Shown here piece by piece: positions 1 to 64,000 of a stretch of 64,000 nucleotides of DNA; position 1 is the stretch's first letter, and every line of letters begins with the position of its first letter. Under the pieces are notes generated by a model. That model was not told where the DNA came from and made no database searches. It saw only the letters and a program-made list of their open reading frames with translations. Source of the stretch: Candidatus Parcubacteria bacterium (GTDB lineage: Bacteria; Patescibacteriota; Saccharimonadia; UBA4664; JBIOIQ01). The stretch covers positions 872,265-936,264 of the forward strand of contig OY970378.1 in assembly GCA_963718875.1 (NCBI GenBank), in the 5' to 3' direction. The position numbers and the translations under genes are program-made.

Positions 1-789
1 GGCGGGACCAATGTTAAGGACCGCGCCACTATCGAGGGTTAGATTATTTGAACCTAAAGATTGGACTGTTACTGCACCAGCATTGGCCGCGGTACTGGTA
101 ACCTGAATAAAGTTACCCGATGATGAGCCTTGCACTGCAAACACGTCAGCACCAAATGAACCAGAACTGTTTTGTTTAACAATCGTGCTGGAGATGTTGG
201 TCGTAGGCTGGAAAGTGTTGGTACCAGTCCAAGTTTGAGTTGATCCCAATTGACCAAATGCACTAGAGTCCAGTCCATCTAGCGCATCGGCGTTAAAGGC
301 ATATGGTGCGCTAGCTAAAGCTTGGCGTGGCGTCATTGCCCCTTCAGTAAAGCTGGCGCAGCCGTTAGTGTTACAAGTGGCTGTGGCCGGAGTTGGCAAC
401 TCTACTTCAAGATACAGAGGGAAAGTTCCGCTAAATAAGGCCGGGCTTAAAGCTGGGTCGCCTTGGGTGGTATCGCCGAACTGGATATTGAACAAACCAT
501 TGCTGATTTGAACGCGATGGTCGGAAGCCCCGTAAACTCGGTCGCCCTGCCAAACGTTGGTTCCGTTCGTAAGTGCGTCCATGATTCTAAACTTAATGTT
601 GTATGAGCCGTCTGGTAGGATATTACCGTTATTATCGGTTAAACGACCTTGAAAATTAATTTTGTAAGGTATGGTTTGGGCGGCTTCGGCCGGTAATTCC
701 AAAGACGCCAAAAAGGATGTTGCAACCAAGAGAGTTGCGACTAACGTTGATATAAACCAAGCGTTACGCCGAGTACTGATAACTCTCAT
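1..789 (-). CDS. Secreted protein, 5'-partial in window. Start ATG at 789; the reading frame stays open off the left edge with no stop through position 1. N-terminal signal peptide, S/T/G/N-rich repeats.
   Basis: Manual minus-strand translation MRVISTRRNAWFISTLVATLLVATSFLASLELPAEAAQT... with no stop through position 1. Not in the ORF track because no stop lies in the window. Confidence 0.55.
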   Translation of the reverse strand, partial: MRVISTRRNAWFISTLVATLLVATSFLASLELPAEAAQTIPYKINFQGRLTDNNGNILPDGSYNIKFRIMDALTNGTNVWQGDRVYGASDHRVQISNGLFNIQFGDTTQGDPALSPALFSGTFPLYLEVELPTPATATCNTNGCASFTEGAMTPRQALASAPYAFNADALDGLDSSAFGQLGSTQTWTGTNTFQPTTNISSTIVKQNSSGSFGADVFAVQGSSSGNFIQVTSTAANAGAVTVQSLGSNNLTLDSGAVLNIGPA

Positions 790-1401
790 TCACAAGCACC
801 TTAACATGAGCATTATAGCATTATACTTATGCTTAAATCAAGCGTGTTACTTGCTTTGTGCTTGTTCGGCTGATAGAAGTTATATGATTTGCGTACTGTG
901 CATATTATATTTTTGTAGAGCCATTATTCGCTTGCTAAGCATAATATAAAACATCTATTAAATAGCATCGTCGTGCGGCTACAACTTTGACATGCAGCTT
1001 TGCTCTCAGCCTGGAGACTTTTTTACATACGAGCAGAAGAAACTAAAGATTTTTACTATAAGGCGAAAGTCGACCTATTTAAGGCGCTTAATTTAGGTCG
1101 ATTATCGCCTTATATGGGCTGCTATTTAGCGTCAACACTCAGATCATAGTTTAAGAGATACTGAACCCGGTTCGACCCTTCGACTTCGCTCAGGGAATAA
1201 ATTCAAGCTTACGGTCTTCGACTCTGCCCATTCGACTTCTCTCAGGGCGCCCTGAGTTTCATCGAAGGGTGAGGGAAGAGCCCTCAGGCTCAGACTCGAA
1301 CGAGCAGGCAAGTTCAGTATGACAGACGAGGGGTTTAGGAATTTTTGCTTAGTAGGGTTAAAGCCCCTAAATGGTTCTTTTAATGACCTTTAAGAGGTAC
1401 G

Positions 1402-2412
1402 CTAGAAGCGCCGAGGAGGAGGCTTTGGAGACGAAGGTGGTTTTATAGATGCCGCAGATGGCGGTGGCTTAGGCTTAGATTTGGATTTGGATTTGCGCTG
1501 GCGGATAGCCAAAGCAGTGCAGACAATTGCCAAAAACGTAAAAGCGGTGACTACGATGATAAAAAAGAGAGAAGACATGATAAGGACATAGTGCGTTCCG
1601 AGATTTTCAGTGCGGCCCAGCATATTGACCGAGCCATAGACCCTAAACAGACCAAAAGAGGGAGCGCCCTTCCACTCTTGGCTAATCTTGCGGATTGTTT
1701 GCGGCAGCACCACGTGGCTGGTTTGCAGCTTGGCTTTAACGTTTCCAAATAAATCCGCTACGTATATGGAGGCGTCAGCTTGATAATGGACATTGCCCTC
1801 ATTGCTTAGACGAAGAGTAGTTTTGAGGGGTGGCTCGGTTTGCCAAAAGTCGGTTTTAAAACTTAGTAACCGTCCTTGCTCGTCTACCGCCCCGTTAACG
1901 CGCAGGTAAAGAATGGCGCCGACTCGCTTTTTACTAGCCACCCCGCTCGTGCCTTTAGGCTCCACCTTTGTTTCGGTAAAAATAACTGCGTAGTACCCTC
2001 CTGGGCCGACCCCGCTAGGCACAGAGATTTCGTATGGCACTGCCACATGCTTGCCGGGTTCTAGATGAAGTGGGACCTGGCTAGTTTTAATCCAACTAGC
2101 AACATTTGTTTGGGCGGGCTTGAGTTGAAAACTTTGAATATAGTCTTCCCCCGATACGTTATAGGGAGTGCTATATACCTTGAAGTCATAGGCTTCGGTT
2201 CCGTCGTTAATGAGAGTTAAGCTGCCACTGGCACTTTTACCCGCATCGAGCTCGTAGCGCAGGGAGGTAGGAGACATGGTCATGCTAAGACCCTGGGCGC
2301 CGGAGGACACTCCTGGAGTGGCGCCCAAAGCGCTACCCCCTGTTAGCAAAAAGTTAGCGGCTAAAGCAGCTTGAATAAATTTTTTTGTTGTAGCTGAGAA
2401 TAGTTTGTTCAA
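1402..2412 (-). CDS. DUF916/DUF3324-like (CscA-like) cell-surface protein with signal peptide, C-terminal TM helix and Lys/Pro-rich tail. The ORF runs to 2508 but the likely start is a TTG near 2412.
   Basis: Paralogous to 3083..3976, 6630..7553 and 14772..15932. Shared motifs ...EPGG[YHR][YF][AG]..F and ..GNVH.., then a C-terminal TM segment and basic tail (KSKSKSKPKPPP). Confidence 0.5.
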   Translation of the reverse strand: MNKLFSATTKKFIQAALAANFLLTGGSALGATPGVSSGAQGLSMTMSPTSLRYELDAGKSASGSLTLINDGTEAYDFKVYSTPYNVSGEDYIQSFQLKPAQTNVASWIKTSQVPLHLEPGKHVAVPYEISVPSGVGPGGYYAVIFTETKVEPKGTSGVASKKRVGAILYLRVNGAVDEQGRLLSFKTDFWQTEPPLKTTLRLSNEGNVHYQADASIYVADLFGNVKAKLQTSHVVLPQTIRKISQEWKGAPSFGLFRVYGSVNMLGRTENLGTHYVLIMSSLFFIIVVTAFTFLAIVCTALAIRQRKSKSKSKPKPPPSAASIKPPSSPKPPPRRF

Positions 2413-2426
2413 AGGCAAGACCAAAT

Positions 2427-3053
2427 TTAATTGGTTAGGGCGGTGTAGGTGACAATGTCGGTATAAGTTCCCTGCAAGACCGTGGCATTTGCCGCCACGC
2501 TGTACCAAACAGTAGTAACGTCGTTTGTACTGTTGGTAGAAGTTGTTTTGAGAGTGTTGGGTGATCCTGATGCCGGTACTCCTGCAAATGTGTCGGCAAC
2601 AAAGGCAGCGCTAGACTGCGAGCTGGTTGGGCCAGCTCCAAACCCGCCAGCTCCGTCCACTCTATACCCCCATCTACCTGAGGTTAGAGCAATGGGTGAT
2701 GCTTGAGTTCCGGTGGTGGCTGAAATGTTGTTGGAGCCTGAAACCAGGTTAGTATTGGCGTCAGCGTCTTCGAGTGTAAGGGTGTAGCCACTAATGTCGT
2801 TGGTACTTACCGTCACAGTATCGCTAGCAATGGTCTGGGCGCCGGCTACTGTAGGAAGAACATTTACATTTACTGTACCGCTGGTAGTAAACAGGCTAAT
2901 TATGGGGCTTATGACTGAACTAATAGTGGTATTGGCGCTAAAAACAGCCCCACTTAATACTGGGCTGATCATAATAAGCCCGCTTGCGACAATAGCTAGG
3001 CGTATCGGCTTAATATCTAGGAAGTGCATTTTTACCATAAGCTTTATAGACAT
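2427..3053 (-). CDS. Small secreted WxL-like protein. C-terminus ...GTYTDIVTYTALTN.
   Basis: Signal peptide MVKMHFLDIKPIRLAIVASGLIMISPVLSGAVFSA. S/T/G/A/N-rich body. C-terminal motif shared with four other proteins in the cluster. Confidence 0.5.
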   Translation of the reverse strand: MSIKLMVKMHFLDIKPIRLAIVASGLIMISPVLSGAVFSANTTISSVISPIISLFTTSGTVNVNVLPTVAGAQTIASDTVTVSTNDISGYTLTLEDADANTNLVSGSNNISATTGTQASPIALTSGRWGYRVDGAGGFGAGPTSSQSSAAFVADTFAGVPASGSPNTLKTTSTNSTNDVTTVWYSVAANATVLQGTYTDIVTYTALTN

Positions 3054-3082
3054 AATATACGCTGACTCCCAGAGAGTCAAAT

Positions 3083-3976
3083 CTAGCGCTTAAATCTAGG
3101 ACGGAGTCGACGGAATAAGACAGCAACTATGATAACTACTAGCATAAGTAGGCCCACTACTCTCCAATAGCCAGTTATTGCAAAAACTAGCGAAACATGA
3201 CTTTTGCCGGTATCTTTGTCAGTAACTAAAAGCGGAATAAGACCAACATAACTACCTGCCTTGGAAAAGCTGAATTCACGCTTGTTACCGGGAAAAACTA
3301 GTGGGCCGTTCAAGTAAGTGCGCCTACCCCACCAGGCTGCTCGGACAGATACAGTTGGGTTATAGGCAATTGCCCTAGGAGCCTCCCCCACGTTTGCATA
3401 TTGGATTGTTCCCTTTATGCCATTGCCAAACTGAAAAAAAGCCGACTTCAGGCTAGAAATTGTGCCACTTTTTTTACCTGCCCCGCCGTTATCAAGGATA
3501 AGTAACGTTCCGGCTTTGGCGCTCTGCATGATGATATTGCCACTAACTGATGTGGGCTTTGGGACGGTGGCAAAAAAAATCGCACCATAAACTCCACCTT
3601 TAGGCAGCTTGTTGGGATCGATTGTAAAAGCAACTCTTACGGCTTCACGTGGACCTAAGTCGAATTCTGAGGCCGACACTGTAATACCTCTACTTATTGC
3701 AGCATCCTGATAAAATTGCAGGTCCCCGGCTAAGTTTATTTGTCGAAAAGCGCTGACTTCACTTTTTAGTGAAATAGTAGAGTCGGATGGGTTAGAAACA
3801 TCAACAAACCCCAACTTTGAGGTAGACCCGGTTAAGCTATCTTGATATTTGAGAGGCGAGACTGAAATAGTGGGGATACTAGCGAACAGCGGTTGTGGCC
3901 GTATCAGCCCACAGAGGATCAAACTAAAAAACGCCGGGATTACTAAACCAAGCCGCAGGATAAGCAGGCGCTTCAT
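3083..3976 (-). CDS. DUF916/DUF3324-like (CscA-like) membrane-anchored surface protein
   Basis: Signal peptide, ...KGGVYGAIFFATVP... motif, C-terminal TM (VVGLLMLVVIIVAVLF) and basic tail RRLRPRFKR. A 4-nt ATGA overlap with the upstream gene indicates an operon. Confidence 0.5.
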   Translation of the reverse strand: MKRLLILRLGLVIPAFFSLILCGLIRPQPLFASIPTISVSPLKYQDSLTGSTSKLGFVDVSNPSDSTISLKSEVSAFRQINLAGDLQFYQDAAISRGITVSASEFDLGPREAVRVAFTIDPNKLPKGGVYGAIFFATVPKPTSVSGNIIMQSAKAGTLLILDNGGAGKKSGTISSLKSAFFQFGNGIKGTIQYANVGEAPRAIAYNPTVSVRAAWWGRRTYLNGPLVFPGNKREFSFSKAGSYVGLIPLLVTDKDTGKSHVSLVFAITGYWRVVGLLMLVVIIVAVLFRRLRPRFKR

Positions 3977-5334
3977 GGTTTGAGCGTGGCAGTGTAAACC
4001 ACGGAATTCGTATAAGTACCAGACTTTTGAGATGTGGCAGTGTCGGCTCGAAACCGAACTGAGCTTTTTTCTGGTACCCCACCATTAAGTCCAGTGCGGG
4101 AGTGAAATATGGTGGGAGTGGTTGGAATAAAGGCAAAGTTAAAATTGGGCGTACTCCCCCACTTGACTTCTACTTGAGTCCCACTTATAAGGCTAAATCC
4201 TAGGCCCTTGGTTGTTCCCTCATTCCAGGCTGCCGGCGTTGCGATGTTTGCTGTAACACCCGGAATAGTGGTGATTCCGTCAACGGTATGAAGCAAGTCG
4301 TGGTCCTCTTGAATATAGAGCGAATAGCCACCGGCGTCAGTGCGCACCACAGCGTCGGCATCATAAATTTGGGAGATTCCTGGTGTAATGTTTGGCACCG
4401 TAAAAGCACTAGAAGAACCGGCGGCAGCAGAAGAAAAATCATTTTCTATCTCGCGAGGACTTAATGCCCGGCTATATAATTTAACCTCATCAATAGTGCC
4501 TTTAAAAAAGTTGGCTAGGTCATCTCGAGCGCCTAGCTTTAAAGTGTTGGTGTTGGTGGTGGTGGTGCCTATTGACCCCGTGCCAACCGGCGAGCCATCG
4601 ATGTAGAGTGTGGCGCTACCACCAGATTTGGTTACTGCTATGTGCGCAAACGTCCCCGTCGGAACTGCAGAACTACTAGTGATAGTTCGTAAAGCCGTGT
4701 CAAATCCTAAAAACTGTAATTTACCTGTGGTCTGCTCAATGCGCAGCTCGTAAGTATTGTTGGCTGAGCCATTGCCGGTGGTTTTAGCGGCAATGGTGGC
4801 ATTGTTGGCATAGTCGGTAGGTTTAACCCAAGCCTCGATGGTGAGCGATCCGGTCAAGTTTAAATTGGCATTACTGGCAATATTGGTATATTGATTTGAC
4901 CCATTCAAACCCAGTCCTTGGCCCAACTTACCGCTAACCCAAGTGGGCGTCCCGCTGGAATAACCATGGTTTTCGTTGGTGCTAACGTCATAGGCCACCG
5001 TGCCAACTCCCGTATCTAAGGGGTAATACGAGACGGTCCCACTAGGCAACACCGCCAAAGTTATCGACTGAGAAAGCTGAGCCACGTAACCTTGCGTCAG
5101 TTTGTAACTTTGACTCGATCCGCTTCCTACAACCCCTTCTCCACCGGAGTCATAAAGTTTATACGAGGTTGAGGAACCGGCTCCGCCAAAGGTGCTTCCA
5201 ACATTAGGATCTAACCGATAATTTGGACTGGTTAATGAGGTGGCATGGCCTGTGATTGGCAATGCCAAGATAAGCATAACAAACCCGGCTATGTAACGTC
5301 GCACCTCTGTACTCGAATTAAGCATTACCAACAT
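3973..5334 (-). CDS. Secreted LamG/concanavalin A-like lectin domain protein with a WxL-like C-terminus (...GTYTNSVVYTATLKP). Start taken at internal ATG 5334; the ORF as listed runs to 5613.
   Basis: LamG_3-like motifs (LTIEAWVKP, TFAHIAVTKSGGSATLYIDGSPVG, FKGTIDEVKLYSRALSPREI). Signal peptide MLVMLNSSTEVRRYIAGFVMLILALPITGHA. The ORF portion upstream of 5334 overlaps the IS element. Confidence 0.6.
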   Translation of the reverse strand: MLVMLNSSTEVRRYIAGFVMLILALPITGHATSLTSPNYRLDPNVGSTFGGAGSSTSYKLYDSGGEGVVGSGSSQSYKLTQGYVAQLSQSITLAVLPSGTVSYYPLDTGVGTVAYDVSTNENHGYSSGTPTWVSGKLGQGLGLNGSNQYTNIASNANLNLTGSLTIEAWVKPTDYANNATIAAKTTGNGSANNTYELRIEQTTGKLQFLGFDTALRTITSSSAVPTGTFAHIAVTKSGGSATLYIDGSPVGTGSIGTTTTNTNTLKLGARDDLANFFKGTIDEVKLYSRALSPREIENDFSSAAAGSSSAFTVPNITPGISQIYDADAVVRTDAGGYSLYIQEDHDLLHTVDGITTIPGVTANIATPAAWNEGTTKGLGFSLISGTQVEVKWGSTPNFNFAFIPTTPTIFHSRTGLNGGVPEKSSVRFRADTATSQKSGTYTNSVVYTATLKP

Positions 5335-5375
5335 TATGCCAAACTTGTTTGGTTTTGGCCAGCTAGGAAAGGGCG

Positions 5376-6254
5376 GGTTCTGTCCACTAAAACGGAACAG
5401 ACATACTTTTAAGTAATATAAATGGGCTACTGAACAACTCTGGGTGGTTCTTTCTAGCCTGGAACTCTCTGAGTAATCCCGGTAAGAACTGATGCATGAA
5501 GCGGTCGCGGGTACGTCTGGTAAACCGATCCAGGCAGCTCCAGATCCCTTCAATGCGGTTGGTTGGTCCAAAGTGGCCAATGGAATGGTTGCAGATCTCC
5601 AGACCATAGCCAACTTCCATTAGGCCAAGGTGAGAGGCGTGAGCATCAGCAAAGATCAGGCTACCGAGAGTGGCATACTGATCGAGAAAACCTTCTATGC
5701 TATCCTGCTCACAATCTAGTATCTCAGCTAGTCTTACGAGGTTGGTTTCCCGGTCCACGATACCCATAACAATGTGTTGGTTACCATATTTCTGCCGACC
5801 TAGATAGCTCTGGTCTATCTCCAGTAGCCCGACTAACTGGCTCTTGTCGACTGGTAGTCTAGATCGCAAGCGTTCTAACCAGCGTTGGATCGTCCAGTAG
5901 GACAGCCCCGTTGAGGTGATAATGTCGCCAGGTGACTGCTTACCGCTCCAGCAAGTCACCAGTTCCAGAATCCTCCTCCAGCCGAGCTTAGACGACCCAA
6001 AGCCGACTTGTTTCTTTAAGCTCCATTTACGACGACAGGTGCCGCACCAAAGATACTGAGTAGTTATGTGGATGTTTGAGTGAGACATCCAAGGGCAAAT
6101 AGGGCCCTCGGGATAAAGATGTACTAGCACTTGGTTAAAACATTCTTGGTCTGTTACCGGTAGATCTGCTAATGTGGTCATTGGAACAAGTCTCCTTTTC
6201 TAACTGGTTAGTCCTAGTTAGATTGTAGCTTGTTCCGCTTTAGTGTAATGAACC
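5376..6254. mobile_element. IS1595-family insertion sequence (879 bp) with ~25-bp imperfect terminal inverted repeats and a 9-bp direct repeat (GAAAGGGCG) at both flanks
   Basis: Left end GGTTCTGTCCACTAAAACGGAACAG. Right end, reverse-complemented, is GGTTCATTACACTAAAGCGGAACAAG. Flanking GAAAGGGCG at 5367-5375 and 6255-6263. Single transposase ORF inside. Confidence 0.75.
5387..6181 (-). CDS. IS1595-family (ISXO2-like) DDE transposase with N-terminal zinc-ribbon
   Basis: 264 aa. N-terminal CPWMSHSNIHITTQYLWCGTCRRKW zinc ribbon. Length and architecture typical of IS1595. Sits inside the inverted-repeat-bounded element. Confidence 0.75.
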   Translation of the reverse strand: MTTLADLPVTDQECFNQVLVHLYPEGPICPWMSHSNIHITTQYLWCGTCRRKWSLKKQVGFGSSKLGWRRILELVTCWSGKQSPGDIITSTGLSYWTIQRWLERLRSRLPVDKSQLVGLLEIDQSYLGRQKYGNQHIVMGIVDRETNLVRLAEILDCEQDSIEGFLDQYATLGSLIFADAHASHLGLMEVGYGLEICNHSIGHFGPTNRIEGIWSCLDRFTRRTRDRFMHQFLPGLLREFQARKNHPELFSSPFILLKSMSVPF

Positions 6255-6352
6255 GAAAGGGCGTCTTCTAATTACCATTAGAATTCTTTCAGCCATCCGT
6301 CTTCCTTAAATCGCAACTTTTTTAGATGGCTCTATTCATTCTTTTGTACTAT

Positions 6353-6543
6353 GTACCGCCAAACTGTCAGTAATAAATGTTTTTGATTATATGACTTCTT
6401 CTAGGAAGTTTTGTTAGACTTTTGGAACATTTTGACTGATGTTTTTTTTCTGATTAGCACTCAAAGCCATGAGAGGTTGAAAGAGAAGTTTATTATCGCC
6501 TTAGCCATTTAGCACAATAAAACTAGTGACAGTTTGGCGGTAC
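6353..6543. repeat. Pair of inverted 19-bp repeats (ATGTACCGCCAAACTGTCA / TGACAGTTTGGCGGTACAT) bracketing an AT-rich ~155 bp spacer; MITE-like or operator pair
   Basis: 6353-6369 is the exact reverse complement of 6527-6543. A third near-identical copy is at 62406-62428. Confidence 0.5.
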
Positions 6544-6629
6544 ATACAAAAAAAGCTACACCTTTATCCTTGCGTTCCCATTGAAGAGCGAGTGATTATG
6601 AGCCACAACTTAAAGGCTTTTTTATTGAT

Positions 6630-7553
6630 CTAGTCTTTGCCGCTGAGTGCTCTGAAAGCCTTTTTGAATCTTTTTCGGTTACGCCAGAGCAAGAAGTACA
6701 ATACGACGAGTAGAGAGGCGGCTATGATGAGCAGTTTGTATGGAACAACTGTAAAACTGGTTTCGGCTGTTAACTGTTGTTTGTCGCCGTTGTTTAATAC
6801 CAATGTGGCCTTATAAAAACCAAACATCCACTTTTTATTAAGGGTTGTTTCGGTGCGACGGATAGCGCCAGGAATAACATTCTTGGGCTCCAGCTTGACC
6901 GTGGCAACCTTCATACCCAATAGGTTCTTAACCGTGATTGTGCCTGTCGGCTTGGCGTGAACGTTGCCAGTATCTTTTATACGAGTTTCAAACTTGATGG
7001 GCCCAATCTCGTAAAAGGCCTTTTCGGTTTTAAAACTGGCAATTTCAACCCTCTCATTGGCATTACCGGCAATACGTAAAAATATTAGTGCGCCAAGCTG
7101 CTGCTTAACCGCCGCCCCGGATTGCCCACTCGGTAGCGTGGTCTCCAGAGTGTGGAATACTAACGATCCATAGCGTCCGCCAGGCTCGGCGTTCAAAGGA
7201 ATGTCGATTTTGAAACTAACCGATTGGGTCCCCTTAGCAGGAACGTTTATTACATCGGGTGTAGCGCTAAACCATGGCGCTAAAGAATAAAGGTCGTTAT
7301 TAGTAGTGAGGTCCACTTGCCCCTCTTCGCCTTTAGCAACAAAATTATTGCGGTCAGCTGCCAGGACTAGTGGCGAGCCAGTAAGATTGATGATTTTGAA
7401 TGAGCCGGTTACCGATTGGCCGGGATTAGCCGATATTTCTAAAGATGGCGGGGATATAGCAAACCCAAGTGAATCCGCATGCGCTTGCCCAGCTATTCCA
7501 ACAGAGCTTGCGAGCAAACTTATGACAACTAAAAAGCGAACCAAGTATTTCAT
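6630..7553 (-). CDS. DUF916/DUF3324-like (CscA-like) membrane-anchored surface protein
   Basis: Signal peptide MKYLVRFLVVISLLASSVGIAGQAHA. Motifs NAEPGGRYGSLVF and DTGNVHAKPTGTITVKNLLGMKV. C-terminal TM plus RNRKRFKK tail. Confidence 0.55.
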   Translation of the reverse strand: MKYLVRFLVVISLLASSVGIAGQAHADSLGFAISPPSLEISANPGQSVTGSFKIINLTGSPLVLAADRNNFVAKGEEGQVDLTTNNDLYSLAPWFSATPDVINVPAKGTQSVSFKIDIPLNAEPGGRYGSLVFHTLETTLPSGQSGAAVKQQLGALIFLRIAGNANERVEIASFKTEKAFYEIGPIKFETRIKDTGNVHAKPTGTITVKNLLGMKVATVKLEPKNVIPGAIRRTETTLNKKWMFGFYKATLVLNNGDKQQLTAETSFTVVPYKLLIIAASLLVVLYFLLWRNRKRFKKAFRALSGKD

Positions 7554-7875
7554 ATATGCTTACAATCATAACAGCAAATAACAAATCCTAATATTTAAAT
7601 CCTGTAAAGGGACGATGTCCCCACGGGATTTTTCGTCCGAAACTCGAATGAATACTCAAAATGCAAATGTTTAAAGATTGGGATTTGAATAACTTTTTCG
7701 GATTTGATCTTTAATTATCAAAACCTGACATTTCAACAAATAACACACTTTGATGCAGTGCTAGGAGATGCTGAAGCCCGTAAGGGAGTCCCCTGATCAA
7801 GTCCGGGGCAAGCTCCGTATTGAACGCGGACTGGAGGTATCGACAACGTAATGCACTAAGTGTGTTATTTGTTTT

Positions 7876-8970
7876 TTAATAAATGGGGGTGCAGGTGTAG
7901 ATGACGGTGGTGGTGTAGGTGCCTGGTTTTGTAACACCAGAGATGCCAACTTGATGGCCGACGCGGGTGGTTTGTGAAGCTACCGGGGCGGCATCGTAGG
8001 CGACCTCTGCATTGCTGGTAGTGTTAGCCGCCCAGACATCAGGAGTGCTGGTAAAGCGGTTGACGGCTAAGGCTTGCAAGGTGGCGTCATTGGTAGTGTA
8101 GCCGTACGACTCTGTTCCGGCGGCTGAAAATGAGGTTGGTGCGGCGTTGGTTCCAGTGTGGTCAGCAATTTGATTAGCGCCCGAGGTGGGTTTAGCGGTA
8201 TAGCGTATGAATACCGTATACCCGCTGCCGGCGTTGGTGGCGACGCTTAAATCTTGGCAAACAATTGAATTAGAGGCCGTTGTTACGGTACCAAAGGGAA
8301 TGGTGGTAGACGTACTGGCCTGCGTCGATGTTGCCCCATTACAACTAGCTCCGGATGCGACCGTATTAACTGTAAAGCTTAATGTAGGGTCGACGGTTAA
8401 TGACAGGGTCGATCCTGGGGTGAAGATAAACGCTAGAGTTGTATTGTCTACGGGGCTAGTGGTGCAATCGACGTTGTCATAAGTACTAAACTGCATGAAG
8501 TAGCTAACGTTAGGGATGGAGCTGTTTACAACTCCGGCCAATACAAAAGTGGCGTTAGTGGTAGTAGACGGGGTGATGCCAGTGTTGTGGGTATAAGTTA
8601 TGTTATTGGCGGTTGGGGTTAGCGTCCAGCCAGTGCCAGAGCTATTAACTAAAGTTGATGATGCGGCGGTGACGGTGGCAGAGGCGGCGGTGAAGCCGTT
8701 GCCAATATTAACCGCTGAGCTTGGGCTGGTACTAAAAACAGCTTTAATACATTTAATACTGGCGCTGGTAACGTTGCTAGCTGTAGTCGTATAAGTAGAG
8801 GTGGCACTTGGACGAGGGTCGCTTAGAGCGACCGATGCAGGGTTTAGTTGAGCAGCATTAACAATTCCAAAGTTGAGCGACATCGTGCCCAACAAGGTAA
8901 CCCAAGCCATCCATAGTCTCATTAAACGGCCTTGTGAAGCAATGATTTTGATTTGACTATGTTTTTTCAA
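7876..8970 (-). CDS. Secreted WxL-like surface protein, C-terminus ...GTYTTTVIYTCTPIY
   Basis: Signal peptide, then conserved N-terminal segment ...ALSDPRPSATSTYTTTAS.... Thr/Ser/Ala/Asn-rich body. C-terminal motif shared with the 15934 and 17364 paralogs. Confidence 0.55.
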   Translation of the reverse strand: MKKHSQIKIIASQGRLMRLWMAWVTLLGTMSLNFGIVNAAQLNPASVALSDPRPSATSTYTTTASNVTSASIKCIKAVFSTSPSSAVNIGNGFTAASATVTAASSTLVNSSGTGWTLTPTANNITYTHNTGITPSTTTNATFVLAGVVNSSIPNVSYFMQFSTYDNVDCTTSPVDNTTLAFIFTPGSTLSLTVDPTLSFTVNTVASGASCNGATSTQASTSTTIPFGTVTTASNSIVCQDLSVATNAGSGYTVFIRYTAKPTSGANQIADHTGTNAAPTSFSAAGTESYGYTTNDATLQALAVNRFTSTPDVWAANTTSNAEVAYDAAPVASQTTRVGHQVGISGVTKPGTYTTTVIYTCTPIY

Positions 8971-9068
8971 CTGACTTCTGCCTTTGATTAATTGAGATTA
9001 CTTTGTTTAAGCATAACAATAATAAGCAAGTTGTCAACGCAGTTTTTTTTAATTCACCTTCACTCACG

Positions 9069-10769
9069 CTACTTTTCATTAGACTCATCATCGGGAGTTT
9101 GAGATTCCTGATTTGGGGTTTTGCGCTTAGACCTGCCACGCCAATCGGTAATCATCAAGAATCCGCGCTGAGCCTTGGCAGTCCCGCTCCACACCCACCC
9201 CAGGGGCTTCCAAGCTGCAGCTTTACGCAGCCAGGCAATAAGGTGCGGCTCATGAGCTGTATGCGCAATCTGATGAGCTCCTTTTAGCCTTAGCCATTTT
9301 TCCCTACGCCAAGCTAAAAATAACACTACATTAATAATAGTTGCGACAATAAGCAGAACCACAACTAGCGGCAGCAGCAAGCGCTGGTACCAAGGAGGTG
9401 GAACTGGTTTTTTGAGTGCAGTGGCAGTAATAACTAATTTGAGGTCTGGCGATGGAGAACTTTCGGCGCCAACACTATTGACCCGACTAAAACGAATGGT
9501 GTAATTGCCTGGGAACAATTGCGGTTTATAAGTATATTCCCAAGTGATGCCATTGGCAAAGCCGCCGGCTCCTTTGTCTTTGGCCTTGGAAGCTTTTTTG
9601 TCTTTGGCTAAAAATTGTTCGAGCAGCTTACCATTTAAAAAGACTGATATGGTATCCCCTGCCTCCGACTGCCCAATATAGTTCATGGGTTGTAAAATAA
9701 CTAACGACGAAGGCCAAGTCAGTATCTTGGGAGGGGCAATGCCTGTAATTTCGAAGTCGGTTTTGGCTTCTTTTGTGTTACCGGCTTTGTCGTAGGCAGT
9801 TACTACAATGGTGTGTTTACCTGGGCGCTGTTTGGGGATGGCGTCGCCAGGATTTAAGGGAAAGGCTTCTCCATCATCAATTTTGGCTGTGTAGCGGTCG
9901 ATGCCAGAGATGCCGTCATTAGCTGTAAAACTTGCCTTGGGAGTAGGATTTGAAGCATTGCTGCCGTTGTCCATTTTGACGCTAAAATCATCTGGTGGGC
10001 TAGAATCTATATGAATATCAAAATGGACAGTGCTGCCACCGGTTTGATTAGAGCCTTTTAAATGGAAATACCAAGTCCCTTCATCTAGGTCGTATGAAGT
10101 ATTAATAGTGCCGTTATTGGGACTATTTGGAACGGTGCCTGGGTTACGGTCAACCGCAAATGAGTAATTACCAACGGCCGTTGTAGCAAACCAATTTAGC
10201 TCCACGCGGCGGCTGGTATACCATTGGTTTTCGTTGGGATGAGTTCTGGAGTTTACTGTCAGTAAGGGCACCGGGGGCTTAGGAGTGTTAACGGTAAAAG
10301 TGGCGCCACTGGAGCAGCACAATACATTTGTACCCATGCCATCATTGGCCAGTATTTGACTACCGGCCACATTGACGGTATACGTGCCTGGCGTGGTGGC
10401 ATTAAATATTACGGTCACAACGCGTCCGCCGCTGCCGTTGTAGCCAGGGTTAGACAGCCCACCCGAAAAATAAACTGACGAGCCTGAACCAACAGGCCCG
10501 GCACCTCCCCCACTGGCCCAAGTGGTAAATATTGAGCCCGAGGTAGAGGCAAATGAATATTGTAAGCCGGGGGTCCAGGTAACGGTGGCTTCACCAGCAT
10601 TAATAGCTTGGCCGCCTGAGTTAATCATTATACCCACGCGAATCACGTCGCCAACATTGTAGGCGCCAGAGGATGGTGAAGCGTAAAAGCTGGCGTTGGC
10701 GGCGGCACGGGCTGTGGGGGCCGGGATAAGGCTAGCCGATAAGGAAGAAACGAAAACGGCTAGTAGCAT
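9069..10769 (-). CDS. Large surface protein: signal peptide, N-terminal cohesin-like domain, Ig-like repeats, C-terminal TM helix and cytoplasmic tail. ORF runs to 10913; likely start at MLLAVFVSS.
   Basis: Cohesin-like segment GDVIRVGIMINSGGQAINAGEATVTWTPGLQYSF...GRVVTVIFNATTPGTYTV. TM LLLPLVVVLLIVATIINVVLFLAW near the C-terminus. Confidence 0.55.
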   Translation of the reverse strand: MLLAVFVSSLSASLIPAPTARAAANASFYASPSSGAYNVGDVIRVGIMINSGGQAINAGEATVTWTPGLQYSFASTSGSIFTTWASGGGAGPVGSGSSVYFSGGLSNPGYNGSGGRVVTVIFNATTPGTYTVNVAGSQILANDGMGTNVLCCSSGATFTVNTPKPPVPLLTVNSRTHPNENQWYTSRRVELNWFATTAVGNYSFAVDRNPGTVPNSPNNGTINTSYDLDEGTWYFHLKGSNQTGGSTVHFDIHIDSSPPDDFSVKMDNGSNASNPTPKASFTANDGISGIDRYTAKIDDGEAFPLNPGDAIPKQRPGKHTIVVTAYDKAGNTKEAKTDFEITGIAPPKILTWPSSLVILQPMNYIGQSEAGDTISVFLNGKLLEQFLAKDKKASKAKDKGAGGFANGITWEYTYKPQLFPGNYTIRFSRVNSVGAESSPSPDLKLVITATALKKPVPPPWYQRLLLPLVVVLLIVATIINVVLFLAWRREKWLRLKGAHQIAHTAHEPHLIAWLRKAAAWKPLGWVWSGTAKAQRGFLMITDWRGRSKRKTPNQESQTPDDESNEK

Positions 10770-10909
10770 AAATGAGCGACCCCACGACCTTCGCGCTTGA
10801 ATCCAGTTCAAGGAAGAACCGAGAACCACAGAGAGGCGTACCCGGAAGTACGCTGACCGAGGATCGCAGGCTCTGACGACGAAATGGGCCAAGCGAGTAG
10901 GTCGTAATG

Positions 10910-11440
10910 TCATTTGATGTCTACCTCGATGGGCTTGAGCTGCAAGGGAATTGAGGTACCCAAACCATCATTAAGTTTTACGGCGGTATTACCCGTAAAA
11001 GTTAGTTTGGTTTTGAGGGGTTTTTTAGCCACCAGGGTTACACTACCAACTTTGCCTTGGCCGCGAAAACCAGGGTTAAAAATGCCACCCACAAAACTAA
11101 TGTCGCCGCTGGTATTAGAAAATTTTGGTTCATTGGGAACCCAAATAGTAAAGAATGTCTGATCCTTGCTGATGGAATCTACCTGGACCACCTTGGGGTC
11201 AAACTTTAAATATATCTCAGCCGCATTAATGGTTTGGCCAGCGGTATCAATAACAATTGGTAGTGTTAATCGGTGGTTACTACCCGAAACGGGCTGAGGT
11301 GCAGTAATAGTGGCCTCTCTCGAGGTTGGGGTTTTATTAAATAGCAAATAGCCGCCTATGACTGATATGCCAAACAGGGCAATAAAATGCCAGCGGCGGT
11401 GAGTTGGACGATTTGGTTGAGGTTTTCCCACAGTATCCAT
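10910..11440 (-). CDS. Membrane-anchored cohesin-domain protein
   Basis: N-terminal TM (WHFIALFGISVIGGYLLF). Cohesin-like LTLPIVIDTAGQTINAAEIYLKFDPKVVQVDSI...GDISFVGGIFNPGFRGQGKVGSVTLVAKK. 4-nt overlap with the downstream gene. Confidence 0.6.
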   Translation of the reverse strand: MDTVGKPQPNRPTHRRWHFIALFGISVIGGYLLFNKTPTSREATITAPQPVSGSNHRLTLPIVIDTAGQTINAAEIYLKFDPKVVQVDSISKDQTFFTIWVPNEPKFSNTSGDISFVGGIFNPGFRGQGKVGSVTLVAKKPLKTKLTFTGNTAVKLNDGLGTSIPLQLKPIEVDIK

Positions 11441-11504
11441 AAAACGCTTATGTCTATAATACCGTAAACGGAAGAATACTCAACCTTAGGAAGCGTTTAT
11501 TCTA

Positions 11505-11627
11505 ATTGTCATCCTGAAGAGGAAGGCCAGTATCAAATCGCTCGATGCGCCGTGGAGCATGGCCGCACCTACTGTTCAGGATCTCTTCTCTAGATTAAGA
11601 GGCCCTGAAACAAGTTCAGGGTGACAA
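11505..11627. repeat. MITE-like intergenic repeat, copy B. Terminal inverted repeats ATTGTCATCCTGAA / TTCAGGGTGACAAT, core GGATCTCTTCTCTAGATTAAGAGG.
   Basis: Core is 24/25 identical to 26373-26397. The TCTTCAGGATGACA end motif is shared with 26450-26466 and 34581-34598. Confidence 0.5.
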
Positions 11628-11701
11628 TTTTGGAGGTTCTTGGAGACAAAAGTGAGGGCAGTTCAGACACTTTTCTCGACAGAAATGATCCTTTTGTGAC
11701 A

Positions 11702-11749
11702 CGCTCCCGCCCACCCCAAGTGCTCAAAGTTTATTTTGAGCACTTGGGG
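11702..11749. repeat. Repeat element with a perfect 15-bp stem hairpin (CCCCAAGTGCTCAAA-GTTTAT-TTTGAGCACTTGGGG). Its first 27 bp (CGCTCCCGCCCACCCCAAG[T/C]GCTCAAA) recur at 12831-12858.
   Basis: Direct inspection. The two copies bracket a ~1.1 kb segment containing the high-GC ORF 12351..12800. Confidence 0.55.
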
Positions 11750-11857
11750 TGAGTAGAATAACAAAGGCCTTTACTGTTTCTTGACAAATTAAACTTCTTA
11801 TGCTACACTACTTGTTGTATCTGGAAATTCCAGGTAGCACATGCAAAAGGAGCAGTC

Positions 11858-12097
11858 ATGCTCAAGCACGAACTTGAACAAAAGTTTATGCTAACTTTCA
11901 GTTTTGCAAGCAACTGCAAAAGCCGTAAAGGAAACCAGCTGTGGATCGCTTCGGGTATTTACATCGAGGGAGACGGGTGGTGTGACCACGCATACTGGAC
12001 TTGCATCCGTGCTATAGTCAACCCCGCCACAAACGAGGTATATTCTTACTCTATCGAAGAGGATGATTGGCCTACCGGGCCAATGTATAACCCCTAG
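11858..12097 (+). CDS. Hypothetical small Cys-containing protein
   Basis: 79-aa ORF lying between the two 27-bp repeats. No recognisable domain. Confidence 0.3.
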   Translation: MLKHELEQKFMLTFSFASNCKSRKGNQLWIASGIYIEGDGWCDHAYWTCIRAIVNPATNEVYSYSIEEDDWPTGPMYNP

Positions 12098-12350
12098 ACT
12101 GCAGTTCCTGCGAAATTGATCTGAAATCCAAGGATACACCTTGTGCGGTACCGATTTACGAAGTAACATCTTTTTGCATCACCCGAGGGACTAGTCTCTC
12201 AAAAGCGGTTGCTGTTGCACCGCCTTTTCTCAAGCTTTCAACCGACTGGTTGACGTCTTAAGAGAAGTTCCAGCACTTTTTATTGACGTATCCGATATTT
12301 TTATGCCATAATACTTTTGACCAAATTGCTCTCTCAAGGATGTCGACAAC

Positions 12351-12800
12351 ATGACCACAAGCACCTGGGTTGGATTCGACCGCGCCCTCGCCGTAGCACT
12401 GGAGCAGTACATCAAGCCGCAACTCTCCGTGAACTTCTTCGGCCCACTCTCAGTTGCCCAGCTGCTGGAGGCCGGTTACGGAGTGTACATCTCCGGCGAC
12501 CTCAAGGACACCAAGGTTCTCGTAGTCTACCAAGACGACGAGGGCAACACATGCGTTCGCCTCGGCAACCTCCTCGCAACCATCGCGGCAAACGTGATGT
12601 CCGCCCATGACACCAAGACCCTCGCTCAACCAGATGGCGATTGGGTCTGCGTTGGCGCCACCACGTTGACCCTCTGCTCTGCCTACGGCACCATCCCTGG
12701 CAGGGTCATCTACGTCCTCGATCAGGTCACGGATTTGGGAATTTCCGGCTTCGTCGCCGGCTACCGCGCCGGCCACTGGGATGGCGGGATCGTTCCCTAG
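12351..12800 (+). CDS. Hypothetical protein encoded in a high-GC island
   Basis: 149-aa ORF with GC-rich codons, in contrast to the flanking sequence. Many overlapping alternative-frame ORFs, typical of high GC. No recognisable domain. Confidence 0.45.
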   Translation: MTTSTWVGFDRALAVALEQYIKPQLSVNFFGPLSVAQLLEAGYGVYISGDLKDTKVLVVYQDDEGNTCVRLGNLLATIAANVMSAHDTKTLAQPDGDWVCVGATTLTLCSAYGTIPGRVIYVLDQVTDLGISGFVAGYRAGHWDGGIVP

Positions 12801-12830
12801 CTAGGCAATTTGGGCATGGGAGCGCTACTC

Positions 12831-12858
12831 GCGCTCCCGCCCACCCCAAGCGCTCAAA
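12831..12858. repeat. Second (truncated) copy of the 27-bp repeat GCGCTCCCGCCCACCCCAAGCGCTCAAA
   Basis: 26/27 identical to 11702-11728. The hairpin is only partly retained. Confidence 0.5.
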
Positions 12859-12895
12859 TATTTTTGAGAATTTAGGCTAGGATTAATAAGAGCTA

Positions 12896-13243
12896 TTAAT
12901 ACCGCAACAAACCTCTTCGCTTTAGTTCACTGAATACAGCAACATAGTATGCTGGGTGTTTTTGCCAATCCGAAGGGGTTGAGCTATTTACTATTGCAAT
13001 AATATCTTCGTCAGTAGCGGGCGTTTCGCCTGCACCGAGTAACTTTTCACGAGAACCAACATTGTGAAGTACCCCAGGTTGCAACTCAATCATTCCAGCC
13101 AAGACATCCATCATTTCGCCAAGCTTTTTTTCGTCTATGCCAGGCTCAATATAAGCATTAAACTCGGGCTCATCGGCTTTCCCTCCAGAGCCAGCGTCTG
13201 GTTCTATTCTTTTACCGCCCGGAAATTCAATAAGTTCTCCCAT
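12896..13243 (-). CDS. Hypothetical acidic protein
   Basis: 115-aa ORF, directly downstream of 13256..13747. Confidence 0.4.
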   Translation of the reverse strand: MGELIEFPGGKRIEPDAGSGGKADEPEFNAYIEPGIDEKKLGEMMDVLAGMIELQPGVLHNVGSREKLLGAGETPATDEDIIAIVNSSTPSDWQKHPAYYVAVFSELKRRGLLRY

Positions 13244-13255
13244 GACTAAAGCCTA

Positions 13256-13747
13256 TTACAGATATCTTCCGCCACCTTCGACGCTTGTATCTCTTTTTTT
13301 GTCACCAATAGCCACTTGTGCTTTAGCTCGTCTGTCTCCAAGCTTTTTAGTTTCTTCTGCAATAAAACGTTCATAGTTGGGGTTATTCATGGCTGCTAGC
13401 TCAGCCAAGCACTCTTCCACCAGCTGTAAATGATATTCAATGTCGCCAGTAGCCCTTCCCGCCTCAACATCCTCGATATAACGGTCAATGGTTCCACTGT
13501 TTACATATGCGGCAGATACAACTGATGTATCCCTAGGTGACTCAGCAACAGTCGCCCCGCTTATAGATGCCATTTCAGGATATTCGGCTAACAGAGCTTC
13601 ATCTAAATCAAATTTGGCAATATTCGGATCGTATAAAGCTTCATTAGGGTCAATTTCAACTTCTTCATCAATCGCGCCCAACCCCTCTACTGGACTGACT
13701 GCTTCCGCTCCGTCTGGATTAACTTCTCCTTCTTCTGGTCTTGGCAT
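13256..13747 (-). CDS. Hypothetical acidic protein
   Basis: 163-aa ORF, Asp/Glu-rich, no recognised domain. Confidence 0.45.
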   Translation of the reverse strand: MPRPEEGEVNPDGAEAVSPVEGLGAIDEEVEIDPNEALYDPNIAKFDLDEALLAEYPEMASISGATVAESPRDTSVVSAAYVNSGTIDRYIEDVEAGRATGDIEYHLQLVEECLAELAAMNNPNYERFIAEETKKLGDRRAKAQVAIGDKKRDTSVEGGGRYL

Positions 13748-13944
13748 ATAGATTATCCTCTATCTTTCTCGCATCCTCAAAAAAGATGCTTTGCGTCGCT
13801 ATTACATTATTTTGAAATCTTTTGCATCATACCAGTTAATCGAAACTGATATCAAGACTGGCCTTCGACTACGCTCAGGCAATAAAGCGATGGATCGAAA
13901 ACCGCTTCGAAAAGATCACAGTAGGCGAGTTTGCTATGACCAGA

Positions 13945-14772
13945 CTACCCCGTCCAGTAAAACAACATGATCGACAGGTCGGTAAGGTTGGTTTTGGTGT
14001 CATCATTAATATCAGCCGGTTTATTGATGTTGGATTGCAAGTAAAAGAACATGAGGATAGAAAAGTCGGTTAGGTTGACGCGGTTGTCGTTATTTAGGTC
14101 AGCCGAAAGTACCACCGTAAAACTGGCCGGAGGCGTTTGCGGGCTTTGGTTAGCACTCGGGTTTTGCACCACACTGCTGGCAGTGTAAGTACCAAGGTGC
14201 AAGGTTCCGGAAGGTGAGGTTTGCCAATTACCGATGGAATCGGACGGGCTGGTAGTTGCAAACGAATCGCTGTATTTTGCGCCGCTCCAAAAGGTTGTGA
14301 CCGTGGAGTCTTGGCGGGTTGTCCCAACTATTGATTGAATTTGGGGCCGTTTGATGGGGTTTTTAATAATCTGGAATGTGGTGGGCAGTAAATAGCCACT
14401 CAGGGTAGTGGTATAGGCAGGCAAAATCGTGACGTCATTACTAACAGTAGCCGAAACTCGGCCGGATACATCCGTGGCATGAATGCTGTAGGTGGCTAAC
14501 CCTTGGGATTGGTTGGTAAAAGTATTATCAAAACTGCTGTCAGCTCCTGCAGTTTGAGTGCCAATAACCACGCCGTTACGCTCAAACGTTACCAACGCCC
14601 CTGGCGAGGCCTCCCCTACAAACTGAACTCCCCCGTTTTGCACTGGCAGCTCAGCCCCAATAGTTGATTCCTCGGTAAGTGCTGTTATGGCCATAATGGG
14701 GGCGCTTAAAGAGCTGAAAAAAAATAAAGCCGCTAAGGCTGTTGACGGCTTAACGTTAAAACGGGCACGCAT
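13945..14772 (-). CDS. Secreted protein with a C-terminal type-I dockerin-like duplicated repeat
   Basis: Signal peptide. C-terminus ADLNNDNRVNLTDFSILMFFYL...ADINDDTKTNLTDLSIMLFYWTG is a tandem D-x-N-x-D-x-x-x-N-x-x-D Ca-binding repeat typical of dockerin. Start overlaps the stop of the upstream gene. Confidence 0.65.
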   Translation of the reverse strand: MRARFNVKPSTALAALFFFSSLSAPIMAITALTEESTIGAELPVQNGGVQFVGEASPGALVTFERNGVVIGTQTAGADSSFDNTFTNQSQGLATYSIHATDVSGRVSATVSNDVTILPAYTTTLSGYLLPTTFQIIKNPIKRPQIQSIVGTTRQDSTVTTFWSGAKYSDSFATTSPSDSIGNWQTSPSGTLHLGTYTASSVVQNPSANQSPQTPPASFTVVLSADLNNDNRVNLTDFSILMFFYLQSNINKPADINDDTKTNLTDLSIMLFYWTG

Positions 14773-15932
14773 TAGCGACCCTTAATTAAAACCCTGGCAG
14801 CCGACGCAAGACGCTTGCGCAAGACAAACAGCAACACAAGAATGACGATGGCCATAATTAGCACCCAGAGCGGGAAGGCCCAAAAAACAGTTTCAGCGGT
14901 CAAAATTTTGTTTTGCGATCCATAAACGGCTGCCACTTGGGCGCGGTAATATCCACCCCACAGCGACTTCGTAGGCCAAATCACACTAATACGACGTTCG
15001 CCCCCAGGAAATACATTGCGGGGGTCAAGCGCTACTTGATCAACCTTGCGTCCAAAAATATCATAAATCGTAACTGTTCCGGCTGGCTTAAAGTGAACGT
15101 TGCCGGAGTTTTTAAATACCAGATCGAAAGCAATGGGACCTTGATTAAAGTAGCTTTTGGGCTTTTCGTTATTTAGGTCCTCGCCCGAGGCCACGTAGAT
15201 TTTGGTCTTGCCGTCGGAGCCCGTAACTGTTTGCCAGTCCCCAATAAAATTTTTGGTGCGAAAGCTTTTAATACTGCCTGCTTCAGTAACAGCCCCACTA
15301 ACCTTCATCAGAATAAGCGAGCCAACTCGCTGAATTACGCTGGCGCCGGTAGAATTGGAACTTGCAGCCACGACGGGGTTGAATAATACAGTGGCAAAAT
15401 GACCGCCGGGCTCAGCATTTTTGGGAACACGGATAGTAAATGGAACCAGAGCTGACGATTTGGCAGCTAAAGGGATCTGAGTGGTTGTAAAACTAAACCA
15501 ACTGGCAAAGGCGTTAGTCTTTGCGTCATCCGCTACCTTTACCGACCCTTCAGTTCCTGCCACCGTAAAATCTTGAGCGCTGGCAGTTAGTGTTACGGCC
15601 GCATCAGACTCATTGGTTACCCGAATGGTGTTACTTAAGGTGTCTCCTGGGTTAGCGCTTAGTTCATAAGTGGGTGGAGATACAGTAATACCTTGGGTTG
15701 TGGCCGCCGATACCGGTTGGCCGATTGCTATTAAAGCGATAGAGGCCAGAATTAGGCTGCCAAAAGATTTTTTTATAGATAAGAAACTCACTAGGACTTT
15801 CTCACTTGAGTGCAGTTTGGATGCAAATATCGAGTACCGTAAACGAGGCGTAGTTGACCTACGTCGAGTGCGGAACGGAGATTTTGCGCCGAAATGTGCC
15901 AAGTGTGATAGTCCTATAGTACTTATGTTCAT
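14772..15932 (-). CDS. DUF916/DUF3324-like (CscA-like) membrane-anchored surface protein
   Basis: Motifs KNAEPGGHFATVLF and NSGNVHFKPAGTVTIYDIFGRKV. C-terminal TM plus RKRLASAARVLIKGR tail. Confidence 0.55.
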   Translation of the reverse strand: MNISTIGLSHLAHFGAKSPFRTRRRSTTPRLRYSIFASKLHSSEKVLVSFLSIKKSFGSLILASIALIAIGQPVSAATTQGITVSPPTYELSANPGDTLSNTIRVTNESDAAVTLTASAQDFTVAGTEGSVKVADDAKTNAFASWFSFTTTQIPLAAKSSALVPFTIRVPKNAEPGGHFATVLFNPVVAASSNSTGASVIQRVGSLILMKVSGAVTEAGSIKSFRTKNFIGDWQTVTGSDGKTKIYVASGEDLNNEKPKSYFNQGPIAFDLVFKNSGNVHFKPAGTVTIYDIFGRKVDQVALDPRNVFPGGERRISVIWPTKSLWGGYYRAQVAAVYGSQNKILTAETVFWAFPLWVLIMAIVILVLLFVLRKRLASAARVLIKGR

Positions 15933-15933
15933 T

Positions 15934-17036
15934 CTAAAAGGTTGGAGTGCAAGTGTAAACCACTTTCCCGGTATATGTACCCGCCGGCGAGAATACGGTA
16001 AAGCGCAGTCGATATCCTATATTAACCGCATCGCTGGCCACGCTGTTGTTGGCATGGGCTACTTCGGCATCGGTATTGGTGACCCCGGCAAATAAATTAT
16101 CGGCCGTCGTAAAGCGGTTAGCCACCCCAGATAAACTGGCGTCGCTAGTAGTATAGCCAAATAATTCAGCTGGTCCGCCAGGCGTAGCCGTTGGACTCGT
16201 GTTTGTTCCCGTCCAGTCAGGTATAGAAGCTGCTCCATTTTTTAATACATCGCCGGCGGTGGTAAACTTTTAATAGTTACTTGATAGCCGCTGCCAGCAT
16301 TAGTGCTAGTCGTAAGTGTTTGCGCACAATCATAGTCAGTGTTGGGTGATAATGGCTGAATAGCTGAGCCAAATGTGACGGAGGTAGCAGTATCATTACA
16401 AAGGCTAGCTGTGCTTAAGGCACCTTTATAAATAGTGGAAGCTGGAGTCCCGGTAACATTAAAAGTTAAGGTAGGATCGATAGTAAGGCTGACTGTAACG
16501 GCCACTACAATCACGTAGGCAATGGTGGCGGAGTCGACTTCGGTGGTGTAAGTATCATCAGAATAGGTAGTAAGTCGTACAAAATAAGTCCCGGGGTTGG
16601 TGGGATTTGTAACATTACTAAACACAATTTGTTGGGATCCCGTGGGAGCCGCCACATTCGAGCTATTTTTGATCTGAAGTGAGCTCGTAACAGAGTCATT
16701 GGTCCAGCCTGAAGAGTCGCCATAGCCCACCGGTTGGCTGGCAAGGGTGGCGGCGGATGCTGAAAAGCCAGTTGGAGCTACACAACTACCAGAGCTGGTA
16801 GTGCACATTTGAGCTCGGAAAGCCTTGAGTACCGTACTACTGCCGACGGTAAAACTATAACTGTAGGAAACGTTACTCTCGGTCGGCTGGGTGTCCGATA
16901 ACGATACGCTGGCGCTACTAATAGCACCAGCGGCGGCACTGGCCGAAACCCACAGAAGCTTACTGGCAACTAATACCAATAAAACAACAATAGTAGCGTG
17001 CAATCGCACGGGGTACTTGGATATTTGCTTAGTCAT
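15934..17036 (-). pseudogene. WxL-like surface protein paralog of 17364..18308, split by a frameshift at an A4/T4 tract (~16264-16273) into ORFs 16242..17036 and 15934..16125
   Basis: The N-terminal ORF ends ...GYQVTIKSLPPPAMY*. The other frame continues ...FTTAGDVLKNGAASIPDWTGTNTSPTATPGGPAELFGYTTSDASLSGVANRF... to ...GTYTGKVVYTCTPTF and is colinear with the paralog. Confidence 0.55.
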
Positions 17037-17310
17037 AGATGTTTATTTTACGGTTTTTGTTTTAATTACCGCTACTGCTAAGTTAACAAAACTATGGCTA
17101 CCCGTCAAGAATGCTTATGCTTTTAAAATCCTTTAAGGGAAAATTTTCAATGCGGCTTTGCATCATCATTCTTGTATAAGTCTAAGTTAGACTGCTTTTA
17201 AGCACTTTGAACACGTCTATGTTAGACTTATAGTAATAGTAGACGTATGGAGAAGAGCCTACTTATTCATACTTAAAAAGATCCCTCATGCTTTTGACTG
17301 TTAAAAATTG

Positions 17311-17344
17311 GTATCCAAAAAGCTGCCACTGGAAGCGACAGCTT
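17311..17344 (-). terminator. Candidate intrinsic terminator for the 17364 gene: AAAGCTG-13-nt loop-CAGCTTT, followed on the minus strand by TTGGATACCAATTTTTAAC
   Basis: 7-bp stem immediately downstream of the stop codon, followed by a T-rich tract. Confidence 0.45.
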
Positions 17345-17363
17345 TGATGGGTATTTGTTTACT

Positions 17364-18308
17364 TTAGAATACGGGGGTACAGGTATAGACTAGAGTGCCT
17401 CGGTATACACCTGCTTCTGTTACGCCGGTGTATTTGAGTCGGTAGCCCACATTTACTTGATCATTGGCAATGGCCGTAGCATTGTAAGCTACTTGATCCG
17501 GAGTGGTGGTAAGACCGGCAAACAGATCATCCGAAGCGGTAAATCGAGTGGCTACGCCGGATAGGGTGGCGTCGTTAGTGGTGTAGCCAAACGTTTCGGC
17601 GGGAGTGACGGCAGTAGAGGCAGGCGTGGCGTTTGTTCCGGTGGAGTTAGTGATGCTCTTAGTAGCATCACTAATGAGCTTTAGGAAGTCACCACTGGTT
17701 TGCTTGCCTTGGACGGTTACTTGGTAGCCACTATTAGCGTTGGTACTGGTAGCCAGCTGTTGAGCGCAGTCATAGGTAGTGTCAGCTGAAAGTGGCGAGG
17801 CTGGACTACCAAAGGTAACGGCGGTGGCAGTATCGGTACATTTGGCGTCAACTGCCAGGGAACCTTTAAAGGTGGTGGCTGGAGCAAGTCCAGAGACAGT
17901 AAAGCTTAGAGTCGAGTCGATCGTGGCACTTACCAGTACGCTAGGAACCGTTACAAAACCAATCACAGTGGCGTCAACCAGAGTGGCGCACGTGTCATCA
18001 CTGTAGGTGTTTATTTCAATATAAAATGTGCCTCCGCTTGATGAAGTGGGATTCGTAAGTAACTGGATGGGGGTGGTGATTTGGGTACCAGATGTCACTG
18101 ACGCACCAGTGACATTGGTTTCTTTTACCGTTCCAGCCGTACTGTTGTCGATAGTCCAGTTGGCAGCCGTTAAGTTAGTGAAAACACCGTTGGTTGCGGC
18201 AGAGTTAGAAAAACCGGTCGGCGTTGTACCTTGACCGGCATTGGGCGAAGTACTCCAACGATACGTAAAACACTCAAGCGTGGCGGTAGTACTAGCCATC
18301 CAGCTCAA
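17364..18308 (-). CDS. Secreted WxL-like surface protein (...GVYRGTLVYTCTPVF). The true N-terminus probably extends to a GTG near 18503 through a second frameshift.
   Basis: The in-frame upstream sequence encodes ...AAGGLTNASATLSDPRPDAPAASVSY, matching the paralog N-termini. A signal peptide (RRNSTVNGRFRRLFNAVIVASIGLFTFNGLFSAV) lies in another frame, separated at a T/A-rich stretch around 18385-18400. Confidence 0.5.
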   Translation of the reverse strand: MSWMASTTATLECFTYRWSTSPNAGQGTTPTGFSNSAATNGVFTNLTAANWTIDNSTAGTVKETNVTGASVTSGTQITTPIQLLTNPTSSSGGTFYIEINTYSDDTCATLVDATVIGFVTVPSVLVSATIDSTLSFTVSGLAPATTFKGSLAVDAKCTDTATAVTFGSPASPLSADTTYDCAQQLATSTNANSGYQVTVQGKQTSGDFLKLISDATKSITNSTGTNATPASTAVTPAETFGYTTNDATLSGVATRFTASDDLFAGLTTTPDQVAYNATAIANDQVNVGYRLKYTGVTEAGVYRGTLVYTCTPVF

Positions 18309-18614
18309 AGTATAACTTACGCTGGCTGCAGGAGCGTCGGGGCGGGGGTCGCTTAATGTTGCACTAGCGTTAGTTAAACCGCCGGCGGCAAAACGGCCGA
18401 AAACAGACCATTGAACGTAAATAATCCAATACTAGCTACTATAACTGCGTTAAATAAGCGCCGAAAGCGCCCATTAACGGTAGAATTTCTCCTCACAAGA
18501 ACTCCTCACCTTTTATTTGTTGCATTAAGCATAACCATAATGAAAGGCTTGGTCAATAGTTTTTGCGAATCAAGAATCATGAATTATGAATAAAGGGAGA
18601 AGCGCAGCTTTGAT

Positions 18615-19322
18615 CTAGGCTCCGAAGCGACGGTTACGCTTAGCGTAATCAACTAGCGCCTCCTCCAGATCGGCTACCGTAAAGGCCGGCCAATATTTTA
18701 AGACGAATTTAAGCTCAGCGTAGGCGGCTGACCAAAGCATAAAACCACTTAGGCGCTGCTCGCCTGACGTCCGGATAATCAAATCAATTGGCGGGACGGA
18801 TGGGTCGTAAAGGTGTTGAGCTAGTTTGTCCGGAGTTACATCGTCTGCCTTTACCCCCGCACGAATCATGCTAGCTGCCGCGTCGGCTAGTTCTTGTTGG
18901 CCACCATAATTGAGGCATAGAATAATAGTTCCAGCGGTGTTTTTGGCTGTTTTTGCCTCAGCAGCCCTAATTGCAGCCGTAATTGCCGAATCTAGGTTTG
19001 TATTAGAACCCATAAAAACAACCCGTACGTTCTTTTTATGAAGCTTATTAACTTCATGGGTTGCTACCCACTTTAATAAATCCATCAGGTATGCAACTTC
19101 GGCTGGATCGCGCTGCCAATTTTCGGTGGAAAAAGCAAAAACTGAGACGTATTTTATACCCCTTTTAAAAGCTGCCTCCGCCACTAGCTTCATTCGCAAG
19201 TAGCCTCGGCGGTGGCCCTCGAAAGGTTTTAATCCCTGCTGCTTGGCCCAACGGCGATTTCCGTCAGGAATAAAGCCAATGTGCAGAGGTACTTGGGATG
19301 AGCTTGGATGATTGTTTTTCAT
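18615..19322 (-). CDS. uppS: Undecaprenyl diphosphate synthase (isoprenyl transferase)
   Basis: GFIPDGNRRWAK, VSVFAFSTENWQR, RVVFMGS, ELKFVLKYWP: canonical cis-prenyltransferase motifs. Confidence 0.9.
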   Translation of the reverse strand: MKNNHPSSSQVPLHIGFIPDGNRRWAKQQGLKPFEGHRRGYLRMKLVAEAAFKRGIKYVSVFAFSTENWQRDPAEVAYLMDLLKWVATHEVNKLHKKNVRVVFMGSNTNLDSAITAAIRAAEAKTAKNTAGTIILCLNYGGQQELADAAASMIRAGVKADDVTPDKLAQHLYDPSVPPIDLIIRTSGEQRLSGFMLWSAAYAELKFVLKYWPAFTVADLEEALVDYAKRNRRFGA

Positions 19323-19393
19323 GTATCAATATTACCACTGTTGGAAGGGCTTAATGGCCGAGTGTTGATAAAATTATAATTTTACCTTAATAA

Positions 19394-19432
19394 ACTATCG
19401 CCGTAGCATCCCCTTCCGAGGGTGCTACGGCG
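19394..19432 (-). terminator. GC-rich hairpin (ATCGCCGTAGCA...TGCTACGGCGAT) immediately downstream of the high-GC ORF 19448..19897
   Basis: 12-bp perfect stem with extended pairing; A/T-rich after it on the minus strand. Confidence 0.5.
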
Positions 19433-19447
19433 ATGTTGGCGTCGCTC

Positions 19448-19897
19448 TCAGACGGTGCGAACGACGGTGCGCTGCGTGCAGTGCTTGACGCCCCGCGCGA
19501 AGGCGCGGGTGTGGAGGATGCTGACCTCGTCGCCGACCAGCAGGAGCTGGTTGGTCATTGCGTGGGCGCTCCCGTCCGCGGGCGCAGCCACATTGGCCGG
19601 AATGACCACCCCGTAGATCCGGTGGTAGCGGTCGAGGTCGGTCTGCGAGATGTAGTGGTCGCCACCGTGCGTGCGGTGATGCTCCACGCCCTTGCCGATC
19701 ATGGCCAGGGTTCCTCGCGCGAGGGCCTCGTTGCAGGGAACGCCGGCTGCCCGGCACTCCTGGATGTACTTGGCGACGACTTGTCCCTCGGTCGGCTTGA
19801 CCGGCGGCTGATCACCGGGGGGTAGGACGGCTCGGACGGCAGCGGTGACGTTGCCGACAGCTGAGGCAACACGCTGTCGGCGTGTAGTCGTACTCAT
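19448..19897 (-). CDS. Hypothetical protein in a high-GC island
   Basis: 149-aa ORF in a ~65% GC segment with many overlapping alternative-frame ORFs. No confident domain assignment. Confidence 0.4.
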   Translation of the reverse strand: MSTTTRRQRVASAVGNVTAAVRAVLPPGDQPPVKPTEGQVVAKYIQECRAAGVPCNEALARGTLAMIGKGVEHHRTHGGDHYISQTDLDRYHRIYGVVIPANVAAPADGSAHAMTNQLLLVGDEVSILHTRAFARGVKHCTQRTVVRTV

Positions 19898-20134
19898 TCT
19901 TGGACCATCTCCTTGTCGGACCCGCTCAGGATGATGCGAGTAAGGTTACTATATGCCCGCTTGTTCGAGAAAGTCAACAGTTGTTTATGCCGAAAAAAAC
20001 GTCTTTCTGTATCTATCACAGAGTAGGACAAATAAATTACTTATGAAAAAGAGGGCTACACGTAAAAAAGAGTTGTGTTGATACTTATTTTAAAAGAAAA
20101 TTTTTGTTTTTTGTACCTAGGGCCACATACAGGT

Positions 20135-20431
20135 TTAGCTAGGATCGGGGCGCCTGTTGTGAGCCAGTTGCTTGCGAGCAGAGAGCGATAAAGTTAGCAC
20201 TACCGCTGAATATACCAGCCCCGTGACACAGCTACTTATTATGGAGGCGTGGGTGCTAACAACCAAATATGTGCCGGTGGATAGAGTAGCTCCCATTAAG
20301 CCGTAAGACAATTGCAACTTTGTTTTTGATGGCCTAAAAAACAAAAAAGTTGAGAATGCCACACTGGCTAGGGCTATCACGATGTGAATAAGTAATACCA
20401 TTACCAGTATTCTAAGGTAAAAGCTGACCAA
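20135..20431 (-). CDS. Hypothetical small membrane protein downstream of ctaB
   Basis: 98-aa ORF, hydrophobic, 20-nt overlap with the ctaB start region. Low support. Confidence 0.3.
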   Translation of the reverse strand: MVSFYLRILVMVLLIHIVIALASVAFSTFLFFRPSKTKLQLSYGLMGATLSTGTYLVVSTHASIISSCVTGLVYSAVVLTLSLSARKQLAHNRRPDPS

Positions 20432-21266
20432 AAGAAACCATTATTGAAAATGTCATAAGTACTTTGAGCGAAAACAAAAACATCTGGCGCCCCCATTGTT
20501 TATCGTCGATGGTATTAAATCCTTTTATTCCCTTACCAAGCCAAATAAGCCCAAGAATCAGCATCACTACCATATATATGTAGCCGCTATAGTGCAGAGC
20601 TGTCAAAGAGAAAGTAGCCAGTATAAACGCTACAATATATATGAGTATTTGAATTTTGGTCGTACGGGAGCCTTTTACAACCGGTAAAACTGGTATTCCA
20701 GCTGCCGCATAGTCATCCTGACGGTACATTGCTATGGCGTAAAAGTGCGGCATCTGCCAAAACACCAAAATCAAAAACAAAATGAGCGCTCCCCCATCGA
20801 AATGATTCGTAACGGCCACATATCCAGCGGCCGGTGGCATAGCTCCGGCAATACTGCCAATGATGGTGCCTAAAGGACCACGTCGCTTGGTGAATCCATA
20901 GATTGCTACATAGGTTATAAAACCCACGAGCCCTAGAAGAGCGGTTAAGACATTTGTGCCTATCAATAAAATCAAAAAGCCTAAAAGTTTTAGAATTGTG
21001 CCAAATAACAAGGCTGTAGAAGCGCTAATTTTGCCGGTGACCAGAGCTCGATTTTTTGTGCGCGCCATTTTTTGGTCAATACCGCGATCGATGTAATTAT
21101 TAAAAACACAAGCCGACGCTATCACCAGGGCAATGCCAATGAGAGTTGCGACCAACAAGCCAGCGTTAATTTTTAATTTTGACGCTAGCAGAAACCCGGC
21201 CGTGGCAGTAATAAGATTGCCATAAATAATGCCCGGCTTAGTGAGCCGGTAGTAGGTCTTGAACAA
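20412..21266 (-). CDS. ctaB: Protoheme IX farnesyltransferase (heme O synthase), UbiA family
   Basis: UbiA motif NNYIDRGIDQKMARTKNRALVTG. Multi-TM. Adjacent and divergent to the quinol oxidase operon. Confidence 0.85.
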   Translation of the reverse strand: MFKTYYRLTKPGIIYGNLITATAGFLLASKLKINAGLLVATLIGIALVIASACVFNNYIDRGIDQKMARTKNRALVTGKISASTALLFGTILKLLGFLILLIGTNVLTALLGLVGFITYVAIYGFTKRRGPLGTIIGSIAGAMPPAAGYVAVTNHFDGGALILFLILVFWQMPHFYAIAMYRQDDYAAAGIPVLPVVKGSRTTKIQILIYIVAFILATFSLTALHYSGYIYMVVMLILGLIWLGKGIKGFNTIDDKQWGRQMFLFSLKVLMTFSIMVSFGQLLP

Positions 21267-21276
21267 AACTATTTTT

Positions 21277-21846
21277 TTATTCCTTCAATTTTTTAGCAAG
21301 CAGCGAACCGACTGCATGGTGAATATGTGTGTTCCCGGTATCATCCGCTTCTTCCCGAGAATCCTCAAGAGGTCCAACCTCCTTGTACCCCAGCCTTTCA
21401 TAAAGCTCTCTTGCTCTGGGGTTGTCATCCTCAACTCCCAACATTGCTGTAACGACACCACGCTGCCTTATTCGCTCTTCCATTTCTGCAATCAACCTAG
21501 TGCCTAGCCCTAAGCCACGCAATGATTCCATCGTCGCAAGCTGCCACATATAGCCACCACCTTCGTGGTACATATAATCAATGCCGCCAATCGAAACAGG
21601 CTTACCGTTAGGAGCCCTTACCGCAAGATAGTCGACTTCGCCGGATGCTACCCTGTCTAAAGCTCGTTGAACTGAAAAAGGGTGTGATGGTCCGCCCGAC
21701 CATCCAATACCCCCCATGTCGGCTTCAGTAAGGTCAGTCACAGAAAGTGAATCAACTCCGGCAAGCTCAATCTGCCTCCGAACTTGTTGGGTCAGCGCAG
21801 TTTCATTGTCTCTCTCGTCGAAAGCATTTGCGTCGTTTTCGTTCAT
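21277..21846 (-). CDS. GNAT family N-acetyltransferase
   Basis: RGLGLGTRLIAEMEERIRQRGV (acetyl-CoA binding motif A) and LGVEDDNPRARELYERLGYK. Confidence 0.8.
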   Translation of the reverse strand: MNENDANAFDERDNETALTQQVRRQIELAGVDSLSVTDLTEADMGGIGWSGGPSHPFSVQRALDRVASGEVDYLAVRAPNGKPVSIGGIDYMYHEGGGYMWQLATMESLRGLGLGTRLIAEMEERIRQRGVVTAMLGVEDDNPRARELYERLGYKEVGPLEDSREEADDTGNTHIHHAVGSLLAKKLKE

Positions 21847-21951
21847 ATTGTGTAGGTTAGCATAAATTTTCTTTTCTGACAGGTAGGAGGATCTAGGGTC
21901 ATGGTATAGTTATTATTATGATAGCGGTTACGTCTACATGGGTTTAGGTTA

Positions 21952-22872
21952 GTGTCAAAAGTGAGCAAAAAAAGACTTAATCCGGGATGGATTGCGTTAG
22001 GCGCTTTTCTGGCGATAGTCGATTTTGTATTGCTCATCAGATATTTGCTGCACGGTAAAAACGTTGCAGTGTTTAACCCGCAAGGGTTGATTGCTCACGA
22101 GCAACTTAGTCTTATAATCTTAGTTGTAACTGTGCTCCTTACTATTGGCATCCCTACACTTTTTTTGCTGTTTTTTACAGCCTGGAAATATAGGGAATCG
22201 AATACCAAAGCAGTTCGTGTTTCTAACGGCCATCATAGTAAGTTTCTCTTCCTTGCTATATGGCTAATCCCAACCACGTTTATGATTGTACTTGCTACTA
22301 TCATGTGGTCCGCTACCCATAGGCTGGTTCCGCAAGAATCGATTGTTTCTGACGTTAAGCCCTTGAGAATCCAGGTCGTATCAATGCGCTGGAAGTGGTT
22401 GTTTATATATCCCGATCAAAAAATTGCGACGGTCAATTTTGTTCAGATTCCGCTAAATACACCGGTCCAATTTGAATTAACCGCCGATGAAGCGCCAATG
22501 AGTTCGTTCTGGATCCCAAATCTTGGCGGCCAACTGTACTCAATGACTGGCCATGTCAACCGTTTAAACCTGATGGCTGAGACGCCCGGAGATTATCCGG
22601 GGTCGTCGGCCGAAATAAATGGGGCTGGCTTTGCCGGCATGAAATTTACCGCCCGCGCCAGTAATACGGAAGATTTTGACAGTTGGGTTCAAGAAGTAAA
22701 GCAATCTCCAGATGTGCTCGATGCTGCTACATACCAAAGTATATTAAAACCGAGCGAAAACAATCCCACCGCATTCTATTCGGCCTACGACAGCAGCCTG
22801 TATGATAAAGTGGTTATGAAATATATGGGTTCACACGCCCACAAACCAACAAAATACGAGGCGGGACACTAA
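21952..22872 (+). CDS. cyoA: Quinol oxidase subunit II (CyoA-like, no CuA ligands)
   Basis: SSFWIPNLGGQLYSMTGHVNRLNLMAETPGDYPGSSAEINGAGFAGMKFTA closely parallels E. coli CyoA ([51 protein letters not shown]). No Cys/His CuA motif. Confidence 0.85.
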   Translation: MSKVSKKRLNPGWIALGAFLAIVDFVLLIRYLLHGKNVAVFNPQGLIAHEQLSLIILVVTVLLTIGIPTLFLLFFTAWKYRESNTKAVRVSNGHHSKFLFLAIWLIPTTFMIVLATIMWSATHRLVPQESIVSDVKPLRIQVVSMRWKWLFIYPDQKIATVNFVQIPLNTPVQFELTADEAPMSSFWIPNLGGQLYSMTGHVNRLNLMAETPGDYPGSSAEINGAGFAGMKFTARASNTEDFDSWVQEVKQSPDVLDAATYQSILKPSENNPTAFYSAYDSSLYDKVVMKYMGSHAHKPTKYEAGH

Positions 22873-24962
22873 TGAAAGAACTACTTCTTGGTAAATTAGA
22901 CTGGAGCGCATTGCCACACGAATGGTTTACCATTGCTGGATCGATAGCCTTTATCGCTTTGGCATTAATTGTCGCCATTGTCATCACCCGTCAGAAACGC
23001 TGGAAATGGCTGTGGAACGAATGGCTGACATCGGTTGATCCAAAAAAGATTGGAATCATGTACTTTATTGTTGGAGGCTTTATGCTTCTGCGCGGGGGCT
23101 TGGATGCCATTATGTTATGGCTCCAGCAAGCCCTGTCAGCCGGCTCTTCACACGGCTTCCTTTCGGCTGACCATTTCCAGCAAATCTTTACAGCTCACGG
23201 TAATATCATGGTTTTCTTTGTGGCCATGGCCTTTATTTTTGGACTTATTAACTACATTGTGCCGCTACAGATTGGTGCGCGTGACCTGGCGTCACCCTTC
23301 TTGAACACCTTGGGATTTTGGCTATATGTCGGTGGAGTCCTCATGGTAAACATGTTCTTCCTCTTTGGTGGCGAATATGCCGCGACGGGCTGGCTGGCGG
23401 TTGCTCCATTGAGCGGGAAAGAATTTAGCCCAGGAGTGGGTGTGGATTATTGGATATGGAGCCTGCAGATTTCTGGTATTGGTACAACGCTCGGTGCTAT
23501 TAACTTTATTATGACGATTCTAAAAATGCGCGCACCAGGCATGAGCTTTCGAAAGATGCCGCTGTTTACCTGGGGTAGCTTATGCAGCATGCTCATGGCA
23601 GTAACCGTGTTCCCGCTGCTTACCGCAACGCTCTTCTTGATGTTTTTTGACCGGTATTTAGGCACGCACTTTTTTACGACCACGGGCGGCGGTGATCCCA
23701 TGATGTATACCAATCTTATTTGGATGTGGGGACACCCAGAGGTTTATATTTTGATGCTGCCTGCCTTTGGAGTGTTTTCTGAAGTAGTTTCAACATTTAG
23801 CCGCAAGAAAATTGCCAGCTATACGTCAAACGTACTGGGGATGATTGGCGTTTCAGCGCTGGCCCTTTCTGTGTGGTTGCATCATTTCTTTACCATGGGT
23901 GCGGGTGCAAATGTAAATGCATTCTTTGGGGTTATGACAATGATAATTGCAATACCGACATCTGTCTTGGTGTTTACGTGGATAGCTACTATGCACAAAG
24001 GGCGAATACGGTTTGATACGCCTATGCTATGGTTCCTTGGGTTTATCTCTATATTTGCAATTGGCGGCATGGCCGGTGTAATGCTGGCCGTGCCGCCGGC
24101 AGATTTCCAGCTGCACAATAGTCTGTTCCTGGTGGCGCATTTCCATTCTATGGTCATTGGCGGAGTGCTGTTTGGTATCTTTTGCGGCATAACGTACTGG
24201 TTTCCAAAGATTACGGGCTTTAAGCTTAATGAGCGGATTGGCCGGAATGCCTTTTGGTGCTGGATAATTGGATTCTGCATGTCTTTTATTCCAATGTACG
24301 TACTGGGGCTTATGGGAGCCACAAGGCGGCTTGACCATTACGACTCTTCCACTGGCTGGCAGCCATTGTTTATCCTCATGTTGATCGGTGGGATAATCAT
24401 CATGGCGGGTGTGGCTTTGCAGCTTGCCCAGATTTTAGCCAGTGTTATCCAGAAAAAACGCTTGCGCGATACAACCGGTGATCCCTGGAATGGGCGAACC
24501 CTGGAATGGGCTACCGCTTCACCGCCACAGTTTTACAATTTTACCGTTATCCCACACGTTACCACTCGCGATGCATTTTGGGAAATGAAGCAACACGGAC
24601 TACCAAAACCCGCCTATGAAGATATCCATATGCCCAAAAATACAGCTGCTGGCATATATATATCTATCTTTGCCTTCTTGGTTGGCTTTGCTTTTGTGTG
24701 GGAGATTATCTGGCTGGCTGTGGTATCGATAATTGGCATTATTGTAGTGTTTGTTATTCACGCCTTCAACGAACACAGCGAGTACATCCTTACGGCTGCA
24801 GAGGTGCAACAACTCGAGGAAGCTAGGATAAAGAAAGCCCCGGTTGCTAGCCCAAACAAGCATGACGATGCGGATGAAGATATGAGTGTTTGGAAACTTG
24901 TAAAAGTTGTGTTTGCATTCATTTGGGATGTTGTAAAAAACAAACGGTGGCGAAAATGGTAA
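22872..24962 (+). CDS. cyoB: Heme-copper quinol oxidase subunit I
   Basis: GHPEVYILMLPAFGVFSEV, WLHHFFTMGA, 12+ TM segments. Confidence 0.95.
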   Translation: MKELLLGKLDWSALPHEWFTIAGSIAFIALALIVAIVITRQKRWKWLWNEWLTSVDPKKIGIMYFIVGGFMLLRGGLDAIMLWLQQALSAGSSHGFLSADHFQQIFTAHGNIMVFFVAMAFIFGLINYIVPLQIGARDLASPFLNTLGFWLYVGGVLMVNMFFLFGGEYAATGWLAVAPLSGKEFSPGVGVDYWIWSLQISGIGTTLGAINFIMTILKMRAPGMSFRKMPLFTWGSLCSMLMAVTVFPLLTATLFLMFFDRYLGTHFFTTTGGGDPMMYTNLIWMWGHPEVYILMLPAFGVFSEVVSTFSRKKIASYTSNVLGMIGVSALALSVWLHHFFTMGAGANVNAFFGVMTMIIAIPTSVLVFTWIATMHKGRIRFDTPMLWFLGFISIFAIGGMAGVMLAVPPADFQLHNSLFLVAHFHSMVIGGVLFGIFCGITYWFPKITGFKLNERIGRNAFWCWIIGFCMSFIPMYVLGLMGATRRLDHYDSSTGWQPLFILMLIGGIIIMAGVALQLAQILASVIQKKRLRDTTGDPWNGRTLEWATASPPQFYNFTVIPHVTTRDAFWEMKQHGLPKPAYEDIHMPKNTAAGIYISIFAFLVGFAFVWEIIWLAVVSIIGIIVVFVIHAFNEHSEYILTAAEVQQLEEARIKKAPVASPNKHDDADEDMSVWKLVKVVFAFIWDVVKNKRWRKW

Positions 24963-25549
24963 CAGAACCCGGGATGAGCCACCACGAATCAGAAGCCAAC
25001 GATAGAGCAATGTTTGGTTTCTGGGTTTATTTGATGACAGATCTTTTAATGTTTGCTGTTCTTTTCGCAGTGTACGCGGTGTTGCACAGCCATACGCTCG
25101 GCGGAGAGTCAGGACGTGAACTGTTTAGCCTCCCGCTGGCATTGACTGAAACCCTGATTCTTCTCACTAGTAGCTTTACGTGCGGGATCGCCATGATCGC
25201 TGCTCGCCGGGGCAACAAAACCCAAACACTCTTTTGGTTCGGCATTACGTTTGCACTTGGTCTGGCTTTCCTTGGTTTGGAATTGAAAGAATTTGCTGAG
25301 TTTATTCATGAGGGCCACACTCTACGCAGCAATGCATTCTTGTCCTCGTTCTTTGTGCTGGTGGGAACGCACGGGCTACACATTACTTCCGGACTGCTGT
25401 GGATGGCGATTACCCTGGGATTTATTTTGAAACGTGGACTTAACTCTCACATGGTGCGCAAGTTGGCCTTGCTAAGCTTGTTTTGGCACTTTCTGGATAT
25501 TGTGTGGATCTTTATCTTCACCATTGTGTACTTAAGGGCATTCGTATGA
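24956..25549 (+). CDS. cyoC: Quinol oxidase subunit III
   Basis: FGFWVYLMTDLLMFAVLFAVYAVL... resembles the CyoC N-terminus. ATGGTAA overlap with the cyoB stop. Confidence 0.9.
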   Translation: MVTEPGMSHHESEANDRAMFGFWVYLMTDLLMFAVLFAVYAVLHSHTLGGESGRELFSLPLALTETLILLTSSFTCGIAMIAARRGNKTQTLFWFGITFALGLAFLGLELKEFAEFIHEGHTLRSNAFLSSFFVLVGTHGLHITSGLLWMAITLGFILKRGLNSHMVRKLALLSLFWHFLDIVWIFIFTIVYLRAFV

Positions 25550-26239
25550 GCACTCCATCACACAACTCAAATGGCGAGTCAAAGAGCGAACATGGAACTA
25601 TGGCATCCTATGTAATCGGATTTATACTGTCTTTGGTATTCACCTTCATACCGTACTATTTGGTGGTAAGCCAAACCATTTCGGGTAACTGCTTTGCTGG
25701 CAACAATATTAGTATTTGCTGTGATACAAATGATCGTCCAAATAACATTTTTTCTGCACTTGGGGCGTGGGCCAAAACCAAATTGGAACTTGTTCTTCTT
25801 CATAGCGACGGTCGGTATTATTCTGGTCGTGGTGGGAGGCTCAATACTGATTATCAACAACCTGTACTACAATATGCTGCCACTAGACCAGGCCAAGAAG
25901 CTTACAAACGGTGAGGGTATATACCAGATAGGTGGTGAAAAGACCGGAGCTTGTCAGGAGATACAAGCCAATCACAAAATTACGATTAAAAATGGCTTAG
26001 TGAGTCCTCTGCACACTATAGCGCATAAGTGCGACACACTGACGTTTATCAATGAAGACAATGAAGTGCGAGAAATTACTTTTGGAACGCATCCTGAGCA
26101 CGGTGTGTATGCAGGGGAAGATGAACTGGTGGTTCGAAAAGGGCGAAGCAAGTCAATAACGCTGTCTGAGCCGGGTACCTATCAGTTCCATGATCATTTA
26201 CAAGCCGAGATAGCCGGCGACTTTTCCGTAACCCCGTGA
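25546..26239 (+). CDS. cyoD: Quinol oxidase subunit IV (CyoD-like) that needs a +1 frameshift near 25685, with an unusual ~115-aa C-terminal cupredoxin-like extension
   Basis: The cyoC frame encodes TM1 (SYVIGFILSLVFTFIPYYLVV). The +1 frame (open from 25670) encodes ATILVFAVIQMIVQITFFLHLG...WNLFFFIATVGIILVVVGGSILIINNLYYNM, matching CyoD. It then continues to 26239 with a beta-rich segment containing His and Cys residues. Confidence 0.55.
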
Positions 26240-26261
26240 ATAGCCTGAGCTCAACACCCCG

Positions 26262-26466
26262 ACTGTCATCCCGGACCGGAAGCCGAGCCAAACAAATGGG
26301 CAGCTCGGTGCTCCGGATCCGGCCATCGACTCTGAGGCCTGTAGTCCTCAGGCTCAGGCTCGAAGAGGATCTCTTGTCTAGATTAAGAGGTTCTCAAATA
26401 TTAGGAACGGCCATTTGATACTAGCCACGCCACGGCGCATCTTCGACTTCCTCTTCAGGATGATTG
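26262..26466. repeat. MITE-like intergenic repeat, copy C. Ends CTGTCATCCCGGA / CCTCTTCAGGATGATTG, core GGATCTCTTGTCTAGATTAAGAGG.
   Basis: Shares core and end motifs with 11505-11627. Also contains CTTCGACTTCCTC, which is related to the 25-bp repeat family. Confidence 0.5.
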
Positions 26467-26507
26467 TTAAATGCTACAATTAGCTCTTATTGTAATGGAT
26501 TTGCAAC

Positions 26508-28268
26508 ATGAATCGTACTGTTTATAAACATTTATTGAATTCTTACGGCCGCCGGTTTGGCTATTGGTTTGGTGTTGTTACAGAGTTGGTGAGGCTATTA
26601 TGTCTGCGCGTTCTAAGCGCCGTTTTTATGGCTCAAGCGGTCGCAAAAGTGGCGGCCGGAGATGTTCCCGCTGCAAAGCAGAGTATCTTGTATTTTTTGG
26701 TGCTGTTTTGTGTGGGCCTAACCGCTGGGGCAATTGGTGATCTTGTAGCCTTTAAATCGGAAAACATTCAATATCGGCGGCTGTTACTTGATTTCTACAC
26801 AAGGTTAACAGGAAAAGACATGTCGTTTTACCGAGATAATCAAACCGGCTACTTAGCGAGCGCATTCCGACAGTACTTAGATGCGGCTATAGTATTGGCG
26901 CGGTTTTTCCGTTGGAACGTACTTGGCACGATTGTATCGTTATTGGTGCCCGTAGCAGTACTTTTGTTTATCAGCTGGCGAGCTGGAGTAGCTGCGCTCG
27001 CGATAGTATTAGTTCAAGTTGTTTACGTAATATGGAGCTCCGCCAAGGCCAATAAATACCGCGATCAAACTCACGAGGTCTACCGCAAGCTAACTGGCGA
27101 AGTCGCGGATGATATTACCAATATCGTTTCACTCAAATCCGGCGGACAAGACCAAAGCAAAAGGATAGAGGCTATTGCCAAGAAAGAAACTCAGGCTTTT
27201 TGGTTGATGCGCAAAACTAACACTCTATTGGATTTTCCTCGTAGCCTCATCACGGCTGTCGGCGTGACAGCTGTTTTTTACCTGATTATATCTAAGTCTT
27301 CTTCTAGTCCAGCTTCGATTGGGTTAATTGTACTTACGCTTACATACATGTTCCAAATGATGCGTAATGTCGCTGATTTGCCCGATCTAATCCAGCGGCA
27401 TGACGACCTTATTACCAAGCTATATCCCACGCTGCAATACTTAAGTCCAGATCATGAAAATATTGTTGACCCGCCCGTTCCCCAGGATTTAAAAATTACC
27501 AATGGAGCTATTAGTATTAAAAACGTTAGTTTTAGCTACCAGTCCCACTCTCAGAGGCGTAAGCGAATTGATGTCTTCAATAATTTTAGCCTGGAGATAG
27601 CCGGCGGCGAAAGAGTGGGTGTGGTTGGGCTATCCGGTATGGGCAAAAGTACTTTAGCCAGCCTTTTGATGCGTTTTGACGATGTTGATTCGGGCACCAT
27701 TAAGATTGATGGGATTGATTTGCGTGAGGTTAAGCAGGCGGAGCTGCACCAAAAAATAGCCTACGTTCCGCAGGAGCCTTTACTATTTCATCGCACCGTT
27801 AGAGACAACATTGCCTATTTTAACCCCGCTGCAAGCCAAGCTGACATAATTCGAGCCGCCAAAGCGGCTCATGCGCACGACTTTATTGAGCGTTTGCCAA
27901 AAGGATACGACACGATTGTGGGCGAACGTGGACTTAAGTTATCCGGCGGGCAAAAACAGCGGGTGGTGATAGCTCGGGCAATTCTAAAGAACGCCCCGAT
28001 TATGATTTTTGATGAAGCCACCAGCGCTCTGGATAGTGAGAGTGAGCAAATTATTCAACAGGCCTTGCCGGAGATTATTGGCAGTCAAACTGCTATTATA
28101 ATTGCCCACCGCTTAAGTACAGTGGCGGGCTTAGACCGAATTATCGTGATCCATGATGGCGTAGTGGAAGAAGAAGGCACTCACAATCAGTTACTTAAAC
28201 AAAAAGGGCGTTATTTTGCGCTGTGGCAAAAGCAAACTGCTGGAAACGTGATAAAGCTTCCATCTTGA
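26508..28268 (+). CDS. ABC exporter, fused permease/ATPase (MsbA-like)
   Basis: Six-TM N-terminal half. Walker A GLSGMGKST, signature LSGGQKQRV, Walker B IMIFDEATSALD. Confidence 0.9.
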   Translation: MNRTVYKHLLNSYGRRFGYWFGVVTELVRLLCLRVLSAVFMAQAVAKVAAGDVPAAKQSILYFLVLFCVGLTAGAIGDLVAFKSENIQYRRLLLDFYTRLTGKDMSFYRDNQTGYLASAFRQYLDAAIVLARFFRWNVLGTIVSLLVPVAVLLFISWRAGVAALAIVLVQVVYVIWSSAKANKYRDQTHEVYRKLTGEVADDITNIVSLKSGGQDQSKRIEAIAKKETQAFWLMRKTNTLLDFPRSLITAVGVTAVFYLIISKSSSSPASIGLIVLTLTYMFQMMRNVADLPDLIQRHDDLITKLYPTLQYLSPDHENIVDPPVPQDLKITNGAISIKNVSFSYQSHSQRRKRIDVFNNFSLEIAGGERVGVVGLSGMGKSTLASLLMRFDDVDSGTIKIDGIDLREVKQAELHQKIAYVPQEPLLFHRTVRDNIAYFNPAASQADIIRAAKAAHAHDFIERLPKGYDTIVGERGLKLSGGQKQRVVIARAILKNAPIMIFDEATSALDSESEQIIQQALPEIIGSQTAIIIAHRLSTVAGLDRIIVIHDGVVEEEGTHNQLLKQKGRYFALWQKQTAGNVIKLPS

Positions 28269-28323
28269 AGTAGAGATAGGCTAGCGCCATGCACAGCAAT
28301 CAAACCCGACAGTCTCTTTACGC

Positions 28324-28725
28324 TTAAGCATCTTGAATTACTGCCAGAATGTTACCAGCAGGATCTTTAAACCATGCAATTGACGGGCCATAGCCCTCCT
28401 TGCCGCGGGCAATGCCTTTGGCGTCGGTTATTATTGGGCCATCTTGGTAGCTTTCAAACTTAACGCCGGCGGCCGTAAGCGCATCGACCGTTTGATCGAT
28501 ATTGGGAACCACAAAATTGAGCACTGTGAAAGTAGCTGGCATGTGTTGGTCGCCTTTAGGATAAAGCATTACCATGCCTCCCCCGGCCAGACGAATGTTG
28601 AGCAAATCGGGCATATGCGGATCGTCAGACACATCCAGACTTAAGGTGTTTCCATAAAAAGTTTTGGCTACGGCAACATCATTGACTGAAAAACTACTGA
28701 ATGCTTGTATGTCTTTAAACATCAT
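28324..28725 (-). CDS. VOC (glyoxalase/bleomycin-resistance fold) family protein
   Basis: 133 aa, paired beta-alpha-beta-beta-beta pattern. Weak direct motifs. Confidence 0.5.
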   Translation of the reverse strand: MMFKDIQAFSSFSVNDVAVAKTFYGNTLSLDVSDDPHMPDLLNIRLAGGGMVMLYPKGDQHMPATFTVLNFVVPNIDQTVDALTAAGVKFESYQDGPIITDAKGIARGKEGYGPSIAWFKDPAGNILAVIQDA

Positions 28726-28863
28726 AGTCTCCTAATTACATGTCTATTCTACTCTTTTTTATGGCTAGATTGAGATATGCACGAGATACCGTGCTCATGA
28801 CCAACTATTACTTTTAACCTATTTACGTGTCTTTAAATTAATGTGCTTTAATAAAAGTAGTAA

Positions 28864-29292
28864 ATGGAGAGCAAAGTGGCAGAAATTAATGCATATTTAA
28901 TGTTTAGGGGTAATTGTCGTGAGGCAATGGAGTTTTATCATAACTGTCTGGGCGGGGAGCTTTCGATTCAATCTGTGGGAGATTCACCCATGGGAGAGCA
29001 AGCTCCACCGGAAGCCAAAAATAAAATTATGCATGCGCAGCTTAAAGGCGACGGATGGCGGTTTTTCGGCTCCGACATGATGGACGACTCCCCTGCTACT
29101 CAAAGTAATACTGTTTCGGTTTGCATGGTTGGGGCCAACATTGACGAAATAAAACCTGCGTTTGATAAGTTATCGCAGGGTGGCAAGGTGACCCACGACT
29201 TGAAAAAGGAGTTTTTTGGGACATATGGCGACTTGGTAGATAAATACGGCTTTATCTGGATGTTCCAAGCCGATTCACCGGCACAATCTTAA
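28864..29292 (+). CDS. PhnB-like / VOC family protein
   Basis: AYLMFRGNCREAMEFY N-terminal motif typical of the PhnB/3-demethylubiquinone methyltransferase-like domain. Confidence 0.6.
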   Translation: MESKVAEINAYLMFRGNCREAMEFYHNCLGGELSIQSVGDSPMGEQAPPEAKNKIMHAQLKGDGWRFFGSDMMDDSPATQSNTVSVCMVGANIDEIKPAFDKLSQGGKVTHDLKKEFFGTYGDLVDKYGFIWMFQADSPAQS

Positions 29293-29297
29293 AACTA

Positions 29298-29753
29298 ATG
29301 CGAGAGATAAATCGTATTATCGTAGCGGCCATTATTTTTAGTAAAGACGAAAAGGTTTTGATGGGCAAAAAAGATCCCGGAAGTGGAGGTGTCTACATTG
29401 ATAGTTGGCATATCCCTGGAGGCGGGGTTGAAGAGGGCGAGACGCTTGATCAAGCCCTTGTAAGGGAGGTGCGGGAGGAAGTAGGTATTGATATATCGCC
29501 TTATAAGATTAAAAAGCGGGCAACGATTGGGCATGGGAGCTCCGAAAAAACTCTGAGCAATGGTGAACGGGTAATTTGTCATATGGAGTTTAATCATTTT
29601 GAGGTACTTCTGGACGAAGTATCCACAGACATTAAATTAGAACTGGCCGATGATCTTGTTGAAGCTAGGTGGTTTAGCAGAACGGAGCTCAAGCAAGTAC
29701 AACAAATTCCAGGAGGCAAAGAGTTGTTTAGGGAAATGGGTTATCTAGACTAG
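29298..29753 (+). CDS. NUDIX hydrolase
   Basis: Nudix box GGGVEEGETLDQALVREVREEVGI. Confidence 0.85.
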   Translation: MREINRIIVAAIIFSKDEKVLMGKKDPGSGGVYIDSWHIPGGGVEEGETLDQALVREVREEVGIDISPYKIKKRATIGHGSSEKTLSNGERVICHMEFNHFEVLLDEVSTDIKLELADDLVEARWFSRTELKQVQQIPGGKELFREMGYLD

Positions 29754-29770
29754 GCTGATATAATCAAGCT

Positions 29771-30250
29771 ATGAGAAAAGATATATATGAAGTTTTAGAA
29801 AGTCTTAATATTGAATACAAGGAGTATGACCATCCAGCAGTTTACACGGTGGAAGAAGCTGAAGAATATGATAGAGGTAGTGGCGCCCATAGCAAAAATC
29901 TGTTTTTGAGGAACAAAAAAGGCAACCATCATTACCTGGTTGTGGTTGATGCCTCAAAAAGGGTTAACCTGAAAGACCTCGAAAAGCGCTTACAAGAATC
30001 GGGTTTAAGCTTTGCTTCGGCCGAAAGAATGGATAAGTACCTGGGTCTTACTCCTGGAGCCGTATCCCCGTTTGGGCTAATAAATGACACAGACAAAGAG
30101 GTGCGGGTGGTAGTTGATACGGATTTGCTGGAGTTTAGCGAGCAAGGGTTTCACCCCAATGTTAATACCGCTACGCTGACTCTCAGTACCAATGACTTTA
30201 AAAGGTTTTTAGAGTCGACCAGCAACGCCGTAACTTATCTAAAGGTCTAA
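29771..30250 (+). CDS. YbaK/ProX-type aminoacyl-tRNA deacylase domain protein
   Basis: HSKNLFLRNKKGNHHYLVVVDASKRVNLKDL...GLTPGAVSPFGL pattern of the YbaK editing domain. Confidence 0.7.
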   Translation: MRKDIYEVLESLNIEYKEYDHPAVYTVEEAEEYDRGSGAHSKNLFLRNKKGNHHYLVVVDASKRVNLKDLEKRLQESGLSFASAERMDKYLGLTPGAVSPFGLINDTDKEVRVVVDTDLLEFSEQGFHPNVNTATLTLSTNDFKRFLESTSNAVTYLKV

Positions 30251-30257
30251 TGGCATC

Positions 30258-30518
30258 ATGAAAAAATCGACAAAAATATTGTTAGCCTTAATAGCGGTAA
30301 ATGTTATCTTATGGTTAATTTTTCGCAAATATAGTTATCGCACCACATTGGCAAACTTTGATTGCCCCGTGACTCAGTATGAAATAGATCATGGTTGCCC
30401 GGTAGAGATTAAAGGCACAAACGTAGTAGGGCTAGTGCCGATAATAAATATGATTTTAATTGCCGGTTCATTAATAATTTTGCTAGCCCAAACACTGCGC
30501 AAAAAACTCTCTCATTAA
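30258..30518 (+). CDS. Hypothetical small membrane protein
   Basis: 86 aa, two hydrophobic segments. Confidence 0.3.
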   Translation: MKKSTKILLALIAVNVILWLIFRKYSYRTTLANFDCPVTQYEIDHGCPVEIKGTNVVGLVPIINMILIAGSLIILLAQTLRKKLSH

Positions 30519-30542
30519 AGTTCGCCTAGATTCGTTAAGCTC

Positions 30543-30980
30543 CTATCCTTGAGCCAGCAGCGCCTTTAACGTCTCTAAATCACCGGTGAGTCTGGCTTTG
30601 GCCATAGACTGGATAACGGGTAGGGCAAACTTGAGAGTAATGCCGGTAATTTCAAATTCCAGCACGCACATCACCTCACAGCTTTGATCGCCCAAGGATG
30701 CTAAATCATATCGGGCTACAAAAGGAATGGCACCGCTTTGACTTTTAATTTCAATGGTTTTGTCAGGATCAAGTTTAACTACTTCAACCACCGAATGGTT
30801 TTTTTGACCTAACACAATGCTGGTACTTTTAAAAAGCAGCCCTTCGTGCATGTTCACCTGTGGTTTCACGCTTATCATACCGGAGTTCCATAGCGGGTAG
30901 CGACTTAAGTCGGTTAAGGCCGCGTACAACATTTCAGCTGGAAAAGGAAAAGTTACTTTGATTGTAGTGTTGTATATCAA
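30543..30980 (-). CDS. SRPBCC (Bet v1-like / polyketide cyclase) family protein
   Basis: 145 aa. N-terminus TIKVTFPFPAEMLYAALTDLSRYPLWNSG typical of SRPBCC ligand-binding proteins. Confidence 0.5.
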   Translation of the reverse strand: MIYNTTIKVTFPFPAEMLYAALTDLSRYPLWNSGMISVKPQVNMHEGLLFKSTSIVLGQKNHSVVEVVKLDPDKTIEIKSQSGAIPFVARYDLASLGDQSCEVMCVLEFEITGITLKFALPVIQSMAKARLTGDLETLKALLAQG

Positions 30981-31142
30981 GTTTGTAGGCCTGGCAGCAT
31001 ATCATAAGCATTATAGCAGAAGAGGTAGTTTCGGTGTCGCCCAAGAGCTTGAATTTTATTCCCTGAGCTTGTCGAAGGGCCGAAGGGATTTATAATTGCC
31101 AAGCCTTTATAGCTGTTTCGACTCAGCTCAACATGACAAGAA

Positions 31143-31613
31143 CTACTTTCCCCTCGAAAGTTTAAGCTTACTCAGCACATACCCAACCGCAAACGCCCCG
31201 GCTCCCAAACTATTCATTAGTAAGTCCCACGAGGTATCGGTAAGGGGCAGGTTAAAAAGGCCTGCTTCTACAGCCGTTAGCTCCACGAGTTCCATGGTTA
31301 CGCCGAGGGCAGATACTACACAAAATAAGCTGGCTAGCTCAATTAATAATGAGGCTTTCCAGCGTAATTGCTGCTTCAAGTAAAGCCAAAGGAAACCGGA
31401 AAAAACTCCCCCGCCGACAAAGTGGGTGGTAGCGGCAGTATACTGCCCTTGGATATCTGGGGACGGCAAGTACCAGGATATGAAAAAAAGGAAACAGGCT
31501 AGAATCAAAGTGAGATTTGCGACTGCTGGCTTTCCGGTAAACTTTTGGATGACAACAGGCAAGCAAAAGTACAATCCCAGCGGGACAACGATTGAAATAA
31601 GGATAAATATCAT
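31143..31613 (-). CDS. Hypothetical membrane protein (4 TM)
   Basis: 156 aa, hydrophobic. Confidence 0.4.
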   Translation of the reverse strand: MIFILISIVVPLGLYFCLPVVIQKFTGKPAVANLTLILACFLFFISWYLPSPDIQGQYTAATTHFVGGGVFSGFLWLYLKQQLRWKASLLIELASLFCVVSALGVTMELVELTAVEAGLFNLPLTDTSWDLLMNSLGAGAFAVGYVLSKLKLSRGK

Positions 31614-31650
31614 GTCGTCATCTTAACAGCTAGCAATCAAAATAAAGGAA

Positions 31651-32154
31651 TTAACTATTTTTTGAGGCCGCTATGGCGGTATTAATCTGAGCGAGTTCGG
31701 CTGTACTAAAGTCGCGCTTTTGATCGACTTGGTTGATACAAGTATTGAGCTTGGTCATGTTTGTTTGCATGGTTTTAACGTAGGCCAGCAGCTCGTCAAT
31801 TTGTGGTTTGTATTTGCTGGCGTCGGCGTTATTGCCGTCGCTAGCCACTTGGGCACGGACTTTAGCAGCCATAGACTCAGCTTTGGCGCGAATGCTGGTA
31901 CTGTAATCTTTTAAGGCACTTACACACTTAGGCTTAAGGTCCGCATGTTTGTAATTGCCATTGTCTGCGTTGGTGGTATTGGCATTTGAGTCAGTGGTGG
32001 TTTGACTAGACGAAGTTGAAGTTGTAACGGTCGTTTTGGGTTTTGAATCCGACTTAATTAAAGTTTTATTGTTGCCCAAACTAAAGCCTATACCTCCAGC
32101 CAATACTAAGGCTATTACACCTAATCCAATGAATTTATTTTTTTTTCCACTCAT
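31651..32154 (-). CDS. Hypothetical secreted/membrane-anchored protein with a Thr/Ser-rich linker
   Basis: Signal/TM FIGLGVIALVLAGGIGFSLG, TTVTTSTSSSQTTTDS linker. Confidence 0.45.
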   Translation of the reverse strand: MSGKKNKFIGLGVIALVLAGGIGFSLGNNKTLIKSDSKPKTTVTTSTSSSQTTTDSNANTTNADNGNYKHADLKPKCVSALKDYSTSIRAKAESMAAKVRAQVASDGNNADASKYKPQIDELLAYVKTMQTNMTKLNTCINQVDQKRDFSTAELAQINTAIAASKNS

Positions 32155-32298
32155 ATAAACCCCTACTACCCCCTTAAAGTTTTGTAGGTGGATATTATAG
32201 CGATATGCGGGGCAAAAGTAAAGATTGTGACCGGAGACTGATTACTTATTTAAATAGAGAACCCCGAAAAAACTCGGTGTTCTCTCGGGGCGTGAACT

Positions 32299-32550
32299 TT
32301 AGCCCAGCATCCAGGCGACCTGTCGGCGCATCTGGCGCTTAGGGATGATTTCTTCCAAGTCGCAGAGCAGCATCAGGTGGAGGGTGTCGTTGACGTGGCG
32401 ACGAACCTGCCGCTCGAGCTGCTTACGCAAGGGCTTGGCGTTGCGGCCGAAAGAGTTCCAGCCGCCGTAGTGGAGCAGGGTACCAGAGCGGTTGCTACGG
32501 CGATCCGCCAGCAGGACTCTGTGGGGGTCGGTGTTGACGGTTCGGGACAT
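32299..32550 (-). CDS. Hypothetical Arg-rich protein in a short high-GC island
   Basis: 83-aa ORF. The segment 32285-32560 is markedly GC-richer than its flanks. Confidence 0.3.
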   Translation of the reverse strand: MSRTVNTDPHRVLLADRRSNRSGTLLHYGGWNSFGRNAKPLRKQLERQVRRHVNDTLHLMLLCDLEEIIPKRQMRRQVAWMLG

Positions 32551-32872
32551 GCGGACCTTCCTTTGCTGCTTACTTAGCAGCTATGAAGTCGCACATATAT
32601 CACCTCCAAAAGTCGATGAACTATAACTACACATTTATAACACATAACTACTTTAATTACAAACCGCGATACTTCTGGGCTATCATCCTATCCCCCCTTG
32701 TCATTCCCTATCGGAAGCGGAGCGCTCCGGATAGGGAATCTAAAAAAAATAAAAGAGAAGTGTAAAAATCTTTTATCGGCTATATGCATCAGCCAAACTT
32801 CCCACTACGAAGCTAAATTTGAAGCTGCGCTAAAAACTCATTATACTTATGCTGAAAATAAGCGGAGTCGTA

Positions 32873-33100
32873 ATGGCAAATTACCATGTAGTAGAGAGCG
32901 ATAATAAGGAATGGGCAGTGGAGCGAGCTGGATCAAAGCGGGCTAGCTCAATACATAGCACGCAAAGAGGAGCTTTGGAAGCAGCCAAAACTTACACCAT
33001 TAATAGTGGTGGCGGCGAAGTTAGTGTTCATGGGGCTAATGGAAAAGTTAGAAACAAAAATACTTACGGCAAAGTCGATCACCACCCGCCCAAAGGTTAA
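32873..33100 (+). CDS. DUF2188 family small protein
   Basis: MANYHVVESDNKEWAVERAGSKRASSIHSTQRGALEAAK matches the DUF2188 pattern (YHVVP..GGWAV...A). Confidence 0.5.
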   Translation: MANYHVVESDNKEWAVERAGSKRASSIHSTQRGALEAAKTYTINSGGGEVSVHGANGKVRNKNTYGKVDHHPPKG

Positions 33101-33124
33101 ATGGCGGAATGATATGATTGACGC

Positions 33125-33631
33125 ATGAAAAAGTTGATCATAGTTTGCGGATTGCCAGGAGCTGGCAAAAGTACCCTGTCAGAGGCTTTGGCAGGTAGAT
33201 TGATGCTACCGGTATTTTCAGTCGACCCAATCGAGTCGTCAATTATCAAAAGTGGTATTAAAAAAAGTTTTGAAACCGGTTTAGCTGCCTATCTTGTAGC
33301 CGAAACGTTGGCTGGTGAGCAGCTAAAGCAAGGCTTATAGGTCATTATAGATTCTGTCAGTGCTGTGCCAGAAGCCAAAGACATGTGGCGCAAACTGTCG
33401 GCAAAGTATGATGCGAAGTTGGTAATTATAGAATGCGTTTTGGACGAAACTATCCACAAACAACGCGTTAAGGCTCGCGTCCGCAACATGCATGGCCTGC
33501 CGGAAGTTATCTGGAGTGATGTTGAGGCGCGAAAGAGCGAGTATGTGGAGTGGGAGCAGGAAAAATTGGTTTTGGATAGCGGGAACGGGCTTGAGGAAAA
33601 CTTAGAAAAAGCGCTAGAGTATATCAACTAG
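33125..33631 (+). pseudogene. P-loop kinase (AAA_33/zeta-toxin-like fold) interrupted by an in-frame TAG at 33338-33340
   Basis: GLPGAGKST Walker A. ORFs 33125..33340 and 33365..33631 are in the same frame, and the second continues VIIDSVSAVPEAKDMW...VIIECVLDE as expected for a single kinase. TAG is a genuine stop elsewhere (uppS ends in TAG). Confidence 0.5.
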
Positions 33632-33803
33632 TTTTCACCCCCGTTTAGAACTTTTGTATTGAATTCATCCATTAACAATGATGTTCCGGAATTCAGAAGG
33701 CGAATCAATAACCTGAAAATCGTAATTTGTATCTTCCAGATTAATGTTGGCAGTTTCGCGAATTTGGAGGGTGTTGTCCGGTAAGCTAATATGGCGAATT
33801 TAG

Positions 33804-34286
33804 TTAATCCGTAGCATCATTAATTTGAAAAGTGTGGTTGGTAAGTTTGTTTGGCTCGACGGTGAAGGCACATGGTACACCGTTTTGGTCGGTAGAGGTG
33901 CAATACTCTTTATTTTGGTATAGCACAAACATAGAGTAAACGCCGGCGGGTAACTCGAGCTGGAACTCGCCCTTAACCTGGGGAATTTGCTTAATGATCT
34001 GACTGCTTTGTTTGATGATGACCGTGAGCGGATCGGTAAAGGTACGGACGCTGCATGAATTTCTTGAGCCTACAGTGGTTGGCATGCAGTCACCAGTTCT
34101 GTGAGTGATGGTGCCTTTAACTCCTTGGGCTTGGGGAGCGGCAGAAGGCGATGTTACTGGCGGTATGACGGGTAAACTACGATTGTTTTTGGGCTTATTC
34201 AAAGACACGCTCAAAAAACCCGCCACTATGCCAATGGCAATGATTGCCACTATGATTGTTACGCCAAAACCCTTTTGGTTGTTCAT
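33804..34286 (-). CDS. Hypothetical membrane-anchored secreted protein
   Basis: N-terminal TM GFGVTIIVAIIAIGIVAGFLSV. Cys-containing extracellular part. Confidence 0.45.
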   Translation of the reverse strand: MNNQKGFGVTIIVAIIAIGIVAGFLSVSLNKPKNNRSLPVIPPVTSPSAAPQAQGVKGTITHRTGDCMPTTVGSRNSCSVRTFTDPLTVIIKQSSQIIKQIPQVKGEFQLELPAGVYSMFVLYQNKEYCTSTDQNGVPCAFTVEPNKLTNHTFQINDATD

Positions 34287-34356
34287 AGAAGGATTGTAGC
34301 ATTATTATTATCCACTCACCCTACTGCCCTTTTAGTTCACCGGCGAGGACAATGTT

Positions 34357-34542
34357 ATGATTTGGGCAATGGAAGACGTAGAAGACAAAAAGCGCCAGGC
34401 GTGTTTAGAAAAGCTTACTTGGGAATCTAAAGAAATGGCGGAGGCTGCCCGGGCATATGCCGGTTGGCAGTATGGTGAGTCCAAAACCCTTGCCTACCCG
34501 TGCAAGCATTGTGGCAAGTGGCGTTTGGCCCGAGCAGTTTAG
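34357..34542 (+). CDS. Hypothetical small protein with a CxxC pair
   Basis: 61 aa, ...YPCKHCGKW.... Low support. Confidence 0.25.
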   Translation: MIWAMEDVEDKKRQACLEKLTWESKEMAEAARAYAGWQYGESKTLAYPCKHCGKWRLARAV

Positions 34543-34547
34543 TTTAA

Positions 34548-34598
34548 GAGATCCTGAAAGGTAGAAGCGGCTATCGCCTTTCTCTTCAGGATGACAGC
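34548..34598. repeat. Partial MITE-like copy D (TAAGAGATCCTGAAAGG...TCTCTTCAGGATGACAGC)
   Basis: Carries the right-end TCTTCAGGATGACA motif. Sits at the left edge of a high-GC degraded segment. Confidence 0.4.
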
Positions 34599-34599
34599 T

Positions 34600-35900
34600 A
34601 CGAGCGGGCCATGCGGTTAATTGAAATGTGATCTTAGGAAAGCTGATAGAGCGTTTGCCCCTCATATCCGTAGTCTTTTAGGAGGTGTCTGAAACCGAAC
34701 TGCTGCGCGGCCCGGTTGGCGTCCTCTAGGTCAGGCGAACTTGAGGCAACGTCTCATCCAGCCTCTGGACCTCCTCTCGATAGCTAGGCCCGGGCATCTT
34801 TAGGCGCTTTTCAGCGGACATATATTCCAGGATCGCGAGACTGCCTGGGAGTGTTGTATGTCGTTCAATGATACGCTGCGACCACCATCTGTTGGGTGAT
34901 CGTCACGGTTCGGCTAGCTCCGGCATGCCTGAAATTGGGCCAGTAGTGCCGAACCTCGTTGACCTTAGCGTGATTCGGATGGCCTTTTCGAAGGCTCCGG
35001 TGGCCTCGAGGCTTTGCGCCGGATGAGCTGGCGACTTCAGCGGGTGGCAGAAAGCCAAAACGAGAGCATATCGCCACGAAACCAATCTGGGCCAGACGGT
35101 TGCTCGAACCGTCATGTAGAGGTGCCTGCTGTGAGAGTCCGCCAGACCATTGGGAAGCGTAGCTGTTATGGCCCCATTATTAAGCTCTTTAAAAACTTAA
35201 GCGGACACAAATTGTCTGGGATGGGTCGTAGCAGTCCCCCGTCACACAACATCAGTCTGGTGTACTGGTTCAAGCTGAGCAGATAGGTCACGTACGCTCA
35301 CATGCTTTGATCCAGTCCGCGTTGGTCCGGTCGTAGAGCGATGATCTCCTTGTTTCTGAGTTGTGGCAGCTCCGCTCCGGACCAAAGGTTGACTGTCTTC
35401 GCGGCGCCCTGTAAAACTCACCGATCTGGAATCATCACCCGATCGGTCTTAGGTTTGCGCTTCTTTGGTCTGCACATCGGGAGAAGACAGGTACGCGTCG
35501 AGGCCGTACATCTGCCCCCGGGCGCTGTCGCGCAAGGTGCGTATTGACGTTGCGAGCATAGCCGAGCTGGTAGTAAAGGAATTGGTAGGCGCTTTTTTTA
35601 CGTCGTCCCACTATCTCATCGGGATTGGAGGCCATCGAGTTGAGGCCTGAGCACAATGATGTACCAGAATCGACCAATTATCGAAATCACCTGGTCGATT
35701 TCTGGCTGACCAGCTTAGCCGATTTCTAGAGTTTGAAGCTGTTTGTTGAGCGATTCAAGCGCTCGCTCCAGCATTCCGAGCCTTTCGGGATCAACATTCG
35801 GGCCTCGAACGTTGACAACTACTTGGGCGTCCGGCCCAACAGCCCGACCATGTACCTCGCTTGTGACTTTTGATGAGTTCGAAAACACATAGTACTATTT
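34600..35900. other. High-GC degraded segment with no intact ORF: only 60-90-aa fragments in all six frames
   Basis: GC-rich by eye relative to flanks. Fragmented ORFs 34865..35077, 34903..35115, 35014..35286, 35341..35547, 35435..35677. Likely relic of an acquired gene or element, identity not determinable by eye. Confidence 0.4.
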
Positions 35901-36030
35901 GGGCTCAACGTCTACATTTTAGCCAAGCCTTGTAAGTTACTTTTCAGAGTCATTAAAGCTGACACTGCTTACGCGGTTGACTATTCGTAGTATTTTGAGT
36001 CAAACTACGTTTAATGTCAACAAAACAAAC

Positions 36031-36336
36031 ATGGCACATCATCATCCTCACCACATAACTAAAAAAACGCAAAAAACCAAGATGGGTCCGTTGGATTTTT
36101 TTGTGAATATTTTTATGTTTATGTCGCCTTTGTTTGAAATTCCACAAGCTTATGATATTTACAGTCAAAAAAGTTCCCACACGGTTTCTCTTACCACTTG
36201 GGCGTTGTTTTTTGTGGCCAGTATTGCTTGGTTAATATATGGTATTCGGCATAAGCTTAAGTCAATCATCATCATTCAAATCATTTACATGGTTATAGAA
36301 GCGTCAGTAGTAGTAGGAATTTTAATTTATCCATAG
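36031..36336 (+). CDS. SemiSWEET / PQ-loop family small transporter (3 TM)
   Basis: SPLFEIPQAYDIYSQKSSHTVSLTTWALFFVASIAWLIYGI contains the PQ motif and W..YG pattern. Confidence 0.5.
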   Translation: MAHHHPHHITKKTQKTKMGPLDFFVNIFMFMSPLFEIPQAYDIYSQKSSHTVSLTTWALFFVASIAWLIYGIRHKLKSIIIIQIIYMVIEASVVVGILIYP

Positions 36337-36387
36337 CTCTAGGAGCGCATAAATAAACCCCGTCTCTTACTGTGGTAAAATTCTGTT

Positions 36388-37233
36388 ATGGAAGAAAGCC
36401 AACAAAACCCTCAACAGCCTTCGGCTCCTCAAAACGGGCCAGAGCCAAAGAAGTTCCCCAAAAAGGTGCTACTCATTATCATCATTGGGCTGGCCTTAAT
36501 TGGAGGGGCTTTAGCTTATGCCATGAGTCAAGATAATGCTGCCAAAAATACGCGAACAGCCGCCAGTGAACCAGCTACAACTGATAAGCCAACTGAGCGC
36601 AAAGCGGTAGAACAAGTATTTGTAAGTCCCGTAGACGGCACCAAAACGTCAATAAATACCGGTGGCTATTATGGTGTTAGCGTAGGGAGCACTCAGTACT
36701 ATGGTACTTTAACAAAAATAAACGATAGTTATATCCGCTTATCACCCACGCTGTATGTGAAAGGGAATAATTTAGCTTTTTTTTCTAGCAATGAGCTGCA
36801 TGGACCTGAACCTATAACCTATTTTCATGTCGCAAGAGTTGCAAAAGTGCAACAGCTTGATGCGACACTAAAAGAAAACATCGCAATCATTAACGCCATT
36901 AAATCAAGTCCGTCTCAGGCAGTAGATGCTTATCCCGCAGCTGTGATTGACCAATACCTCAAACAAGGACAATTCAAAGCCTTCTTTTTTAACGACGGAC
37001 AGGTGTTTTTTGCTCGAGTCGATAGCTTAAAAGGAAACTTTTTGACGGGGAACGTCTATTATTTAGAAGGTCAGGATGGTAGCCCAACCGCCTCAACGCA
37101 ACAAATCAGTTTGGCTTTGGCCAAGCCAGCGCAATACAGTAGCCGCACCAGCAGTGAATTGCAATACTGGCAAAATATGAAAAATGACAGCCAGATTACT
37201 AAAGCAGCCTTGCAGTTTGAAGCCGACCGTTAA
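36388..37233 (+). CDS. Hypothetical membrane-anchored protein
   Basis: 281 aa, N-terminal TM VLLIIIIGLALIGGALAYA. Confidence 0.45.
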   Translation: MEESQQNPQQPSAPQNGPEPKKFPKKVLLIIIIGLALIGGALAYAMSQDNAAKNTRTAASEPATTDKPTERKAVEQVFVSPVDGTKTSINTGGYYGVSVGSTQYYGTLTKINDSYIRLSPTLYVKGNNLAFFSSNELHGPEPITYFHVARVAKVQQLDATLKENIAIINAIKSSPSQAVDAYPAAVIDQYLKQGQFKAFFFNDGQVFFARVDSLKGNFLTGNVYYLEGQDGSPTASTQQISLALAKPAQYSSRTSSELQYWQNMKNDSQITKAALQFEADR

Positions 37234-37325
37234 AACGGATATATAGCTACAAATTGTTATAAAGCCACTTAACATCCTGATCTGGTTGTATTATTTTAGC
37301 TATACACCTACAAGGAGGCTGCCTT

Positions 37326-37936
37326 GCAGTTAATCCCCGTCATTGTTTGTGCAGTTGTGATGGCGGCCTGTTCGGCGCCAACCCAGTCAACCGATCCCCC
37401 GAGTGCACCGACGCCTGGTAGTGAGTTAGCTACCACCAGCACACTTCCCAGCTACGAAGTCCTTGGAACCGGCGGATGATCTGCCGGAATCCGTGCTTTC
37501 TGCAGAATCTGGAAGTGCTTGCCTCGGCCTATCCGACCGGCGCCTAGAAGTGTGCACTGCCTATGTGTTCAACTCTTCATTAGCGGCCAGGCTGCCATAC
37601 TACAAATATGGTCGCAGCCCTAACTCTGCTCGGTCCAAAGCCGCCTTGGACCGGCTGGAGTCACGCTATAGCGGTTCCGCACTTGCCCAAATTCAAGCCC
37701 AGGTGAGGGGGTGGCCTGTCGGCGAAACCAACATTGACGTGCCAATAGTTCGCGTTGAAAGCCTTTCAGTGAGTACCGACGGCAACCAGGCAGTTCTAAC
37801 AACGCGAGAGAGTTGGGAGGTCAAGAGGGCAGGCGAAACGCTGCTGTTTAAGGAGCAAGGCGCCAGGCACGTGATCAAGCTGGAGAGAGTACCCGGCCTG
37901 GTGTTGCATAAGTGGGTGGTGACAGAGATCGCATAA
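37326..37936 (+). CDS. Putative lipoprotein, possibly one gene split by a frameshift between 37430 and 37480 (TTG-start lipobox segment plus ORF 37463..37936). Lies in a high-GC island.
   Basis: Frame 1 encodes LQLIPVIVCAVVMAACSAP... (lipobox AAC) up to the TGA at 37478. The overlapping frame opens at 37430 and continues for 157 aa. Confidence 0.35.
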
Positions 37937-38114
37937 GGTTGAAGGGGCGAGTTTACCGCCCCTTCAACCCCCGACTTTTGATAAATACAGCTACTTATCG
38001 TGCGAGCCCCAATTTGATTATGAGCAGTAAAAGTTAAAGCTCCATCCCGCTTAACGCGGGATGGAGCAGAATGCAACCCTTGGTTGCATAGGATGTAGAT
38101 TGGTTAGCCGTCCC

Positions 38115-38969
38115 CTACCCTTCGAGAGGCTTACGGCCAACAATCAAACCTCGGCCGTTGTTACCAATGCCTCCTTCCTCGAACCTAGCGATAAGCCCGG
38201 CGTCCTCGAAAGCCGGCCGGAACTCGGTGTGCCAGTCGAACATGGTGAGGTCATGAAGCTCGATGAAGTGCTCAGTTCCCTCGGGCCGAGCAACCAGGTG
38301 CTCGAGCTCCAGATGGATGACCTTGCCCGTTTTGGTGGAACGGCTAATGCGGACAACTTTCAGATCGGTCTGGTCCACCACCTGCATGCTGACATGGCCC
38401 GACCGCCACATGTGCGGCGACAGCCAAGGCTCAACGATCAACAAGCCGCCCGGAGCCACATGCCGAGCCATGTTGGTAATGGCGGCCGGAAGTTGTTCGG
38501 CCGAAAGGTGGCCAATGGCGCTGAACAAGCAGGTGACCACGTCGTACTGGCGGCCCAGGGTAAAGGTCACCATGTCGGCCAGGTAGAGCTGGATGCCGCG
38601 GCCGTAGCTGAGGCGGCCGGCACCGTGCTGAAGCTGGTCGAGATTCTGAGTGAAATTGCCATCAAGGCTGGTCCACAGTCCGGTCTCCACCTCTCTTGCG
38701 ATGGCGCCGCTGCGGTGGAAACGCTCCCAGGCTATCTGCAGCTGCGCTTCGCTGATGTCTAGCCCTTCCACCCGGAAGTGGTTGCGCAGGTGCTCCAGGT
38801 GCAAGCCAGTGCCGCAAGCTACGTCGAGCAGGCTGGGGACCTGATAGCGACGGTCAAACGATTGCAGTCGGGCCATGATGATGGCGTGCAGACGCTCAGA
38901 TTCACGACGATAATCTTTCATAGCCGTGTAAATGGCATCGTAAATCGATGCTGATTGTTCGTAGGACAC
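38115..38969 (-). CDS. Class I SAM-dependent methyltransferase (TylM1/DesVI-like motif I)
   Basis: LDVACGTGLHLEHL motif I. YDVVTCLFSAIGHL, GGLLIVEPW. Embedded in a high-GC island. Confidence 0.75.
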   Translation of the reverse strand: MSYEQSASIYDAIYTAMKDYRRESERLHAIIMARLQSFDRRYQVPSLLDVACGTGLHLEHLRNHFRVEGLDISEAQLQIAWERFHRSGAIAREVETGLWTSLDGNFTQNLDQLQHGAGRLSYGRGIQLYLADMVTFTLGRQYDVVTCLFSAIGHLSAEQLPAAITNMARHVAPGGLLIVEPWLSPHMWRSGHVSMQVVDQTDLKVVRISRSTKTGKVIHLELEHLVARPEGTEHFIELHDLTMFDWHTEFRPAFEDAGLIARFEEGGIGNNGRGLIVGRKPLEG

Positions 38970-39242
38970 AACGGTCCTTTCTGTGGTTGGGGTATTACCC
39001 CGGGATGGTCCCGGTGATAAACTTCTAAGCTTTAGAGGCTTGTCACCGGGACCCTACTTATATGTATCTAACATATGGGTTCCTTTATTTAGAACTTTGT
39101 AAGATTAGCATAAGTACCAAACTATGTCAATTATTGGTCGGCTGACTGACTAGTTATAGTCGGGCCAGCCTGGTGGCATAGGCAACGCCTTGCCGAACAT
39201 TAAGCCCGACTGCGGGTATGCTAACGCCCGAGGAGTAGGGCT

Positions 39243-39806
39243 CTACTTAATAGCTTCTAGTGTTTTTAGTTGCCCAACTAACTCTGTGTGAGCTTTTGTG
39301 GCTAAGTCGTTTGAAGCGGAGGCATGACAGGCAGAGTGAGCATCGTCGAGAATTATATGAAACCCGGGAAAGCGATATATATTGGTACTGTGGCCATGGT
39401 CGGCCTCGTGCTTATCGTCGTGAACTCCCTCATAACGCACTAGGTTTCCTAAGCCCCATTGGCACTGTGAAGTTTGGATGGCTTGGGTCGATAATCCAAC
39501 ATAGGTGTATGGTATCGCGCCCTCATCTTTGACGTCATGGACGGAACTTATTTTAAGTTTTTGCTTCTTTAGTTCGGGCCCTAACTTAAATCTAACTTTA
39601 TACGCTTTGACATAATAATATCCGTCAACTTCGCCCTCAAGCTTATCGGATGAGGCAATGCGATTTGAAGTAACTGGGGCGTTGGCTTGATGGGGTTTAT
39701 AGATGGAGTAAACAATGAATCCAACAATACCTGTAAGAGCTGCGATTAAAATAACTTCAACAATAAATCCTAAACCATGCTGATTTCTAATAATCTTGAA
39801 CAGCAT
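39243..39806 (-). CDS. Hypothetical membrane-anchored His-rich protein
   Basis: N-terminal TM GFIVEVILIAALTGIVGFIVYSI. C-terminal HDDKHEADHGHS...HSACHAS. Start taken at MLFKII. Confidence 0.4.
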   Translation of the reverse strand: MLFKIIRNQHGLGFIVEVILIAALTGIVGFIVYSIYKPHQANAPVTSNRIASSDKLEGEVDGYYYVKAYKVRFKLGPELKKQKLKISSVHDVKDEGAIPYTYVGLSTQAIQTSQCQWGLGNLVRYEGVHDDKHEADHGHSTNIYRFPGFHIILDDAHSACHASASNDLATKAHTELVGQLKTLEAIK

Positions 39807-39810
39807 TATA

Positions 39811-40623
39811 TCAGCGTGAGCCTTGACGGCTAAACATCCAGGTGGCAAGCGGTGCGCTAACGGCTATGATACCAATACACCAAATGAACGCCAACCAACC
39901 GGCATCACCCATGGGGGTACCGACGAGCCATGAGCGGATGGCGTTAATTACATGAGTTAGGGGTTGGTTTTCGGCGAAAGCTCTCAAGACCCCCGGCATA
40001 GTTTTAGTGGGAACAAAAGCACTGGAGATAAATGTTAAGGGGAAAATGATCACGAATCCTGTCCATTGGGCGGCTTCCACGCTTTTAACCAATAGTCCCA
40101 TGATGGCAGATAACCATGAAATGGCGAGCGTGAAAAGCAATGCTAAGCCGGTCACAAGTATCCATTCTTTGAGGCTGGCATTGGGCCTAAACCCAACAAT
40201 AAAGCCGACAATAATGATGATAATGCTTGAAAGTATGTTTCGGACCAAGTCGGCCGTTATATGCCCGATCAAGAGGGCGCTGGTAGTCATGGGTAGTGAA
40301 CGAAAACGATCTACGATACCGGTTTTTAGATCGACTGCCAGGTTGATAGTAGTGTAGTTGGCGCCAAAAGCTAGCATTTGTACCAATACGCCTGCAAATA
40401 AATAGTTGGCATAGCTTATGGAGCCAGTATTGATAGCGCCGCCAAAAACGTAGCGGTTAAGTATCATAAACATGATTGGAAACAAAGCGGCAGAAATAAG
40501 CTGGTCCATACTCCTAGTGATGTGAAGGATACTACGCCTAGTCATCTCCCAGGAGTCATTAAGGGCCCAAAATAGCTTGGAACGGTTTTCTGGTTGAACT
40601 GTAATGATTTTTGTTTCGTCCAT
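39811..40623 (-). CDS. ABC-2 type transporter permease
   Basis: 6 TM, 270 aa. Start overlaps the ATPase stop (ATGA). Confidence 0.8.
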   Translation of the reverse strand: MDETKIITVQPENRSKLFWALNDSWEMTRRSILHITRSMDQLISAALFPIMFMILNRYVFGGAINTGSISYANYLFAGVLVQMLAFGANYTTINLAVDLKTGIVDRFRSLPMTTSALLIGHITADLVRNILSSIIIIIVGFIVGFRPNASLKEWILVTGLALLFTLAISWLSAIMGLLVKSVEAAQWTGFVIIFPLTFISSAFVPTKTMPGVLRAFAENQPLTHVINAIRSWLVGTPMGDAGWLAFIWCIGIIAVSAPLATWMFSRQGSR

Positions 40624-41618
40624 TACTTTTTGCCTTTCACGGTTTTCGAAATGGATGGTTCGGGTTCTTTTGTGGCTGAGTGGCCGGTAAGTGACATGAA
40701 GACATCATCGAGGGTGGGACGATGAAGCGAAATGCTTTCGACCTCAATTTTGGCCGCTTCCAGGCTCTGTAAAACTTCTTTGAGCTTTTTAACGCCGCCT
40801 TCGCTGGCTATACTAATGACCCGTCGCTCGCTGTCTTGCTGCAAACCTTCGCCTTTAATAATACTGACGGCTTTTTCAAAGTTGCTGTCCGGACTAATGA
40901 TAATTTCTAGCCGATCGGAACCAACTTTGGCTTTGAGCTCGCTAGAGGTACCTTCGGCAATAACTTTGCCGTCGTCGATTACCACAATGTTATCGGCTAA
41001 GTGGTCGGCTTCGTCCATATATTGGGTAGTTAGGAGTATAGTAGTTCCGCTTTTAGCTAACTGTTTAATCGTATTCCACATACCGAGACGAGAGCGGGGG
41101 TCCAGGCCGGTGGTTGGTTCATCCAAAAAAATAACCGGTGGAGCTGCAATCAAGCTCATAGCTAGGTCAATTCGGCGTTTCATTCCCCCTGAGTATTGTT
41201 TAACCGGGCGCTTGGAGTCTTCTACCAAGTCTACTTGCTCTAGCAGCTCACGGGTGCGCCTCTTGGTGTCCTTGGTGCTAAGCCGGTAAAGCCGCCCTAT
41301 CATGAGCAGGTTTTCTTCGCCGGTTAAATACTCATCGACGGCAGCATATTGACCAGTTAAACCAATACTAGCCTTAACATCATTGGGCTGCTCGGAAACG
41401 CCATAGCCGTTAATACGAGCTATGCCGCTATCGGGCTGGAGCAAGGTGCTCAAAATCCGAATGGTGGTGGTTTTACCGGCGCCGTTTGGACCCAGCAAGG
41501 CCAAAATAGAACCGTGACCAACACTAAAATTAATGCCGTTTAAGACCTTGAGATCACCAAAAGACTTCTGTAAATCCCTTACGACAATAGCTGGCTCAGA
41601 GGTTAATGATTGCTTCAT
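40623..41618 (-). CDS. ABC transporter ATP-binding protein (DrrA-like)
   Basis: Walker A GPNGAGKTT, signature YSGGMKRRIDLA, Walker B VIFLDEPTTGLD. Confidence 0.9.
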   Translation of the reverse strand: MKQSLTSEPAIVVRDLQKSFGDLKVLNGINFSVGHGSILALLGPNGAGKTTTIRILSTLLQPDSGIARINGYGVSEQPNDVKASIGLTGQYAAVDEYLTGEENLLMIGRLYRLSTKDTKRRTRELLEQVDLVEDSKRPVKQYSGGMKRRIDLAMSLIAAPPVIFLDEPTTGLDPRSRLGMWNTIKQLAKSGTTILLTTQYMDEADHLADNIVVIDDGKVIAEGTSSELKAKVGSDRLEIIISPDSNFEKAVSIIKGEGLQQDSERRVISIASEGGVKKLKEVLQSLEAAKIEVESISLHRPTLDDVFMSLTGHSATKEPEPSISKTVKGKK

Positions 41619-41677
41619 AAACCAATATTACCTGATTTACTACTATTTTGATAAAAATATTTTGGATTTAATTGAAT

Positions 41678-41713
41678 AGCCATCCCTCTGCTCCGAAGGA
41701 CAGAGGGATGGCT
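41678..41713 (-). terminator. Perfect 13-bp stem hairpin (AGCCATCCCTCTG-10-nt loop-CAGAGGGATGGCT) 18 nt downstream of the 41732 gene stop. T-rich tract follows on the minus strand.
   Basis: Direct inspection. Followed on the minus strand by ATTCAATTAAATCCAAAATATTTTTATC. Confidence 0.55.
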
Positions 41714-41731
41714 ATTTGCGAGCAGAGGAGA

Positions 41732-42202
41732 TCATTCATTTTGCTCGATGTAGTCATGCTGCACGAGTCTGACGACGAACGTTTCCATATGCTGGGCGTC
41801 TCGCTTAGGGTGATCCCAGGAGTGAAAGCTCTTCCAGGTGACGATTTCCACAATGCTTTGACCTAAAAGGTTCACTTGACTAACTTCAGCCATTAGTCGA
41901 GTGGAGGGCTTGTCTACCTGAAACTTAGTTGCGAACAGGTTGATCTGCTGCCCCTGTACGGGCATCATGTTGCCGTAGGGGGAGGTGTCATATGTATACC
42001 TGAATACACGACGCACATTATGTGCCTTCGTTCGCGAGCGGAACCACCCACTAGCCGGGACTCTACGGGCAAGGATTACAACGACGACTGTCTTCATGAC
42101 AACCTCTTCTCTCTCGGCGGCTGGGGTGTTGAATATAATAGAACTTATTTTCTTATAAGTCAATATTTGATTGCTGAATGCTAGTGCCTCTCGACCCATC
42201 AC
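41732..42202 (-). CDS. Hypothetical protein (possibly ABM/DUF3291-like). Start probably at the internal MKTVVVV.
   Basis: 156-aa ORF, no confident motif. Confidence 0.35.
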   Translation of the reverse strand: MMGREALAFSNQILTYKKISSIIFNTPAAEREEVVMKTVVVVILARRVPASGWFRSRTKAHNVRRVFRYTYDTSPYGNMMPVQGQQINLFATKFQVDKPSTRLMAEVSQVNLLGQSIVEIVTWKSFHSWDHPKRDAQHMETFVVRLVQHDYIEQNE

Positions 42203-42239
42203 GCTCGGGGATCGTGTAAAATAGTACCAAGGAGAGCCT

Positions 42240-42509
42240 ATGTGTAGAAATATTAAAACTTTATATAATTTCGACCCCCCTGCTACGAAGGCTGAGATTA
42301 GGGATGCCTCGATGCAGTTTGTTCGAAAGCTATCAGGGTTTCAAAAACCGTCTAAAACTAATGAGGCGGCATTTGAAAAAGGGGTACAAGAAGTAGCAGG
42401 GGCGGCAAAACGCTTGCTAGATTCGCTCACCACTGTAGCCGAACCTCGGAATCGTGAAATCGAAGCAGCCCGAGCCAAAGCACGGGCAGAGCAACGATTT
42501 AAAAATTAG
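42240..42509 (+). CDS. DUF2277 family protein
   Basis: N-terminus MCRNIKTLYNFDPPATKAEIRDASMQFVRKLSG matches the characteristic DUF2277 start. Confidence 0.6.
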   Translation: MCRNIKTLYNFDPPATKAEIRDASMQFVRKLSGFQKPSKTNEAAFEKGVQEVAGAAKRLLDSLTTVAEPRNREIEAARAKARAEQRFKN

Positions 42510-42512
42510 CAA

Positions 42513-43046
42513 CTAGGCTTGCGGTGGGGTTTGCGGTGGTGAGATTTGGGCTGGTGGAGGCGTAGGCCCAGCTGTTGGAGGAGTGGGCGACGGCCCATTT
42601 ATAGCTGGAGCATTTGATGCTCCAGTGTAGTTAACTTTGTCGACTAAAAAGACGCCAACGATGGGCAAGAAGATTGCTGCCAACCAAAAGCCCGCACCTT
42701 TATCATATTTTTTTGTCATCGCGACTAGCAGGATGATAAATAGAACTAGCGAAGCAATCGAACCGAGCGAAACAACTGTTCTGATGGATTCTGGAGCAAC
42801 ACTTCCTCCGATCCCCAACACCCCGGCAAGCACACCCATCCAAACCGGCTTTTCGCCAATTTCGGCCATTACCATGCTGCTATATACCGGTACAATAGCA
42901 GCCCATCCTGGCTTACCGGCTTTTTTGAAAAGCTTCCACCAAATAATAATAACTGGAATTGCATATAGGAAGAGTAGTACTAATACTATTACAAGCATTA
43001 ACGTAAAGGCTGCTGCTGCGTCTACGTTTGTTGTTGCTTCTGTCAT
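42513..43046 (-). CDS. DUF5684-like small membrane protein with a Pro-rich tail
   Basis: WWKLFKKAGKPGWAAIVPVYS motif typical of the DUF5684 family. Confidence 0.5.
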   Translation of the reverse strand: MTEATTNVDAAAAFTLMLVIVLVLLFLYAIPVIIIWWKLFKKAGKPGWAAIVPVYSSMVMAEIGEKPVWMGVLAGVLGIGGSVAPESIRTVVSLGSIASLVLFIILLVAMTKKYDKGAGFWLAAIFLPIVGVFLVDKVNYTGASNAPAINGPSPTPPTAGPTPPPAQISPPQTPPQA

Positions 43047-43454
43047 GTTTATGTTAGGCAGGGGGCTAATGCCTTTGCCAAGTCCTTTCAGTTTATTTCA
43101 ATAAATATAGTTTAAGCATGACTAGTATAGGTGTCAATACATAATTAAAAGCCACCATTATGCCTATGATTTAACACAAGCCATTCAAGCTGTTATGCCT
43201 TATATAGACGCATTACGCTATGAGTAGATAATTATGCGCAAAAGTTTCGATTGACGCTTCGCCAGCATCAAAGTACGACTGTCTAGTGATTTAAGCCGAG
43301 GACGAAGCTGCTTTAATATGAATTAGGTTGTCAGGCTGATGCAAATATTGGCAGTAGCGAGGTCAGTAGAAACAATGTAATAATTATTATCAAAACGGCT
43401 TTTTTCATAAACAACTCCTTCGATAGGTTTATAATTATACAGGACTAAAGGGGT

Positions 43455-44897
43455 TTATGACTCGCTACTTTTGCATTGTAGCTTGAGGCGCTCAACAGGT
43501 GCATAGTTATCAGTTAGAGCTACCCCTCCGCTCAGATCATAAGTGGTAGCAGACTTGTCACCTAAAGCTGCGTTAGAATAGGCAAAAATAATATTTTGCC
43601 TATTCTTTAGTTGAGGGTCATATAGAGGATAAAGCTGGTAGTTCGTAAATGACTGCATGTATCCCGCATGAACGGCAAGAAGTAAAGGTCGGCAAGCTGC
43701 AGTGTCAGAGCCGATAATGTTTGACAATACTAGCCCGTCTGGTTTCAAACTAGCCTTTAACTTAGTGGCGTATTCGCGGGTAGCAACAGAAAATGGAATG
43801 GAAATGTCCGTGTAAACATCCACCAAGATAATGTCGTACTTGTGCTGATTGGTATTAAGATATGCCCGAGCATCTTCGGCGTAAACCGTTACATTGGGGA
43901 GGTCGGAATAGTTGAAATAGCGTTTGGCAATATTAACCAATTGAGAGTCAATTTCGGCCACGTCGATTTGGGAGGTGGGATATTTTTCACCGAGATAACG
44001 CGGCAAAGTAAATGCCCCTCCGCCAAGAATTAACATCCGTTGTTTTTGGGGCGCTTGCTCCACCAGGACGGCCATTTGTCGGGTATAGCCAAAAACGAGT
44101 TGACTCGAACCGTTTAAATACACACCAGATTGGGCCCCGTTGGGCCCTGACTCCAAAATGCGGGTAGGGTGGCCTTCATAAACAACATCGCGCACCTTGT
44201 AACGAGCTGACGGTGTATCAATGTCGGCTACTTCCCCAATGGCCGGAGTGGCAGGGAAGAACATCATCAGGCATAAAGACGCGACTATACCTGCGGCAAT
44301 GCGCTTTAATACTTGTTTGTAAGGCGCAAAAAGTAAGCTGGCGCAAGCCAGCAGTATAGTTGTAAATATTAAAGTTTCCTTCGATCCAAAAAACCCAAAA
44401 AAAATAAATCCGACTCCAAAAGTACCACTAATGCCACCCAAGGCATTGGCTGCACTGAGCAGGGCAACCGAAGTTCCCGTGGTTTCGAGAGAGCGTGTGC
44501 GTAGCCGGGCTAAATAGGGGCTAATCGCTCCTAACACAAAACTAGTTGGAAAAAACAATAGGGTTGCGACCACCAGCCCTTGTATTCGAGGGTCCTTGAT
44601 ACTAGTCCTTATAAGCTCCAGCACGGAGTCTGAAAGCACCAATGTCAAAATTACGCCAGCAGCCGCTAGCAGGAGAAGCCAGGCAATATCGGCCGGTTTA
44701 ACTCTTTTGTCTGCAAGCATCCCACCAACAGCGTAGCCAATGGAAAGAGCGGCTATGATTACACCGATGACGCTCGTCCAAACATATATGGAACTCCCTA
44801 TGCTGGGCGCAAGAATTCTGGCGGCGGCTAGCTCATAAGCAAGGAGTGAAAACCCAGTTATGAAGGCGACTGATTCAAATTTAGTCCATTTTTTCAT
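43455..44897 (-). CDS. Fused membrane domain/spermidine synthase-like protein
   Basis: Multi-TM N-terminal half. C-terminal LILGGGAFTLPRYL...VAEIDSQLVNIAKRYF...DIILVDVYTD resembles the spermidine synthase/methyltransferase fold. Start taken at MKKWTKF to avoid overlap with the downstream gene. Confidence 0.6.
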   Translation of the reverse strand: MKKWTKFESVAFITGFSLLAYELAAARILAPSIGSSIYVWTSVIGVIIAALSIGYAVGGMLADKRVKPADIAWLLLLAAAGVILTLVLSDSVLELIRTSIKDPRIQGLVVATLLFFPTSFVLGAISPYLARLRTRSLETTGTSVALLSAANALGGISGTFGVGFIFFGFFGSKETLIFTTILLACASLLFAPYKQVLKRIAAGIVASLCLMMFFPATPAIGEVADIDTPSARYKVRDVVYEGHPTRILESGPNGAQSGVYLNGSSQLVFGYTRQMAVLVEQAPQKQRMLILGGGAFTLPRYLGEKYPTSQIDVAEIDSQLVNIAKRYFNYSDLPNVTVYAEDARAYLNTNQHKYDIILVDVYTDISIPFSVATREYATKLKASLKPDGLVLSNIIGSDTAACRPLLLAVHAGYMQSFTNYQLYPLYDPQLKNRQNIIFAYSNAALGDKSATTYDLSGGVALTDNYAPVERLKLQCKSSES

Positions 44898-44916
44898 AAA
44901 ATATAAATTTTTAGTT

Positions 44917-46098
44917 TTATTTAGGGCTGACACGATATATCTTATCATCTCCACTTCTTACCGTTCCGCGGCCATCACGGTTTGAAGTTAGTAGATAAAT
45001 AAATCCATCAGGCCCCTGCTGAACATCCCGCACCCGGCCAATATCAATGTCGGAAATTTTTTGGTGCGAAAGTATTTTACCCGAGCTAGATTGGTCGAAC
45101 ACCACTCGGTAAACACCCTCCCCTTTTAACGCTGCGAACAGCAAGTTGTTTTTAAATTGAGACAAAACATTTGAGTTGTAAAACATGGCTCCAGCCGGAG
45201 CAACGGCTGGCGTAAAAATAAGCAGCGGCGTTACAAAGCGACTATCGGTTTTATCATGGCTTATAATTGGCCAGCCGTAGTTAGCACCTTTTTGGATTAT
45301 GTTTAACTCGTCTCCTCCAGGGGGGCCGTCGTTGCCAGAAGGCCCATGCTCAGTAGCAAATAACTGGTTGGTCCCGGGTTGCCAGGCTAAGCCTTGGGGG
45401 TTACGGTGCCCTAACGTCCAAAGCGGCGAGCCCGCAACGGGGTTGTCTTGCGGAATGCTACCGTCAGAATTAATGCGTAAGATTTTACCGCCCAATGAGC
45501 TAAAGTTTTGGGGATAAGCTTTGTTGGTAGCGTCGCCAGTGGTAATGTAGAGTTTTTGGTCGCTCGGGCCAAAGCTTAAGCGGCACCCGGCATGGTTAAC
45601 GGCTGCTGGAATAGCGTCGATCAAGGTGGTTGGCGGTCCGGCCAAGTTCCCTTTGTCCTCAAACTTTACCACCCGGTCGGTCATTGTGCCGTTACTCAAA
45701 GAGGCATAGCAAGCATACACTTGCTTGTTTTTGACATAATCTGGGTCGAGCGCAAGGCCCATTAGACCCTCTTCAGACTGGCTTGAAACAGTAAAAGTTG
45801 CTAGTGGCGCTGACACTAGCTTGCCCGATTGGACAATTCGAATGGAACCGGAACGCTCGCTGACCAGCCAACGGTCTTTGGCGGTAAAAACTATACTCCA
45901 AGGCACGTATAGTCCGTCTACCACAGAAGTAACAGCATAGGACACTGGGCTAGATTGGGTTGCTTGCTTTGGGTGGGGTGGGGCTATGTTGGCCTTGGGT
46001 AATGGCACATTTGGTAGTCTAAATAAAGCTATAGCGCCGCCGATCAGCAAAGTGAATAAACATATTGATATTAGTTTGCGCGGATTAATTTGAAACAT
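44917..46098 (-). CDS. PQQ-dependent soluble sugar dehydrogenase (glucose/sorbosone dehydrogenase family), secreted
   Basis: Signal peptide, beta-propeller pattern, GFIYLLTSNRDGRG and PQGLAWQPGTNQLFATEHGPSGND motifs. Confidence 0.75.
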   Translation of the reverse strand: MFQINPRKLISICLFTLLIGGAIALFRLPNVPLPKANIAPPHPKQATQSSPVSYAVTSVVDGLYVPWSIVFTAKDRWLVSERSGSIRIVQSGKLVSAPLATFTVSSQSEEGLMGLALDPDYVKNKQVYACYASLSNGTMTDRVVKFEDKGNLAGPPTTLIDAIPAAVNHAGCRLSFGPSDQKLYITTGDATNKAYPQNFSSLGGKILRINSDGSIPQDNPVAGSPLWTLGHRNPQGLAWQPGTNQLFATEHGPSGNDGPPGGDELNIIQKGANYGWPIISHDKTDSRFVTPLLIFTPAVAPAGAMFYNSNVLSQFKNNLLFAALKGEGVYRVVFDQSSSGKILSHQKISDIDIGRVRDVQQGPDGFIYLLTSNRDGRGTVRSGDDKIYRVSPK

Positions 46099-46125
46099 TT
46101 GTCTCTTTTCGGGAGTAAGCTTGAT

Positions 46126-46581
46126 TTATTGATCGCGGGCTTGTTTTAGCGCTTCGATATCGATCTTACCCATTTGCAACATTGCCTGCATAACCCTGCC
46201 GGATTTTTGTGGGTCGGGGTCGCCCATGAGTTCACCCAGGATGGTAGGGACAACTTGCCATGACAGACCAAATTTATCGGTTAGCCAGCCACACTGGCCT
46301 GGTTTGCCACCCTCACTTAGTTTATTCCAAAAGTAATCTACTTCCTCCTGGTTTTCGCAGGTTACAAATAGGGACGTACCTTGTTCGAATGTAAAGTGCG
46401 GGCCTCCATCCATGGCCATAAACTCTTGTCCATCAAGCGAAAAAGACGCATGTAAAAGTTGGTCTCCTCCCGGCATTACCATGATGCTATTAATTTTGGA
46501 GTTTTTGAATATTGATATGTAAAAATCTACAGCCTCTTTGCCGCGACTCTCGAACGTTAAAAAAGTGGTTACTTTTTGCAT
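46126..46581 (-). CDS. PhnB-like/VOC family protein
   Basis: KVTTFLTFESRGKEAVDFYISIF...GQCGWLTDKFGLSWQVVP. Confidence 0.6.
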   Translation of the reverse strand: MQKVTTFLTFESRGKEAVDFYISIFKNSKINSIMVMPGGDQLLHASFSLDGQEFMAMDGGPHFTFEQGTSLFVTCENQEEVDYFWNKLSEGGKPGQCGWLTDKFGLSWQVVPTILGELMGDPDPQKSGRVMQAMLQMGKIDIEALKQARDQ

Positions 46582-46662
46582 CTGGTTACTCCATTAGTAC
46601 TATAACTATATTCCATATATATAATAGTAACAAAGGCAACGCCGGGGTATAATACACGTATC

Positions 46663-46929
46663 TTGAATAATTATATTATATCCGGTTTCCGGAAAATCGT
46701 TGTTTTGACCGTGGGTATCCCAGTTGTTGTACTGGGTATTATTCTTATTCCTGTGCCCGGCCCCGGTCTGCTAGTAACCCTGCTGGGGCTACTGATACTT
46801 TCGCTTGAGTTTGAGTGGGCCAAAAATTACGTTATCAAAGTTAAAATGTTGCTCCGTAAAGTCACTGCTTCGGCGCGAAAAAAGCTTGAAGATGCCAAAA
46901 GCGACGGGAAACCGCAGGACAAGTTGTAA
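46663..46929 (+). CDS. PGPGW-motif small transmembrane protein
   Basis: IPVPGPGLLVTLLGLLILSLEFEWAK. Confidence 0.5.
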   Translation: MNNYIISGFRKIVVLTVGIPVVVLGIILIPVPGPGLLVTLLGLLILSLEFEWAKNYVIKVKMLLRKVTASARKKLEDAKSDGKPQDKL

Positions 46930-46955
46930 TTCATGCGCGGAAAAAACTATTTTTT

Positions 46956-47570
46956 TTAAAATTTCCAGCTTTGAACAAGGTCATCAAACGCTGAGATGTA
47001 GTCAGTAGCGTCTGGCTTTAGGGCGTAGTTAGCAAAGTAGCCTATATTATCTTTACAAAGTTTATAGGTGATAAATTTTTGATTTGGTGTTGATGATGAG
47101 GCACCGTCAACTTGCTCTATCCTAAAGCCGTTGGCGTTGTTCAGGGCAACTGATTCATAGCTGTAACTCTGGCTTTGGGTGCCTTGGGTTGGTAAATCGG
47201 CGACGCATTGGTTTGGCAAGGCGTAAAAGTTGATTGAGCCAGCAGCCAACAGATTTTTATCTGGAGCAACATTTAATAATGACTTGTTGCTGGTATCATT
47301 GACAGTATCATAGAACCAATCCTTAGGAACAGTTAGTTTGAAAGAATTGTCGGCGCTACTGACGACTTTTCCGCCTTCGTTGGTGACTTGTACTATGGTG
47401 GTTTTAGCCGTATTAGTGGGGCTTTTGACGGTTGCGACAGCTTTGGGGGGCGTTTCGGTGGCATGGTATCTTGAGTAACGAGATTGCCAAACGTAACCGC
47501 CCACAATAATTACGACCGCAACTACCACTATCAGAAACCGGTTAGATCTATGCTTGTTTTTCATTAGCAA
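46956..47570 (-). CDS. Hypothetical membrane-anchored secreted protein
   Basis: N-terminal TM FLIVVVAVVIIVGGYVW. Confidence 0.45.
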   Translation of the reverse strand: MLMKNKHRSNRFLIVVVAVVIIVGGYVWQSRYSRYHATETPPKAVATVKSPTNTAKTTIVQVTNEGGKVVSSADNSFKLTVPKDWFYDTVNDTSNKSLLNVAPDKNLLAAGSINFYALPNQCVADLPTQGTQSQSYSYESVALNNANGFRIEQVDGASSSTPNQKFITYKLCKDNIGYFANYALKPDATDYISAFDDLVQSWKF

Positions 47571-47597
47571 TACTAGTGTATCAGACGATTGCGTTCG

Positions 47598-47936
47598 TTA
47601 GCGATTAAGTCTGGCTGCTATAGCATATTGCATAAAATAGCCTTCTATACTATTTAAGTCTTCAAGTGTGGCCTCTGGCTCATAAATAGCGGCCAAAAAT
47701 TGGTCTTTTGACCTTAGGACTTCTTTGACTTTGGGTGATTTTTGCTTTATAAGCTGATCAACTGTCGCATCAAAAAGGTCGAGCGCCCTGATTACTGCTG
47801 CCTGGCAATCTTGAGGGTTGTTTTGGCGTTTGGCGTTTATTGAACGACCAACCTCACTGCCGATATTCCCCATTTGCTCGTATATGCTCATCCTAGACCA
47901 ACGCTTTCTATCTACGGTGTACTCTGCCGTTTTCAT
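47598..47936 (-). CDS. Hypothetical protein; downstream member of an overlapping two-gene module
   Basis: 112 aa. 4-nt ATGA overlap with 47933..48274. Confidence 0.4.
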   Translation of the reverse strand: MKTAEYTVDRKRWSRMSIYEQMGNIGSEVGRSINAKRQNNPQDCQAAVIRALDLFDATVDQLIKQKSPKVKEVLRSKDQFLAAIYEPEATLEDLNSIEGYFMQYAIAARLNR

Positions 47937-48274
47937 GCTTTGACGACTTTCTGGACTATTGCAACGATTTGCTGCTTAATGTCGGCATCTTCAACGCTAC
48001 GCGACATGTTATGTTGCCGCGGACGAATGTTAATCATGGAATCAAACCCTATAAAGCCATCCGTGCCAAAATTTGCTGGGTATAAGTTTATCCCCCACAG
48101 ATTTTCTTGACTTGAACCATGCTCTAGCAAAAACTGCTCCTCGTCCACATGCATTTCAGCATCGAGAACTAACAGACCTTTTTGGATATCTACAACTCCT
48201 TTTACAAAGTTACCGTACATTTTTTCGGCCATCTGTGTTAATTCGCTGGCAGTAATTAAAGATACTTGTTTCAT
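47933..48274 (-). CDS. Hypothetical protein; upstream member of an overlapping two-gene module
   Basis: 113 aa. Confidence 0.4.
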   Translation of the reverse strand: MKQVSLITASELTQMAEKMYGNFVKGVVDIQKGLLVLDAEMHVDEEQFLLEHGSSQENLWGINLYPANFGTDGFIGFDSMINIRPRQHNMSRSVEDADIKQQIVAIVQKVVKA

Positions 48275-48411
48275 GCGACCATTACCACCCCGTTAGAAAT
48301 TGCTTAGATCTACGCTTGTTTTTCATTGTAACAATAGTGTATCAGATTGCAGTCGTTAGCGATGGTTACCGACTCATAAGTAATTAACAGCCGTCATTAT
48401 TATGGAGGACT

Positions 48412-48744
48412 ATGAGGGTGATGTTAATACTCGCCAACTTAACCAAAAAAATAGAGCAGAACCGAAGCTACTCTGTCGCTACAGTCATTTTAATAGCAAC
48501 GATTTCAGCTTTGGCGTTTCATTGGTTGTTTGTCGGGTTAGTGATAAACGCAATTACAAATAGTAAAATAACCACTGCCAATCATTCTGCGAGTTTACTT
48601 ATTTCACTACTGATTGCAGCGGCTTTTCTGTATCTGTTCATGGTTATTGCAATTGCTTTCAGCGGTATATTTGCTTGGCTTGTTATGCGCATTTTTCATG
48701 TCCCTAAGGCCGGTAAAATCACTCTGTTTTCCAATTTGGTTTAG
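48412..48744 (+). CDS. Hypothetical membrane protein
   Basis: 110 aa, 3 hydrophobic segments. Confidence 0.3.
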   Translation: MRVMLILANLTKKIEQNRSYSVATVILIATISALAFHWLFVGLVINAITNSKITTANHSASLLISLLIAAAFLYLFMVIAIAFSGIFAWLVMRIFHVPKAGKITLFSNLV

Positions 48745-48886
48745 CTATGGTTTGGTACGCATTATTAAAATTTGGATTCTTTGAAGGTATAAATAGCTTG
48801 TTATTGTCAGTGGTAAGTTTTGCTTTCGTTTATGGCGTACTCGCATGTGTGTTCTCACACAAAAAGTAGCATTGAGCTCGTTATCT

Positions 48887-49819
48887 TTACTTAATTTCGA
48901 TTACCACCTTGCCTTTTATTGAGCCTGTTTCGCGAGCTTTAAAAGCTTCTCTTATTTGATCCAGAGGGAATGCCTTGTCTATATGGGGATTGACTATCCC
49001 CTTTTCCACCAGTTCCCGCAATTCGTTTAATACCTCGGTGGTAACCTTGGTACTCTGAGCCGTGGCTGTAACGCCAAATTCCGTCGCCTTAGCCTGATCG
49101 ACCTGCCCAGCCATCGAAATAACTTTCCCGCCGGTTTTTAAAACCTGGAAAGTTTTATCAAACTCTAGTCCGCCAACGTTGTCTAAAACAGCGTCGTAGT
49201 TATTCAAGACTCGAACAAAATCCTGAGATTTGTAGTCGATCACTTCATCGGCTCCGAGATTTTTGACCAAATCGATGTTTCCACCAGTTGCAGTCGTAGC
49301 CACATAAGCTCCAATATTTTTGGCTATTTGGATGGCAATAATGCCAATACCACCGGAACCGCCATGAATAAAAATTTTCTGCCCCCGTTGAAGATTGAGA
49401 GATTTAACAGCCTGTAACGCACTAACCCCCGCCAGCGGTAAAGACGCTGCTTGTTTGAAGTCTAGCCCCACCGGTGATTTTGCAACCTGACCTGCAGCGG
49501 TGGCGGCATATTCTGCAAGAGCGCCGCTACTACCCGCAACAACATTAGCTTGGCCATAGACGTTATCGCCAACACCGAAATCCGCTACACCATCCCCCAC
49601 CTCTATGATTATTCCGGCAATGTCGCCGCCTAGTGTTGCTGGGAAGTTCAGACGAATCGTGTTTTTCATATAGCCGGATCGTAGCGCGCTGTCGAAGGGA
49701 TTGAGGCTTGCTGCGTACACCTTAATCAATACTTGCCCGTTTGATACTGCCGGCTTGTCGACCTCGTTGATTTGAATTACCCATGAATCACCATAGTCAT
49801 TTATTTGCGCTGCTTTCAT
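48887..49819 (-). CDS. NADPH:quinone oxidoreductase / zinc-type alcohol dehydrogenase superfamily (MDR)
   Basis: GGSGGIGIIAIQIAKNIGAYV Rossmann motif. MDR-family architecture. Confidence 0.85.
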   Translation of the reverse strand: MKAAQINDYGDSWVIQINEVDKPAVSNGQVLIKVYAASLNPFDSALRSGYMKNTIRLNFPATLGGDIAGIIIEVGDGVADFGVGDNVYGQANVVAGSSGALAEYAATAAGQVAKSPVGLDFKQAASLPLAGVSALQAVKSLNLQRGQKIFIHGGSGGIGIIAIQIAKNIGAYVATTATGGNIDLVKNLGADEVIDYKSQDFVRVLNNYDAVLDNVGGLEFDKTFQVLKTGGKVISMAGQVDQAKATEFGVTATAQSTKVTTEVLNELRELVEKGIVNPHIDKAFPLDQIREAFKARETGSIKGKVVIEIK

Positions 49820-49856
49820 TGTCCCCTTTTTTTGTAACCGTTGATAATTTGCGGGT

Positions 49857-50066
49857 CTATTTTATGACCGTTTTATTGTTCAAATCCTTGCGATAAAGAC
49901 CAGGATTGTTACAGTATACGTCAGTTGGTAGAACATTAGCAGTAACTCGATCACAAAAAAATTTTTTCTTGATGGCTTCATCACTTAGTGGGCGCGGTTG
50001 AATAGCAAAAACGACGGCAACGATTATAGATATACTTACAAAGCCAAGGATAATAAGCTTCTTCAT
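49857..50066 (-). CDS. Hypothetical small secreted protein
   Basis: 69 aa with signal peptide. Confidence 0.3.
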   Translation of the reverse strand: MKKLIILGFVSISIIVAVVFAIQPRPLSDEAIKKKFFCDRVTANVLPTDVYCNNPGLYRKDLNNKTVIK

Positions 50067-50156
50067 GAAAGTATGATAGCATGGCGAGATTCTTTGATTG
50101 TTCTTATACGTAAACTACATTTTTCGACCTAGGTCTTTGTGTGCGATAATGCATTC

Positions 50157-50636
50157 ATGAAAACATTTCTTGAAAACAGTCGGTACGTTGTTCTAGTTGG
50201 CATTATGGGGACCTTTTTGGCACCCCTAGCGTTGTTTTTATTCGGGCTTGCCGGTGTAATTTCGGCAATATGGGACGGCCTAGCGGGTTCAAATCCGTTT
50301 AGCAGCAGTAACATAAAAGAATTAAGCATTGTCTTGGTTAACGCGATTGATATTTTTTTACTGGCAACAGTGGTGTATATAATTGCCCTTGGCTTATATG
50401 AGTTATTTATTGACGAGTCACTTAATCTTCCTCGTTGGCTGGAAGTGCATACTCTTGACGACCTGAAATCCCGCCTTCTGGGGGTAATTGTAGTTCTTTT
50501 ACCCGTGACATTTTTAGGAAAATTAGTGGAGTGGAAACAGGGTCAGGATATACTCTGGCTAGGTTTGGCAGTTGGTGCAGTACTAATTGCTATTGCTGCC
50601 ACACAGCATGTGACGGCGATCAAAGGGAAAAAGTGA
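50157..50636 (+). CDS. YqhA (UPF0114) family membrane protein
   Basis: Pattern NAIDIFLLATVVYIIALGLYELFIDE typical of UPF0114. Confidence 0.5.
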   Translation: MKTFLENSRYVVLVGIMGTFLAPLALFLFGLAGVISAIWDGLAGSNPFSSSNIKELSIVLVNAIDIFLLATVVYIIALGLYELFIDESLNLPRWLEVHTLDDLKSRLLGVIVVLLPVTFLGKLVEWKQGQDILWLGLAVGAVLIAIAATQHVTAIKGKK

Positions 50637-50657
50637 TGCAGCTCGCTAAGCTTTGGA

Positions 50658-52343
50658 TTAGGTGGCTGACAAAGCTGAGTCAAGTAAGCTGAGTTGATGT
50701 TTTCGATGTTTTTCAAAGGCTTCACGATCGCTGCCATTCTTCTTGATAAATGAAGATAGTCGCTCGGCCCCAATTAAATGAGGGAGCTGAACATACGAAG
50801 CCCCTGCCTCGTACAGAATTTGGGCTTCTTCAAAGTTTGCAGCCGGGCAGATAAAAATGGTGTCGTCTTCGATACCATTAATATGGGCGAGCAACATTTT
50901 ATTAACTTCGATGTCAGGGAGATTACTTATTACCATTTCTGCCCTATGAACAGCCATCTCCTCTAGCAGTTCTATATCGGTGGCATCTCCATATACATGG
51001 GCTATATGCTTACTGTTCAGCATGTCTATTAGATCAGGATCATAGTCTATAACAACGTAGCGTTTTTTCATTTTTCTAAAAGCGTCAATGTACTCGTGCC
51101 CGCCACTTTGATAGCCGATTAGGACAAACGGGTAGTGCCTTAAACCAACTAGCTCTTTGTTGGTCTTGGCGCGCTCAAAAACTGAAAGTGGTTTTTTGAG
51201 CTTGGCGTAAAGTTTATCGTTGTAGTTCATTAAATAGGCGGAGATTATTATAGTGATCAAGGCAGTGAGCGTCATTGTGGTGACTGTTGCCGCACCAAGT
51301 GTGCCAGTTTTCTGTGCCAGTACAACTAAGACGATCGAGAACTCGCTTATTTGAGAGAGGTGAACGGCCGCTTTAAAACCAGTTTGTTTAGTATAGTTGA
51401 GTGCGCCGAGAGTGGACAATATAACTAGTGGTTTCATTGTTATAACAATGGCGGAAAAAATAAGAGCTGGAATGATGGCCTGATATATATTTTCTATGCC
51501 CAATTGGCCGCCAAGCTCAATAAAGAATAGCAGTACAAAAAAATCTCTTAGCGGCTTGAGACGGGTGGTCATTTCTTGCGCATATGGTAAATGCGCAAGA
51601 GTAACCCCGGCAAATAAAGCCCCTACTTCAACTGAAAACCCTGCTAACTGAAAGAGGCTTGCGACACCAAACCCCCAGGCTAATGCCATTAAATACAGTA
51701 GCTCTTGGCTCTGAGCAAAACGCCTTGCAATACGCGGCATAATATATAAGCCAGAGCATGTTAATAGGATCGCGGCCAGGACGCCTTTTGCCAGCAATAA
51801 TCCAAACTCGCCAAAAGTGACAGCAGAGCCTGTGCTTGCCGAAACAAATAAAAGGGCGATTGTAGCCGCCACATCCTCCACCAGCAAAATCCCGATTGCT
51901 ATTTGGCTGTATAGTCTTAGTTGCTCTTTATGGTCAGATATGGCTTTTACAACAATGATAGTACTGCTAAATAGCAAAGCTATGGCTACTATTAAGGCCT
52001 CTTTTATTGAAAAGCCCATTAAGTAGGCTGCTGAAAATCCAATACTTCCAACTACGGCAACGATGGCAAGAAAAGTTAGTATGACTGGCTTTCCAGTGTT
52101 TTTGATAACCCGAGTATTAAGGCCGAGGCCAATCATAAATAACAGCAAAACTATGCCAATTTGGCTAAACGACTCGAAAGCGTCGTGATTATTGGTGAGA
52201 CGTAATAATGACGGCCCAGCTATAAAGCCAGTTAGAATGTAGCCGATGATTAATGGTTGTTTTAGCCACTTGAAGACTAGTGATATGCCAGCTGCCAAAG
52301 CCAAGATAATGCTGAGTTGAAGAAAAAGGGAGTGCCCTGTCAT
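50658..52343 (-). CDS. CPA2 family cation:proton antiporter with C-terminal RCK/TrkA-N domain (KefB-like)
   Basis: 12 TM, then YVVIDYDPDLIDMLNSKHIAHVYGDATDIELLEE Rossmann-like RCK segment. Confidence 0.85.
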   Translation of the reverse strand: MTGHSLFLQLSIILALAAGISLVFKWLKQPLIIGYILTGFIAGPSLLRLTNNHDAFESFSQIGIVLLLFMIGLGLNTRVIKNTGKPVILTFLAIVAVVGSIGFSAAYLMGFSIKEALIVAIALLFSSTIIVVKAISDHKEQLRLYSQIAIGILLVEDVAATIALLFVSASTGSAVTFGEFGLLLAKGVLAAILLTCSGLYIMPRIARRFAQSQELLYLMALAWGFGVASLFQLAGFSVEVGALFAGVTLAHLPYAQEMTTRLKPLRDFFVLLFFIELGGQLGIENIYQAIIPALIFSAIVITMKPLVILSTLGALNYTKQTGFKAAVHLSQISEFSIVLVVLAQKTGTLGAATVTTMTLTALITIIISAYLMNYNDKLYAKLKKPLSVFERAKTNKELVGLRHYPFVLIGYQSGGHEYIDAFRKMKKRYVVIDYDPDLIDMLNSKHIAHVYGDATDIELLEEMAVHRAEMVISNLPDIEVNKMLLAHINGIEDDTIFICPAANFEEAQILYEAGASYVQLPHLIGAERLSSFIKKNGSDREAFEKHRKHQLSLLDSALSAT

Positions 52344-52470
52344 TTAGTAGCCCATAATTGCACTTTAATTTTAGCACAAGAACTACACGTTGCGACTGGT
52401 AAAAGCAGGGTTGCAGCGGCAATGAATGCCATACTTCATTTAGCGCAGCCAGGTTTGATATAATTGGGGC

Positions 52471-52890
52471 ATGGGTACAATAAAAACAATTGTCAATGAT
52501 GCGAGTGTAGAAGATTTTTTAAATGCAGTGCCAGATGAGACGAAAAGGAATGATAGCTTTACGCTGCTTAAGTTATTTTCAAAAATTACTGGCGAGAAGC
52601 CTAAAATGTGGGGCGAGAGTATGGTTGGGTTCGGATCTTACCATTATAAATCTCAAAGAAGTAGCCAAGAAGGCGATTGGCCGCTGACCGGGTTTTCACC
52701 CAGAAAGGAGAACCTAACCCTATACATCATGCTCGGGTTCCAGGACTACCAGAGTTTACTAAAAACTCTGGGGAAACATAAAACTAGCGTGGGATGTTTA
52801 TATATTAATAAGCTGGCTGATGTCGACATGACCGTTTTAGAGCAGCTTATTAAAACTTCGTTCGTAGCCATAAAGGAACAGCATAGCTAA
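52471..52890 (+). CDS. DUF1801 (YdhG-like) domain protein
   Basis: KMWGESMVGFGSYHYKSQRSSQEGDWPLTGFSPRKENLTLYIM. Confidence 0.6.
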   Translation: MGTIKTIVNDASVEDFLNAVPDETKRNDSFTLLKLFSKITGEKPKMWGESMVGFGSYHYKSQRSSQEGDWPLTGFSPRKENLTLYIMLGFQDYQSLLKTLGKHKTSVGCLYINKLADVDMTVLEQLIKTSFVAIKEQHS

Positions 52891-53045
52891 GTCGTTTATT
52901 GTTCTGAGATCAAACCCTGAAATCCGGTCATGCCGTTCTCATTAACTTGTCGCGCTGAGAGACGAGATTTGGTACGGGCAATAACTTTGATTATGGCGGA
53001 TTTTATAACCTGTAGCTCGGTAAACTACATATAGCATGTCTCTCG

Positions 53046-54257
53046 TTATGTCCAATTGTACAGCTGATAAACCATAGTGCTTAGACATAACACAGTACCC
53101 ATATATGGCACGAGGGCAGGTACCGAAATATAGCCTTGATGCTTGGGCGAGCGGCGTTTAATAACGATGAGCGATAAGTTAATGAGCGTGAATATACTAA
53201 GCACTAACAGGCTTGTAAGCTGGGCGAGCGACACTAGCGGAAGCATAATCGTACCCACAATCATTGCTCCCAGCACCACAAGTGTTGCTGTAACAGGTGT
53301 TTTATTTTTACTGTGAATGGTTGCTAGTTTATCGTTCAACCATCCTTGTTTGGCCAGGCCATACAAAATCCGTGACCCCATAATTATTTGCACGATCACG
53401 CCGTTTATGGTGGCAACCATGCCGATAAGGCTTAGGAGCTGCACGTTGCTTGCGCCGCTTCGCTCAAATACCAATGTTAAAGGCGCGCTGCTTTTTGCGA
53501 GCTCTGCTGGTGATACTAAAGTGGTGGCAACGATAACAACCAACAGGTATAGGAAAGTTGATGCGGCTAGAGCAATTAAAATTGCCAGTGGCATCGTCCG
53601 CCGGGGATTCTTTGCCTCTTCGGACACATTAACCATATCCTCAAAGCCAATAAAAGCATAAAAGGCTAAAAAGGCACCCGCTATAACTCCTCCGGTGCCG
53701 ACTGCTGGGTCAATCGTTAGTAGACTGCTCGCCTTTAATGCGCCAAAAGCGCTTCTACCAAACCAAATAATTAGCAAGAGCCCTAACACCTCAATCGCCG
53801 TGAGCACGGCAGCGGTTTTGGCGGATTCGCCGATGCCTTTAAGGGCGATTAATCCTAATAAAAGCAGGAGGCCAACACTGGCAACGACAGGTGGAACGGC
53901 CATAAACGAACTTAGGTAGCCAGCGAAACCTTGTGACAGGGCGGCTGCTGAAGCAATACCACCCGCAACCATGGCCAGCCCAATCAATACCGATAACCAA
54001 CGTTTTCCGAATGCCTTGTGCAAGTACACTGACACACTTGCACTGGCTGGATAGCGGCTAGATAGCTCCATGTAGGAGAAGGCTGCAAATGCGGCAGTGA
54101 CCATAGCTATAATAAACGCTAAAGTCGTGCTTGTCCCCGCGAAACCCGCTACTTTACCGACCAGCACGTAGATACCGGCACCCAGGATATTTCCAAGCCC
54201 ATAAAGTGCAACTAACGGCAGCCCAAGCGACCGCTTTAATCTGATGTTTCTGCTCAT
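53046..54257 (-). CDS. APC family amino-acid permease
   Basis: 12 TM, GLPLVALYGLGNILGAGIYVLVGKVAG N-terminal APC signature. Confidence 0.85.
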   Translation of the reverse strand: MSRNIRLKRSLGLPLVALYGLGNILGAGIYVLVGKVAGFAGTSTTLAFIIAMVTAAFAAFSYMELSSRYPASASVSVYLHKAFGKRWLSVLIGLAMVAGGIASAAALSQGFAGYLSSFMAVPPVVASVGLLLLLGLIALKGIGESAKTAAVLTAIEVLGLLLIIWFGRSAFGALKASSLLTIDPAVGTGGVIAGAFLAFYAFIGFEDMVNVSEEAKNPRRTMPLAILIALAASTFLYLLVVIVATTLVSPAELAKSSAPLTLVFERSGASNVQLLSLIGMVATINGVIVQIIMGSRILYGLAKQGWLNDKLATIHSKNKTPVTATLVVLGAMIVGTIMLPLVSLAQLTSLLVLSIFTLINLSLIVIKRRSPKHQGYISVPALVPYMGTVLCLSTMVYQLYNWT

Positions 54258-54460
54258 GCTTGTTATTCTATATCCTTCAGGGCAATGTTGTGATGGTCAA
54301 ATTTCGTCTTTTTTGGCTGCCAACTCAATGATTCTATCTGCGATTTTATAACATCTTGATCGGCGTCAGACCCAGCAACACCAGTAATCAAAATTGATTG
54401 CTTCATGAAGGTAATCATAACAAAAAGATTCTACCAAAGTCTTCTGCGAAAAGTAACGGG

Positions 54461-54760
54461 CTAGCTTCCGGCAAAGGGTGACCCAAAGATGCCAACTGCA
54501 AGCTCTGTCCAAATTAAAAGGACAGATGCTACAATCACGATGGCAATAACGCCCCGGTACTTACCATTAATCTTTGTTGTTACTAATTCATAGACAAGAC
54601 CTGCGCCCATCAGCAAGGTGCCAATAACAACAAAATCCCTCAAGCCCCACTTAACCTCATTACTAAACTGCATTGCCACTAGGGGAACAAGCAAAATAAG
54701 CGCTGTTCCAATAATATAGCGGATAATGTTATTTGCTTTCATGATTTCACTCCTCTTCAT
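54461..54760 (-). CDS. Hypothetical small membrane protein
   Basis: 99 aa, 3 TM. Confidence 0.35.
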   Translation of the reverse strand: MKRSEIMKANNIIRYIIGTALILLVPLVAMQFSNEVKWGLRDFVVIGTLLMGAGLVYELVTTKINGKYRGVIAIVIVASVLLIWTELAVGIFGSPFAGS

Positions 54761-54892
54761 TGATTATAGTAGATATGTTTTAATCCTTTAGACAGTTAAG
54801 TCGTTTTTTGACTTTAAACCCACGGCAGTTTACAGAAGGCTCCGGCACACCAGTCTCGGTATATTGATTGCCTGACAAACTTATAGTTGGCT

Positions 54893-55960
54893 TCATTTTA
54901 GCTGCCTGTCGAAAAATTCTACCGATCGACTTAGTGCCACCTGAAGATTATTGGATAGATTGTGGTCGTCCCCAGGATAGGTAAATATTTCTGACGGCTT
55001 ACCTGCGGCTTGCATTTGACTGTGCAAGTTTTCAGAAAAAGCCACCGGGACATCAATATCGTTTGTACCATGGTGAAGCTGAAGCGAGCCTGATATATCT
55101 TTCAAATAGGAGTTGGCTGATATTGAATCCCAAAATTCTTTATTCTGCTCAGGAGAACCGTTGTCTTGCGTTAGTCGCTGCCGCCAGCCGCGCCGTGATG
55201 CTGATTGTGGCGCACTCGAGCTAGACGGAGGGCGCCAGCCAATCAAGTCGGGATAAGAGGCAACTACACCGCCCCAAATCACACCAGCCTTTACATCTTT
55301 GCTAGTTACCATATTGCGTAAAGTAATATACCCTCCCATCGAGTGGCCCCACATTCCAACCTTTTGAGGGTTAGCCTCGGCATAGCGCTTGATTGAGGCC
55401 ACTGCATTCAAGACATCAATCGTGTAAGAATTTGAGCCGTACCCCGAAGGGTTACCCTCGGAGTTACCATGTCCTCTGTAATCCGGCTTAAATAAAATAT
55501 ACCCTGAGCTAGAAAAAGCATCGGTGTATGCTAGATAGCGCTCAGTGGTACTGTATTCAGATGGGGGTATGTATCCGTGGTTAAACACTACTATTGGCCA
55601 GCCATCCTGAGGCTTTCCTCCGTTTGGGACTGTAAGTAAAGCGTAAATTTTGAGACCCTCAGACCTATATGAGGTAATGTAGCGTTGGTAATTCGAACCG
55701 GCTGCTAGCTGCTGCTCAATTACAATATCGCTGCCTGAGTACTCACCATTTCGCAATGATTCTATTGCTAAGGGATGTACCTGACGTGGTGGCCCTCCTT
55801 TGTCTTCTTCGATTTGGCCAGTGTACGGCACTACTTTGGTCTTAGTAAGCAAGTTTCCACCATACAATCCGGCCGCTATTAATATACTGAGGAAGCCAGC
55901 TGCGAAAACTATAAAGCGCTTATTTTTGAATTTAAAATTTTTAATCAATGTCACCCCCAT
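54893..55960 (-). CDS. Alpha/beta hydrolase (S9 prolyl oligopeptidase/dienelactone hydrolase-like), membrane-anchored
   Basis: GHSMGGYITL nucleophile elbow, YPGDDHNLS His region, N-terminal TM. Confidence 0.75.
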   Translation of the reverse strand: MGVTLIKNFKFKNKRFIVFAAGFLSILIAAGLYGGNLLTKTKVVPYTGQIEEDKGGPPRQVHPLAIESLRNGEYSGSDIVIEQQLAAGSNYQRYITSYRSEGLKIYALLTVPNGGKPQDGWPIVVFNHGYIPPSEYSTTERYLAYTDAFSSSGYILFKPDYRGHGNSEGNPSGYGSNSYTIDVLNAVASIKRYAEANPQKVGMWGHSMGGYITLRNMVTSKDVKAGVIWGGVVASYPDLIGWRPPSSSSAPQSASRRGWRQRLTQDNGSPEQNKEFWDSISANSYLKDISGSLQLHHGTNDIDVPVAFSENLHSQMQAAGKPSEIFTYPGDDHNLSNNLQVALSRSVEFFDRQLK

Positions 55961-55969
55961 CTATGAAAA

Positions 55970-56365
55970 TTATAGCAAAATGGGTAGGATTTTGTGGTCG
56001 TTATTTACAGTAGTAACACTAAAAAAGTAGCTGGACAGTATAAGTCTCGGGTCGTGCATAGTAGGAGTCCCTGTATAGGTCTTTTGGTCTGATGTGGTAC
56101 GTGTGACTAGAACAGCAAGTGGATATAATAATGGGCCAACAATAAGCAAAAGCCCTAACAAGGGTAGTCTGCGTTTTGTTAATAAGACGAAACCAGTTGC
56201 AACAACACTAAGCACGATGAGCATAAAAATCGACAAAATTATTATGTTAAGCTCTGCCCAAATGAGTGAAATTACGCATAAAGTTTGAAAAACATTGAGG
56301 TCGATAGCTACCGCTGTAAATTTGAGCAGTCGGTGCGCTTGAACATACGCTATAATAGTGTGCAT
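55970..56365 (-). CDS. Hypothetical membrane protein
   Basis: 131 aa, hydrophobic. Confidence 0.35.
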   Translation of the reverse strand: MHTIIAYVQAHRLLKFTAVAIDLNVFQTLCVISLIWAELNIIILSIFMLIVLSVVATGFVLLTKRRLPLLGLLLIVGPLLYPLAVLVTRTTSDQKTYTGTPTMHDPRLILSSYFFSVTTVNNDHKILPILL

Positions 56366-57062
56366 GGAGCTGTTTAACTTTCTGTTGCATATTGATCAGT
56401 ATTTACTGGCCATAGTTGGCCAACTCGGTATATTCAGCTATTTCTTACTTTTTTTGATCATTTTTGCCGAAACCGGTTTGGTGATCATGCCGTTCTTACC
56501 GGGCGACTCGCTGCTGTTCGCGGTTGGCACCCTGGCCGGAGGTGGCCATTTGAATATTTTTATTCTGTTGCCTACCTTGATTTTAGCCGCCATATTAGGC
56601 GACTCACTAAATTATTGGATTGGCTACCGTGTAGGAGCGCGGGCGTTTGCCGGTAAAAACTCAAGGATTTTTAAAATGCAGTACTTAAAGCAAACCGAAG
56701 ACTTCTATGCTAAGCATGGTGGCAAGACAATCATACTTGCTAGGTTTGTTCCGCTAGTTCGGACCTTTGCCCCGTTTGTGGCTGGAGTAGGCGGAATGCG
56801 TTATACGGTGTTCTTTGCCTACAACGTAATCGGTGCTTTGCTGTGGGTCTTTGGCTTAACTATGGCCGGTTACTTCTTTGGGCAAATCCCCTTCATTAAA
56901 TCTAATTTTGAGTATGCTATTTTGGGGATAGTAGCCGTCTCAGTGTTGCCAGCCGCCATCGAAGTTTTTAAGCACAAGCGCAAGAGCAAAACAGAGAAAA
57001 TGAAACCAGAGGTTCTTAAGCAAAATTTGGAAAAAGTTTTCGATGAAAAAGGGTTAAACTAA
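56358..57062 (+). CDS. DedA/VTT family membrane protein
   Basis: PFLPGDSLLFAVG...YWIGYRVG...ILARFVPLVRTFAPFVAGVGGMRY. Confidence 0.85.
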   Translation: MCMELFNFLLHIDQYLLAIVGQLGIFSYFLLFLIIFAETGLVIMPFLPGDSLLFAVGTLAGGGHLNIFILLPTLILAAILGDSLNYWIGYRVGARAFAGKNSRIFKMQYLKQTEDFYAKHGGKTIILARFVPLVRTFAPFVAGVGGMRYTVFFAYNVIGALLWVFGLTMAGYFFGQIPFIKSNFEYAILGIVAVSVLPAAIEVFKHKRKSKTEKMKPEVLKQNLEKVFDEKGLN

Positions 57063-57064
57063 GC

Positions 57065-57327
57065 GTGTAGCTCAACTTTATGACCCGCACCACTTCTCCA
57101 ACTGAACGTTGAGGTGGAATCGATACGAGCATATGTATGTGATCTGATTCACCATCGATTTCTTTGATAATGAGGCCTGGATGATACTCAGACATGTGCC
57201 TTAAATAGTTTTTTTGAGATAGACCAGCATGCTCTTGTTTAAGGCCTCCCGTCGATATTTGGTCGGCCATACCAAATGGTAGTCACATGCAAAGACTAAA
57301 GTGTGATGTGCGTCGGTATACAGACAT
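57065..57327 (-). pseudogene. IS200/IS605-family tnpA (Y1 transposase) remnant, truncated with an internal stop
   Basis: MSVYRRTSHFSLCM*...EIDGESDHIHMLVSIPPQRSVGEVVRVIK parallels IS200 TnpA (...SH..YHLV.....ADHIHMLLEIPPKMSVSSFMGYLKG). Lacks the C-terminal third. No obvious intact element ends. Confidence 0.5.
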
Positions 57328-57415
57328 AATGCTATCTTTACGCCGAAGACACGGGAAAGTACTTCGTCCCACGAGCTTACGCTCGGGGAACCAAGGGTGA
57401 AGTATTAGAGTGATT

Positions 57416-58156
57416 CTAACTCAAATGCTTGTCCAAAAATTGGCCCACAATCGCGTTCACTTCCGCAACTGCTTCGGATTGTAGCCGGTAATCATGAACT
57501 GAGTGTATTTTTTGAATCATTTTTGGCTCTGACAAGGATAGGTATATTTCTTCAACACGTTGAGGTTCCGTAAACTCATCTTCGTCACCATAAATTAATA
57601 GTTTTGCCATATTAAACTTTTGAAGCGCTGCCATTGGGTTATATTGTGCCCCGTCTTTGAAGTAGCCAATAGGAAGCTCAAATCTTTTTTGCTCTTTTGA
57701 TTTGATTGCTCCAGGCGGAAGGTCACGGTATTCAATATTAAACCCAGTTTGGATGGCCTCTTTACTAGGAGGCGAAGGCGGCCCATAAGAAGCCATTATT
57801 GCGACTATGCCTGAAACGGCTGGATTAGACGATGCCAGCATCGCAACCGCACCTCCTCGGCTATGTCCAAGAAGCAGAGTAGGCTTGTTGCCAAAATGCT
57901 CGATGACTTCATTTATGACATTGTTGTAGGTTGTAGTGGAATAATTTTGAATGTCACCGGGACTTTCCCATGTACCTGGGGGATCAAAAGATAATGCATA
58001 GTACCCTCGATCAGCCATTAGATCCACGAGGCTTGTATTGTGAATGTAGTCTTTGGAGTCTAGGCGTCCTGGAAGTATAAGGGCCAACTTAGAGGATTTT
58101 TCGTCACCTCTGGCATAGACTGCCAATTCATAGCTTTTGGTCTTGACCGTGTTCAT
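57416..58156 (-). CDS. Alpha/beta hydrolase
   Basis: GHSRGG nucleophile elbow. 246 aa. Confidence 0.75.
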   Translation of the reverse strand: MNTVKTKSYELAVYARGDEKSSKLALILPGRLDSKDYIHNTSLVDLMADRGYYALSFDPPGTWESPGDIQNYSTTTYNNVINEVIEHFGNKPTLLLGHSRGGAVAMLASSNPAVSGIVAIMASYGPPSPPSKEAIQTGFNIEYRDLPPGAIKSKEQKRFELPIGYFKDGAQYNPMAALQKFNMAKLLIYGDEDEFTEPQRVEEIYLSLSEPKMIQKIHSVHDYRLQSEAVAEVNAIVGQFLDKHLS

Positions 58157-58259
58157 ACCCTACCTGTATCGCTTTCAAGTTATTAATTAAGCATAAAGTA
58201 TTTTTGCTGGGCATAGTTGGCGAGGTTAGAACCTTAATGCGTGGATCGCTGGTGACTAT

Positions 58260-58619
58260 TCAACGCGTATCAACGTACTCGCTTTGATCAATTGTTAATT
58301 TAGTCCCTGGCAAAGAAACTGTAACTGCGTCATTATTATCATCCCAGGTAACATGTATGTTCCCAAGAGAATATGGAATATTATAAACAATACCCCTATT
58401 AGGAGAAGGCCCAATAAGTAAGGTATTGCTCCCGCCTAAAAAGCCAGGAGTAGCTCGATAATAGGCACAATACTCCGTATTGGTAATACTTGGGTTTAAT
58501 TTATGACAAGAAAGCTTGGTTTGTTTGGATATGCCATATACCAAAAACTGATAAGCAATTGTTAAAAATAATCCCGTTACAATACTAAGTATTGGGAACA
58601 TAATACGCTTTAATTTCAT
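58260..58619 (-). CDS. Hypothetical secreted protein
   Basis: Signal/TM FPILSIVTGLFLTIAYQFLVYGI. Confidence 0.4.
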   Translation of the reverse strand: MKLKRIMFPILSIVTGLFLTIAYQFLVYGISKQTKLSCHKLNPSITNTEYCAYYRATPGFLGGSNTLLIGPSPNRGIVYNIPYSLGNIHVTWDDNNDAVTVSLPGTKLTIDQSEYVDTR

Positions 58620-58700
58620 TGTTACATTATAGTATTTACGGTGGCCAAATCCTATATAGATATACTACGCTTATCGTATATTGATAACATAATAATTTCT

Positions 58701-58786
58701 TGGCTGGGGAGGAAGGATTACATTCTGTATCCATCGTCGCATGCTTGAAGTAAACTTCTGTGCGTGCTCCTCGTAATCGAACCTTC
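58701..58786 (-). repeat. 86-bp copy of the 3' portion (acceptor 3' strand, T-arm, 58-nt T-loop insert) of the aberrant tRNA-Gln-like gene at 59507..59642
   Basis: 84/86 identical to 59507-59592. Begins TGGCTGGGGAGGAAGGATT (the complement of ...AATCCTTCCTCCCCAGCCA). Confidence 0.6.
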
Positions 58787-59023
58787 CGTTCGCTTAAGCT
58801 CACTCTTCCGGTTCTCATCGTATCATCCCAGCCAAAAAGACCCGAGACAAGCTCAGGTCTTTTTGGCTGAGCATGGGGTCATTATTCCAAACTTTTGACG
58901 ACCTAGAAATCTATTATAGATAAAGAAAAATATGGGTGTGAGCCATACCATCTTATGTTAAACAGCACTCGGTTTACTTACAGCTAATTGTACTTGAAAT
59001 GGAATAGCTGTATTCTGTAAATT

Positions 59024-59419
59024 ATGAACCGATTTACTGCATGGACCGGGGAAAACCTCTCGCAAGAGTTAGACATACAAATAGAAGATAATAAGATTAG
59101 CTTGTTGCAGACAGACAGCCAGCTACTAAACTCCGACCTGGCTATAATTAAGATTTATAAACATAACGGGCGCGGAGTCCTCTACGAAATTGCCGACAAT
59201 AAGAAAAGTATTTGGCTTACTTTTGCTCAACCTTGGCTTCGAAATCTTAAGGATCTGATACTGCAAATTCGGAGAGAACGTAGTATGAATAAACGGTTTG
59301 AGAGAGCGATTACAGAGAACGGTGGCAATATAACCGCAAGACGATCAATCTCTCAATTCATAGTACATATAGTCAGTTTATTGTTAGTATTACTTGTTAT
59401 CTTGATGTTCACAAATTAG
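59024..59419 (+). CDS. Hypothetical protein with a C-terminal TM helix, located between the tRNA-fragment repeats
   Basis: 131 aa, no motif. Confidence 0.35.
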   Translation: MNRFTAWTGENLSQELDIQIEDNKISLLQTDSQLLNSDLAIIKIYKHNGRGVLYEIADNKKSIWLTFAQPWLRNLKDLILQIRRERSMNKRFERAITENGGNITARRSISQFIVHIVSLLLVLLVILMFTN

Positions 59420-59506
59420 TTTTGATATTAGCATAAAATCAGTAACTTAGTGGAACAATGCTGGCTGGGGAGAAGGTACTATGGTGGTCGATCAATACAC
59501 TCTTTT

Positions 59507-59642
59507 TGGCTGGGGAGGAAGGATTACATTCTGTATCCATCGTCGCACGCTCGAAGTAAACTTCTGTGCGTGCTCCTCGTAATCGAACCTTCGATCTCTT
59601 GAGCCAGAATCAAGCGCCTTATCCGCCTTAGGCGGACCACTC
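59507..59642 (-). pseudogene. Aberrant tRNA-Gln(CUG)-like gene: intact anticodon arm and T-stem with compensatory changes relative to the neighbouring tRNA-Gln, 58-nt insertion inside the T-loop, non-pairing acceptor and irregular D-arm
   Basis: Minus strand reads ...GGCG-CTTGA-TTCTGGC-TCAAG-AGATC-GAAGG-TTCGA-[58 nt]-AT-CCTTC-CTCCCCA-G-CCA. The 5' part GGAGTGGTCCGCCTAAGGCGGATAAGG cannot pair with the 3' acceptor strand. Confidence 0.5.
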
Positions 59643-59656
59643 CTTAATTGCTCATT

Positions 59657-59731
59657 TGGCTGGGGAAGTAGGATTCGAACCTACGATCTCCTGAGCCAGA
59701 ATCAGGCGCCTTACCGCTTGGCCATTCCCCA
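59657..59731 (-). tRNA. tRNA-Gln (anticodon CUG), CCA encoded
   Basis: TGGGGAA-TG-GCC-AAGCGGTAA-GGC-G-CCTGA-TTCTGGC-TCAGG-AGATC-GTAGG-TTCGAAT-CCTAC-TTCCCCA-G-CCA. Near-identical to E. coli tRNA-Gln in the D-arm and anticodon loop. U1-A72 pair. Confidence 0.9.
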
Positions 59732-59767
59732 GCAGATGAGCAATTACAATTCCAGATTATTTAAGAA

Positions 59768-59983
59768 TTACCGGTCTTTACCAGTCTTTAAAAAACTCTC
59801 AAGCTTTTTTGCTTCGGATTTTGTTTCATATCTTTCCGAATAAACCAGCTTCCAGGGACCACGATTCTTAGTATAGCGAGACTTACCTTCGTTATGCCAG
59901 ATCAGCCTAACTTCCACTTGCGAAGAATAGCCAACATAGTGCGTTCCTAAGGATTCACTTTTCAAAACATAGGTAGTAAACAT
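59768..59983 (-). CDS. GIY-YIG nuclease family protein (YhbQ/UPF0213-like)
   Basis: FTTYVLKSESLGTHYVGYSSQVEVRLIWHNEG...PWKLVYSERYETKSEAKKLESFLK matches the GIY-YIG core. The listed ORF extends to 60139 but the domain starts at MFTTYV. Confidence 0.65.
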   Translation of the reverse strand: MFTTYVLKSESLGTHYVGYSSQVEVRLIWHNEGKSRYTKNRGPWKLVYSERYETKSEAKKLESFLKTGKDR

Positions 59984-60162
59984 TTTTAGTTTCTTTTCTA
60001 GATTCCCTACCCGAAGCGCCAAGCCAGGCAATGGTTGGGCTTGGCTTTCCAATTCAGCCTTCGTAGCCACTTCGGCGAAGTAGGCTAGGGAATGACAGAT
60101 ACGGTGGTTTGAGGATTCACAGTCAAGCCTTAAACCCAAGAACTGGGTAATTGTACCTGTTT

Positions 60163-60468
60163 TTAGGATAGTTTGGCAATTATTAGCGCTTGGATTTGCT
60201 GGCGCTGGAGTGGGCCAAAGGAGCGGCTATCGGTGCTTTGGGTAAGATTGTCACCTTCAAGCCACACAGTGTTAGCATAAATTTTTGTAATGCGTTTAAT
60301 AATTGTGCGTTCCGAAGTTGCTGCAACTACCACTTGGCCAACTTTAAAGCGCGACCATCTTGCCCCAAGCAAAACATCGCCGGAATTATAGGCTGGAAGC
60401 ATGCTGCCACCCTGGACTCGGTAAAGTTTTACCGGAAACCACTTCATATAGTTCCTCGCTGACGACAA
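60163..60468 (-). CDS. sodX: S26/S24-type peptidase; nickel-SOD maturation protease (SodX-like)
   Basis: GGSMLPAYNSGDVLL and KRITKIYANTVWLEGDNLTQSTDSR motifs of the signal peptidase-like fold. Immediately downstream of sodN. Confidence 0.7.
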   Translation of the reverse strand: MSSARNYMKWFPVKLYRVQGGSMLPAYNSGDVLLGARWSRFKVGQVVVAATSERTIIKRITKIYANTVWLEGDNLTQSTDSRSFGPLQRQQIQALIIAKLS

Positions 60469-60864
60469 TTATGTTTTGGTTTCGGCAAAGACGGTGGCTA
60501 TCTCGTCTATCAGATCTAGTAGCTTTTGACCTTCAGCAGGATCAACCGTTTTTTTGGTAGTACCCGCTTGTTTGGTGGCGCGCCAAAATAAATCGTGCAG
60601 CTGGGGGTATTTTTCCACATGTTCTGGCTTAAAATAGTCGGTCCACAATACCCATAAATGATGTTTTACTAATTCCGCCCGAGTCTCTTTGATGATAATA
60701 GCCCGCACTTTGTCCTCGGTACTTAAACCATCGTATTTTTCCATAATTTTCGCGATTGACTCGGCTTCGATGCGTGCCTGGGCAGGGTCGTATACACCAC
60801 ATGGCAGGTCACAATGGGCATAAACTGTTTGGGCCGGCAGTTTTGCAATTAGCTGTTTGATCAT
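60469..60864 (-). CDS. sodN: Nickel superoxide dismutase precursor
   Basis: Leader MIKQLIAKLPAQTVYA followed by the Ni-hook HCDLPCGVYDP. Length about 130 aa. Confidence 0.9.
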   Translation of the reverse strand: MIKQLIAKLPAQTVYAHCDLPCGVYDPAQARIEAESIAKIMEKYDGLSTEDKVRAIIIKETRAELVKHHLWVLWTDYFKPEHVEKYPQLHDLFWRATKQAGTTKKTVDPAEGQKLLDLIDEIATVFAETKT

Positions 60865-60988
60865 AGGGTCTCCTTCATAACTACTTCTAGGTTACCATGG
60901 TTTGTCCCATCCCGAGAGGTACGCACCGATAACGTGGTCAGAGACTGGGGGCTTGAATCGGAGAGTTAGCATAAGTACAATATAAACC

Positions 60989-62083
60989 ATGAGCATAATG
61001 GTGGATGGTTTGGCCCCGCGTGGAGCAGTCTTTACTCCTACTTTGAAGTCGGCAAGGCTGCCGCTTGGCCAAGCCCTTAGTGAAAAAACTTTGCGACCAC
61101 TTTTACTAGATTTGCGCCCTCCTCAAACACCAATTCAGGCGGCTGTAGCAGAGACTGTTTGGCCTAGCGCACCAGCAGCCGCACTTCCTATCCCCGCCCG
61201 CAAACCGCTGTCGGGGCTAGCGTGGGTATTAGCGGGCGGAGTTAGTGCGGCAATTCTTGGGAGTACGGTGATAAGTGCGGCTAAAGCCATTAATTCACCC
61301 GTTCAAGCAAAAGTGGCGCCAGCGGCAGCTGTTGCGACCACACCTGCACCGACGGCTGCGGCTCAAGCTCCAGCGCCAGTTTTTAGCGTCACTTCGGCCC
61401 AGATACAATCGTTGTTAAATGACTTTGCTGCTAGCGCTGGCTCGCCAGTTTATTTGGCGGTAAAAGATCTTAAGACTGGCCAGGGTGCGGCGGTAGCATC
61501 AGACCAAACTATTACCAGCGCCAGCTTATACAAGCTGTTTGTTGCCCATGGCATATACACTTTGGTCGACTCAGGCAAATTAAATTTTTCGAGCATAGTT
61601 CCAGGAACAGGCAGCAACGTTAGTAATTGTTTGAAAGCTATGATTACGGTTTCGGATAATGCTTGCGGCGAAGCCATGGAAGGCATGCTTGGAGATAGCC
61701 GATATAATCCAACGCTGGCTCAGTATGGATTTACACATACTCGATTTGATTACCCCACCGTTACAAGCGCTAATGACGTTGCTATTTTACTTGAGCGGTT
61801 GTACAACTCAACTCTGTTGAGCCCTAATGCAACCCAATATTTTACTGATCTCTTAAAGTCTCAGCGCGTCAATAATCGCCTACCTCAAGGCCTACCGGCT
61901 GGAACAACTATTGCCCATAAAACTGGAGATGTGTTTGGGCTCGTACATGATGCGGGGATTGTTTATGGGCCAAAAACTGATTATGTGGTGGTTATGATGA
62001 GTGGACCTTGGAAAAATACAGGGGCTGCGCCGGCTAAATTTGCTGAGCTTTCCAGCAAGCTTTATACACTGTTTAATCAATAA
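60989..62083 (+). CDS. Class A beta-lactamase-like serine hydrolase, membrane-anchored with a Pro/Ala-rich N-terminal region
   Basis: SxxK (SASLYK), SDN (VSDNACGEA) and KTG (HKTGDVFG) motifs in the correct order. TM LAWVLAGGVSAAILGSTVI. Confidence 0.75.
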   Translation: MSIMVDGLAPRGAVFTPTLKSARLPLGQALSEKTLRPLLLDLRPPQTPIQAAVAETVWPSAPAAALPIPARKPLSGLAWVLAGGVSAAILGSTVISAAKAINSPVQAKVAPAAAVATTPAPTAAAQAPAPVFSVTSAQIQSLLNDFAASAGSPVYLAVKDLKTGQGAAVASDQTITSASLYKLFVAHGIYTLVDSGKLNFSSIVPGTGSNVSNCLKAMITVSDNACGEAMEGMLGDSRYNPTLAQYGFTHTRFDYPTVTSANDVAILLERLYNSTLLSPNATQYFTDLLKSQRVNNRLPQGLPAGTTIAHKTGDVFGLVHDAGIVYGPKTDYVVVMMSGPWKNTGAAPAKFAELSSKLYTLFNQ

Positions 62084-62085
62084 GC

Positions 62086-62430
62086 TTATAATCGCTCTCT
62101 TAAAAGCTGTTCAATAATTTGAATACTCCCCCTCTCAACCTGGAGCCACCGTCTTCCTCTAGAAGTAAGTCGATATTTGACTTGTTTAGAATCGGATTGA
62201 GCTGATTCTATTAACCCGATTTGAACAAGCCGCGGCAACTCACGATAAACAGCCCTATCATAAACAAATATGGTACCCATACTGTCATCGGCCATTTTTT
62301 TGTAAATTCCGTAGCCGTGATTTTCTCCCGCCAACAAGGAGGCTAATAAATACGTAACGAAAAGTCGCCTTTCGGTCATGGAGCCCCTTATCATTTTTCG
62401 TATAACTACCGCCAAACTGACAGTACCCAA
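62086..62430 (-). CDS. PadR family transcriptional regulator (start likely at MTERRL, 62376)
   Basis: GENHGYGIYKKMADDSMGTIFVYDRAVYRELPRLVQIGLIES winged-helix pattern. Confidence 0.65.
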   Translation of the reverse strand: MGTVSLAVVIRKMIRGSMTERRLFVTYLLASLLAGENHGYGIYKKMADDSMGTIFVYDRAVYRELPRLVQIGLIESAQSDSKQVKYRLTSRGRRWLQVERGSIQIIEQLLRERL

Positions 62431-62804
62431 CTATTTTAGTGAATAGAGGTCGAACAGGCAACATTTGGACATTTCTTTAAGTCAATTTGCGGTTAACTAA
62501 ATGGAGGCAGACAGAACCTGCTCTGATTGTTTTAGAGAAGAAATTAATTTTGGGTGCTCAGTTTTTTATATTTTCACTACTGACAAAATGGCGGTAGTCT
62601 GGAAAAAGACGCACCCCAAAGGTGTATATAAGTTCGTCTCATATAAGCAGGCGTTTCGGGATTCACGGAAAAATAGGTTAAATGGATACATATTATAAAG
62701 AAGTTTTGTTTTTTTGCATCCTTCTACCCGCTTATGCTCGCGACCAAGAGCGTTTTTGAGCTATAATTACGTGGCAGTTTTTCCGTTCGTTAAAAAGGAG
62801 CCCC

Positions 62805-63407
62805 TTGCCCCACGACCACGAAAGCCACGATCGCTTGCCGATCGGGGCCGGTCTGGTTCTGATCGCCTGGGCGACCTGCCAGTTTATTGCCAACCTACAT
62901 CTGCACAGCAGTTTGTTGACTGCTGCGGTGTACCATAATCTGCTCGATGGCCTAATCGCTTTGATCGCAACCGGTCTTGATAGCGTTGGGGACCGATTAC
63001 GACAACGCCATTGGGCAAAAAACGTGTCCCCTATTTCTACTCTGTCGCTTTACCTATTGATTGTTATCCTCATTGGGCACAGCGTGATAGGCGAGCCCCC
63101 GACCAGGTTTACTTGGGGTTTGGCAGTTCTCGAGACGCTGGACATTTTTGTAAACCTAGGTGTTCGGATGTGGGCAAGATCAAGCAAGTCCAGTTTGGCT
63201 CAAGCTCTGGGGCTGCACCTTCTGCTTGATTCGATGGTGGCACCAACAATCCTTGTGATGAGCCTACTACCAATAGGTAAACTATACACAGGAAGTACCT
63301 ATCTTTTGGTAGGAGGAATAGCAGCTCTTGTGATATCCGAAGCCCGCGAAGCTACGCGTGAACTCCACCTTCACTGGGAAGCCAATTGTCGAGACCGAGA
63401 TCACTAA
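62805..63407 (+). CDS. Cation diffusion facilitator (CDF)-like membrane domain protein
   Basis: Two HxxxD motifs in TM helices (AAVYHNLLD, LGLHLLLDSM). About 6 TM. No cytoplasmic C-terminal domain. Confidence 0.45.
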   Translation: MPHDHESHDRLPIGAGLVLIAWATCQFIANLHLHSSLLTAAVYHNLLDGLIALIATGLDSVGDRLRQRHWAKNVSPISTLSLYLLIVILIGHSVIGEPPTRFTWGLAVLETLDIFVNLGVRMWARSSKSSLAQALGLHLLLDSMVAPTILVMSLLPIGKLYTGSTYLLVGGIAALVISEAREATRELHLHWEANCRDRDH

Positions 63408-63457
63408 GAACCCCGACCCCCAACGCCCAAAGCGTTGAAGGTCGGGGTTCTGCCCTT

Positions 63458-64000
63458 TTACTTTAATAAATCGGGGCGATTTTTGGCAGTTTTAGCCTTT
63501 GCTGCCTCAGCTCGCCATTTGGCAATCTCAGCATGATTGCCGTTTTGGAGTACTTTGGGCACGGCCATGCCATTGAACTCAATTGGACGGGTATATTGGG
63601 GATAATCGAGTTGACCATTGGCTGATTTACTAAATGATTCGTCCCGCGCGCTTGCCTGGCCACCCAGAACGCCAGGAATGAGCCTTACAACCGCATCAAC
63701 CACCACCATAGCTGGCAGCTCTCCTCCAGTTAAAACGTAGTCGCCGATGGAAAGTTCGTAGTCGGCTAAGCTTAAAATGCGTTCGTCAAACCCTTCATAA
63801 TGGCCGGCTACTAGAATTAGCTTTGGTTCCTGGGCTAGTTCCTCAGCCAGTTTTTGGTTAAATGGCTGTCCCTGGGGACTGAGGACAATAACTTTTGAGT
63901 TGTGAGCGCTGCCTTCTGGATTAAAAGTCAGACTTACATCTTTGATGCTGGAAGGATCTGGATTAGAAGTCTGACTTTGAGTCCGAATCGCCTCAATTGC
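63458..64000 (-). CDS. trmD: tRNA (guanine37-N1)-methyltransferase, 5'-partial in window (continues beyond 64000)
   Basis: ...[33 protein letters not shown]...YTRP...[11 protein letters not shown]. The frame stays open upstream of 63709. Confidence 0.85.

Follow-up and report, generated by a model that had tools for sequence, protein, structure and literature searches.

The gene cluster at positions 1402-18503 of the window (the whole stretch of 64,000 nucleotides that was analysed) in this Saccharimonadia (CPR) genome probably encodes a Pam-type pilus, assembled without an usher; we put the probability of this reading, known here from the genes alone, at about 0.8. Pam pili are donor-strand-exchange pili of CPR bacteria that were solved by cryo-EM in Ca. 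Mycosynbacter amalyticus, and their pilins and anchored chaperones were first described in 2026 (bioRxiv 10.64898/2026.03.03.709456). The reported parts are the pilins PamA, PamB, PamE and PamT, of which PamT is a single-domain tip pilin, the anchored chaperones PamC and PamD, and PamR, an RbmA-like tether with a TM helix (bioRxiv 10.64898/2026.03.03.709456). Homologies, domain architectures and conserved gene order are directly established for our locus, and filament formation by donor-strand exchange is taken from the M. amalyticus cryo-EM study (bioRxiv 10.64898/2026.03.03.709456). An earlier sequence-only reading had described a 17 kb minus-strand run of fifteen surface protein genes. The dense run of secreted or anchored proteins was confirmed, but not all fifteen are surface genes, as a transposase and non-secreted insert ORFs lie among them. 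The features are as follows.

1..789, minus strand: large secreted protein, N-terminal part; open frame whose start at 789 resembles a signal peptide, leaving the window
1402..2412, minus strand: A1, membrane-anchored PapD/WxLIP-like chaperone, PamC/D-like, pI 9.8
2427..3053, minus strand: W1, small single-domain pilin of 217 aa, C-terminal pilin domain only
3083..3976, minus strand: A2, divergent, chaperone-like and anchored, immediately following the LamG pilin
3973..5334, minus strand: LamG-W, secreted, LamG lectin-fold domain and C-terminal pilin domain
5387..6181, minus strand: IS1595-family transposase, between A3 and LamG-W
6630..7553, minus strand: A3, anchored chaperone with signal peptide, two beta-sandwich domains and TM helix
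7876..8970, minus strand: W2, two-domain major-pilin-like protein of PamB/PamE size, about 35-37 kDa; start likely at 8910
9069..10913, minus strand: CohL, 614 aa, with a cohesin-like domain at the N-terminus, then Ig-like domains, a TM helix (residues 506-537) and a cytoplasmic tail; start likely at 10769
10910..11440, minus strand: CohS, short cohesin-domain protein with N-terminal hydrophobic anchor
11480..13945, no strand assigned: lineage-specific insert of 2.5 kb between the dockerin and cohesin genes
13945..14772, minus strand: Doc, secreted, two Ig-like domains and C-terminal dockerin
14772..15902, minus strand: A4, anchored chaperone of the second module
15934..17036, minus strand: W3, two-domain pilin, frame broken at about 16270
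17364..18496, minus strand: W4, two-domain pilin; frame lost at about 18395, which separates the signal-peptide exon (GTG at 18496)

The W proteins were compared with the NCBIfam Pam models NF058578 (PamR), NF058579 (PamT) and NF058581 (CPR_Pam_pilin_C). The C-terminal pilin model NF058581 matched W2 (E 1.3e-8, model positions 2-148 of 148), W4 (E 6e-7) and W1 (E 0.058; its orthologue in locus L007, E 2e-6), and all three window matches run end to end on the 148-position model. The best window score was 35.1 bits against a curated cut-off of 55 bits, which none of the three pilins reached; indeed every NCBIfam Pam match of a window protein, and also the PamR matches in related loci, fell below the curated cut-off. 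The same model matched 50 of 67 diverse members of the W family, with a best E of 2.3e-11. Our own W-domain HMM detected W1 (E 4e-35) and both pieces of W3. By their NF058581 scores the window pilins are distant Pam members outside the curated clade. W1 gave no match to the PamT model at E <= 0.1 and is called PamT-like by its architecture. The order of the locus genes is unlike that of M. amalyticus.

The predicted structure of W2 agrees with the Pam pilin build, that is, an N-terminal beta-sandwich, a linker that would serve as donor strand, and a truncated Ig domain at the C-terminus. In the AF2 model, two beta domains are joined by a low-confidence linker at 181-200 (pLDDT about 62), and in the alignment of 33 orthologues the linker columns 181-202 are nearly invariant and among the most conserved. 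Two beta domains and a conserved linker are likewise reported for the Pam pilins (bioRxiv 10.64898/2026.03.03.709456). A total of 628 W2 homologues was found. Among the 150 best representatives, which span 118-3282 aa, nearly all have the pilin domain at the extreme C-terminus, and the N-terminal cargo of pilin-domain proteins includes LamG, M23 peptidase and RCC1 propellers.

Each of the four paralogues A1-A4 begins with a signal sequence, continues with two beta-sandwich domains and ends in a membrane helix and a basic tail, which agrees with the PapD/FimC-like chaperones with a C-terminal transmembrane helix of the Pam system. The A-family HMM detected A1 (E 2e-86; TM at residues 270-305, basic Pro-rich tail) and A2 (E 7e-70; TM at 261-295), and the position of A2 after the LamG pilin is kept in 13 related loci. 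The counterpart of A4 in an independent contig was called as a 376-aa gene. No NCBIfam model matched the A proteins. A4 gave a match to PF06030 (DUF916) below threshold (E 2.4e-4) and a tblastn match to actinobacterial DUF916 proteins (E 2e-8). The homology of the A family to the WxL-interacting protein (WxLIP) lies in the PGBD (DUF916) domain; the hhalign alignment covers the first domain only, and the TM helix and two-domain fold are also present. On this sequence evidence, A1-A4 are genuine relatives of WxLIP. They had been read as DUF916/DUF3324-like proteins with a C-terminal TM helix and basic tail, and the architecture held. The DUF916 part was found at sub-threshold level only (E 2.4e-4 and 0.029), and DUF3324 (PF11797) was not matched by any window protein.

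LamG-W carries a Laminin_G_3 domain (Pfam, E 1.9e-32) in front of the pilin domain (W-domain HMM, E 2e-35), and the C-terminus of its orthologue is similar to W2 (BLASTP, 9e-5). The conserved linker of the W2 type was not seen in LamG-W in an alignment of four sequences, a weak indication. By analogy, we propose that LamG-W is a lectin-bearing, tip-adhesin-like subunit.

The earlier LamG, cohesin and dockerin calls were borne out by the Pfam search. CohS matches the cohesin family PF00963 with 27.1 bits (cut-off 24.1). CohL is homologous to CohS (phmmer 4e-9), its cohesin status coming through this homology only, and it contains domains of the Big_13 and OmpL47 types. Doc matches PF00404 (Dockerin_1) with 24.5 bits (cut-off 22.9) over two Ca-loop repeats, and also Big_6 and Big_13.

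Residues 24-221 of Doc could be aligned with TM-anchored proteins of the PamR-like kind (E 1e-16 to 4e-6), and only with their N-terminal half. CohL showed no significant similarity to the C-terminal half of these proteins, and no window protein matched the PamR model NF058578. Among the TM-anchored Doc homologues scanned, two of three matched this model (E 2.9e-27, 95 bits, and 2.1e-11, 43 bits; cut-off 300). Dockerin and cohesin genes occur together in 17 of 49 related loci. In six other loci a PamR-like, TM-anchored Doc homologue stands in their place, and the cohesin gene is absent in all six. Because this PamR-like tether replaces the pair in loci with no cohesin gene, the cohesin-dockerin pair probably anchors the pilus, its binding being suggested by adjacency in the 17 loci. 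Doc is thus proposed as a pilus tether or adaptor.

Pilins and A-type chaperones were found together in 46 of the 49 related CPR loci that formed the comparison set, and the synteny check showed that in 17 the genes for pilin, chaperone, dockerin protein and cohesin protein follow one another in this order. Most of the 49 are titled Saccharimonadia, WWE3, Woesebacteria, Doudnabacteria or Patescibacteria; about ten MAGs labelled Gammaproteobacteria, Pseudomonadales or Nanoarchaeia are taken to be mislabels.

The IS1595 transposase (PF12762, E 8e-8) is an interruption splitting the operon and no pilus component; it is absent in locus L020, and a short-read contig ends at it. The 2.5 kb insert is missing in L020, the closest relative, where Doc directly abuts CohS, and it is present in an independent contig. 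It contains acidic ORFs at 12896-13243 and 13256-13747 that lack signal peptides, and overlapping ORFs at 12351-12800; none of the insert ORFs had Pfam or PHROG matches. Deletions of 1 nt within homopolymer runs disrupt two pilin genes, W3 at about 16270 (run read as A4) and W4 at about 18395 (run read as T4). An intact 219-aa ORF crosses the W3 site in an independent short-read Logan contig of the same organism (ERR12037361), and at least one of the two frameshifts is probably an assembly error. The cluster extends beyond the left edge with the large secreted protein that runs from 789 off the window. At the nucleotide level this region is 73% identical to the sequence that immediately follows the locus in L020, and giant proteins of 2281-2568 aa follow the locus in relatives, as seen in L006 and L007; the protein at 1..789 probably corresponds to these.

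Taken together, the following assembly can be proposed. Sec would export the pilins W2, W3 and W4, and the basic, membrane-anchored A1-A4 with their two Ig domains, as equivalents of PamC and PamD, would cap the open C-terminal pilin domain with a strand of their own. The linker strand of the next pilin would then oust the chaperone strand by donor-strand exchange, and the fibre would grow outward from the membrane. W1, consisting of the pilin domain only, and LamG-W may be specialised subunits, most likely distal, with LamG-W acting like FimH or PapG in binding host-surface glycans. Doc would bind the cohesin proteins in the membrane and so tether the fibre to the cell, a task that would fall in other CPR genomes to a PamR-like protein that has a membrane helix itself. 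The roles of LamG-W at the tip and of the cohesin-dockerin pair as tether are our inference. The earlier suggestion of a modular adhesion apparatus, possibly for an epibiotic lifestyle, is supported, as a modular apparatus of the cell surface that serves attachment in a CPR bacterium of the epibiont type.

A Firmicutes-style WxL wall-binding complex, as the sequence-only reading had it, is less likely than a Pam-type pilus, which we consider the most likely identity of the locus. In such a complex the W proteins would not polymerise into a fibre; WxLIP-like anchors would keep them on the wall or membrane, where they would display lectin and other domains. The homology of the A family to WxLIP/DUF916 agrees with it, as do the small and large proteins with a shared C-terminal domain, which mirror the WxL rules, the in-register motifs (sGYxL vs sGWxL; GTYTxTVxYTxT vs GxYxxTLTWxL) and the WxL-like genes adjoining actinobacterial DUF916 genes. 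However, at E <= 1 PF13731 (WxL) matched none of about 100 family members (those of the window, 33 orthologues and 67 diverse relatives), whereas genuine small WxL proteins used as positive controls gave 1e-41 to 1e-48. The hhalign profile-profile probability between the W domain and WxL was 0.3-6%, and Tyr stands in place of both signature Trp residues. The W domain matches instead, along the full model though below cut-off (E 1e-8), the C-terminal domain of the Pam pilins, which are shown filament subunits, and the conserved inter-domain linker suits donor-strand polymerisation. WxL domains were therefore not demonstrable in the W proteins, and a non-polymerising complex seems improbable.

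Less probable again is an S-layer or other sheet-like coat in which the W2-type proteins, abundant and highly conserved, would be fixed to the membrane by the A proteins. The W2 orthologues are all-beta, Ig-like, tandemly duplicated and 50-68% identical, which is unusually conserved for surface proteins, and S-layers are reported for Patescibacteria generally, but the W proteins are homologous to proven filament subunits, their partners are chaperone-like, and no S-layer family matched in Pfam or NCBIfam. The most improbable of these alternatives, hardly to be expected, is an assembly for glycan degradation in the manner of a cellulosome, arranged by cohesin-dockerin pairs. Although cohesin and dockerin exceed the Pfam cut-offs and the locus has a LamG/ConA-like domain, Pfam and NCBIfam revealed neither a glycoside hydrolase nor any other enzyme domain in it, the single dockerin protein is made of Ig-like domains, and a PamR-like protein with a TM anchor can take the place of the pair.

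Compared with known systems, the Pam-type locus would share with chaperone-usher pili (Pap, Fim, Csu, CFA/I) the incomplete Ig-like pilin domain and donor-strand exchange, and their two-domain adhesin (lectin and pilin domain) resembles LamG-W. Unlike them, it has no outer membrane and no usher (no usher family matched any locus protein in Pfam or NCBIfam), the chaperone is membrane-anchored, and the pilins have an extra N-terminal domain with the inter-domain linker as predicted donor strand. Cohesin-dockerin anchoring (cellulosomes; non-cellulosomal cohesins) is similar in the type-I-like dockerin with duplicated Ca-binding loops and in the cohesin domain on a membrane-anchored protein, but here the pairing is putative, and in place of an enzyme the cargo is a protein of Ig domains encoded in a probable pilus operon.

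The WxL/WxLIP (Csc) clusters of Lactobacillales, Listeria and Actinobacteria (PMC9772566, PMC10599100; PDB 9i1y, EfmWxLIP1) have an anchored protein that is demonstrably homologous and likewise starts with a DUF916-type Ig domain, followed by a second Ig domain and a TM helix. They also have small and large partners with the shared domain C-terminal, acidic partners and basic anchors, and an anchor predicted to complete the beta-sandwich of the partner by a strand. The locus differs from them in having no PF13731 or PF11797 match, with Tyr for the two Trp, and no LPXTG protein, in partners that carry an N-terminal domain and putative donor linker and whose homologues polymerise, and in its host, which is CPR and not Bacilli.

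The Pam system itself is the closest. Both have a CPR host, no usher, Sec export of all components, two-domain pilins (about 38 kDa) in which a conserved linker precedes the C-terminal pilin domain, one small single-domain and one larger pilin, and three or four PapD-like proteins with a C-terminal TM helix. The earlier view that this is not a described system therefore fails for the pilin and chaperone core and stands for the LamG, cohesin and dockerin parts, all unmentioned in the Pam preprint, which is silent on the cohesin-dockerin pair and also on the WxLIP link (bioRxiv 10.64898/2026.03.03.709456). The locus differs from Pam in its matches below the curated cut-offs and its gene order, in the extra paralogous module W4-W3-A4, in a large subunit with a Pfam-recognisable LamG, and in a tether place occupied by a dockerin protein and two cohesin proteins instead of the TM-anchored PamR.

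The locus is real and conserved and is most likely a surface-fibre (Pam pilus) locus of CPR bacteria of a recently described kind, and it carries variant features that have not been described. The sequence-only reading had proposed fifteen surface genes in an undescribed system. Among these, a transposase, the non-secreted ORFs of an insert and two broken pilin genes are not intact surface genes; novelty holds for the variant features but not for the core. The features are as follows.

1-789, minus strand: very large secreted protein, start at 789, continuing beyond the window edge
1402-2412, minus strand: A1, membrane-anchored PapD/WxLIP-like chaperone
2427-3053, minus strand: W1, putative pilin
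3083-3976, minus strand: A2, chaperone of the same type
3973-5334, minus strand: LamG-W, putative pilin with a lectin domain
5387-6181, minus strand: IS1595-family transposase
6630-7553, minus strand: A3, chaperone
7876-8970, minus strand: W2, putative pilin
9069-10913, minus strand: CohL, cohesin-like protein
10910-11440, minus strand: CohS, cohesin protein
11480-13945: 2.5 kb insert between the Doc and CohS genes
13945-14772, minus strand: Doc, dockerin-ended Ig-like protein
14772-15902, minus strand: A4, chaperone
15934-17036, minus strand: W3, putative pilin
17364-18496, minus strand: W4, putative pilin

The window belongs to a Saccharimonadia (TM7/CPR) genome, and the best homologues of its surface proteins are all from Saccharimonadia or Patescibacteria. 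At the position of the 1-789 protein, relatives encode proteins of 2281-2568 aa, one with CBM_4_9, and several related loci encode proteins of 767-2120 aa with a pilin domain at the end. W3 and W4 are disrupted by single-base deletions at about 16270 and 18395, one in an A run and one in a T run. The W3 site is bridged by an unbroken ORF in the short-read Logan contig ERR12037361, which is independent and from the same organism, so the W3 frameshift is probably an assembly error. This suggests that long-read homopolymer errors entered the source assembly, and further window genes may carry them as well. The IS1595-family transposase parts A3 from LamG-W, which adjoin in relatives, and may split or re-promote the operon; a short-read contig of the same organism stops at this transposase (5387-6181). 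The 2.5 kb insert holds two acidic ORFs of 115 and 163 aa without signal peptides, has overlapping ORFs on both strands and a reversed GC skew, and gave no match in PHROGs and Pfam searches. The closest relative lacks it, and the independent contig contains it.

Next to the locus (18615-24962) lie genes for UppS, a UbiA-family prenyltransferase and quinol/cytochrome oxidase subunits II and I, a terminal oxidase being notable in a CPR genome. Exact-match look-ups found neither UppS nor the long A4 ORF on record. The preprint on the Pam pilus of Ca. Mycosynbacter amalyticus (bioRxiv 10.64898/2026.03.03.709456) reports a linkage to ATP synthase, and no ATP synthase gene was found among the ten large window ORFs scanned. 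Elsewhere in the window, a 90-nt direct repeat (58697-58786 and 59503-59592, 97% identical, spacing 806 bp) ends just upstream of the only tRNA gene, tRNA-Gln (59657-59731).

The W proteins were identified as Pam pilins by NF058581 'CPR_Pam_pilin_C', a model built from Troman et al. 2026 (bioRxiv 10.64898/2026.03.03.709456). W2 (E 1.3e-8) and W4 (E 6e-7) matched it end to end with their C-terminal domains, W1 did so weakly, and the model also hit 50 of 67 diverse relatives. Since all scores were below the curated cut-off of 55 bits, the W proteins are distant members. AF2 models W2 as two beta domains with a low-confidence segment (181-200) between them, and this segment is among the best-conserved parts of the family. 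W1 consists of the pilin domain only. A profile of this domain found 2371 cluster representatives, and in nearly all of the best 150 of them (118-3282 aa) it lies at the extreme C-terminus; among the large ones, LamG repeats, an M23 peptidase and RCC1 propellers occur as N-terminal cargo. No match came from PDB searches with W2 and its profile, nor from tblastn of W1 and the W2 C-terminal domain against plasmids.

The A1-A4 proteins are paralogous, and all four combine a signal peptide and two beta-sandwich domains with the C-terminal membrane helix and basic tail that the sequence-only reading had ascribed to its DUF916/DUF3324-like proteins. In tblastn, A4 matched actinobacterial 'DUF916 domain-containing proteins' (E 2e-8, coverage 75-88%), among which a Clavibacter protein is above the Pfam cut-off, and many A3 orthologues carry precomputed PF06030 matches. 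A profile of 32 A proteins matched the Listeria and Melissococcus WxLIPs over the first domain only (probability 92%, E 5e-7), and its top match in a whole-PDB search was E. faecium WxLIP1 (E 0.003). Homology of these chaperone/anchor proteins to DUF916/WxLIP is demonstrable by sequence comparison. Literature searches returned no papers on Saccharibacteria with WxL and none on Patescibacteria with DUF916.

The other possibility is that the locus is a WxL cluster, as the naming of WxL-like partners had implied. The DUF916 half of this assignment survived, although within the window the matches were only below threshold, but DUF3324 was matched by none of the locus proteins. Pfam WxL was likewise matched by none of them, nor by 33 W2 orthologues and 67 diverse W proteins, in a test in which small WxL proteins of Listeria and Melissococcus scored 1e-41 and 1e-48. 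On the other hand, a large bona fide WxL protein within a WxL cluster of a Melissococcus plutonius plasmid (L008, 6715-8823) also had no PF13731 match at E <= 0.01; at least one large WxL protein thus escapes the model, and a missing match alone is weak evidence. The W and WxL domains align in register, with Tyr at the positions of the signature Trp, at P 0.006-0.016; hhalign of the W family against WxL sets gave a probability of 0.3-6%, which is not significant. With statistics this weak, homology of the partner domains is unproven. An actinobacterial WxL profile found nothing in the PDB, and no solved WxL structure was retrieved with the Listeria and Melissococcus WxL proteins. Actinobacterial DUF916 genes do adjoin genes of WxL-like proteins. 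On Streptomyces/Clavibacter plasmids (L002, about 3500-5840; L001, 5098-5724), the neighbours are a GH43-ricin protein with a WxL-like end (PF13731 E 1e-4) and a small WxL-like protein, indicating that WxL-type clusters extend to Actinobacteria, beside glycan-utilisation genes. By the WxL family's own definition the locus is not a WxL cluster, but the evolutionary link to WxLIP is useful.

Profile searches recovered the other predicted parts, namely LamG in 3973-5334 (E 1.9e-32) and, above the Pfam gathering score, the cohesin domain of CohS and the dockerin domain of Doc. CohL shares homology with CohS. Gene order is conserved among the 49 loci from species-representative genomes that were scanned with local HMMs. 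Pilins and A-type chaperones occur together in 46, the order W, (W), A, LamG-W, A in 13, and a W-A pair followed by a dockerin-ended and then a cohesin protein in 17. The closest relative has the full window order, but neither the IS element nor the 2.5 kb insert, and it also lacks the W1-A1 pair. Some MAGs with CPR loci (L030, L036, L039, L047, L053-L058, L010) are titled Gammaproteobacteria, Pseudomonadales or Nanoarchaeia, which are probably taxonomic mislabels in public records.

In six further loci the Doc position is taken by a longer Doc homologue ending in a membrane helix, and none of them has a cohesin gene. NF058578 'PamR' matched two of the three longer homologues scanned (E 2.9e-27 and 2.1e-11), and Doc residues 24-221 align with the N-terminal halves of all six (E 1e-16 to 4e-6). 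We infer that Doc and the cohesin proteins form an alternative, non-covalent anchoring of a PamR-related tether. A literal split of a PamR-like gene into Doc and CohL was rejected, as the similarity of the C-terminal half of CohL did not reach significance (E 0.03); this indicates domain replacement.

The homologies, architectures and conserved gene order are shown by this analysis, and the mechanism is adopted from the M. amalyticus cryo-EM study: the pilins would polymerise by donor-strand exchange catalysed by the anchored chaperones. LamG-W, which joins a lectin domain to a pilin domain and shows no W2-type linker in a four-sequence alignment, may be a FimH/PapG-like lectin subunit, and the cohesin-dockerin pair may tether the fibre. 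The lifestyle of CPR bacteria is one of attachment to other microbes, and a lectin-fold subunit could set host specificity. Cohesin-dockerin would be a widespread alternative to the PamR tether and, if this is true, anchoring a pilus is an unusual use of the pair. The homology of Pam chaperones to WxLIP/DUF916 leads to a hypothesis that can be tested: the WxL clusters of enterococci, listeriae and lactobacilli, which have long lacked an explanation, may use strand complementation between chaperone and partner. We tentatively suggest, at roughly one chance in three, that the Pam pili of CPR bacteria and the WxL/WxLIP (Csc) clusters of Firmicutes and Actinobacteria are one ancient superfamily of usher-less surface systems in single-membrane cells, based on strand complementation and an anchored PapD-like chaperone, with WxL as a pilin-type incomplete Ig domain and a PamR-type membrane helix or a cohesin-dockerin plug as tether.

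Troman et al. (bioRxiv 10.64898/2026.03.03.709456) found PamA and PamB by cryo-EM of M. amalyticus fibres, which are thought to make the first host contact. Each pilin takes up the linker of its neighbour in its C-terminal domain. The system lacks an usher; its chaperones, PamC and PamD, resemble PapD and carry a membrane helix, the tip pilin PamT has a single domain, and the tether PamR is anchored in the membrane. The preprint does not refer to WxL, DUF916, cohesin, dockerin or lectin. Its Supplementary Table 1 labels the 119 kDa QHN42421.1 as PamC, probably a labelling slip; the unlabelled QHN43268.1 (36.5 kDa) adjoins pamB and resembles the chaperone described in the text. Compared with M. 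amalyticus, the window differs in gene order and its protein sizes are similar, not identical, which rejects M. amalyticus itself as its source, but W2 likewise has two beta domains and a conserved linker, as was also reported for the Pam pilins, and the A proteins are likewise anchored and PapD-like.

Follow-up and report, generated by a model that had tools for sequence, protein, structure and literature searches.

The 64,000-nucleotide stretch of DNA analysed (the window) contains five pilin-like genes, all on the minus strand, together with four genes for chaperone-like proteins with a C-terminal transmembrane (TM) helix, arranged so that each pilin gene or pair of pilin genes is followed by one for a TM-anchored chaperone-like protein with two Ig domains. 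The five pilin-like proteins have the common ending G-x-Y-x-x-x-[VL]-x-Y-T-[CA]-..., and the five C termini to which an earlier note on this DNA had drawn attention (GTYTTTVIYTCTPIY, GVYRGTLVYTCTPVF, GTYTNSVVYTATLKP, GTYTDIVTYTALTN and GTYTGKVVYTCTPTF) were all found on that strand. This motif is not a product of chance, since it closes a homologous C-terminal domain (CTD) of ~170 aa common to all five proteins and is kept across relatives.

All protein genes described below lie on the minus strand. The gene at 7876..8970 encodes a probable rod-type Pam pilin (probable start at M17–M21), which we call PamB-like on the basis of its size and architecture: a signal peptide, an N-terminal β-sandwich, a linker strand GSTLSLTVD, in which G186, S187, L189, L191 and V193 hardly vary, and an incomplete Ig domain at the C terminus, whose last β-strand, by DSSP on the models, is GTYTTTVIYTCTPIY (7879..7923), with the stop codon directly after it. 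It has 628 homologues, and those with a named source are mostly from Saccharimonadia or Patescibacteria. Beside it, 6630..7553 encodes a membrane-anchored, PamC/D-like chaperone-like protein with a signal peptide, two Ig domains and a C-terminal TM helix with a basic tail, a homologue of the WxL-interacting proteins (WxLIP) that matches PF06030 at 0.029. Two rod-type pilin paralogues, at 17364..18496 (ending in GVYRGTLVYTCTPVF) and 15934..17036 (ending in GTYTGKVVYTCTPTF), have directly downstream of them a WxLIP-like chaperone-like gene with a C-terminal TM helix (14772..15932; PF06030 at 2.4e-4), which is called as a 376-aa version in another assembly and is the first sequence of our chaperone-like family profile (A3).

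The remaining modules carry other kinds of subunit. A candidate tip adhesin at 3973..5334 combines a Laminin_G_3 domain (ConA-like lectin; PF13385 at 1.3e-32) with a Pam CTD, matched by the CTD HMM at 1e-32 and ending in GTYTNSVVYTATLKP, and its stop codon is overlapped by a chaperone-like gene with a C-terminal TM helix (3083..3976), assigned by alignment with the other three and an iterated HMM. A single-domain pilin at 2427..3053, a PamT-like candidate tip or cap ending in GTYTDIVTYTALTN, is matched by the CTD HMM at 2e-24 and accompanied by the fourth chaperone-like gene (1402..2508), with a TM helix and a Lys/Pro-rich tail and a true start probably downstream of 2427. Between the pilin modules lie two putative accessory surface-protein genes (9069..11440; Cohesin at 5.4e-6, Big_13 at 6e-6), one for a cohesin-domain protein (10910..11440) and one for a 614-aa Ig-like protein with a C-terminal TM helix (9069..10913), and a four-gene block with these genes also occurs in an independent assembly. 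An Ig-like protein with a C-terminal dockerin (13945..14772; Dockerin_1 at 3.2e-5, Big_6 at 4.3e-6) is a possible partner of the cohesin proteins. An Rfam scan of the window gave one tRNA-Gln and no rRNA.

Two of the five pilin genes are interrupted by −1 frameshifts in this sequence, so that among the gene spans proposed earlier the endings stand but 15934..17036 and 17364..18308 are not intact genes. At 15934..17036, a frameshift at ~16264–16271 leaves 16242..17036 and a C-terminal piece in another frame; the intact orthologue in CPR locus L011 has 374 aa. The span 17364..18308 covers the 3′ portion of a longer gene; that gene has its GTG start at 18496, carries its signal peptide in the upstream frame and is broken at ~18390–18393 within a T run. 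Looking up UppS proteins as a check on the frameshifts gave no match. The gene calls (without DNA) of an independent short-read assembly contain an uninterrupted 219-codon ORF across the ~16264–16271 site, for which reason the frameshift there may be a sequencing error.

The CTD and its ending are widely conserved. An exhaustive search with the CTD HMM returned 2165 cluster representatives at E ≤ 1e-3, and in the 150 of these that were listed the domain ends at the C terminus or at most two residues from it. The CTD is carried by 106 ORFs in 42 CPR loci, most of which repeat the pilin/chaperone-like synteny; the named homologues and loci belong mostly to Saccharimonadia, WWE3, Woesebacteria, Levybacteria, Kaiserbacteria and Microgenomates, with a few named for other taxa. 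Alignment across related genomes, which the earlier note had proposed as a check, bore the motif out: all 120 listed orthologues of 7876..8970 terminate in some variant of PGTYTTT[VI]IYTCTP[VI][YF]. Positions counted from the C terminus in 129 non-redundant representatives, chosen as ending in an aromatic residue (Phe in 72, Tyr in 57), had Gly at −15 in 122, Tyr at −13 in 127, Val, Ile or Leu at −9 in 126 and Pro at −3 in 102. Because of these counts we regard three positions as the conserved core, namely the first Tyr, Pro at −3 and the aromatic last residue. Cys does occur at −5, but it is a minority state (29 of 129, against 74 with Ala and 15 with Val) and not as frequent as had been suggested; its being unpaired is a point against the pilin reading developed below. 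Three kinds of terminus were distinguished, ...TP-x-Y/F in rod subunits, ...T-x-K/R-P in LamG tip subunits and ...T-N in single-domain subunits, and the K/R-P class is kept in 15 loci.

The motif had been read as a Tyr-for-Trp variant of the distal WxL motif, which would make the CTD a diverged WxL domain holding secreted proteins non-covalently on the CPR cell wall. Much in the window invites this comparison: the position at the C terminus is identical, there is a similar pattern (Y-x-T-T-[VL]-x-[YW]-x-[CL]-x-x-P), another match, colinear with the first, pairs G-Y-T-V with G-W-x-L at the proximal motif, the partner genes are true WxLIP homologues, and small and large proteins share the domain as in WxL clusters (PMC10599100). 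Nonetheless, PF13731 was matched by none of the five proteins (E ≤ 1) and by none of 60 relatives (E ≤ 10), while all 15 plasmid WxL proteins used as positive control matched it (best 2.5e-72). In the converse searches, the Pam pilin model had no match among these 15 genuine WxL proteins, and real WxL domains scored no better with the Pam CTD HMM than reversed or shuffled ones. The HMM–HMM comparison that had been suggested gave, with profiles of 60 to 253 sequences for the Pam CTD and 15 to 135 for WxL, only short local matches (hhalign P 0.016–0.028, probability 2–3%), and enlarging the profiles to 253 and 135 sequences respectively did not raise the signal. Reversed profiles and other β-sandwich domains served as controls in place of block-shuffled decoys, which make a weak null since shuffling leaves the motif block intact. 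Unrelated β-sandwich controls reached the same level, the Pam CTD against chaperone domain 1 giving P 0.012 and WxL against the Pam N-terminal domain P 0.005. Judged by the refuting condition that the earlier note had set, the motif has the character of a generic hairpin signature of Ig type. The Trp itself is absent, the comparable sites being G-Y-T-V and I-Y-T-[CA], and the distal Tyr at −7, its proposed equivalent, is present in 110 of the 129 representatives and replaced by Leu, Phe, Met or His in the other 19 (~15%). Nor did we find in the 64-kb window an LPXTG protein or a sortase, and the homologues PamA and PamB are seen by cryo-EM as long detached filaments, not as wall-bound monomers. 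We thus regard wall anchoring by a diverged WxL domain as highly unlikely. The WxL-like reading holds at the level of the system, given the WxLIP-homologous neighbours, but finds no support as membership of the WxL domain family. The weak CTD–WxL matches do fall exactly on both WxL motifs and in colinear order, and a deep homology of the two domains is possible.

A different assignment came from NF058581 (CPR_Pam_pilin_C, 'Pam pilus system pilin subunit'), which matched three of the five window proteins over the full length of the model, 7876..8970 at 1.3e-8, 17364..18496 at 6.2e-7 and 2427..3053 at 0.051. The match of 7876..8970 pairs residues 220–364 with positions 2–148 of the 148 in the profile and scores 35 bits, against a curated cut-off of 55; because the scores fall under the cut-off, the window proteins appear to form a more distant branch of Pam. 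They are linked to much stronger matchers through their relatives, 43 of 60 diverse family members matching NF058581 (best 4.5e-45); one of the 60 matches NF058579 (PamT) at 2e-30. Pam pili were recently reported from ultrasmall CPR bacteria. Their subunits PamA and PamB consist, by cryo-EM, of an N-terminal sandwich, a donated linker strand and a truncated Ig CTD and assemble by donor-strand exchange; their operon also encodes the TM-anchored PapD-like chaperones PamC and PamD, whose roles are themselves AlphaFold-based in the preprint, and the single-domain PamT (bioRxiv 10.64898/2026.03.03.709456). The same combination of N-terminal β-sandwich, conserved linker strand and truncated Ig CTD was found here, in an operon with membrane-anchored PapD-like chaperone genes and in a family mostly restricted, by its named homologues and loci, to CPR/Patescibacteria.

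Structural models point in the same direction. The AF2 model of full-length 7876..8970 has two β domains (pLDDT 88), and that of the CTD, built from an alignment of window and database sequences, reaches pLDDT 92.8; the final strand by DSSP spans residues 351–362 of the full protein and 169–175 of the CTD. In a Foldseek search of the PDB, the CTD matched CfaB, the PapG pilin domain, CS20, Csu, FimA/G, PapA, the TasA fibre and the Saci_0406 thread, that is, subunits of donor-strand-exchange filaments. The matches of the two-domain model (integrins, MSCRAMMs) are of a generic tandem-Ig kind and were set aside as uninformative. Sequence searches of the PDB yielded chance-level matches with the full-length profile (best E 0.35, phycobilisome proteins) and none at E ≤ 10 with the CTD profile.

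The high confidence of the CTD model bears on whether the motif might be a C-terminal signal read by an envelope machine for sorting or processing (sortase, exosortase or β-signal type). Its terminal aromatic residue and alternating hydrophobics do resemble the β-signal of outer-membrane proteins, but the strand is integral to the folded domain, neither a hydrophobic helix nor a basic tail follows it, and the window contains no LPXTG-type signal or sortase motif. Saccharimonadia, moreover, generally count as bacteria with neither an outer membrane nor Bam, and we hold such a signal to be extremely improbable. Alternatively, the motif might be the last hairpin of any Ig sandwich, with a tyrosine-corner-like G-x-Y and an alternating strand that serve fold stability only. 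Endings of the form G-x-Y-x-x-x-V-x-V are found in many bacterial Ig-like families, and the same C-terminal hairpin aligns to the segment 'VPxxAePGGxYgxIxF' in the first Ig domain of the chaperones as well as it does to WxL. However, conservation of a terminal aromatic residue, with nothing beyond it among the matches listed, would be unusual for a merely structural strand, and the termini are class-specific, each class having its own chaperone gene. In chaperone-usher pilins, too, the C-terminal strand borders the acceptor groove. The same is true of the environmental fibrils TLP-1a/b (PDB 9IKJ, 9IKK), donor-strand-exchange fibres whose acceptor cleft has the C-terminal strand at its edge (PMC11494351). 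A role in fold stability alone therefore seems unlikely.

The family to which the proteins belong, their domain architecture and fold class, the layout of the locus, and the extreme conservation of the motif and its place at the very C terminus make it, in our view, highly probable that the locus encodes a Pam-type pilus of a Saccharimonadia (CPR) bacterium and that its five proteins are pilus subunits. The shared Tyr-rich motif is most likely the last β-strand of the subunit-joining domain and not a WxL wall anchor. Nine 'hypothetical' genes of the window would thereby become one coherent pilus locus, and the strikingly conserved C terminus would be explained by a part in assembly instead of in wall attachment. 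In the mechanism that we propose, the five subunits would be exported by Sec, each with a CTD that forms an incomplete Ig-like domain short of one strand, and G-x-Y-x-T-T-[VI]-[IV]-Y-T-[CA]-T-P-x-[YF] would be the last CTD strand, bordering on one side the groove that the absent strand leaves open. This groove would first receive a strand of the membrane-anchored chaperone-like protein whose gene lies directly downstream and then the linker strand of the next subunit (G-S-T-L-S-L-T-V-D in 7876..8970), such donor-strand exchange giving a linear fibre with no need of an usher or outer membrane. From the analogy with chaperone-usher pilins and TLP-1, we infer that the motif strand pairs with the donor strand. 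The three termini would mark three subunit classes, each with its own adjacent chaperone gene, and their variants may set chaperone specificity or subunit order.

The closest counterpart among known systems is the Pam pili of Candidatus Mycosynbacter amalyticus (pilins PamA/B/E/T, chaperones PamC/D), likewise from a CPR (Saccharimonadia) host, which share with the present locus two-domain pilins in which the linker strand is conserved and the Ig CTD truncated, an HMM match over the whole CTD model, and an operon with a single-domain subunit and TM-anchored two-Ig chaperone-like genes. In contrast to that system, there are four chaperone-like genes here instead of two, a LamG-lectin subunit class with its own ...K/R-P terminus, and cohesin and dockerin genes within the locus, whereas no RbmA-like PamR was identified and no ATP synthase genes are among the annotated ORFs, which make up the lesser part of the window. 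The LamG-lectin subunit and the cohesin and dockerin genes are candidate host-recognition parts, since CPR bacteria live attached to host bacteria and Pam pili have been proposed to make the first contact with the host (bioRxiv 10.64898/2026.03.03.709456). Chaperone-usher pilins (Pap, Fim, CFA/I, Csu) provide the best structural matches and have in common with the window proteins an incomplete Ig fold, a PapD-like chaperone and a conserved C-terminal strand in which a Gly stands ~14–15 residues before the end and the last or an adjacent residue is aromatic. They differ in that here the host is monoderm, the chaperone is membrane-anchored, an extra N-terminal domain is present, the donor strand would be an internal linker rather than an N-terminal extension, no usher is found among the annotated ORFs and no sequence homology is detectable, so the locus would work like a chaperone-usher system by analogy only, without being a member. 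TLP-1 differs in being Flavobacteriales-like and tubular, with an N-terminal donor strand passed from protomer n+4 to n and 16% identity.

The chaperone-like proteins, on their sequence profiles, are clear homologues of the WxL-interacting proteins. Their family profile aligned with that of WxLIP (DUF916/DUF3324) over 263 columns (hhalign 99.1%, E 6.5e-19) and, at E 2.3e-7, matched chains 9i25_C and 9i1y_A of the solved EfmWxLIP1, PF06030 was matched by 35 of 53 family members, and there were weak matches to the PapD-like, ASH and MSP families; NCBIfam has no models for Pam chaperones. A WxLIP-type gene (DUF916, DUF3324 and a TM helix) is thus clustered with the CTD genes, as in WxL loci, and because of this homology Pam and WxL loci are related, homology at the level of the domain and wall anchoring being unproven. 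The connection is mentioned neither in the Pam preprint nor in the WxLIP paper, and our literature search found WxL together with donor strands or chaperone-usher systems in two general reviews only.

It is conceivable, and we put it forward tentatively, that the WxL/Csc loci of Bacillota and the CPR pam loci are two branches of an ancient monoderm, usher-less chaperone system for surface fibres, in which WxL proteins might polymerise as well. WxLIP would then be a membrane-anchored PapD-like chaperone and not an adhesin, and the 'wall-binding' WxL domain a strongly diverged pilin domain that accepts a donor strand, its two motifs being the counterparts of the Pam CTD hairpins G-Y-x-V and Y-T-[CA]. 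The donor strand could be the N-terminal S-N-G-x-I-x-F, followed by a Pro-rich linker, that WxL proteins share with the small LPXTG protein of their locus. If homology does extend to the subunits, a large Gram-positive family of surface and virulence proteins (Enterococcus, Listeria, Lactobacillus) would need a new mechanistic model. WxL proteins are described as peptidoglycan-bound, not filamentous, and the window differs from WxL/Csc clusters in having no significant CTD–WxL sequence or profile similarity and no Trp, LPXTG protein or sortase. In AlphaFold models, the sandwich of the WxL domain is completed by a strand of its partner (PMC10599100). As in the WxL/Csc clusters (PDB 9I1Y, 9I25), the homology of the partner extends over both Ig domains and its C-terminal TM helix is the same, the domain stands at the extreme C terminus of small single-domain and large multi-domain proteins, and the positions of the two aromatic motifs coincide.

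All five C-terminal endings quoted in the earlier note were found on the minus strand of the window, four from simple ORFs and the fifth from a gene (15934..17036) split by a frameshift, and the motif closes a domain (CTD) of about 170 residues that is homologous in all five proteins. A variant of PGTYTTT[VI]IYTCTP[VI][YF] terminates 120/120 listed orthologues of 7876..8970. The CTD is present in 106 ORFs of 42 CPR loci and, in an exhaustive HMM search, in 2165 cluster representatives at E ≤ 1e-3; among 150 listed representatives of these 2165, whose proteins range from 118 to 3739 aa, it ends at the C-terminus or at most two residues from it. Conservation was counted in 129 non-redundant representatives, all with an aromatic last residue: G at −15 (122), Y at −13 (127), V/I/L at −9 (126), Y at −7, the proposed Trp equivalent (110, with L, F, M or H in the other 19), A, C or V at −5 (74, 29 and 15), P at −3 (102), and F or Y at −1 (72 and 57). 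By these counts the conserved core consists of three residues: the first Tyr, the Pro and the aromatic one at the end. The motif is real and strongly non-random, and the Cys ascribed to it does occur, at −5, but as a minority state (29/129). Among 253 aligned Pam CTD sequences, Cys patterns were C-C-C in 48, the two other Cys only in 41, the −5 Cys alone in 19 and none in 114; C360 of 7876..8970, at −5, is odd and possibly unpaired.

NCBIfam model NF058581 (‘CPR_Pam_pilin_C, Pam pilus system pilin subunit’) matched 7876..8970 end to end (E 1.3e-8), 17364..18308 (6.2e-7) and 2427..3053 (0.051), each below the curated cut-off. The same model was matched by 43/60 diverse family members (best 4.5e-45), which ties the window proteins to members with much stronger matches; NF058579, for PamT, was matched by 1/60. 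Cryo-EM structures of the PamA and PamB filaments of Ca. Mycosynbacter amalyticus are reported to show an N-terminal beta-sandwich, a linker strand donated to the subunit that follows and, as acceptor, a truncated Ig-like CTD; the operon also codes for PamC and PamD, TM-anchored chaperones resembling PapD/FimC, and for the single-domain PamT (bioRxiv 10.64898/2026.03.03.709456). AlphaFold models agree with this architecture, the full-length one (pLDDT 88) having two beta domains and that of the CTD a pLDDT of 92.8. With the CTD as Foldseek query, the hits were nearly all filament subunits with donor-strand complementation: CfaB, the PapG pilin domain, CS20, Csu, FimA/G, PapA, TasA and the Saci_0406 thread. 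The best explanation of the motif, which we regard as quite probable, is that it forms the last strand of Pam-type pilins and lines their groove; this locus is a new member of that kind, described in 2026.

In minus-strand order the locus comprises four modules, in each of which a chaperone-like gene comes after a single pilin-like gene or a pair of them: 18496..17364 and 17036..15934 with 15932..14772; 8970..7876 with 7553..6630; 5334..3973, bearing a Laminin_G_3 lectin domain (1.3e-32), with 3976..3083; and the single-domain 3053..2427 with 2508..1402. All four chaperone-like proteins are mutually homologous, each with two beta-sandwich domains between a signal peptide and a C-terminal TM helix with basic tail. 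The majority of the 42 related loci repeat the pilin-then-chaperone arrangement, and homologues with a source name come mostly from Saccharimonadia or Patescibacteria. Eight MAGs with pam loci typical of CPR (those of L001, L021, L025, L027, L030, L032, L033 and L035) are titled Nanoarchaeia, Pseudomonadales or Gammaproteobacteria and are probably mislabelled bins.

In the models, the motif forms the final strand (residues 351–362 of the full protein, 169–175 of the CTD). The donor strand of TLP-1 enters between beta2 and the C-terminal beta7, and in chaperone–usher pilins the groove is bordered by the C-terminal F strand, which has a Gly conserved some 14 residues before the end and an aromatic residue near the terminus. 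Linker residues G186, S187, L189, L191 and V193 are nearly invariant in the orthologue alignment. We infer from this that the motif strand is the groove wall, which would pair initially with a strand of the chaperone and later with the linker of the neighbouring subunit; such a role would explain why the protein has to end exactly at the motif. Three terminus classes were found (...TP-x-Y/F; ...T-x-K/R-P on LamG subunits; ...T-N on single-domain subunits), each adjoining its own chaperone gene, which suggests that the termini may bear on chaperone specificity or on the order of subunits.

The earlier note had read the motif as a Tyr-for-Trp variant of the distal WxL motif, possibly part of a divergent anchoring domain. 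For comparison we used authentic WxL loci on plasmids of Enterococcus, Bacillus, Listeria, Lactiplantibacillus and Lactococcus, with 15 proteins from plasmid loci, 15/15 matching the WxL domain PF13731, and 120 more obtained via database search. PF13731 was matched by 0/5 window proteins and 0/60 Pam CTDs, the Pam model by 0/15 WxL proteins, and real WxL domains scored no better against the Pam CTD HMM than reversed or shuffled ones. HMM–HMM comparison, the check proposed with that reading, gave only short local hhalign matches between CTD and WxL at any profile depth (P 0.016–0.028, probability 2–3%). These matches are colinear and coincide with both WxL motifs, but controls with presumably unrelated sandwiches score equally: Pam CTD against chaperone domain 1 gave P 0.012, with the same hairpin aligned to ‘VPxxAePGGxYgxIxF’, and WxL against the Pam N-terminal domain P 0.005. 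Judged by the refuting condition set in the earlier note, the WxL-variant reading is not supported; it fails as family membership and as function, with nothing found in support of wall anchoring.

The WxL reading nonetheless led to a genuine relation between the two kinds of locus, through the chaperone-like partner. The CPR chaperone-like family profile matched the WxL-interacting protein (WxLIP) EfmWxLIP1, whose structure is solved (chains 9i25_C and 9i1y_A), over both domains (E 2.3e-7), 35/53 members matched PF06030 WxLIP_PGBD (best 1.2e-7), and hhalign against seven Bacillota WxLIPs gave 99.1% (E 6.5e-19, 263 columns). Domains 1 and 2 scored 97% and 60% against their own WxLIP counterparts, and cross-domain controls 0.3%. 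Judged by these profiles, chaperone-like partners and WxLIPs are unambiguously homologous. In an AlphaFold prediction, a WxLIP strand fills a gap in the WxL sandwich with parallel pairing, the WxLIP being read as an adhesin by the authors (PMC10599100); as predicted, this pairing has the geometry of donor-strand complementation. The Pam preprint mentions neither WxL nor DUF916, and in the literature searched only general reviews treat WxL together with donor strands or chaperone–usher systems. Past the signal peptide, 103/120 small WxL proteins of Bacillota start with S-N-G-x-I-x-F and a long Pro-rich linker, and 9/15 WxL proteins have this N-terminal segment in common with NF053819, an LPXTG family encoded in the same loci. 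The arrangement resembles a donor-strand extension and is one to be expected of a donor-strand subunit and an anchor subunit.

Two of the pilin genes kept their quoted endings but not their extents. An uninterrupted ORF at 15934..17036 is precluded by a −1 frameshift at about 16264–16271 in an A/T run, and the gene holding 17364..18308 starts not at 18308 but at GTG 18496, with a −1 frameshift at about 18390–18393 in a T run. Both sites sit a few bases from CCGCCGGCG. Since an independent short-read assembly (Logan ERR12037361) has an uninterrupted 219-codon ORF called across the first site, that frameshift at least may reflect a sequencing error in a homopolymer, and not pseudogenisation or phase variation.

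Among the pilin modules, 9069..11440 and 13945..14772 encode a protein with a cohesin domain, an Ig-like TM protein of 614 aa and another Ig-like protein that bears a dockerin; such a cohesin–dockerin pair within a CPR pilus locus could tether accessory proteins to cell or fibre. The chaperone-like gene 6630..7553 and the LamG pilin gene are separated by an IS1595/ISXO2-like transposase gene (5387..6181; PF12762, 8.3e-8); the corresponding ORFs abut in related locus L011, leaving no space for it. Adjoining the pilus locus of this Saccharimonadia genome, 20412..24962 carries UbiA-family prenyltransferase, quinol-oxidase-type COX2 (COX_ARM motif) and COX1 genes, and about 8 kb at 28300..36300 holds only small ORFs (70–170 aa) on both strands. 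Elsewhere, giant proteins of 1400–3700 aa end in a Pam CTD (loci L021–L027; representatives P0278, P0301, P0323, P0348 and P0385), so Pam fibres may have very large adhesin-like proteins plugged into them.

Follow-up and report, generated by a model that had tools for sequence, protein, structure and literature searches.

Cohesin and dockerin modules form pairs in cellulosomes, and the locus analyzed here raises the question of what such a pair does in a pilus operon. In the window (the whole 64-kb stretch of DNA that was analyzed), three ORFs of note were found, all on the minus strand (Table 1). A first-pass annotation had read cohesin-like signatures in two of them and a duplicated Ca-binding dockerin repeat at the end of the third, and had proposed a self-assembling extracellular scaffold in a surface-adhesin cluster of noncellulolytic context. 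Every string quoted there could be located, each one on the minus strand.

TABLE 1 Features of the locus, with positions in the window
Feature	Positions	Strand	Basis
Pam-type pilin, 314 aa as listed	17364..18308	-	NCBIfam NF058581, local pilin HMM
Pam-type pilin gene, broken by a 1-nt frameshift	15934..17036 (ORFs 16242..17036 and 15934..16125)	-	
PamC/PamD-like membrane-anchored chaperone candidate, 386 aa (376 aa in another gene call)	14772..15932	-	DUF916/WxLIP-like, C-terminal TM 343-380
Secreted dockerin protein, 275 aa	13945..14772	-	Pfam Big_6, Big_13, Dockerin_1
N-terminal segment ALTEESTIGAELPVQN following the signal peptide, candidate donor strand	14635..14682	-	
Dockerin module, residues 222-275, two F-hand repeats	13948..14109	-	1DAQ alignment
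Ca-binding loop 1, DLNNDNRVNLTD, residues 225-236	14065..14100	-	Relatives' alignment, 1DAQ
Ca-binding loop 2, DINDDTKTNLTD, residues 254-265	13978..14013	-	Relatives' alignment, 1DAQ
Nonconserved 2.5-kb insert between dockerin and cohesin genes	11441..13944		
Cohesin protein, 176 aa	10910..11440	-	Pfam, AF2, Foldseek
Cohesin module of 176-aa protein, residues 43-175	10916..11314	-	
Cohesin-like protein, 614 aa	9069..10913	-	BLASTP, local HMM, Big_13, hydrophobicity
Cohesin-like module of 614-aa protein, residues 72-210	10284..10700	-	
TM helix of 614-aa protein, residues 507-537	9303..9395	-	
Pam-type pilin, 364 aa, directly downstream of cohesin genes	7876..8970	-	NF058581
Second chaperone-like protein, 307 aa, C-terminal TM	6630..7553	-	
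Distal cluster part	1402..5613	-	Local HMM domain coordinates
LamG-domain protein with pilin C-terminal domain at its end	3973..5613	-	Laminin_G_3, E 1.9e-32
Chaperone-like	3083..3976	-	Local HMM
PamT-like tip pilin, CTD-only	2427..3080	-	Local HMM
Chaperone-like	1402..2508	-	Local HMM

Identification of the dockerin and cohesin modules

The 275-aa protein (29.4 kDa) comprises a signal peptide (residues 1 to 30), a free N-terminal strand (31 to 46), two Ig-like domains (47 to 116 and 121 to 221) and a dockerin (222 to 275). Dockerin_1 was matched at 24.5 bits (cutoff 22.9), together with Big_6 and Big_13, and the AF2 model (pLDDT 89.4) placed strands across residues 47 to 221 and helices at 234 to 242 and 263 to 271. 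With phmmer, residues 222 to 272 aligned at E 2.3e-4 with a type I dockerin of known structure, that of CelS (1DAQ), over both repeats. The two loops carry D/N at positions 1, 3, 5, 9, and 12, and D225, N227, D229, D236, D254, N256, and D265 were invariant in an alignment of 32 sequences with identity down to 25%. The duplicated Ca-binding repeat of the first-pass annotation is confirmed. Judged by these alignments, the protein ends in a genuine type I dockerin. It shares the duplicated F-hand and the D-x-N-x-D-x-x-x-N-x-x-D loops with cellulosomal dockerins, from which it differs in its compact size (∼54 residues) and in the F-Y-W-T-G always found at its end among the aligned relatives. Its repeats are nearly symmetric (10 of 22 residues identical, with L-T at loop positions 10 and 11 in both), as in dockerins with dual binding modes.

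The 176-aa protein has an N-terminal hydrophobic anchor (residues 17 to 35) ahead of its cohesin module. Pfam Cohesin (PF00963) was matched over residues 56 to 154 at 27.1 bits (gathering cutoff 24.1, E 5.4e-6), and the AF2 model (mean pLDDT 87.5) showed a helix at 14 to 34 followed by a beta-sandwich, for which the top 50 Foldseek matches in the PDB were all cohesin modules (best E 1.2e-7, prob 1.00, TM[target] 0.73), at 10 to 18% sequence identity. The fold is that of the cohesins in cellulosome type I pairs (Clostridium thermocellum CipA cohesin with the CelS or Xyn10B dockerin, 1OHZ and 1DAQ; C. cellulolyticum, 2VN5), and noncellulosomal cohesins of Archaeoglobus fulgidus (2XDH) and C. perfringens (2JH2) were also among the fold matches; C. 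perfringens 2VO8 is a further noncellulosomal example.

For the 614-aa protein, the cohesin assignment stood through paralogy and not through Pfam, in which no cohesin was matched at E ≤1. BLASTP aligned it with the 176-aa cohesin over residues 95 to 197 (E 4e-10, 32% identity), the local HMM of the 176-aa family scored it at 131 bits, and its orthologue in locus L001 has a precomputed PF00963 match. The protein carries a cohesin-like module paralogous to the 176-aa cohesin. The module follows a signal or hydrophobic segment (residues 47 to 71) and precedes an Ig-like region with Big_13, the TM helix and a 77-aa cytoplasmic tail; the C-terminal TM helix is the anchor, and the module tops an Ig-like stalk. 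With the alternative start at 10769 used in the first-pass annotation, which is no less plausible, the protein has 566 aa. Membrane topology of the cohesin proteins was taken from hydrophobicity. Taken together, the match of the modules is far beyond chance; no charge complementarity was found between the dockerin and cohesin modules, which speaks against the tether proposed below.

The locus resembles a Pam-type pilus operon

Previously, the Pam pilus of “Candidatus Mycosynbacter amalyticus” was described (Troman et al., bioRxiv 2026, doi 10.64898/2026.03.03.709456) as the product of an operon that encodes pilins, PapD-like chaperones with a C-terminal anchor, one tip pilin and PamR, the tether. 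According to Troman et al., the pilins are CPR specific and consist of an NTD, a donor linker and a truncated Ig CTD, the tip pilin is CTD-only, and PamR (32.8 kDa) has two FnIII domains with an extra N-terminal strand and is anchored through its own C-terminal TM helix. Counterparts of the pilins, the TM-anchored chaperones, the CTD-only tip pilin and the two-Ig protein beside a chaperone were present in the window, whereas the ATP-synthase neighborhood reported for the Pam operon was not seen among the ORFs scanned.

In the direction of transcription, the genes run as pilin, pilin, membrane-anchored chaperone, two-Ig dockerin protein, two cohesin proteins, and further pilins, chaperones and tip pilins. 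NCBIfam NF058581 (CPR_Pam_pilin_C) matched the 314-aa pilin (E 6.2e-7, 29.6 bits) and the 364-aa pilin (E 1.3e-8, 35.1 bits), both under the cutoff of 55; the former scored 252 to 340 bits with the local pilin HMM, which also covered both pieces of the frameshifted gene. The linker V-T-V-S-A-T-V-D-P-T-L-T-F was conserved in 66 pilins. The cluster does encode surface proteins, as had been claimed, and the adhesin label is more precisely replaced by Pam-type pilus operon. The region is read here as part of such a donor-strand-exchange operon in an ultrasmall, Saccharimonadia-like CPR bacterium, and the wider tether reading developed below is held with moderate confidence.

The stop of the 386-aa chaperone candidate overlaps the start of the dockerin gene. 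Its architecture agrees with the published description of PamC/D; its own Pfam match to PF06030 was weak, and many of its homologues have PF06030. The chaperone-like proteins share this domain (WxLIP_PGBD/DUF916), with the same N-terminal position and a C-terminal TM, with proteins of Firmicute WxL/Csc loci, although no WxL domain was detected by Pfam in the pilin-like proteins of the window. This relationship is taken as a lead only, and we know of no cohesin or dockerin in WxL/Csc loci.

By accession numbering, the PamR gene lies between the genes for the pilin PamB and, presumably, the chaperone PamD. The 275-aa protein, placed after a chaperone and of similar mass, appears to occupy the gene position of PamR and is a candidate equivalent, as compared by description and gene position. 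The two differ in that the protein of the window, like those of at least 70 other loci, ends in a dockerin followed by membrane-anchored cohesins, whereas PamR carries a C-terminal TM; by the GenBank numbering (PamB QHN43269, PamR QHN43270), no cohesin gene fits between those of PamB and PamR. Both points count against the equivalence. The words cohesin and dockerin do not occur in the text of Troman et al., and this element of a Pam-type operon is thus not mentioned in the published Pam description.

Conserved linkage of dockerin and cohesin genes

Relatives of the dockerin protein numbered 518 in species-representative genomes, and most of the best 80 were labeled CPR or Patescibacteria. Across 82 loci from public genomes, mostly labeled CPR, the dockerin gene had a same-strand cohesin ORF downstream of it within 500 nt in 69 and within 5 kb in 73, with two cohesin genes per locus in 54 and three in 13. 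The linkage is conserved and not accidental. Peer et al. in 2009 are said to have found modules resembling cohesins and dockerins in noncellulolytic organisms, for the most part dispersed and without a known role; here, in contrast, the pair belongs constantly to a single conserved operon in hundreds of species. In this genome only, among the loci compared, the genes are separated by the 2.5-kb insert, which counts against a tether. Its ORFs had no homologues in the 82 related loci and no Pfam or PHROG match, and by this measure the insert is not part of the system. The two cohesin genes may also possess a promoter-like site separate from that of the dockerin gene, a further point against a tether.

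That the two kinds of module bind each other is suggested by this linkage. A distinctly unlikely alternative is that they are not partners, the dockerin and/or the cohesins binding host glycans or proteins, or cohesin or dockerin proteins encoded elsewhere. Wang et al. (2023) speculated that in S. epibionticum an essential protein with a dockerin domain targets host glycans, cohesins outnumber dockerins per locus, and the dockerin census of this genome covers 64 kb. However, unless the modules are directly linked in function, it is difficult to account for near-universal adjacency in very divergent lineages (25 to 40% identity), and the Ca-loop and helix residues are strongly constrained.

A membrane tether is favored over a scaffold

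The 275-aa protein carries the one dockerin of the window, and a single dockerin was found in 80/83 sources. The module was at the extreme C terminus in 60 of 87 dockerin matches and at most 2 residues from the end in 81. A TM helix followed the cohesin in 57/74 first, 64/67 second and 9/13 third cohesins; in the short Saccharimonadia type, the anchor is N-terminal instead. A single dockerin with single membrane-anchored cohesins corresponds in layout to a membrane tether and not to a multicohesin scaffoldin that takes up many dockerin-bearing subunits. The cellulosome-like scaffold proposed in the first-pass annotation, gathering several dockerin-bearing subunits, is therefore very improbable, even though genuine cohesins adjoin a genuine dockerin and small proteins with a cohesin and a dockerin-like tail (loci L031 and L058) resemble adaptor scaffoldins: all cohesin proteins have a single cohesin and a membrane anchor of their own, and neither dockerin-bearing enzymes nor a multicohesin scaffoldin was found in Pfam and local HMM scans. 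The noncellulolytic context was borne out, with no GH or CBM domain on the dockerin protein by Pfam, and the system differs from cellulosomes in having no signal for a glycoside hydrolase, a CBM, an SLH or a sortase, in its CPR host and in its pilus operon context.

The favored proposal, on which confidence is evenly balanced, is that the cohesin-dockerin joint is the cell anchor of the pilus, with the dockerin protein at the pilus base. The protein would be exported by Sec, and its Ca-loaded dockerin would bind the cohesin of either membrane protein, or of both, fixing it noncovalently on the cell surface, while the last pilin of the fiber would receive the free N-terminal strand of the dockerin protein. 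The tether role given to PamR would then be present here in split form. If so, a dockerin clips a pilus-base protein onto membrane-anchored partners without a cellulosome-like scaffold. Pam pili have been called “easily untethered” (Troman et al., bioRxiv 2026), which would fit a noncovalent joint.

We infer the position at the pilus base from the chaperone gene that precedes the dockerin gene, the two Ig domains, with RbmA among their fold matches, and the unfolded N-terminal strand. A somewhat unlikely alternative is a stand-alone surface protein (adhesin, spacer or envelope strut) shown on membrane cohesins, which is only coregulated with the pilus genes and is no pilus subunit. Linkage and topology speak for it as they do for the tether, and the tandem Ig fold is generic: the Foldseek matches of the 275-aa protein were tandem Ig/FnIII proteins, with SiiE, ice-binding adhesins and RbmA (4be5_A, rank 30) all matching. 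Segment ALTEESTIGAELPVQN, of low pLDDT and outside the Ig1 fold in the AF2 model, aligned with the V-x-V-S-A-T-V-P strand of relatives; it scored -2.7 bits with the pilin-linker HMM, which is no match and favors stand-alone display. On the other side, the gene directly upstream of that for the dockerin protein is one of the chaperone family in 64/82 loci, and the dockerin protein has no ligand-binding domain recognizable by Pfam. In many relatives, the N-terminal strand, whose position ahead of Ig1 is constant, also resembles the donor strand of the pilins, with at least 5 bits in 20/82 family members versus 7/6,136 background ORFs.

Alternatively, the membrane cohesins might replace a missing usher, as an assembly platform that the dockerin contacts transiently for polymerization or termination. 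Two or three different membrane cohesins accompany a single dockerin, the cytoplasmic tail of the 614-aa protein could couple to the cell interior, and the Pam system is described as lacking dedicated trans-envelope machinery (Troman et al.). This reading is nevertheless unlikely, with no sign of catalysis or turnover at the locus. Known cellulosomal cohesin-dockerin pairs are moreover very tight structural joints, which argues against a transient contact.

Identification of the cohesin and dockerin modules

The 176-aa protein matched the Pfam family PF00963 (Cohesin) at 27.1 bits (gathering score 24.1; E 5.4e-6). An AlphaFold2 model built from a 13-sequence alignment (mean pLDDT 87.5) consisted of an N-terminal helix at residues 14 to 34 followed by a beta-sandwich. 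When this model was compared with the PDB using Foldseek, the best 50 matches were all cohesin modules, chiefly type I with some non-cellulosomal cohesins, and the best had an E value of 1.2e-7 and a TM score of 0.73 (target). This protein, the only one of the two cohesin proteins to be modelled, had the nine-stranded beta-sandwich fold of cohesins. The adjacent 614-aa protein itself gave no Pfam cohesin match. Its residues 95 to 197 aligned with the 176-aa cohesin at 32% identity (E 4e-10), identifying them as paralogous, a local HMM built on the 176-aa cohesin family scored the protein at 131 bits, and its orthologue in a related locus (L001) has a stored PF00963 match. An alternative start at 10769 gives 566 aa, in line with homologues of 555 to 581 aa. 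Cohesin-like domains were ruled out in the pilins (hhalign probability 0.1 to 0.2%).

The 275-aa protein carried a signal peptide and matched Pfam Dockerin_1 (PF00404; 24.5 bits versus 22.9), with Big_6 and Big_13 N-terminal to the dockerin and no GH or CBM domain detected by Pfam. In a phmmer search, residues 222 to 272 aligned with the solved CelS dockerin 1DAQ over both repeats (E 2.3e-4). The two Ca-binding loops, DLNNDNRVNLTD and DINDDTKTNLTD, had canonical ligand spacing at positions 1, 3, 5, 9, and 12, and D225, N227, D229, D236, D254, N256, and D265 were invariant in a 32-sequence alignment reaching down to 25% identity. In the AlphaFold2 model (pLDDT 89.4), a signal helix and an N-terminal stretch of low order preceded two Ig-like domains, and two short helices lay at the C-terminus (234 to 242 and 263 to 271), so that the protein had the two tandem F-hand repeats, each followed by a helix, of a type I dockerin. 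Some orthologues are already automatically annotated as "dockerin type I domain-containing protein." SEML1_0315, an essential dockerin protein of S. epibionticum, was rejected as an orthologue; it is a 927-aa stand-alone gene.

At the module level, the features that define cohesins and type I dockerins were therefore found, and there is little doubt about what the modules are. The three ORFs, all on the minus strand, are those that the first-pass annotation had named as carrying cohesin and dockerin modules, and the sequence strings it quoted were present. Since the profiles matched, in the 614-aa protein by way of its paralogue and orthologue, and the Asp/Asn spacing of the Ca ligands was intact, that observation was confirmed.

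Genomic context of the modules

The genes around the cohesin-dockerin pair formed one minus-strand cluster, and the closest named relatives of the window proteins were from Candidatus Saccharimonadia. The pilin-like proteins matched the NCBIfam model NF058581 (CPR_Pam_pilin_C) with E values of 1.3e-8 and 6.2e-7 (35.1 and 29.6 bits, below the cutoff of 55). Four DUF916-like proteins were encoded among the pilins, with a C-terminal hydrophobic helix in the two that were checked. PF06030 was sub-threshold in the window (21.6 versus 27.3) and was found in homologues. No ATP synthase neighbourhood was seen among the window ORFs scanned.

Features of the window and of related loci (L numbers, from other public genomes)
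Source	Feature	Coordinates	Strand
Window	Pilin-like	17364..18308	-
Window	Pilin-like, frameshifted	15934..17036	-
Window	Frameshift, 1 nt	near 16262-16270	
Window	DUF916-like, C-terminal TM	14772..15932	-
Window	Ig-Ig-dockerin, 275 aa	13945..14772	-
Window	2.5-kb insert	11441..13944	
Window	Direct repeat, 34 nt	11702-11735 / 12832-12865	
Window	Hairpin, 17 nt	11712-11751	
Window	GC-rich stretch	12300-12899	
Window	Cohesin, 176 aa	10910..11440	-
Window	Cohesin-Ig-TM, 614 aa	9069..10913	-
Window	Pilin-like	7876..8970	-
Window	DUF916-like with TM	6630..7553	-
Window	IS1595 transposase	5387..6181	-
Window	LamG protein with terminal pilin C-terminal domain	3973..5613	-
Window	DUF916-like	3083..3976	-
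Window	Pilin C-terminal domain only	2427..3080	-
Window	DUF916-like	1402..2508	-
Window	Cytochrome bo-type quinol oxidase operon	21952..26239	+
L030	Giant ORF with pilin module	2-7729	
L062	Giant ORF with pilin module	3-7721	
L040	Giant ORF with pilin module	1-7569	
L059	Giant ORF with pilin module	1-6450	
L073	Giant ORF with pilin module	1570-7506	
L032, L025, L001	Giant ORF with pilin module		
L031	Cohesin with dockerin-like tail, 235 aa	11697-12404	-
L058	Cohesin with dockerin-like tail, 224 aa	10896-11570	+

The published system that most resembles this cluster is the Pam pilus, for which cryo-EM structures of the PamA and PamB pili of Ca. Mycosynbacter amalyticus are available (Troman et al., bioRxiv 2026, doi 10.64898/2026.03.03.709456). 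Its operon encodes pilins assembled by donor-strand exchange, PapD-like chaperones in which a C-terminal TM helix is retained (PamC and PamD), a tip pilin consisting only of the CTD (PamT), and the tether PamR, and the filaments are thought to let this parasitic CPR bacterium reach its host (Troman et al. 2026). Candidate counterparts of all these gene classes are present in the window, and it is very likely that the cluster belongs to a Pam pilus.

A Firmicute WxL/Csc locus, which combines WxL proteins with a DUF916 (PF06030) protein, was not found in the window, and Pfam matched no WxL domain at E ≤ 1 in any pilin-like protein. The pilin C-terminus GTYTTTVIYTCTPIY is, as we take it, reminiscent of the distal WxL motif. 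All four Pam-type "chaperones" of the window and their homologues (P0164 and P0176 to P0206) belong to or border PF06030, which is defined as DUF916, "WxL-interacting protein, peptidoglycan-binding domain"; NCBI names them DUF916 proteins as well. These assignments hint at a possible kinship between the WxL/Csc surface loci of Firmicutes and the Pam pili of CPR bacteria.

Conservation of the cohesin-dockerin linkage

GTDB representatives, one genome per species, were scanned with an alignment of the dockerin protein, which identified 518 relatives, and the best 80 loci were examined. By the depositors' labels these were mostly from CPR lineages (Saccharimonadia, WWE3, Kerfeld-, Parcu-, and Paceibacteria, Microgenomates, Nomura-, Kaiser-, and Berkelbacteria, CPR2, and others), in keeping with a Pam operon restricted to CPR. 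About 18 of the 80 were deposited as MAGs of "uncultured Gammaproteobacteria," "Pseudomonadales," or "Alphaproteobacteria," and one more carried the label FCPU426; probably all of them are taxonomic mislabels or mis-binned contigs.

Local HMMs made from the window proteins were then run on every six-frame ORF from the window and from 82 loci with a dockerin gene. Gene order was near-invariant: an optional giant protein with a terminal pilin module, one or two pilins, the chaperone, the Ig-Ig-dockerin protein, cohesins A and B, and, optionally, a cohesin C. A same-strand cohesin ORF started within 500 nt of the dockerin gene stop in 69/82 loci and within 5 kb in 73/82, and the chaperone gene was directly upstream of the dockerin gene in 64/82. 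Two downstream cohesin genes were present in 54 loci, three in 13, and one in 7. Among the exceptions, the cohesin pair was just upstream of the chaperone and dockerin genes in three loci (L054, L074, and L080), L076 had only a weak (44-bit) cohesin-like ORF, and L045 had no cohesin within 10 kb although the contig extends that far; three of the 82 loci end at a contig edge. The linkage was held across lineages at 25 to 40% identity.

In related loci, each cohesin protein had a single cohesin directly after an N-terminal hydrophobic segment. Beyond the cohesin, hydrophobicity predicted a TM helix in 57/74 first, 64/67 second, and 9/13 third cohesin proteins, while the 170- to 200-aa form of the Saccharimonadia, including the 176-aa protein, had the N-terminal anchor only. 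As judged by hydrophobicity, the cohesin proteins are anchored in the membrane with the cohesin outermost. With a dockerin-only HMM, a single dockerin ORF was detected in the window, as in 80/83 sources; the module was at the extreme C-terminus in 60 of 87 dockerin hits and at most 2 residues from it in 81.

These counts bear on the self-assembling extracellular scaffold that the first-pass annotation had proposed from the cohesin-dockerin pair. A cellulosome consists of a multi-cohesin scaffoldin and several dockerin-bearing carbohydrate-active enzymes. Here, a single dockerin was found per locus, every cohesin protein had just one cohesin and a predicted membrane anchor of its own, and dockerin-bearing enzymes were absent, making a cellulosome-like scaffold the least supported of the alternatives. 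Taken as a whole, the first-pass interpretation was borne out in part. The system instead falls within the category of non-cellulosomal cohesin/dockerin modules, which reportedly goes back to Peer et al. in 2009, and lies inside what is very likely a Pam pilus operon.

Two further gene types were noted. Related operons are headed by giant ORFs of 1,500 to 2,575 aa with a complete pilin-like module at the end, and these may encode giant tip adhesins that form part of the pilus; the analogous part in the window is the LamG protein with its pilin C-terminal domain. In two loci (L031 and L058), a cohesin and a dockerin-like tail were combined in one small, adaptor-type protein absent from the window.

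A possible role in pilus anchoring

PamR is described as a protein with two RbmA-like FnIII domains, to which a further strand is added at the N-terminus and a TM helix at the C-terminus (Troman et al. 2026). The 275-aa protein likewise has two Ig domains, and its N-terminal strand is free (low pLDDT in the AlphaFold2 model), whereas its C-terminus is a dockerin instead of a TM helix; in this it departs from PamR as described. Counted in favor of a PamR role were the position of its gene directly after that of a chaperone and its similar size (29.4 versus 32.8 kDa). RbmA was among its Foldseek fold matches (rank 30, E 1.1e-4), but since the tandem Ig/FnIII fold is generic, this match adds little. 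By accession numbering, the PamR gene lies between those of the pilin PamB and, presumably, the chaperone PamD, and GenBank numbering leaves no room for cohesin genes between PamB and PamR.

The N-terminal strand was compared with the donor linker of the pilins, whose consensus, V-T-V-S-A-T-V-D-P-T-L-T-F, is conserved over 66 pilins, in agreement with the published account of Pam pilins. In many relatives of the dockerin protein this strand reads V-(S/T)-V-(S/T)-A-T-V-P. A strict regular expression matched 17/82 dockerin proteins and was judged too strict; with a pilin-linker HMM used in its place, 20/82 scored at least 5 bits, at a constant position before Ig1, versus 7 of 6,136 other ORFs. 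The window's own strand (STIGAELP) gave no score with this HMM and was aligned with the motif only via the family alignment.

In the model favored here, the dockerin would bind one or both of the adjoining cohesins, thereby holding the Ig-Ig protein on the cell surface. The Ig-Ig-dockerin protein would take the role of PamR as the subunit at the pilus base, and the cohesin-dockerin joint would form a non-covalent pilus anchor. Conserved gene adjacency makes mutual binding of the two modules probable; electrostatic complementarity between them was sought and none was found. Were they not to bind each other, their partners would be elsewhere or on the host, and such partners were speculated for SEML1_0315, the unrelated S. 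epibionticum gene product mentioned above (Wang et al. 2023). The chances appear even that the pair serves as a membrane tether, probably a pilus anchor. The Pam system has no usher, which would suit the alternative of the cohesin proteins acting transiently as an assembly platform. A pilus-base role for the Ig-Ig-dockerin protein seems rather less probable than tethering itself; in a less favored alternative, the same tethering would display a stand-alone surface protein that is no pilus subunit.

More tentative still is the extension of the anchoring model to many CPR bacteria, in which a donor-strand-exchange pilus would be fastened by a Ca-dependent cohesin-dockerin joint, with no covalent or transmembrane anchor, the last subunit, at the PamR position, plugging into membrane cohesins. 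On the anchoring model itself, PamR of M. amalyticus may be either a fused form of the tether with a TM helix or a protein in which hydrophobic dockerin helices were taken for a TM helix. Pam pili "appear easily untethered" (Troman et al. 2026), which would fit a non-covalent joint. If true, the extension would constitute an anchoring principle undescribed for any pilus class, could account for the easy shedding of Pam pili, and would revise the published tether model. It would also address a question left by Troman et al., the only paper on the system: how a filament stays attached when the cell lacks an outer membrane, a sortase signal, and an usher. A joint acting as the anchor would also offer a natural modular handle for engineering or blocking host attachment, and the widespread "non-cellulosomal" modules would gain a defined function.

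Neither "cohesin" nor "dockerin" occurs in the text of Troman et al. 2026, and searches of 8 million full texts returned nothing relevant joining cohesin/dockerin with Saccharibacteria, CPR, or Patescibacteria, or WxL with Patescibacteria. With no text among these joining the modules to the Pam pilus, we regard the conserved cohesin-dockerin unit, integral to the operon of a CPR pilus, as a novel variation on known modules and systems. To our knowledge, non-cellulosomal cohesin-dockerin modules have been catalogued for more than 15 years, almost none with an assigned role. As the pair is a fixed operon part across a huge, mostly uncultured radiation, a clear, testable function is on offer.

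Other features of the window

The 2.5-kb gap that separates the dockerin gene from those of the cohesins is an insertion specific to this genome. The orphan ORFs it contains, of 163, 115, 149, and 79 aa, had no homologue in any of the 82 related loci, and no Pfam or PHROG match was obtained for the insert. A direct repeat (88% identical) flanks 1.1 kb of it, and it also contains a perfect hairpin and a GC-rich stretch (0.56 to 0.58). It looks like a small acquired cassette.

One pilin gene is split into ORFs of 264 and 63 aa by the frameshift beside a short A-run. In an independent Logan short-read assembly (ERR12037361), the pilin ORF was intact over at least 219 aa with the same stop, and the frameshift may be an assembly error or reflect strain or phase variation. 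At its 5' end as listed, the LamG tip-pilin ORF is overlapped by the IS1595-family (ISXO2-like) transposase ORF; the LamG ORF probably begins further downstream. Quinol oxidases are known from some environmental Saccharimonadia, and the bo-type operon found here (COX2 with COX_ARM, and COX1), beside UbiA and UppS genes, is noteworthy in a reduced CPR genome.
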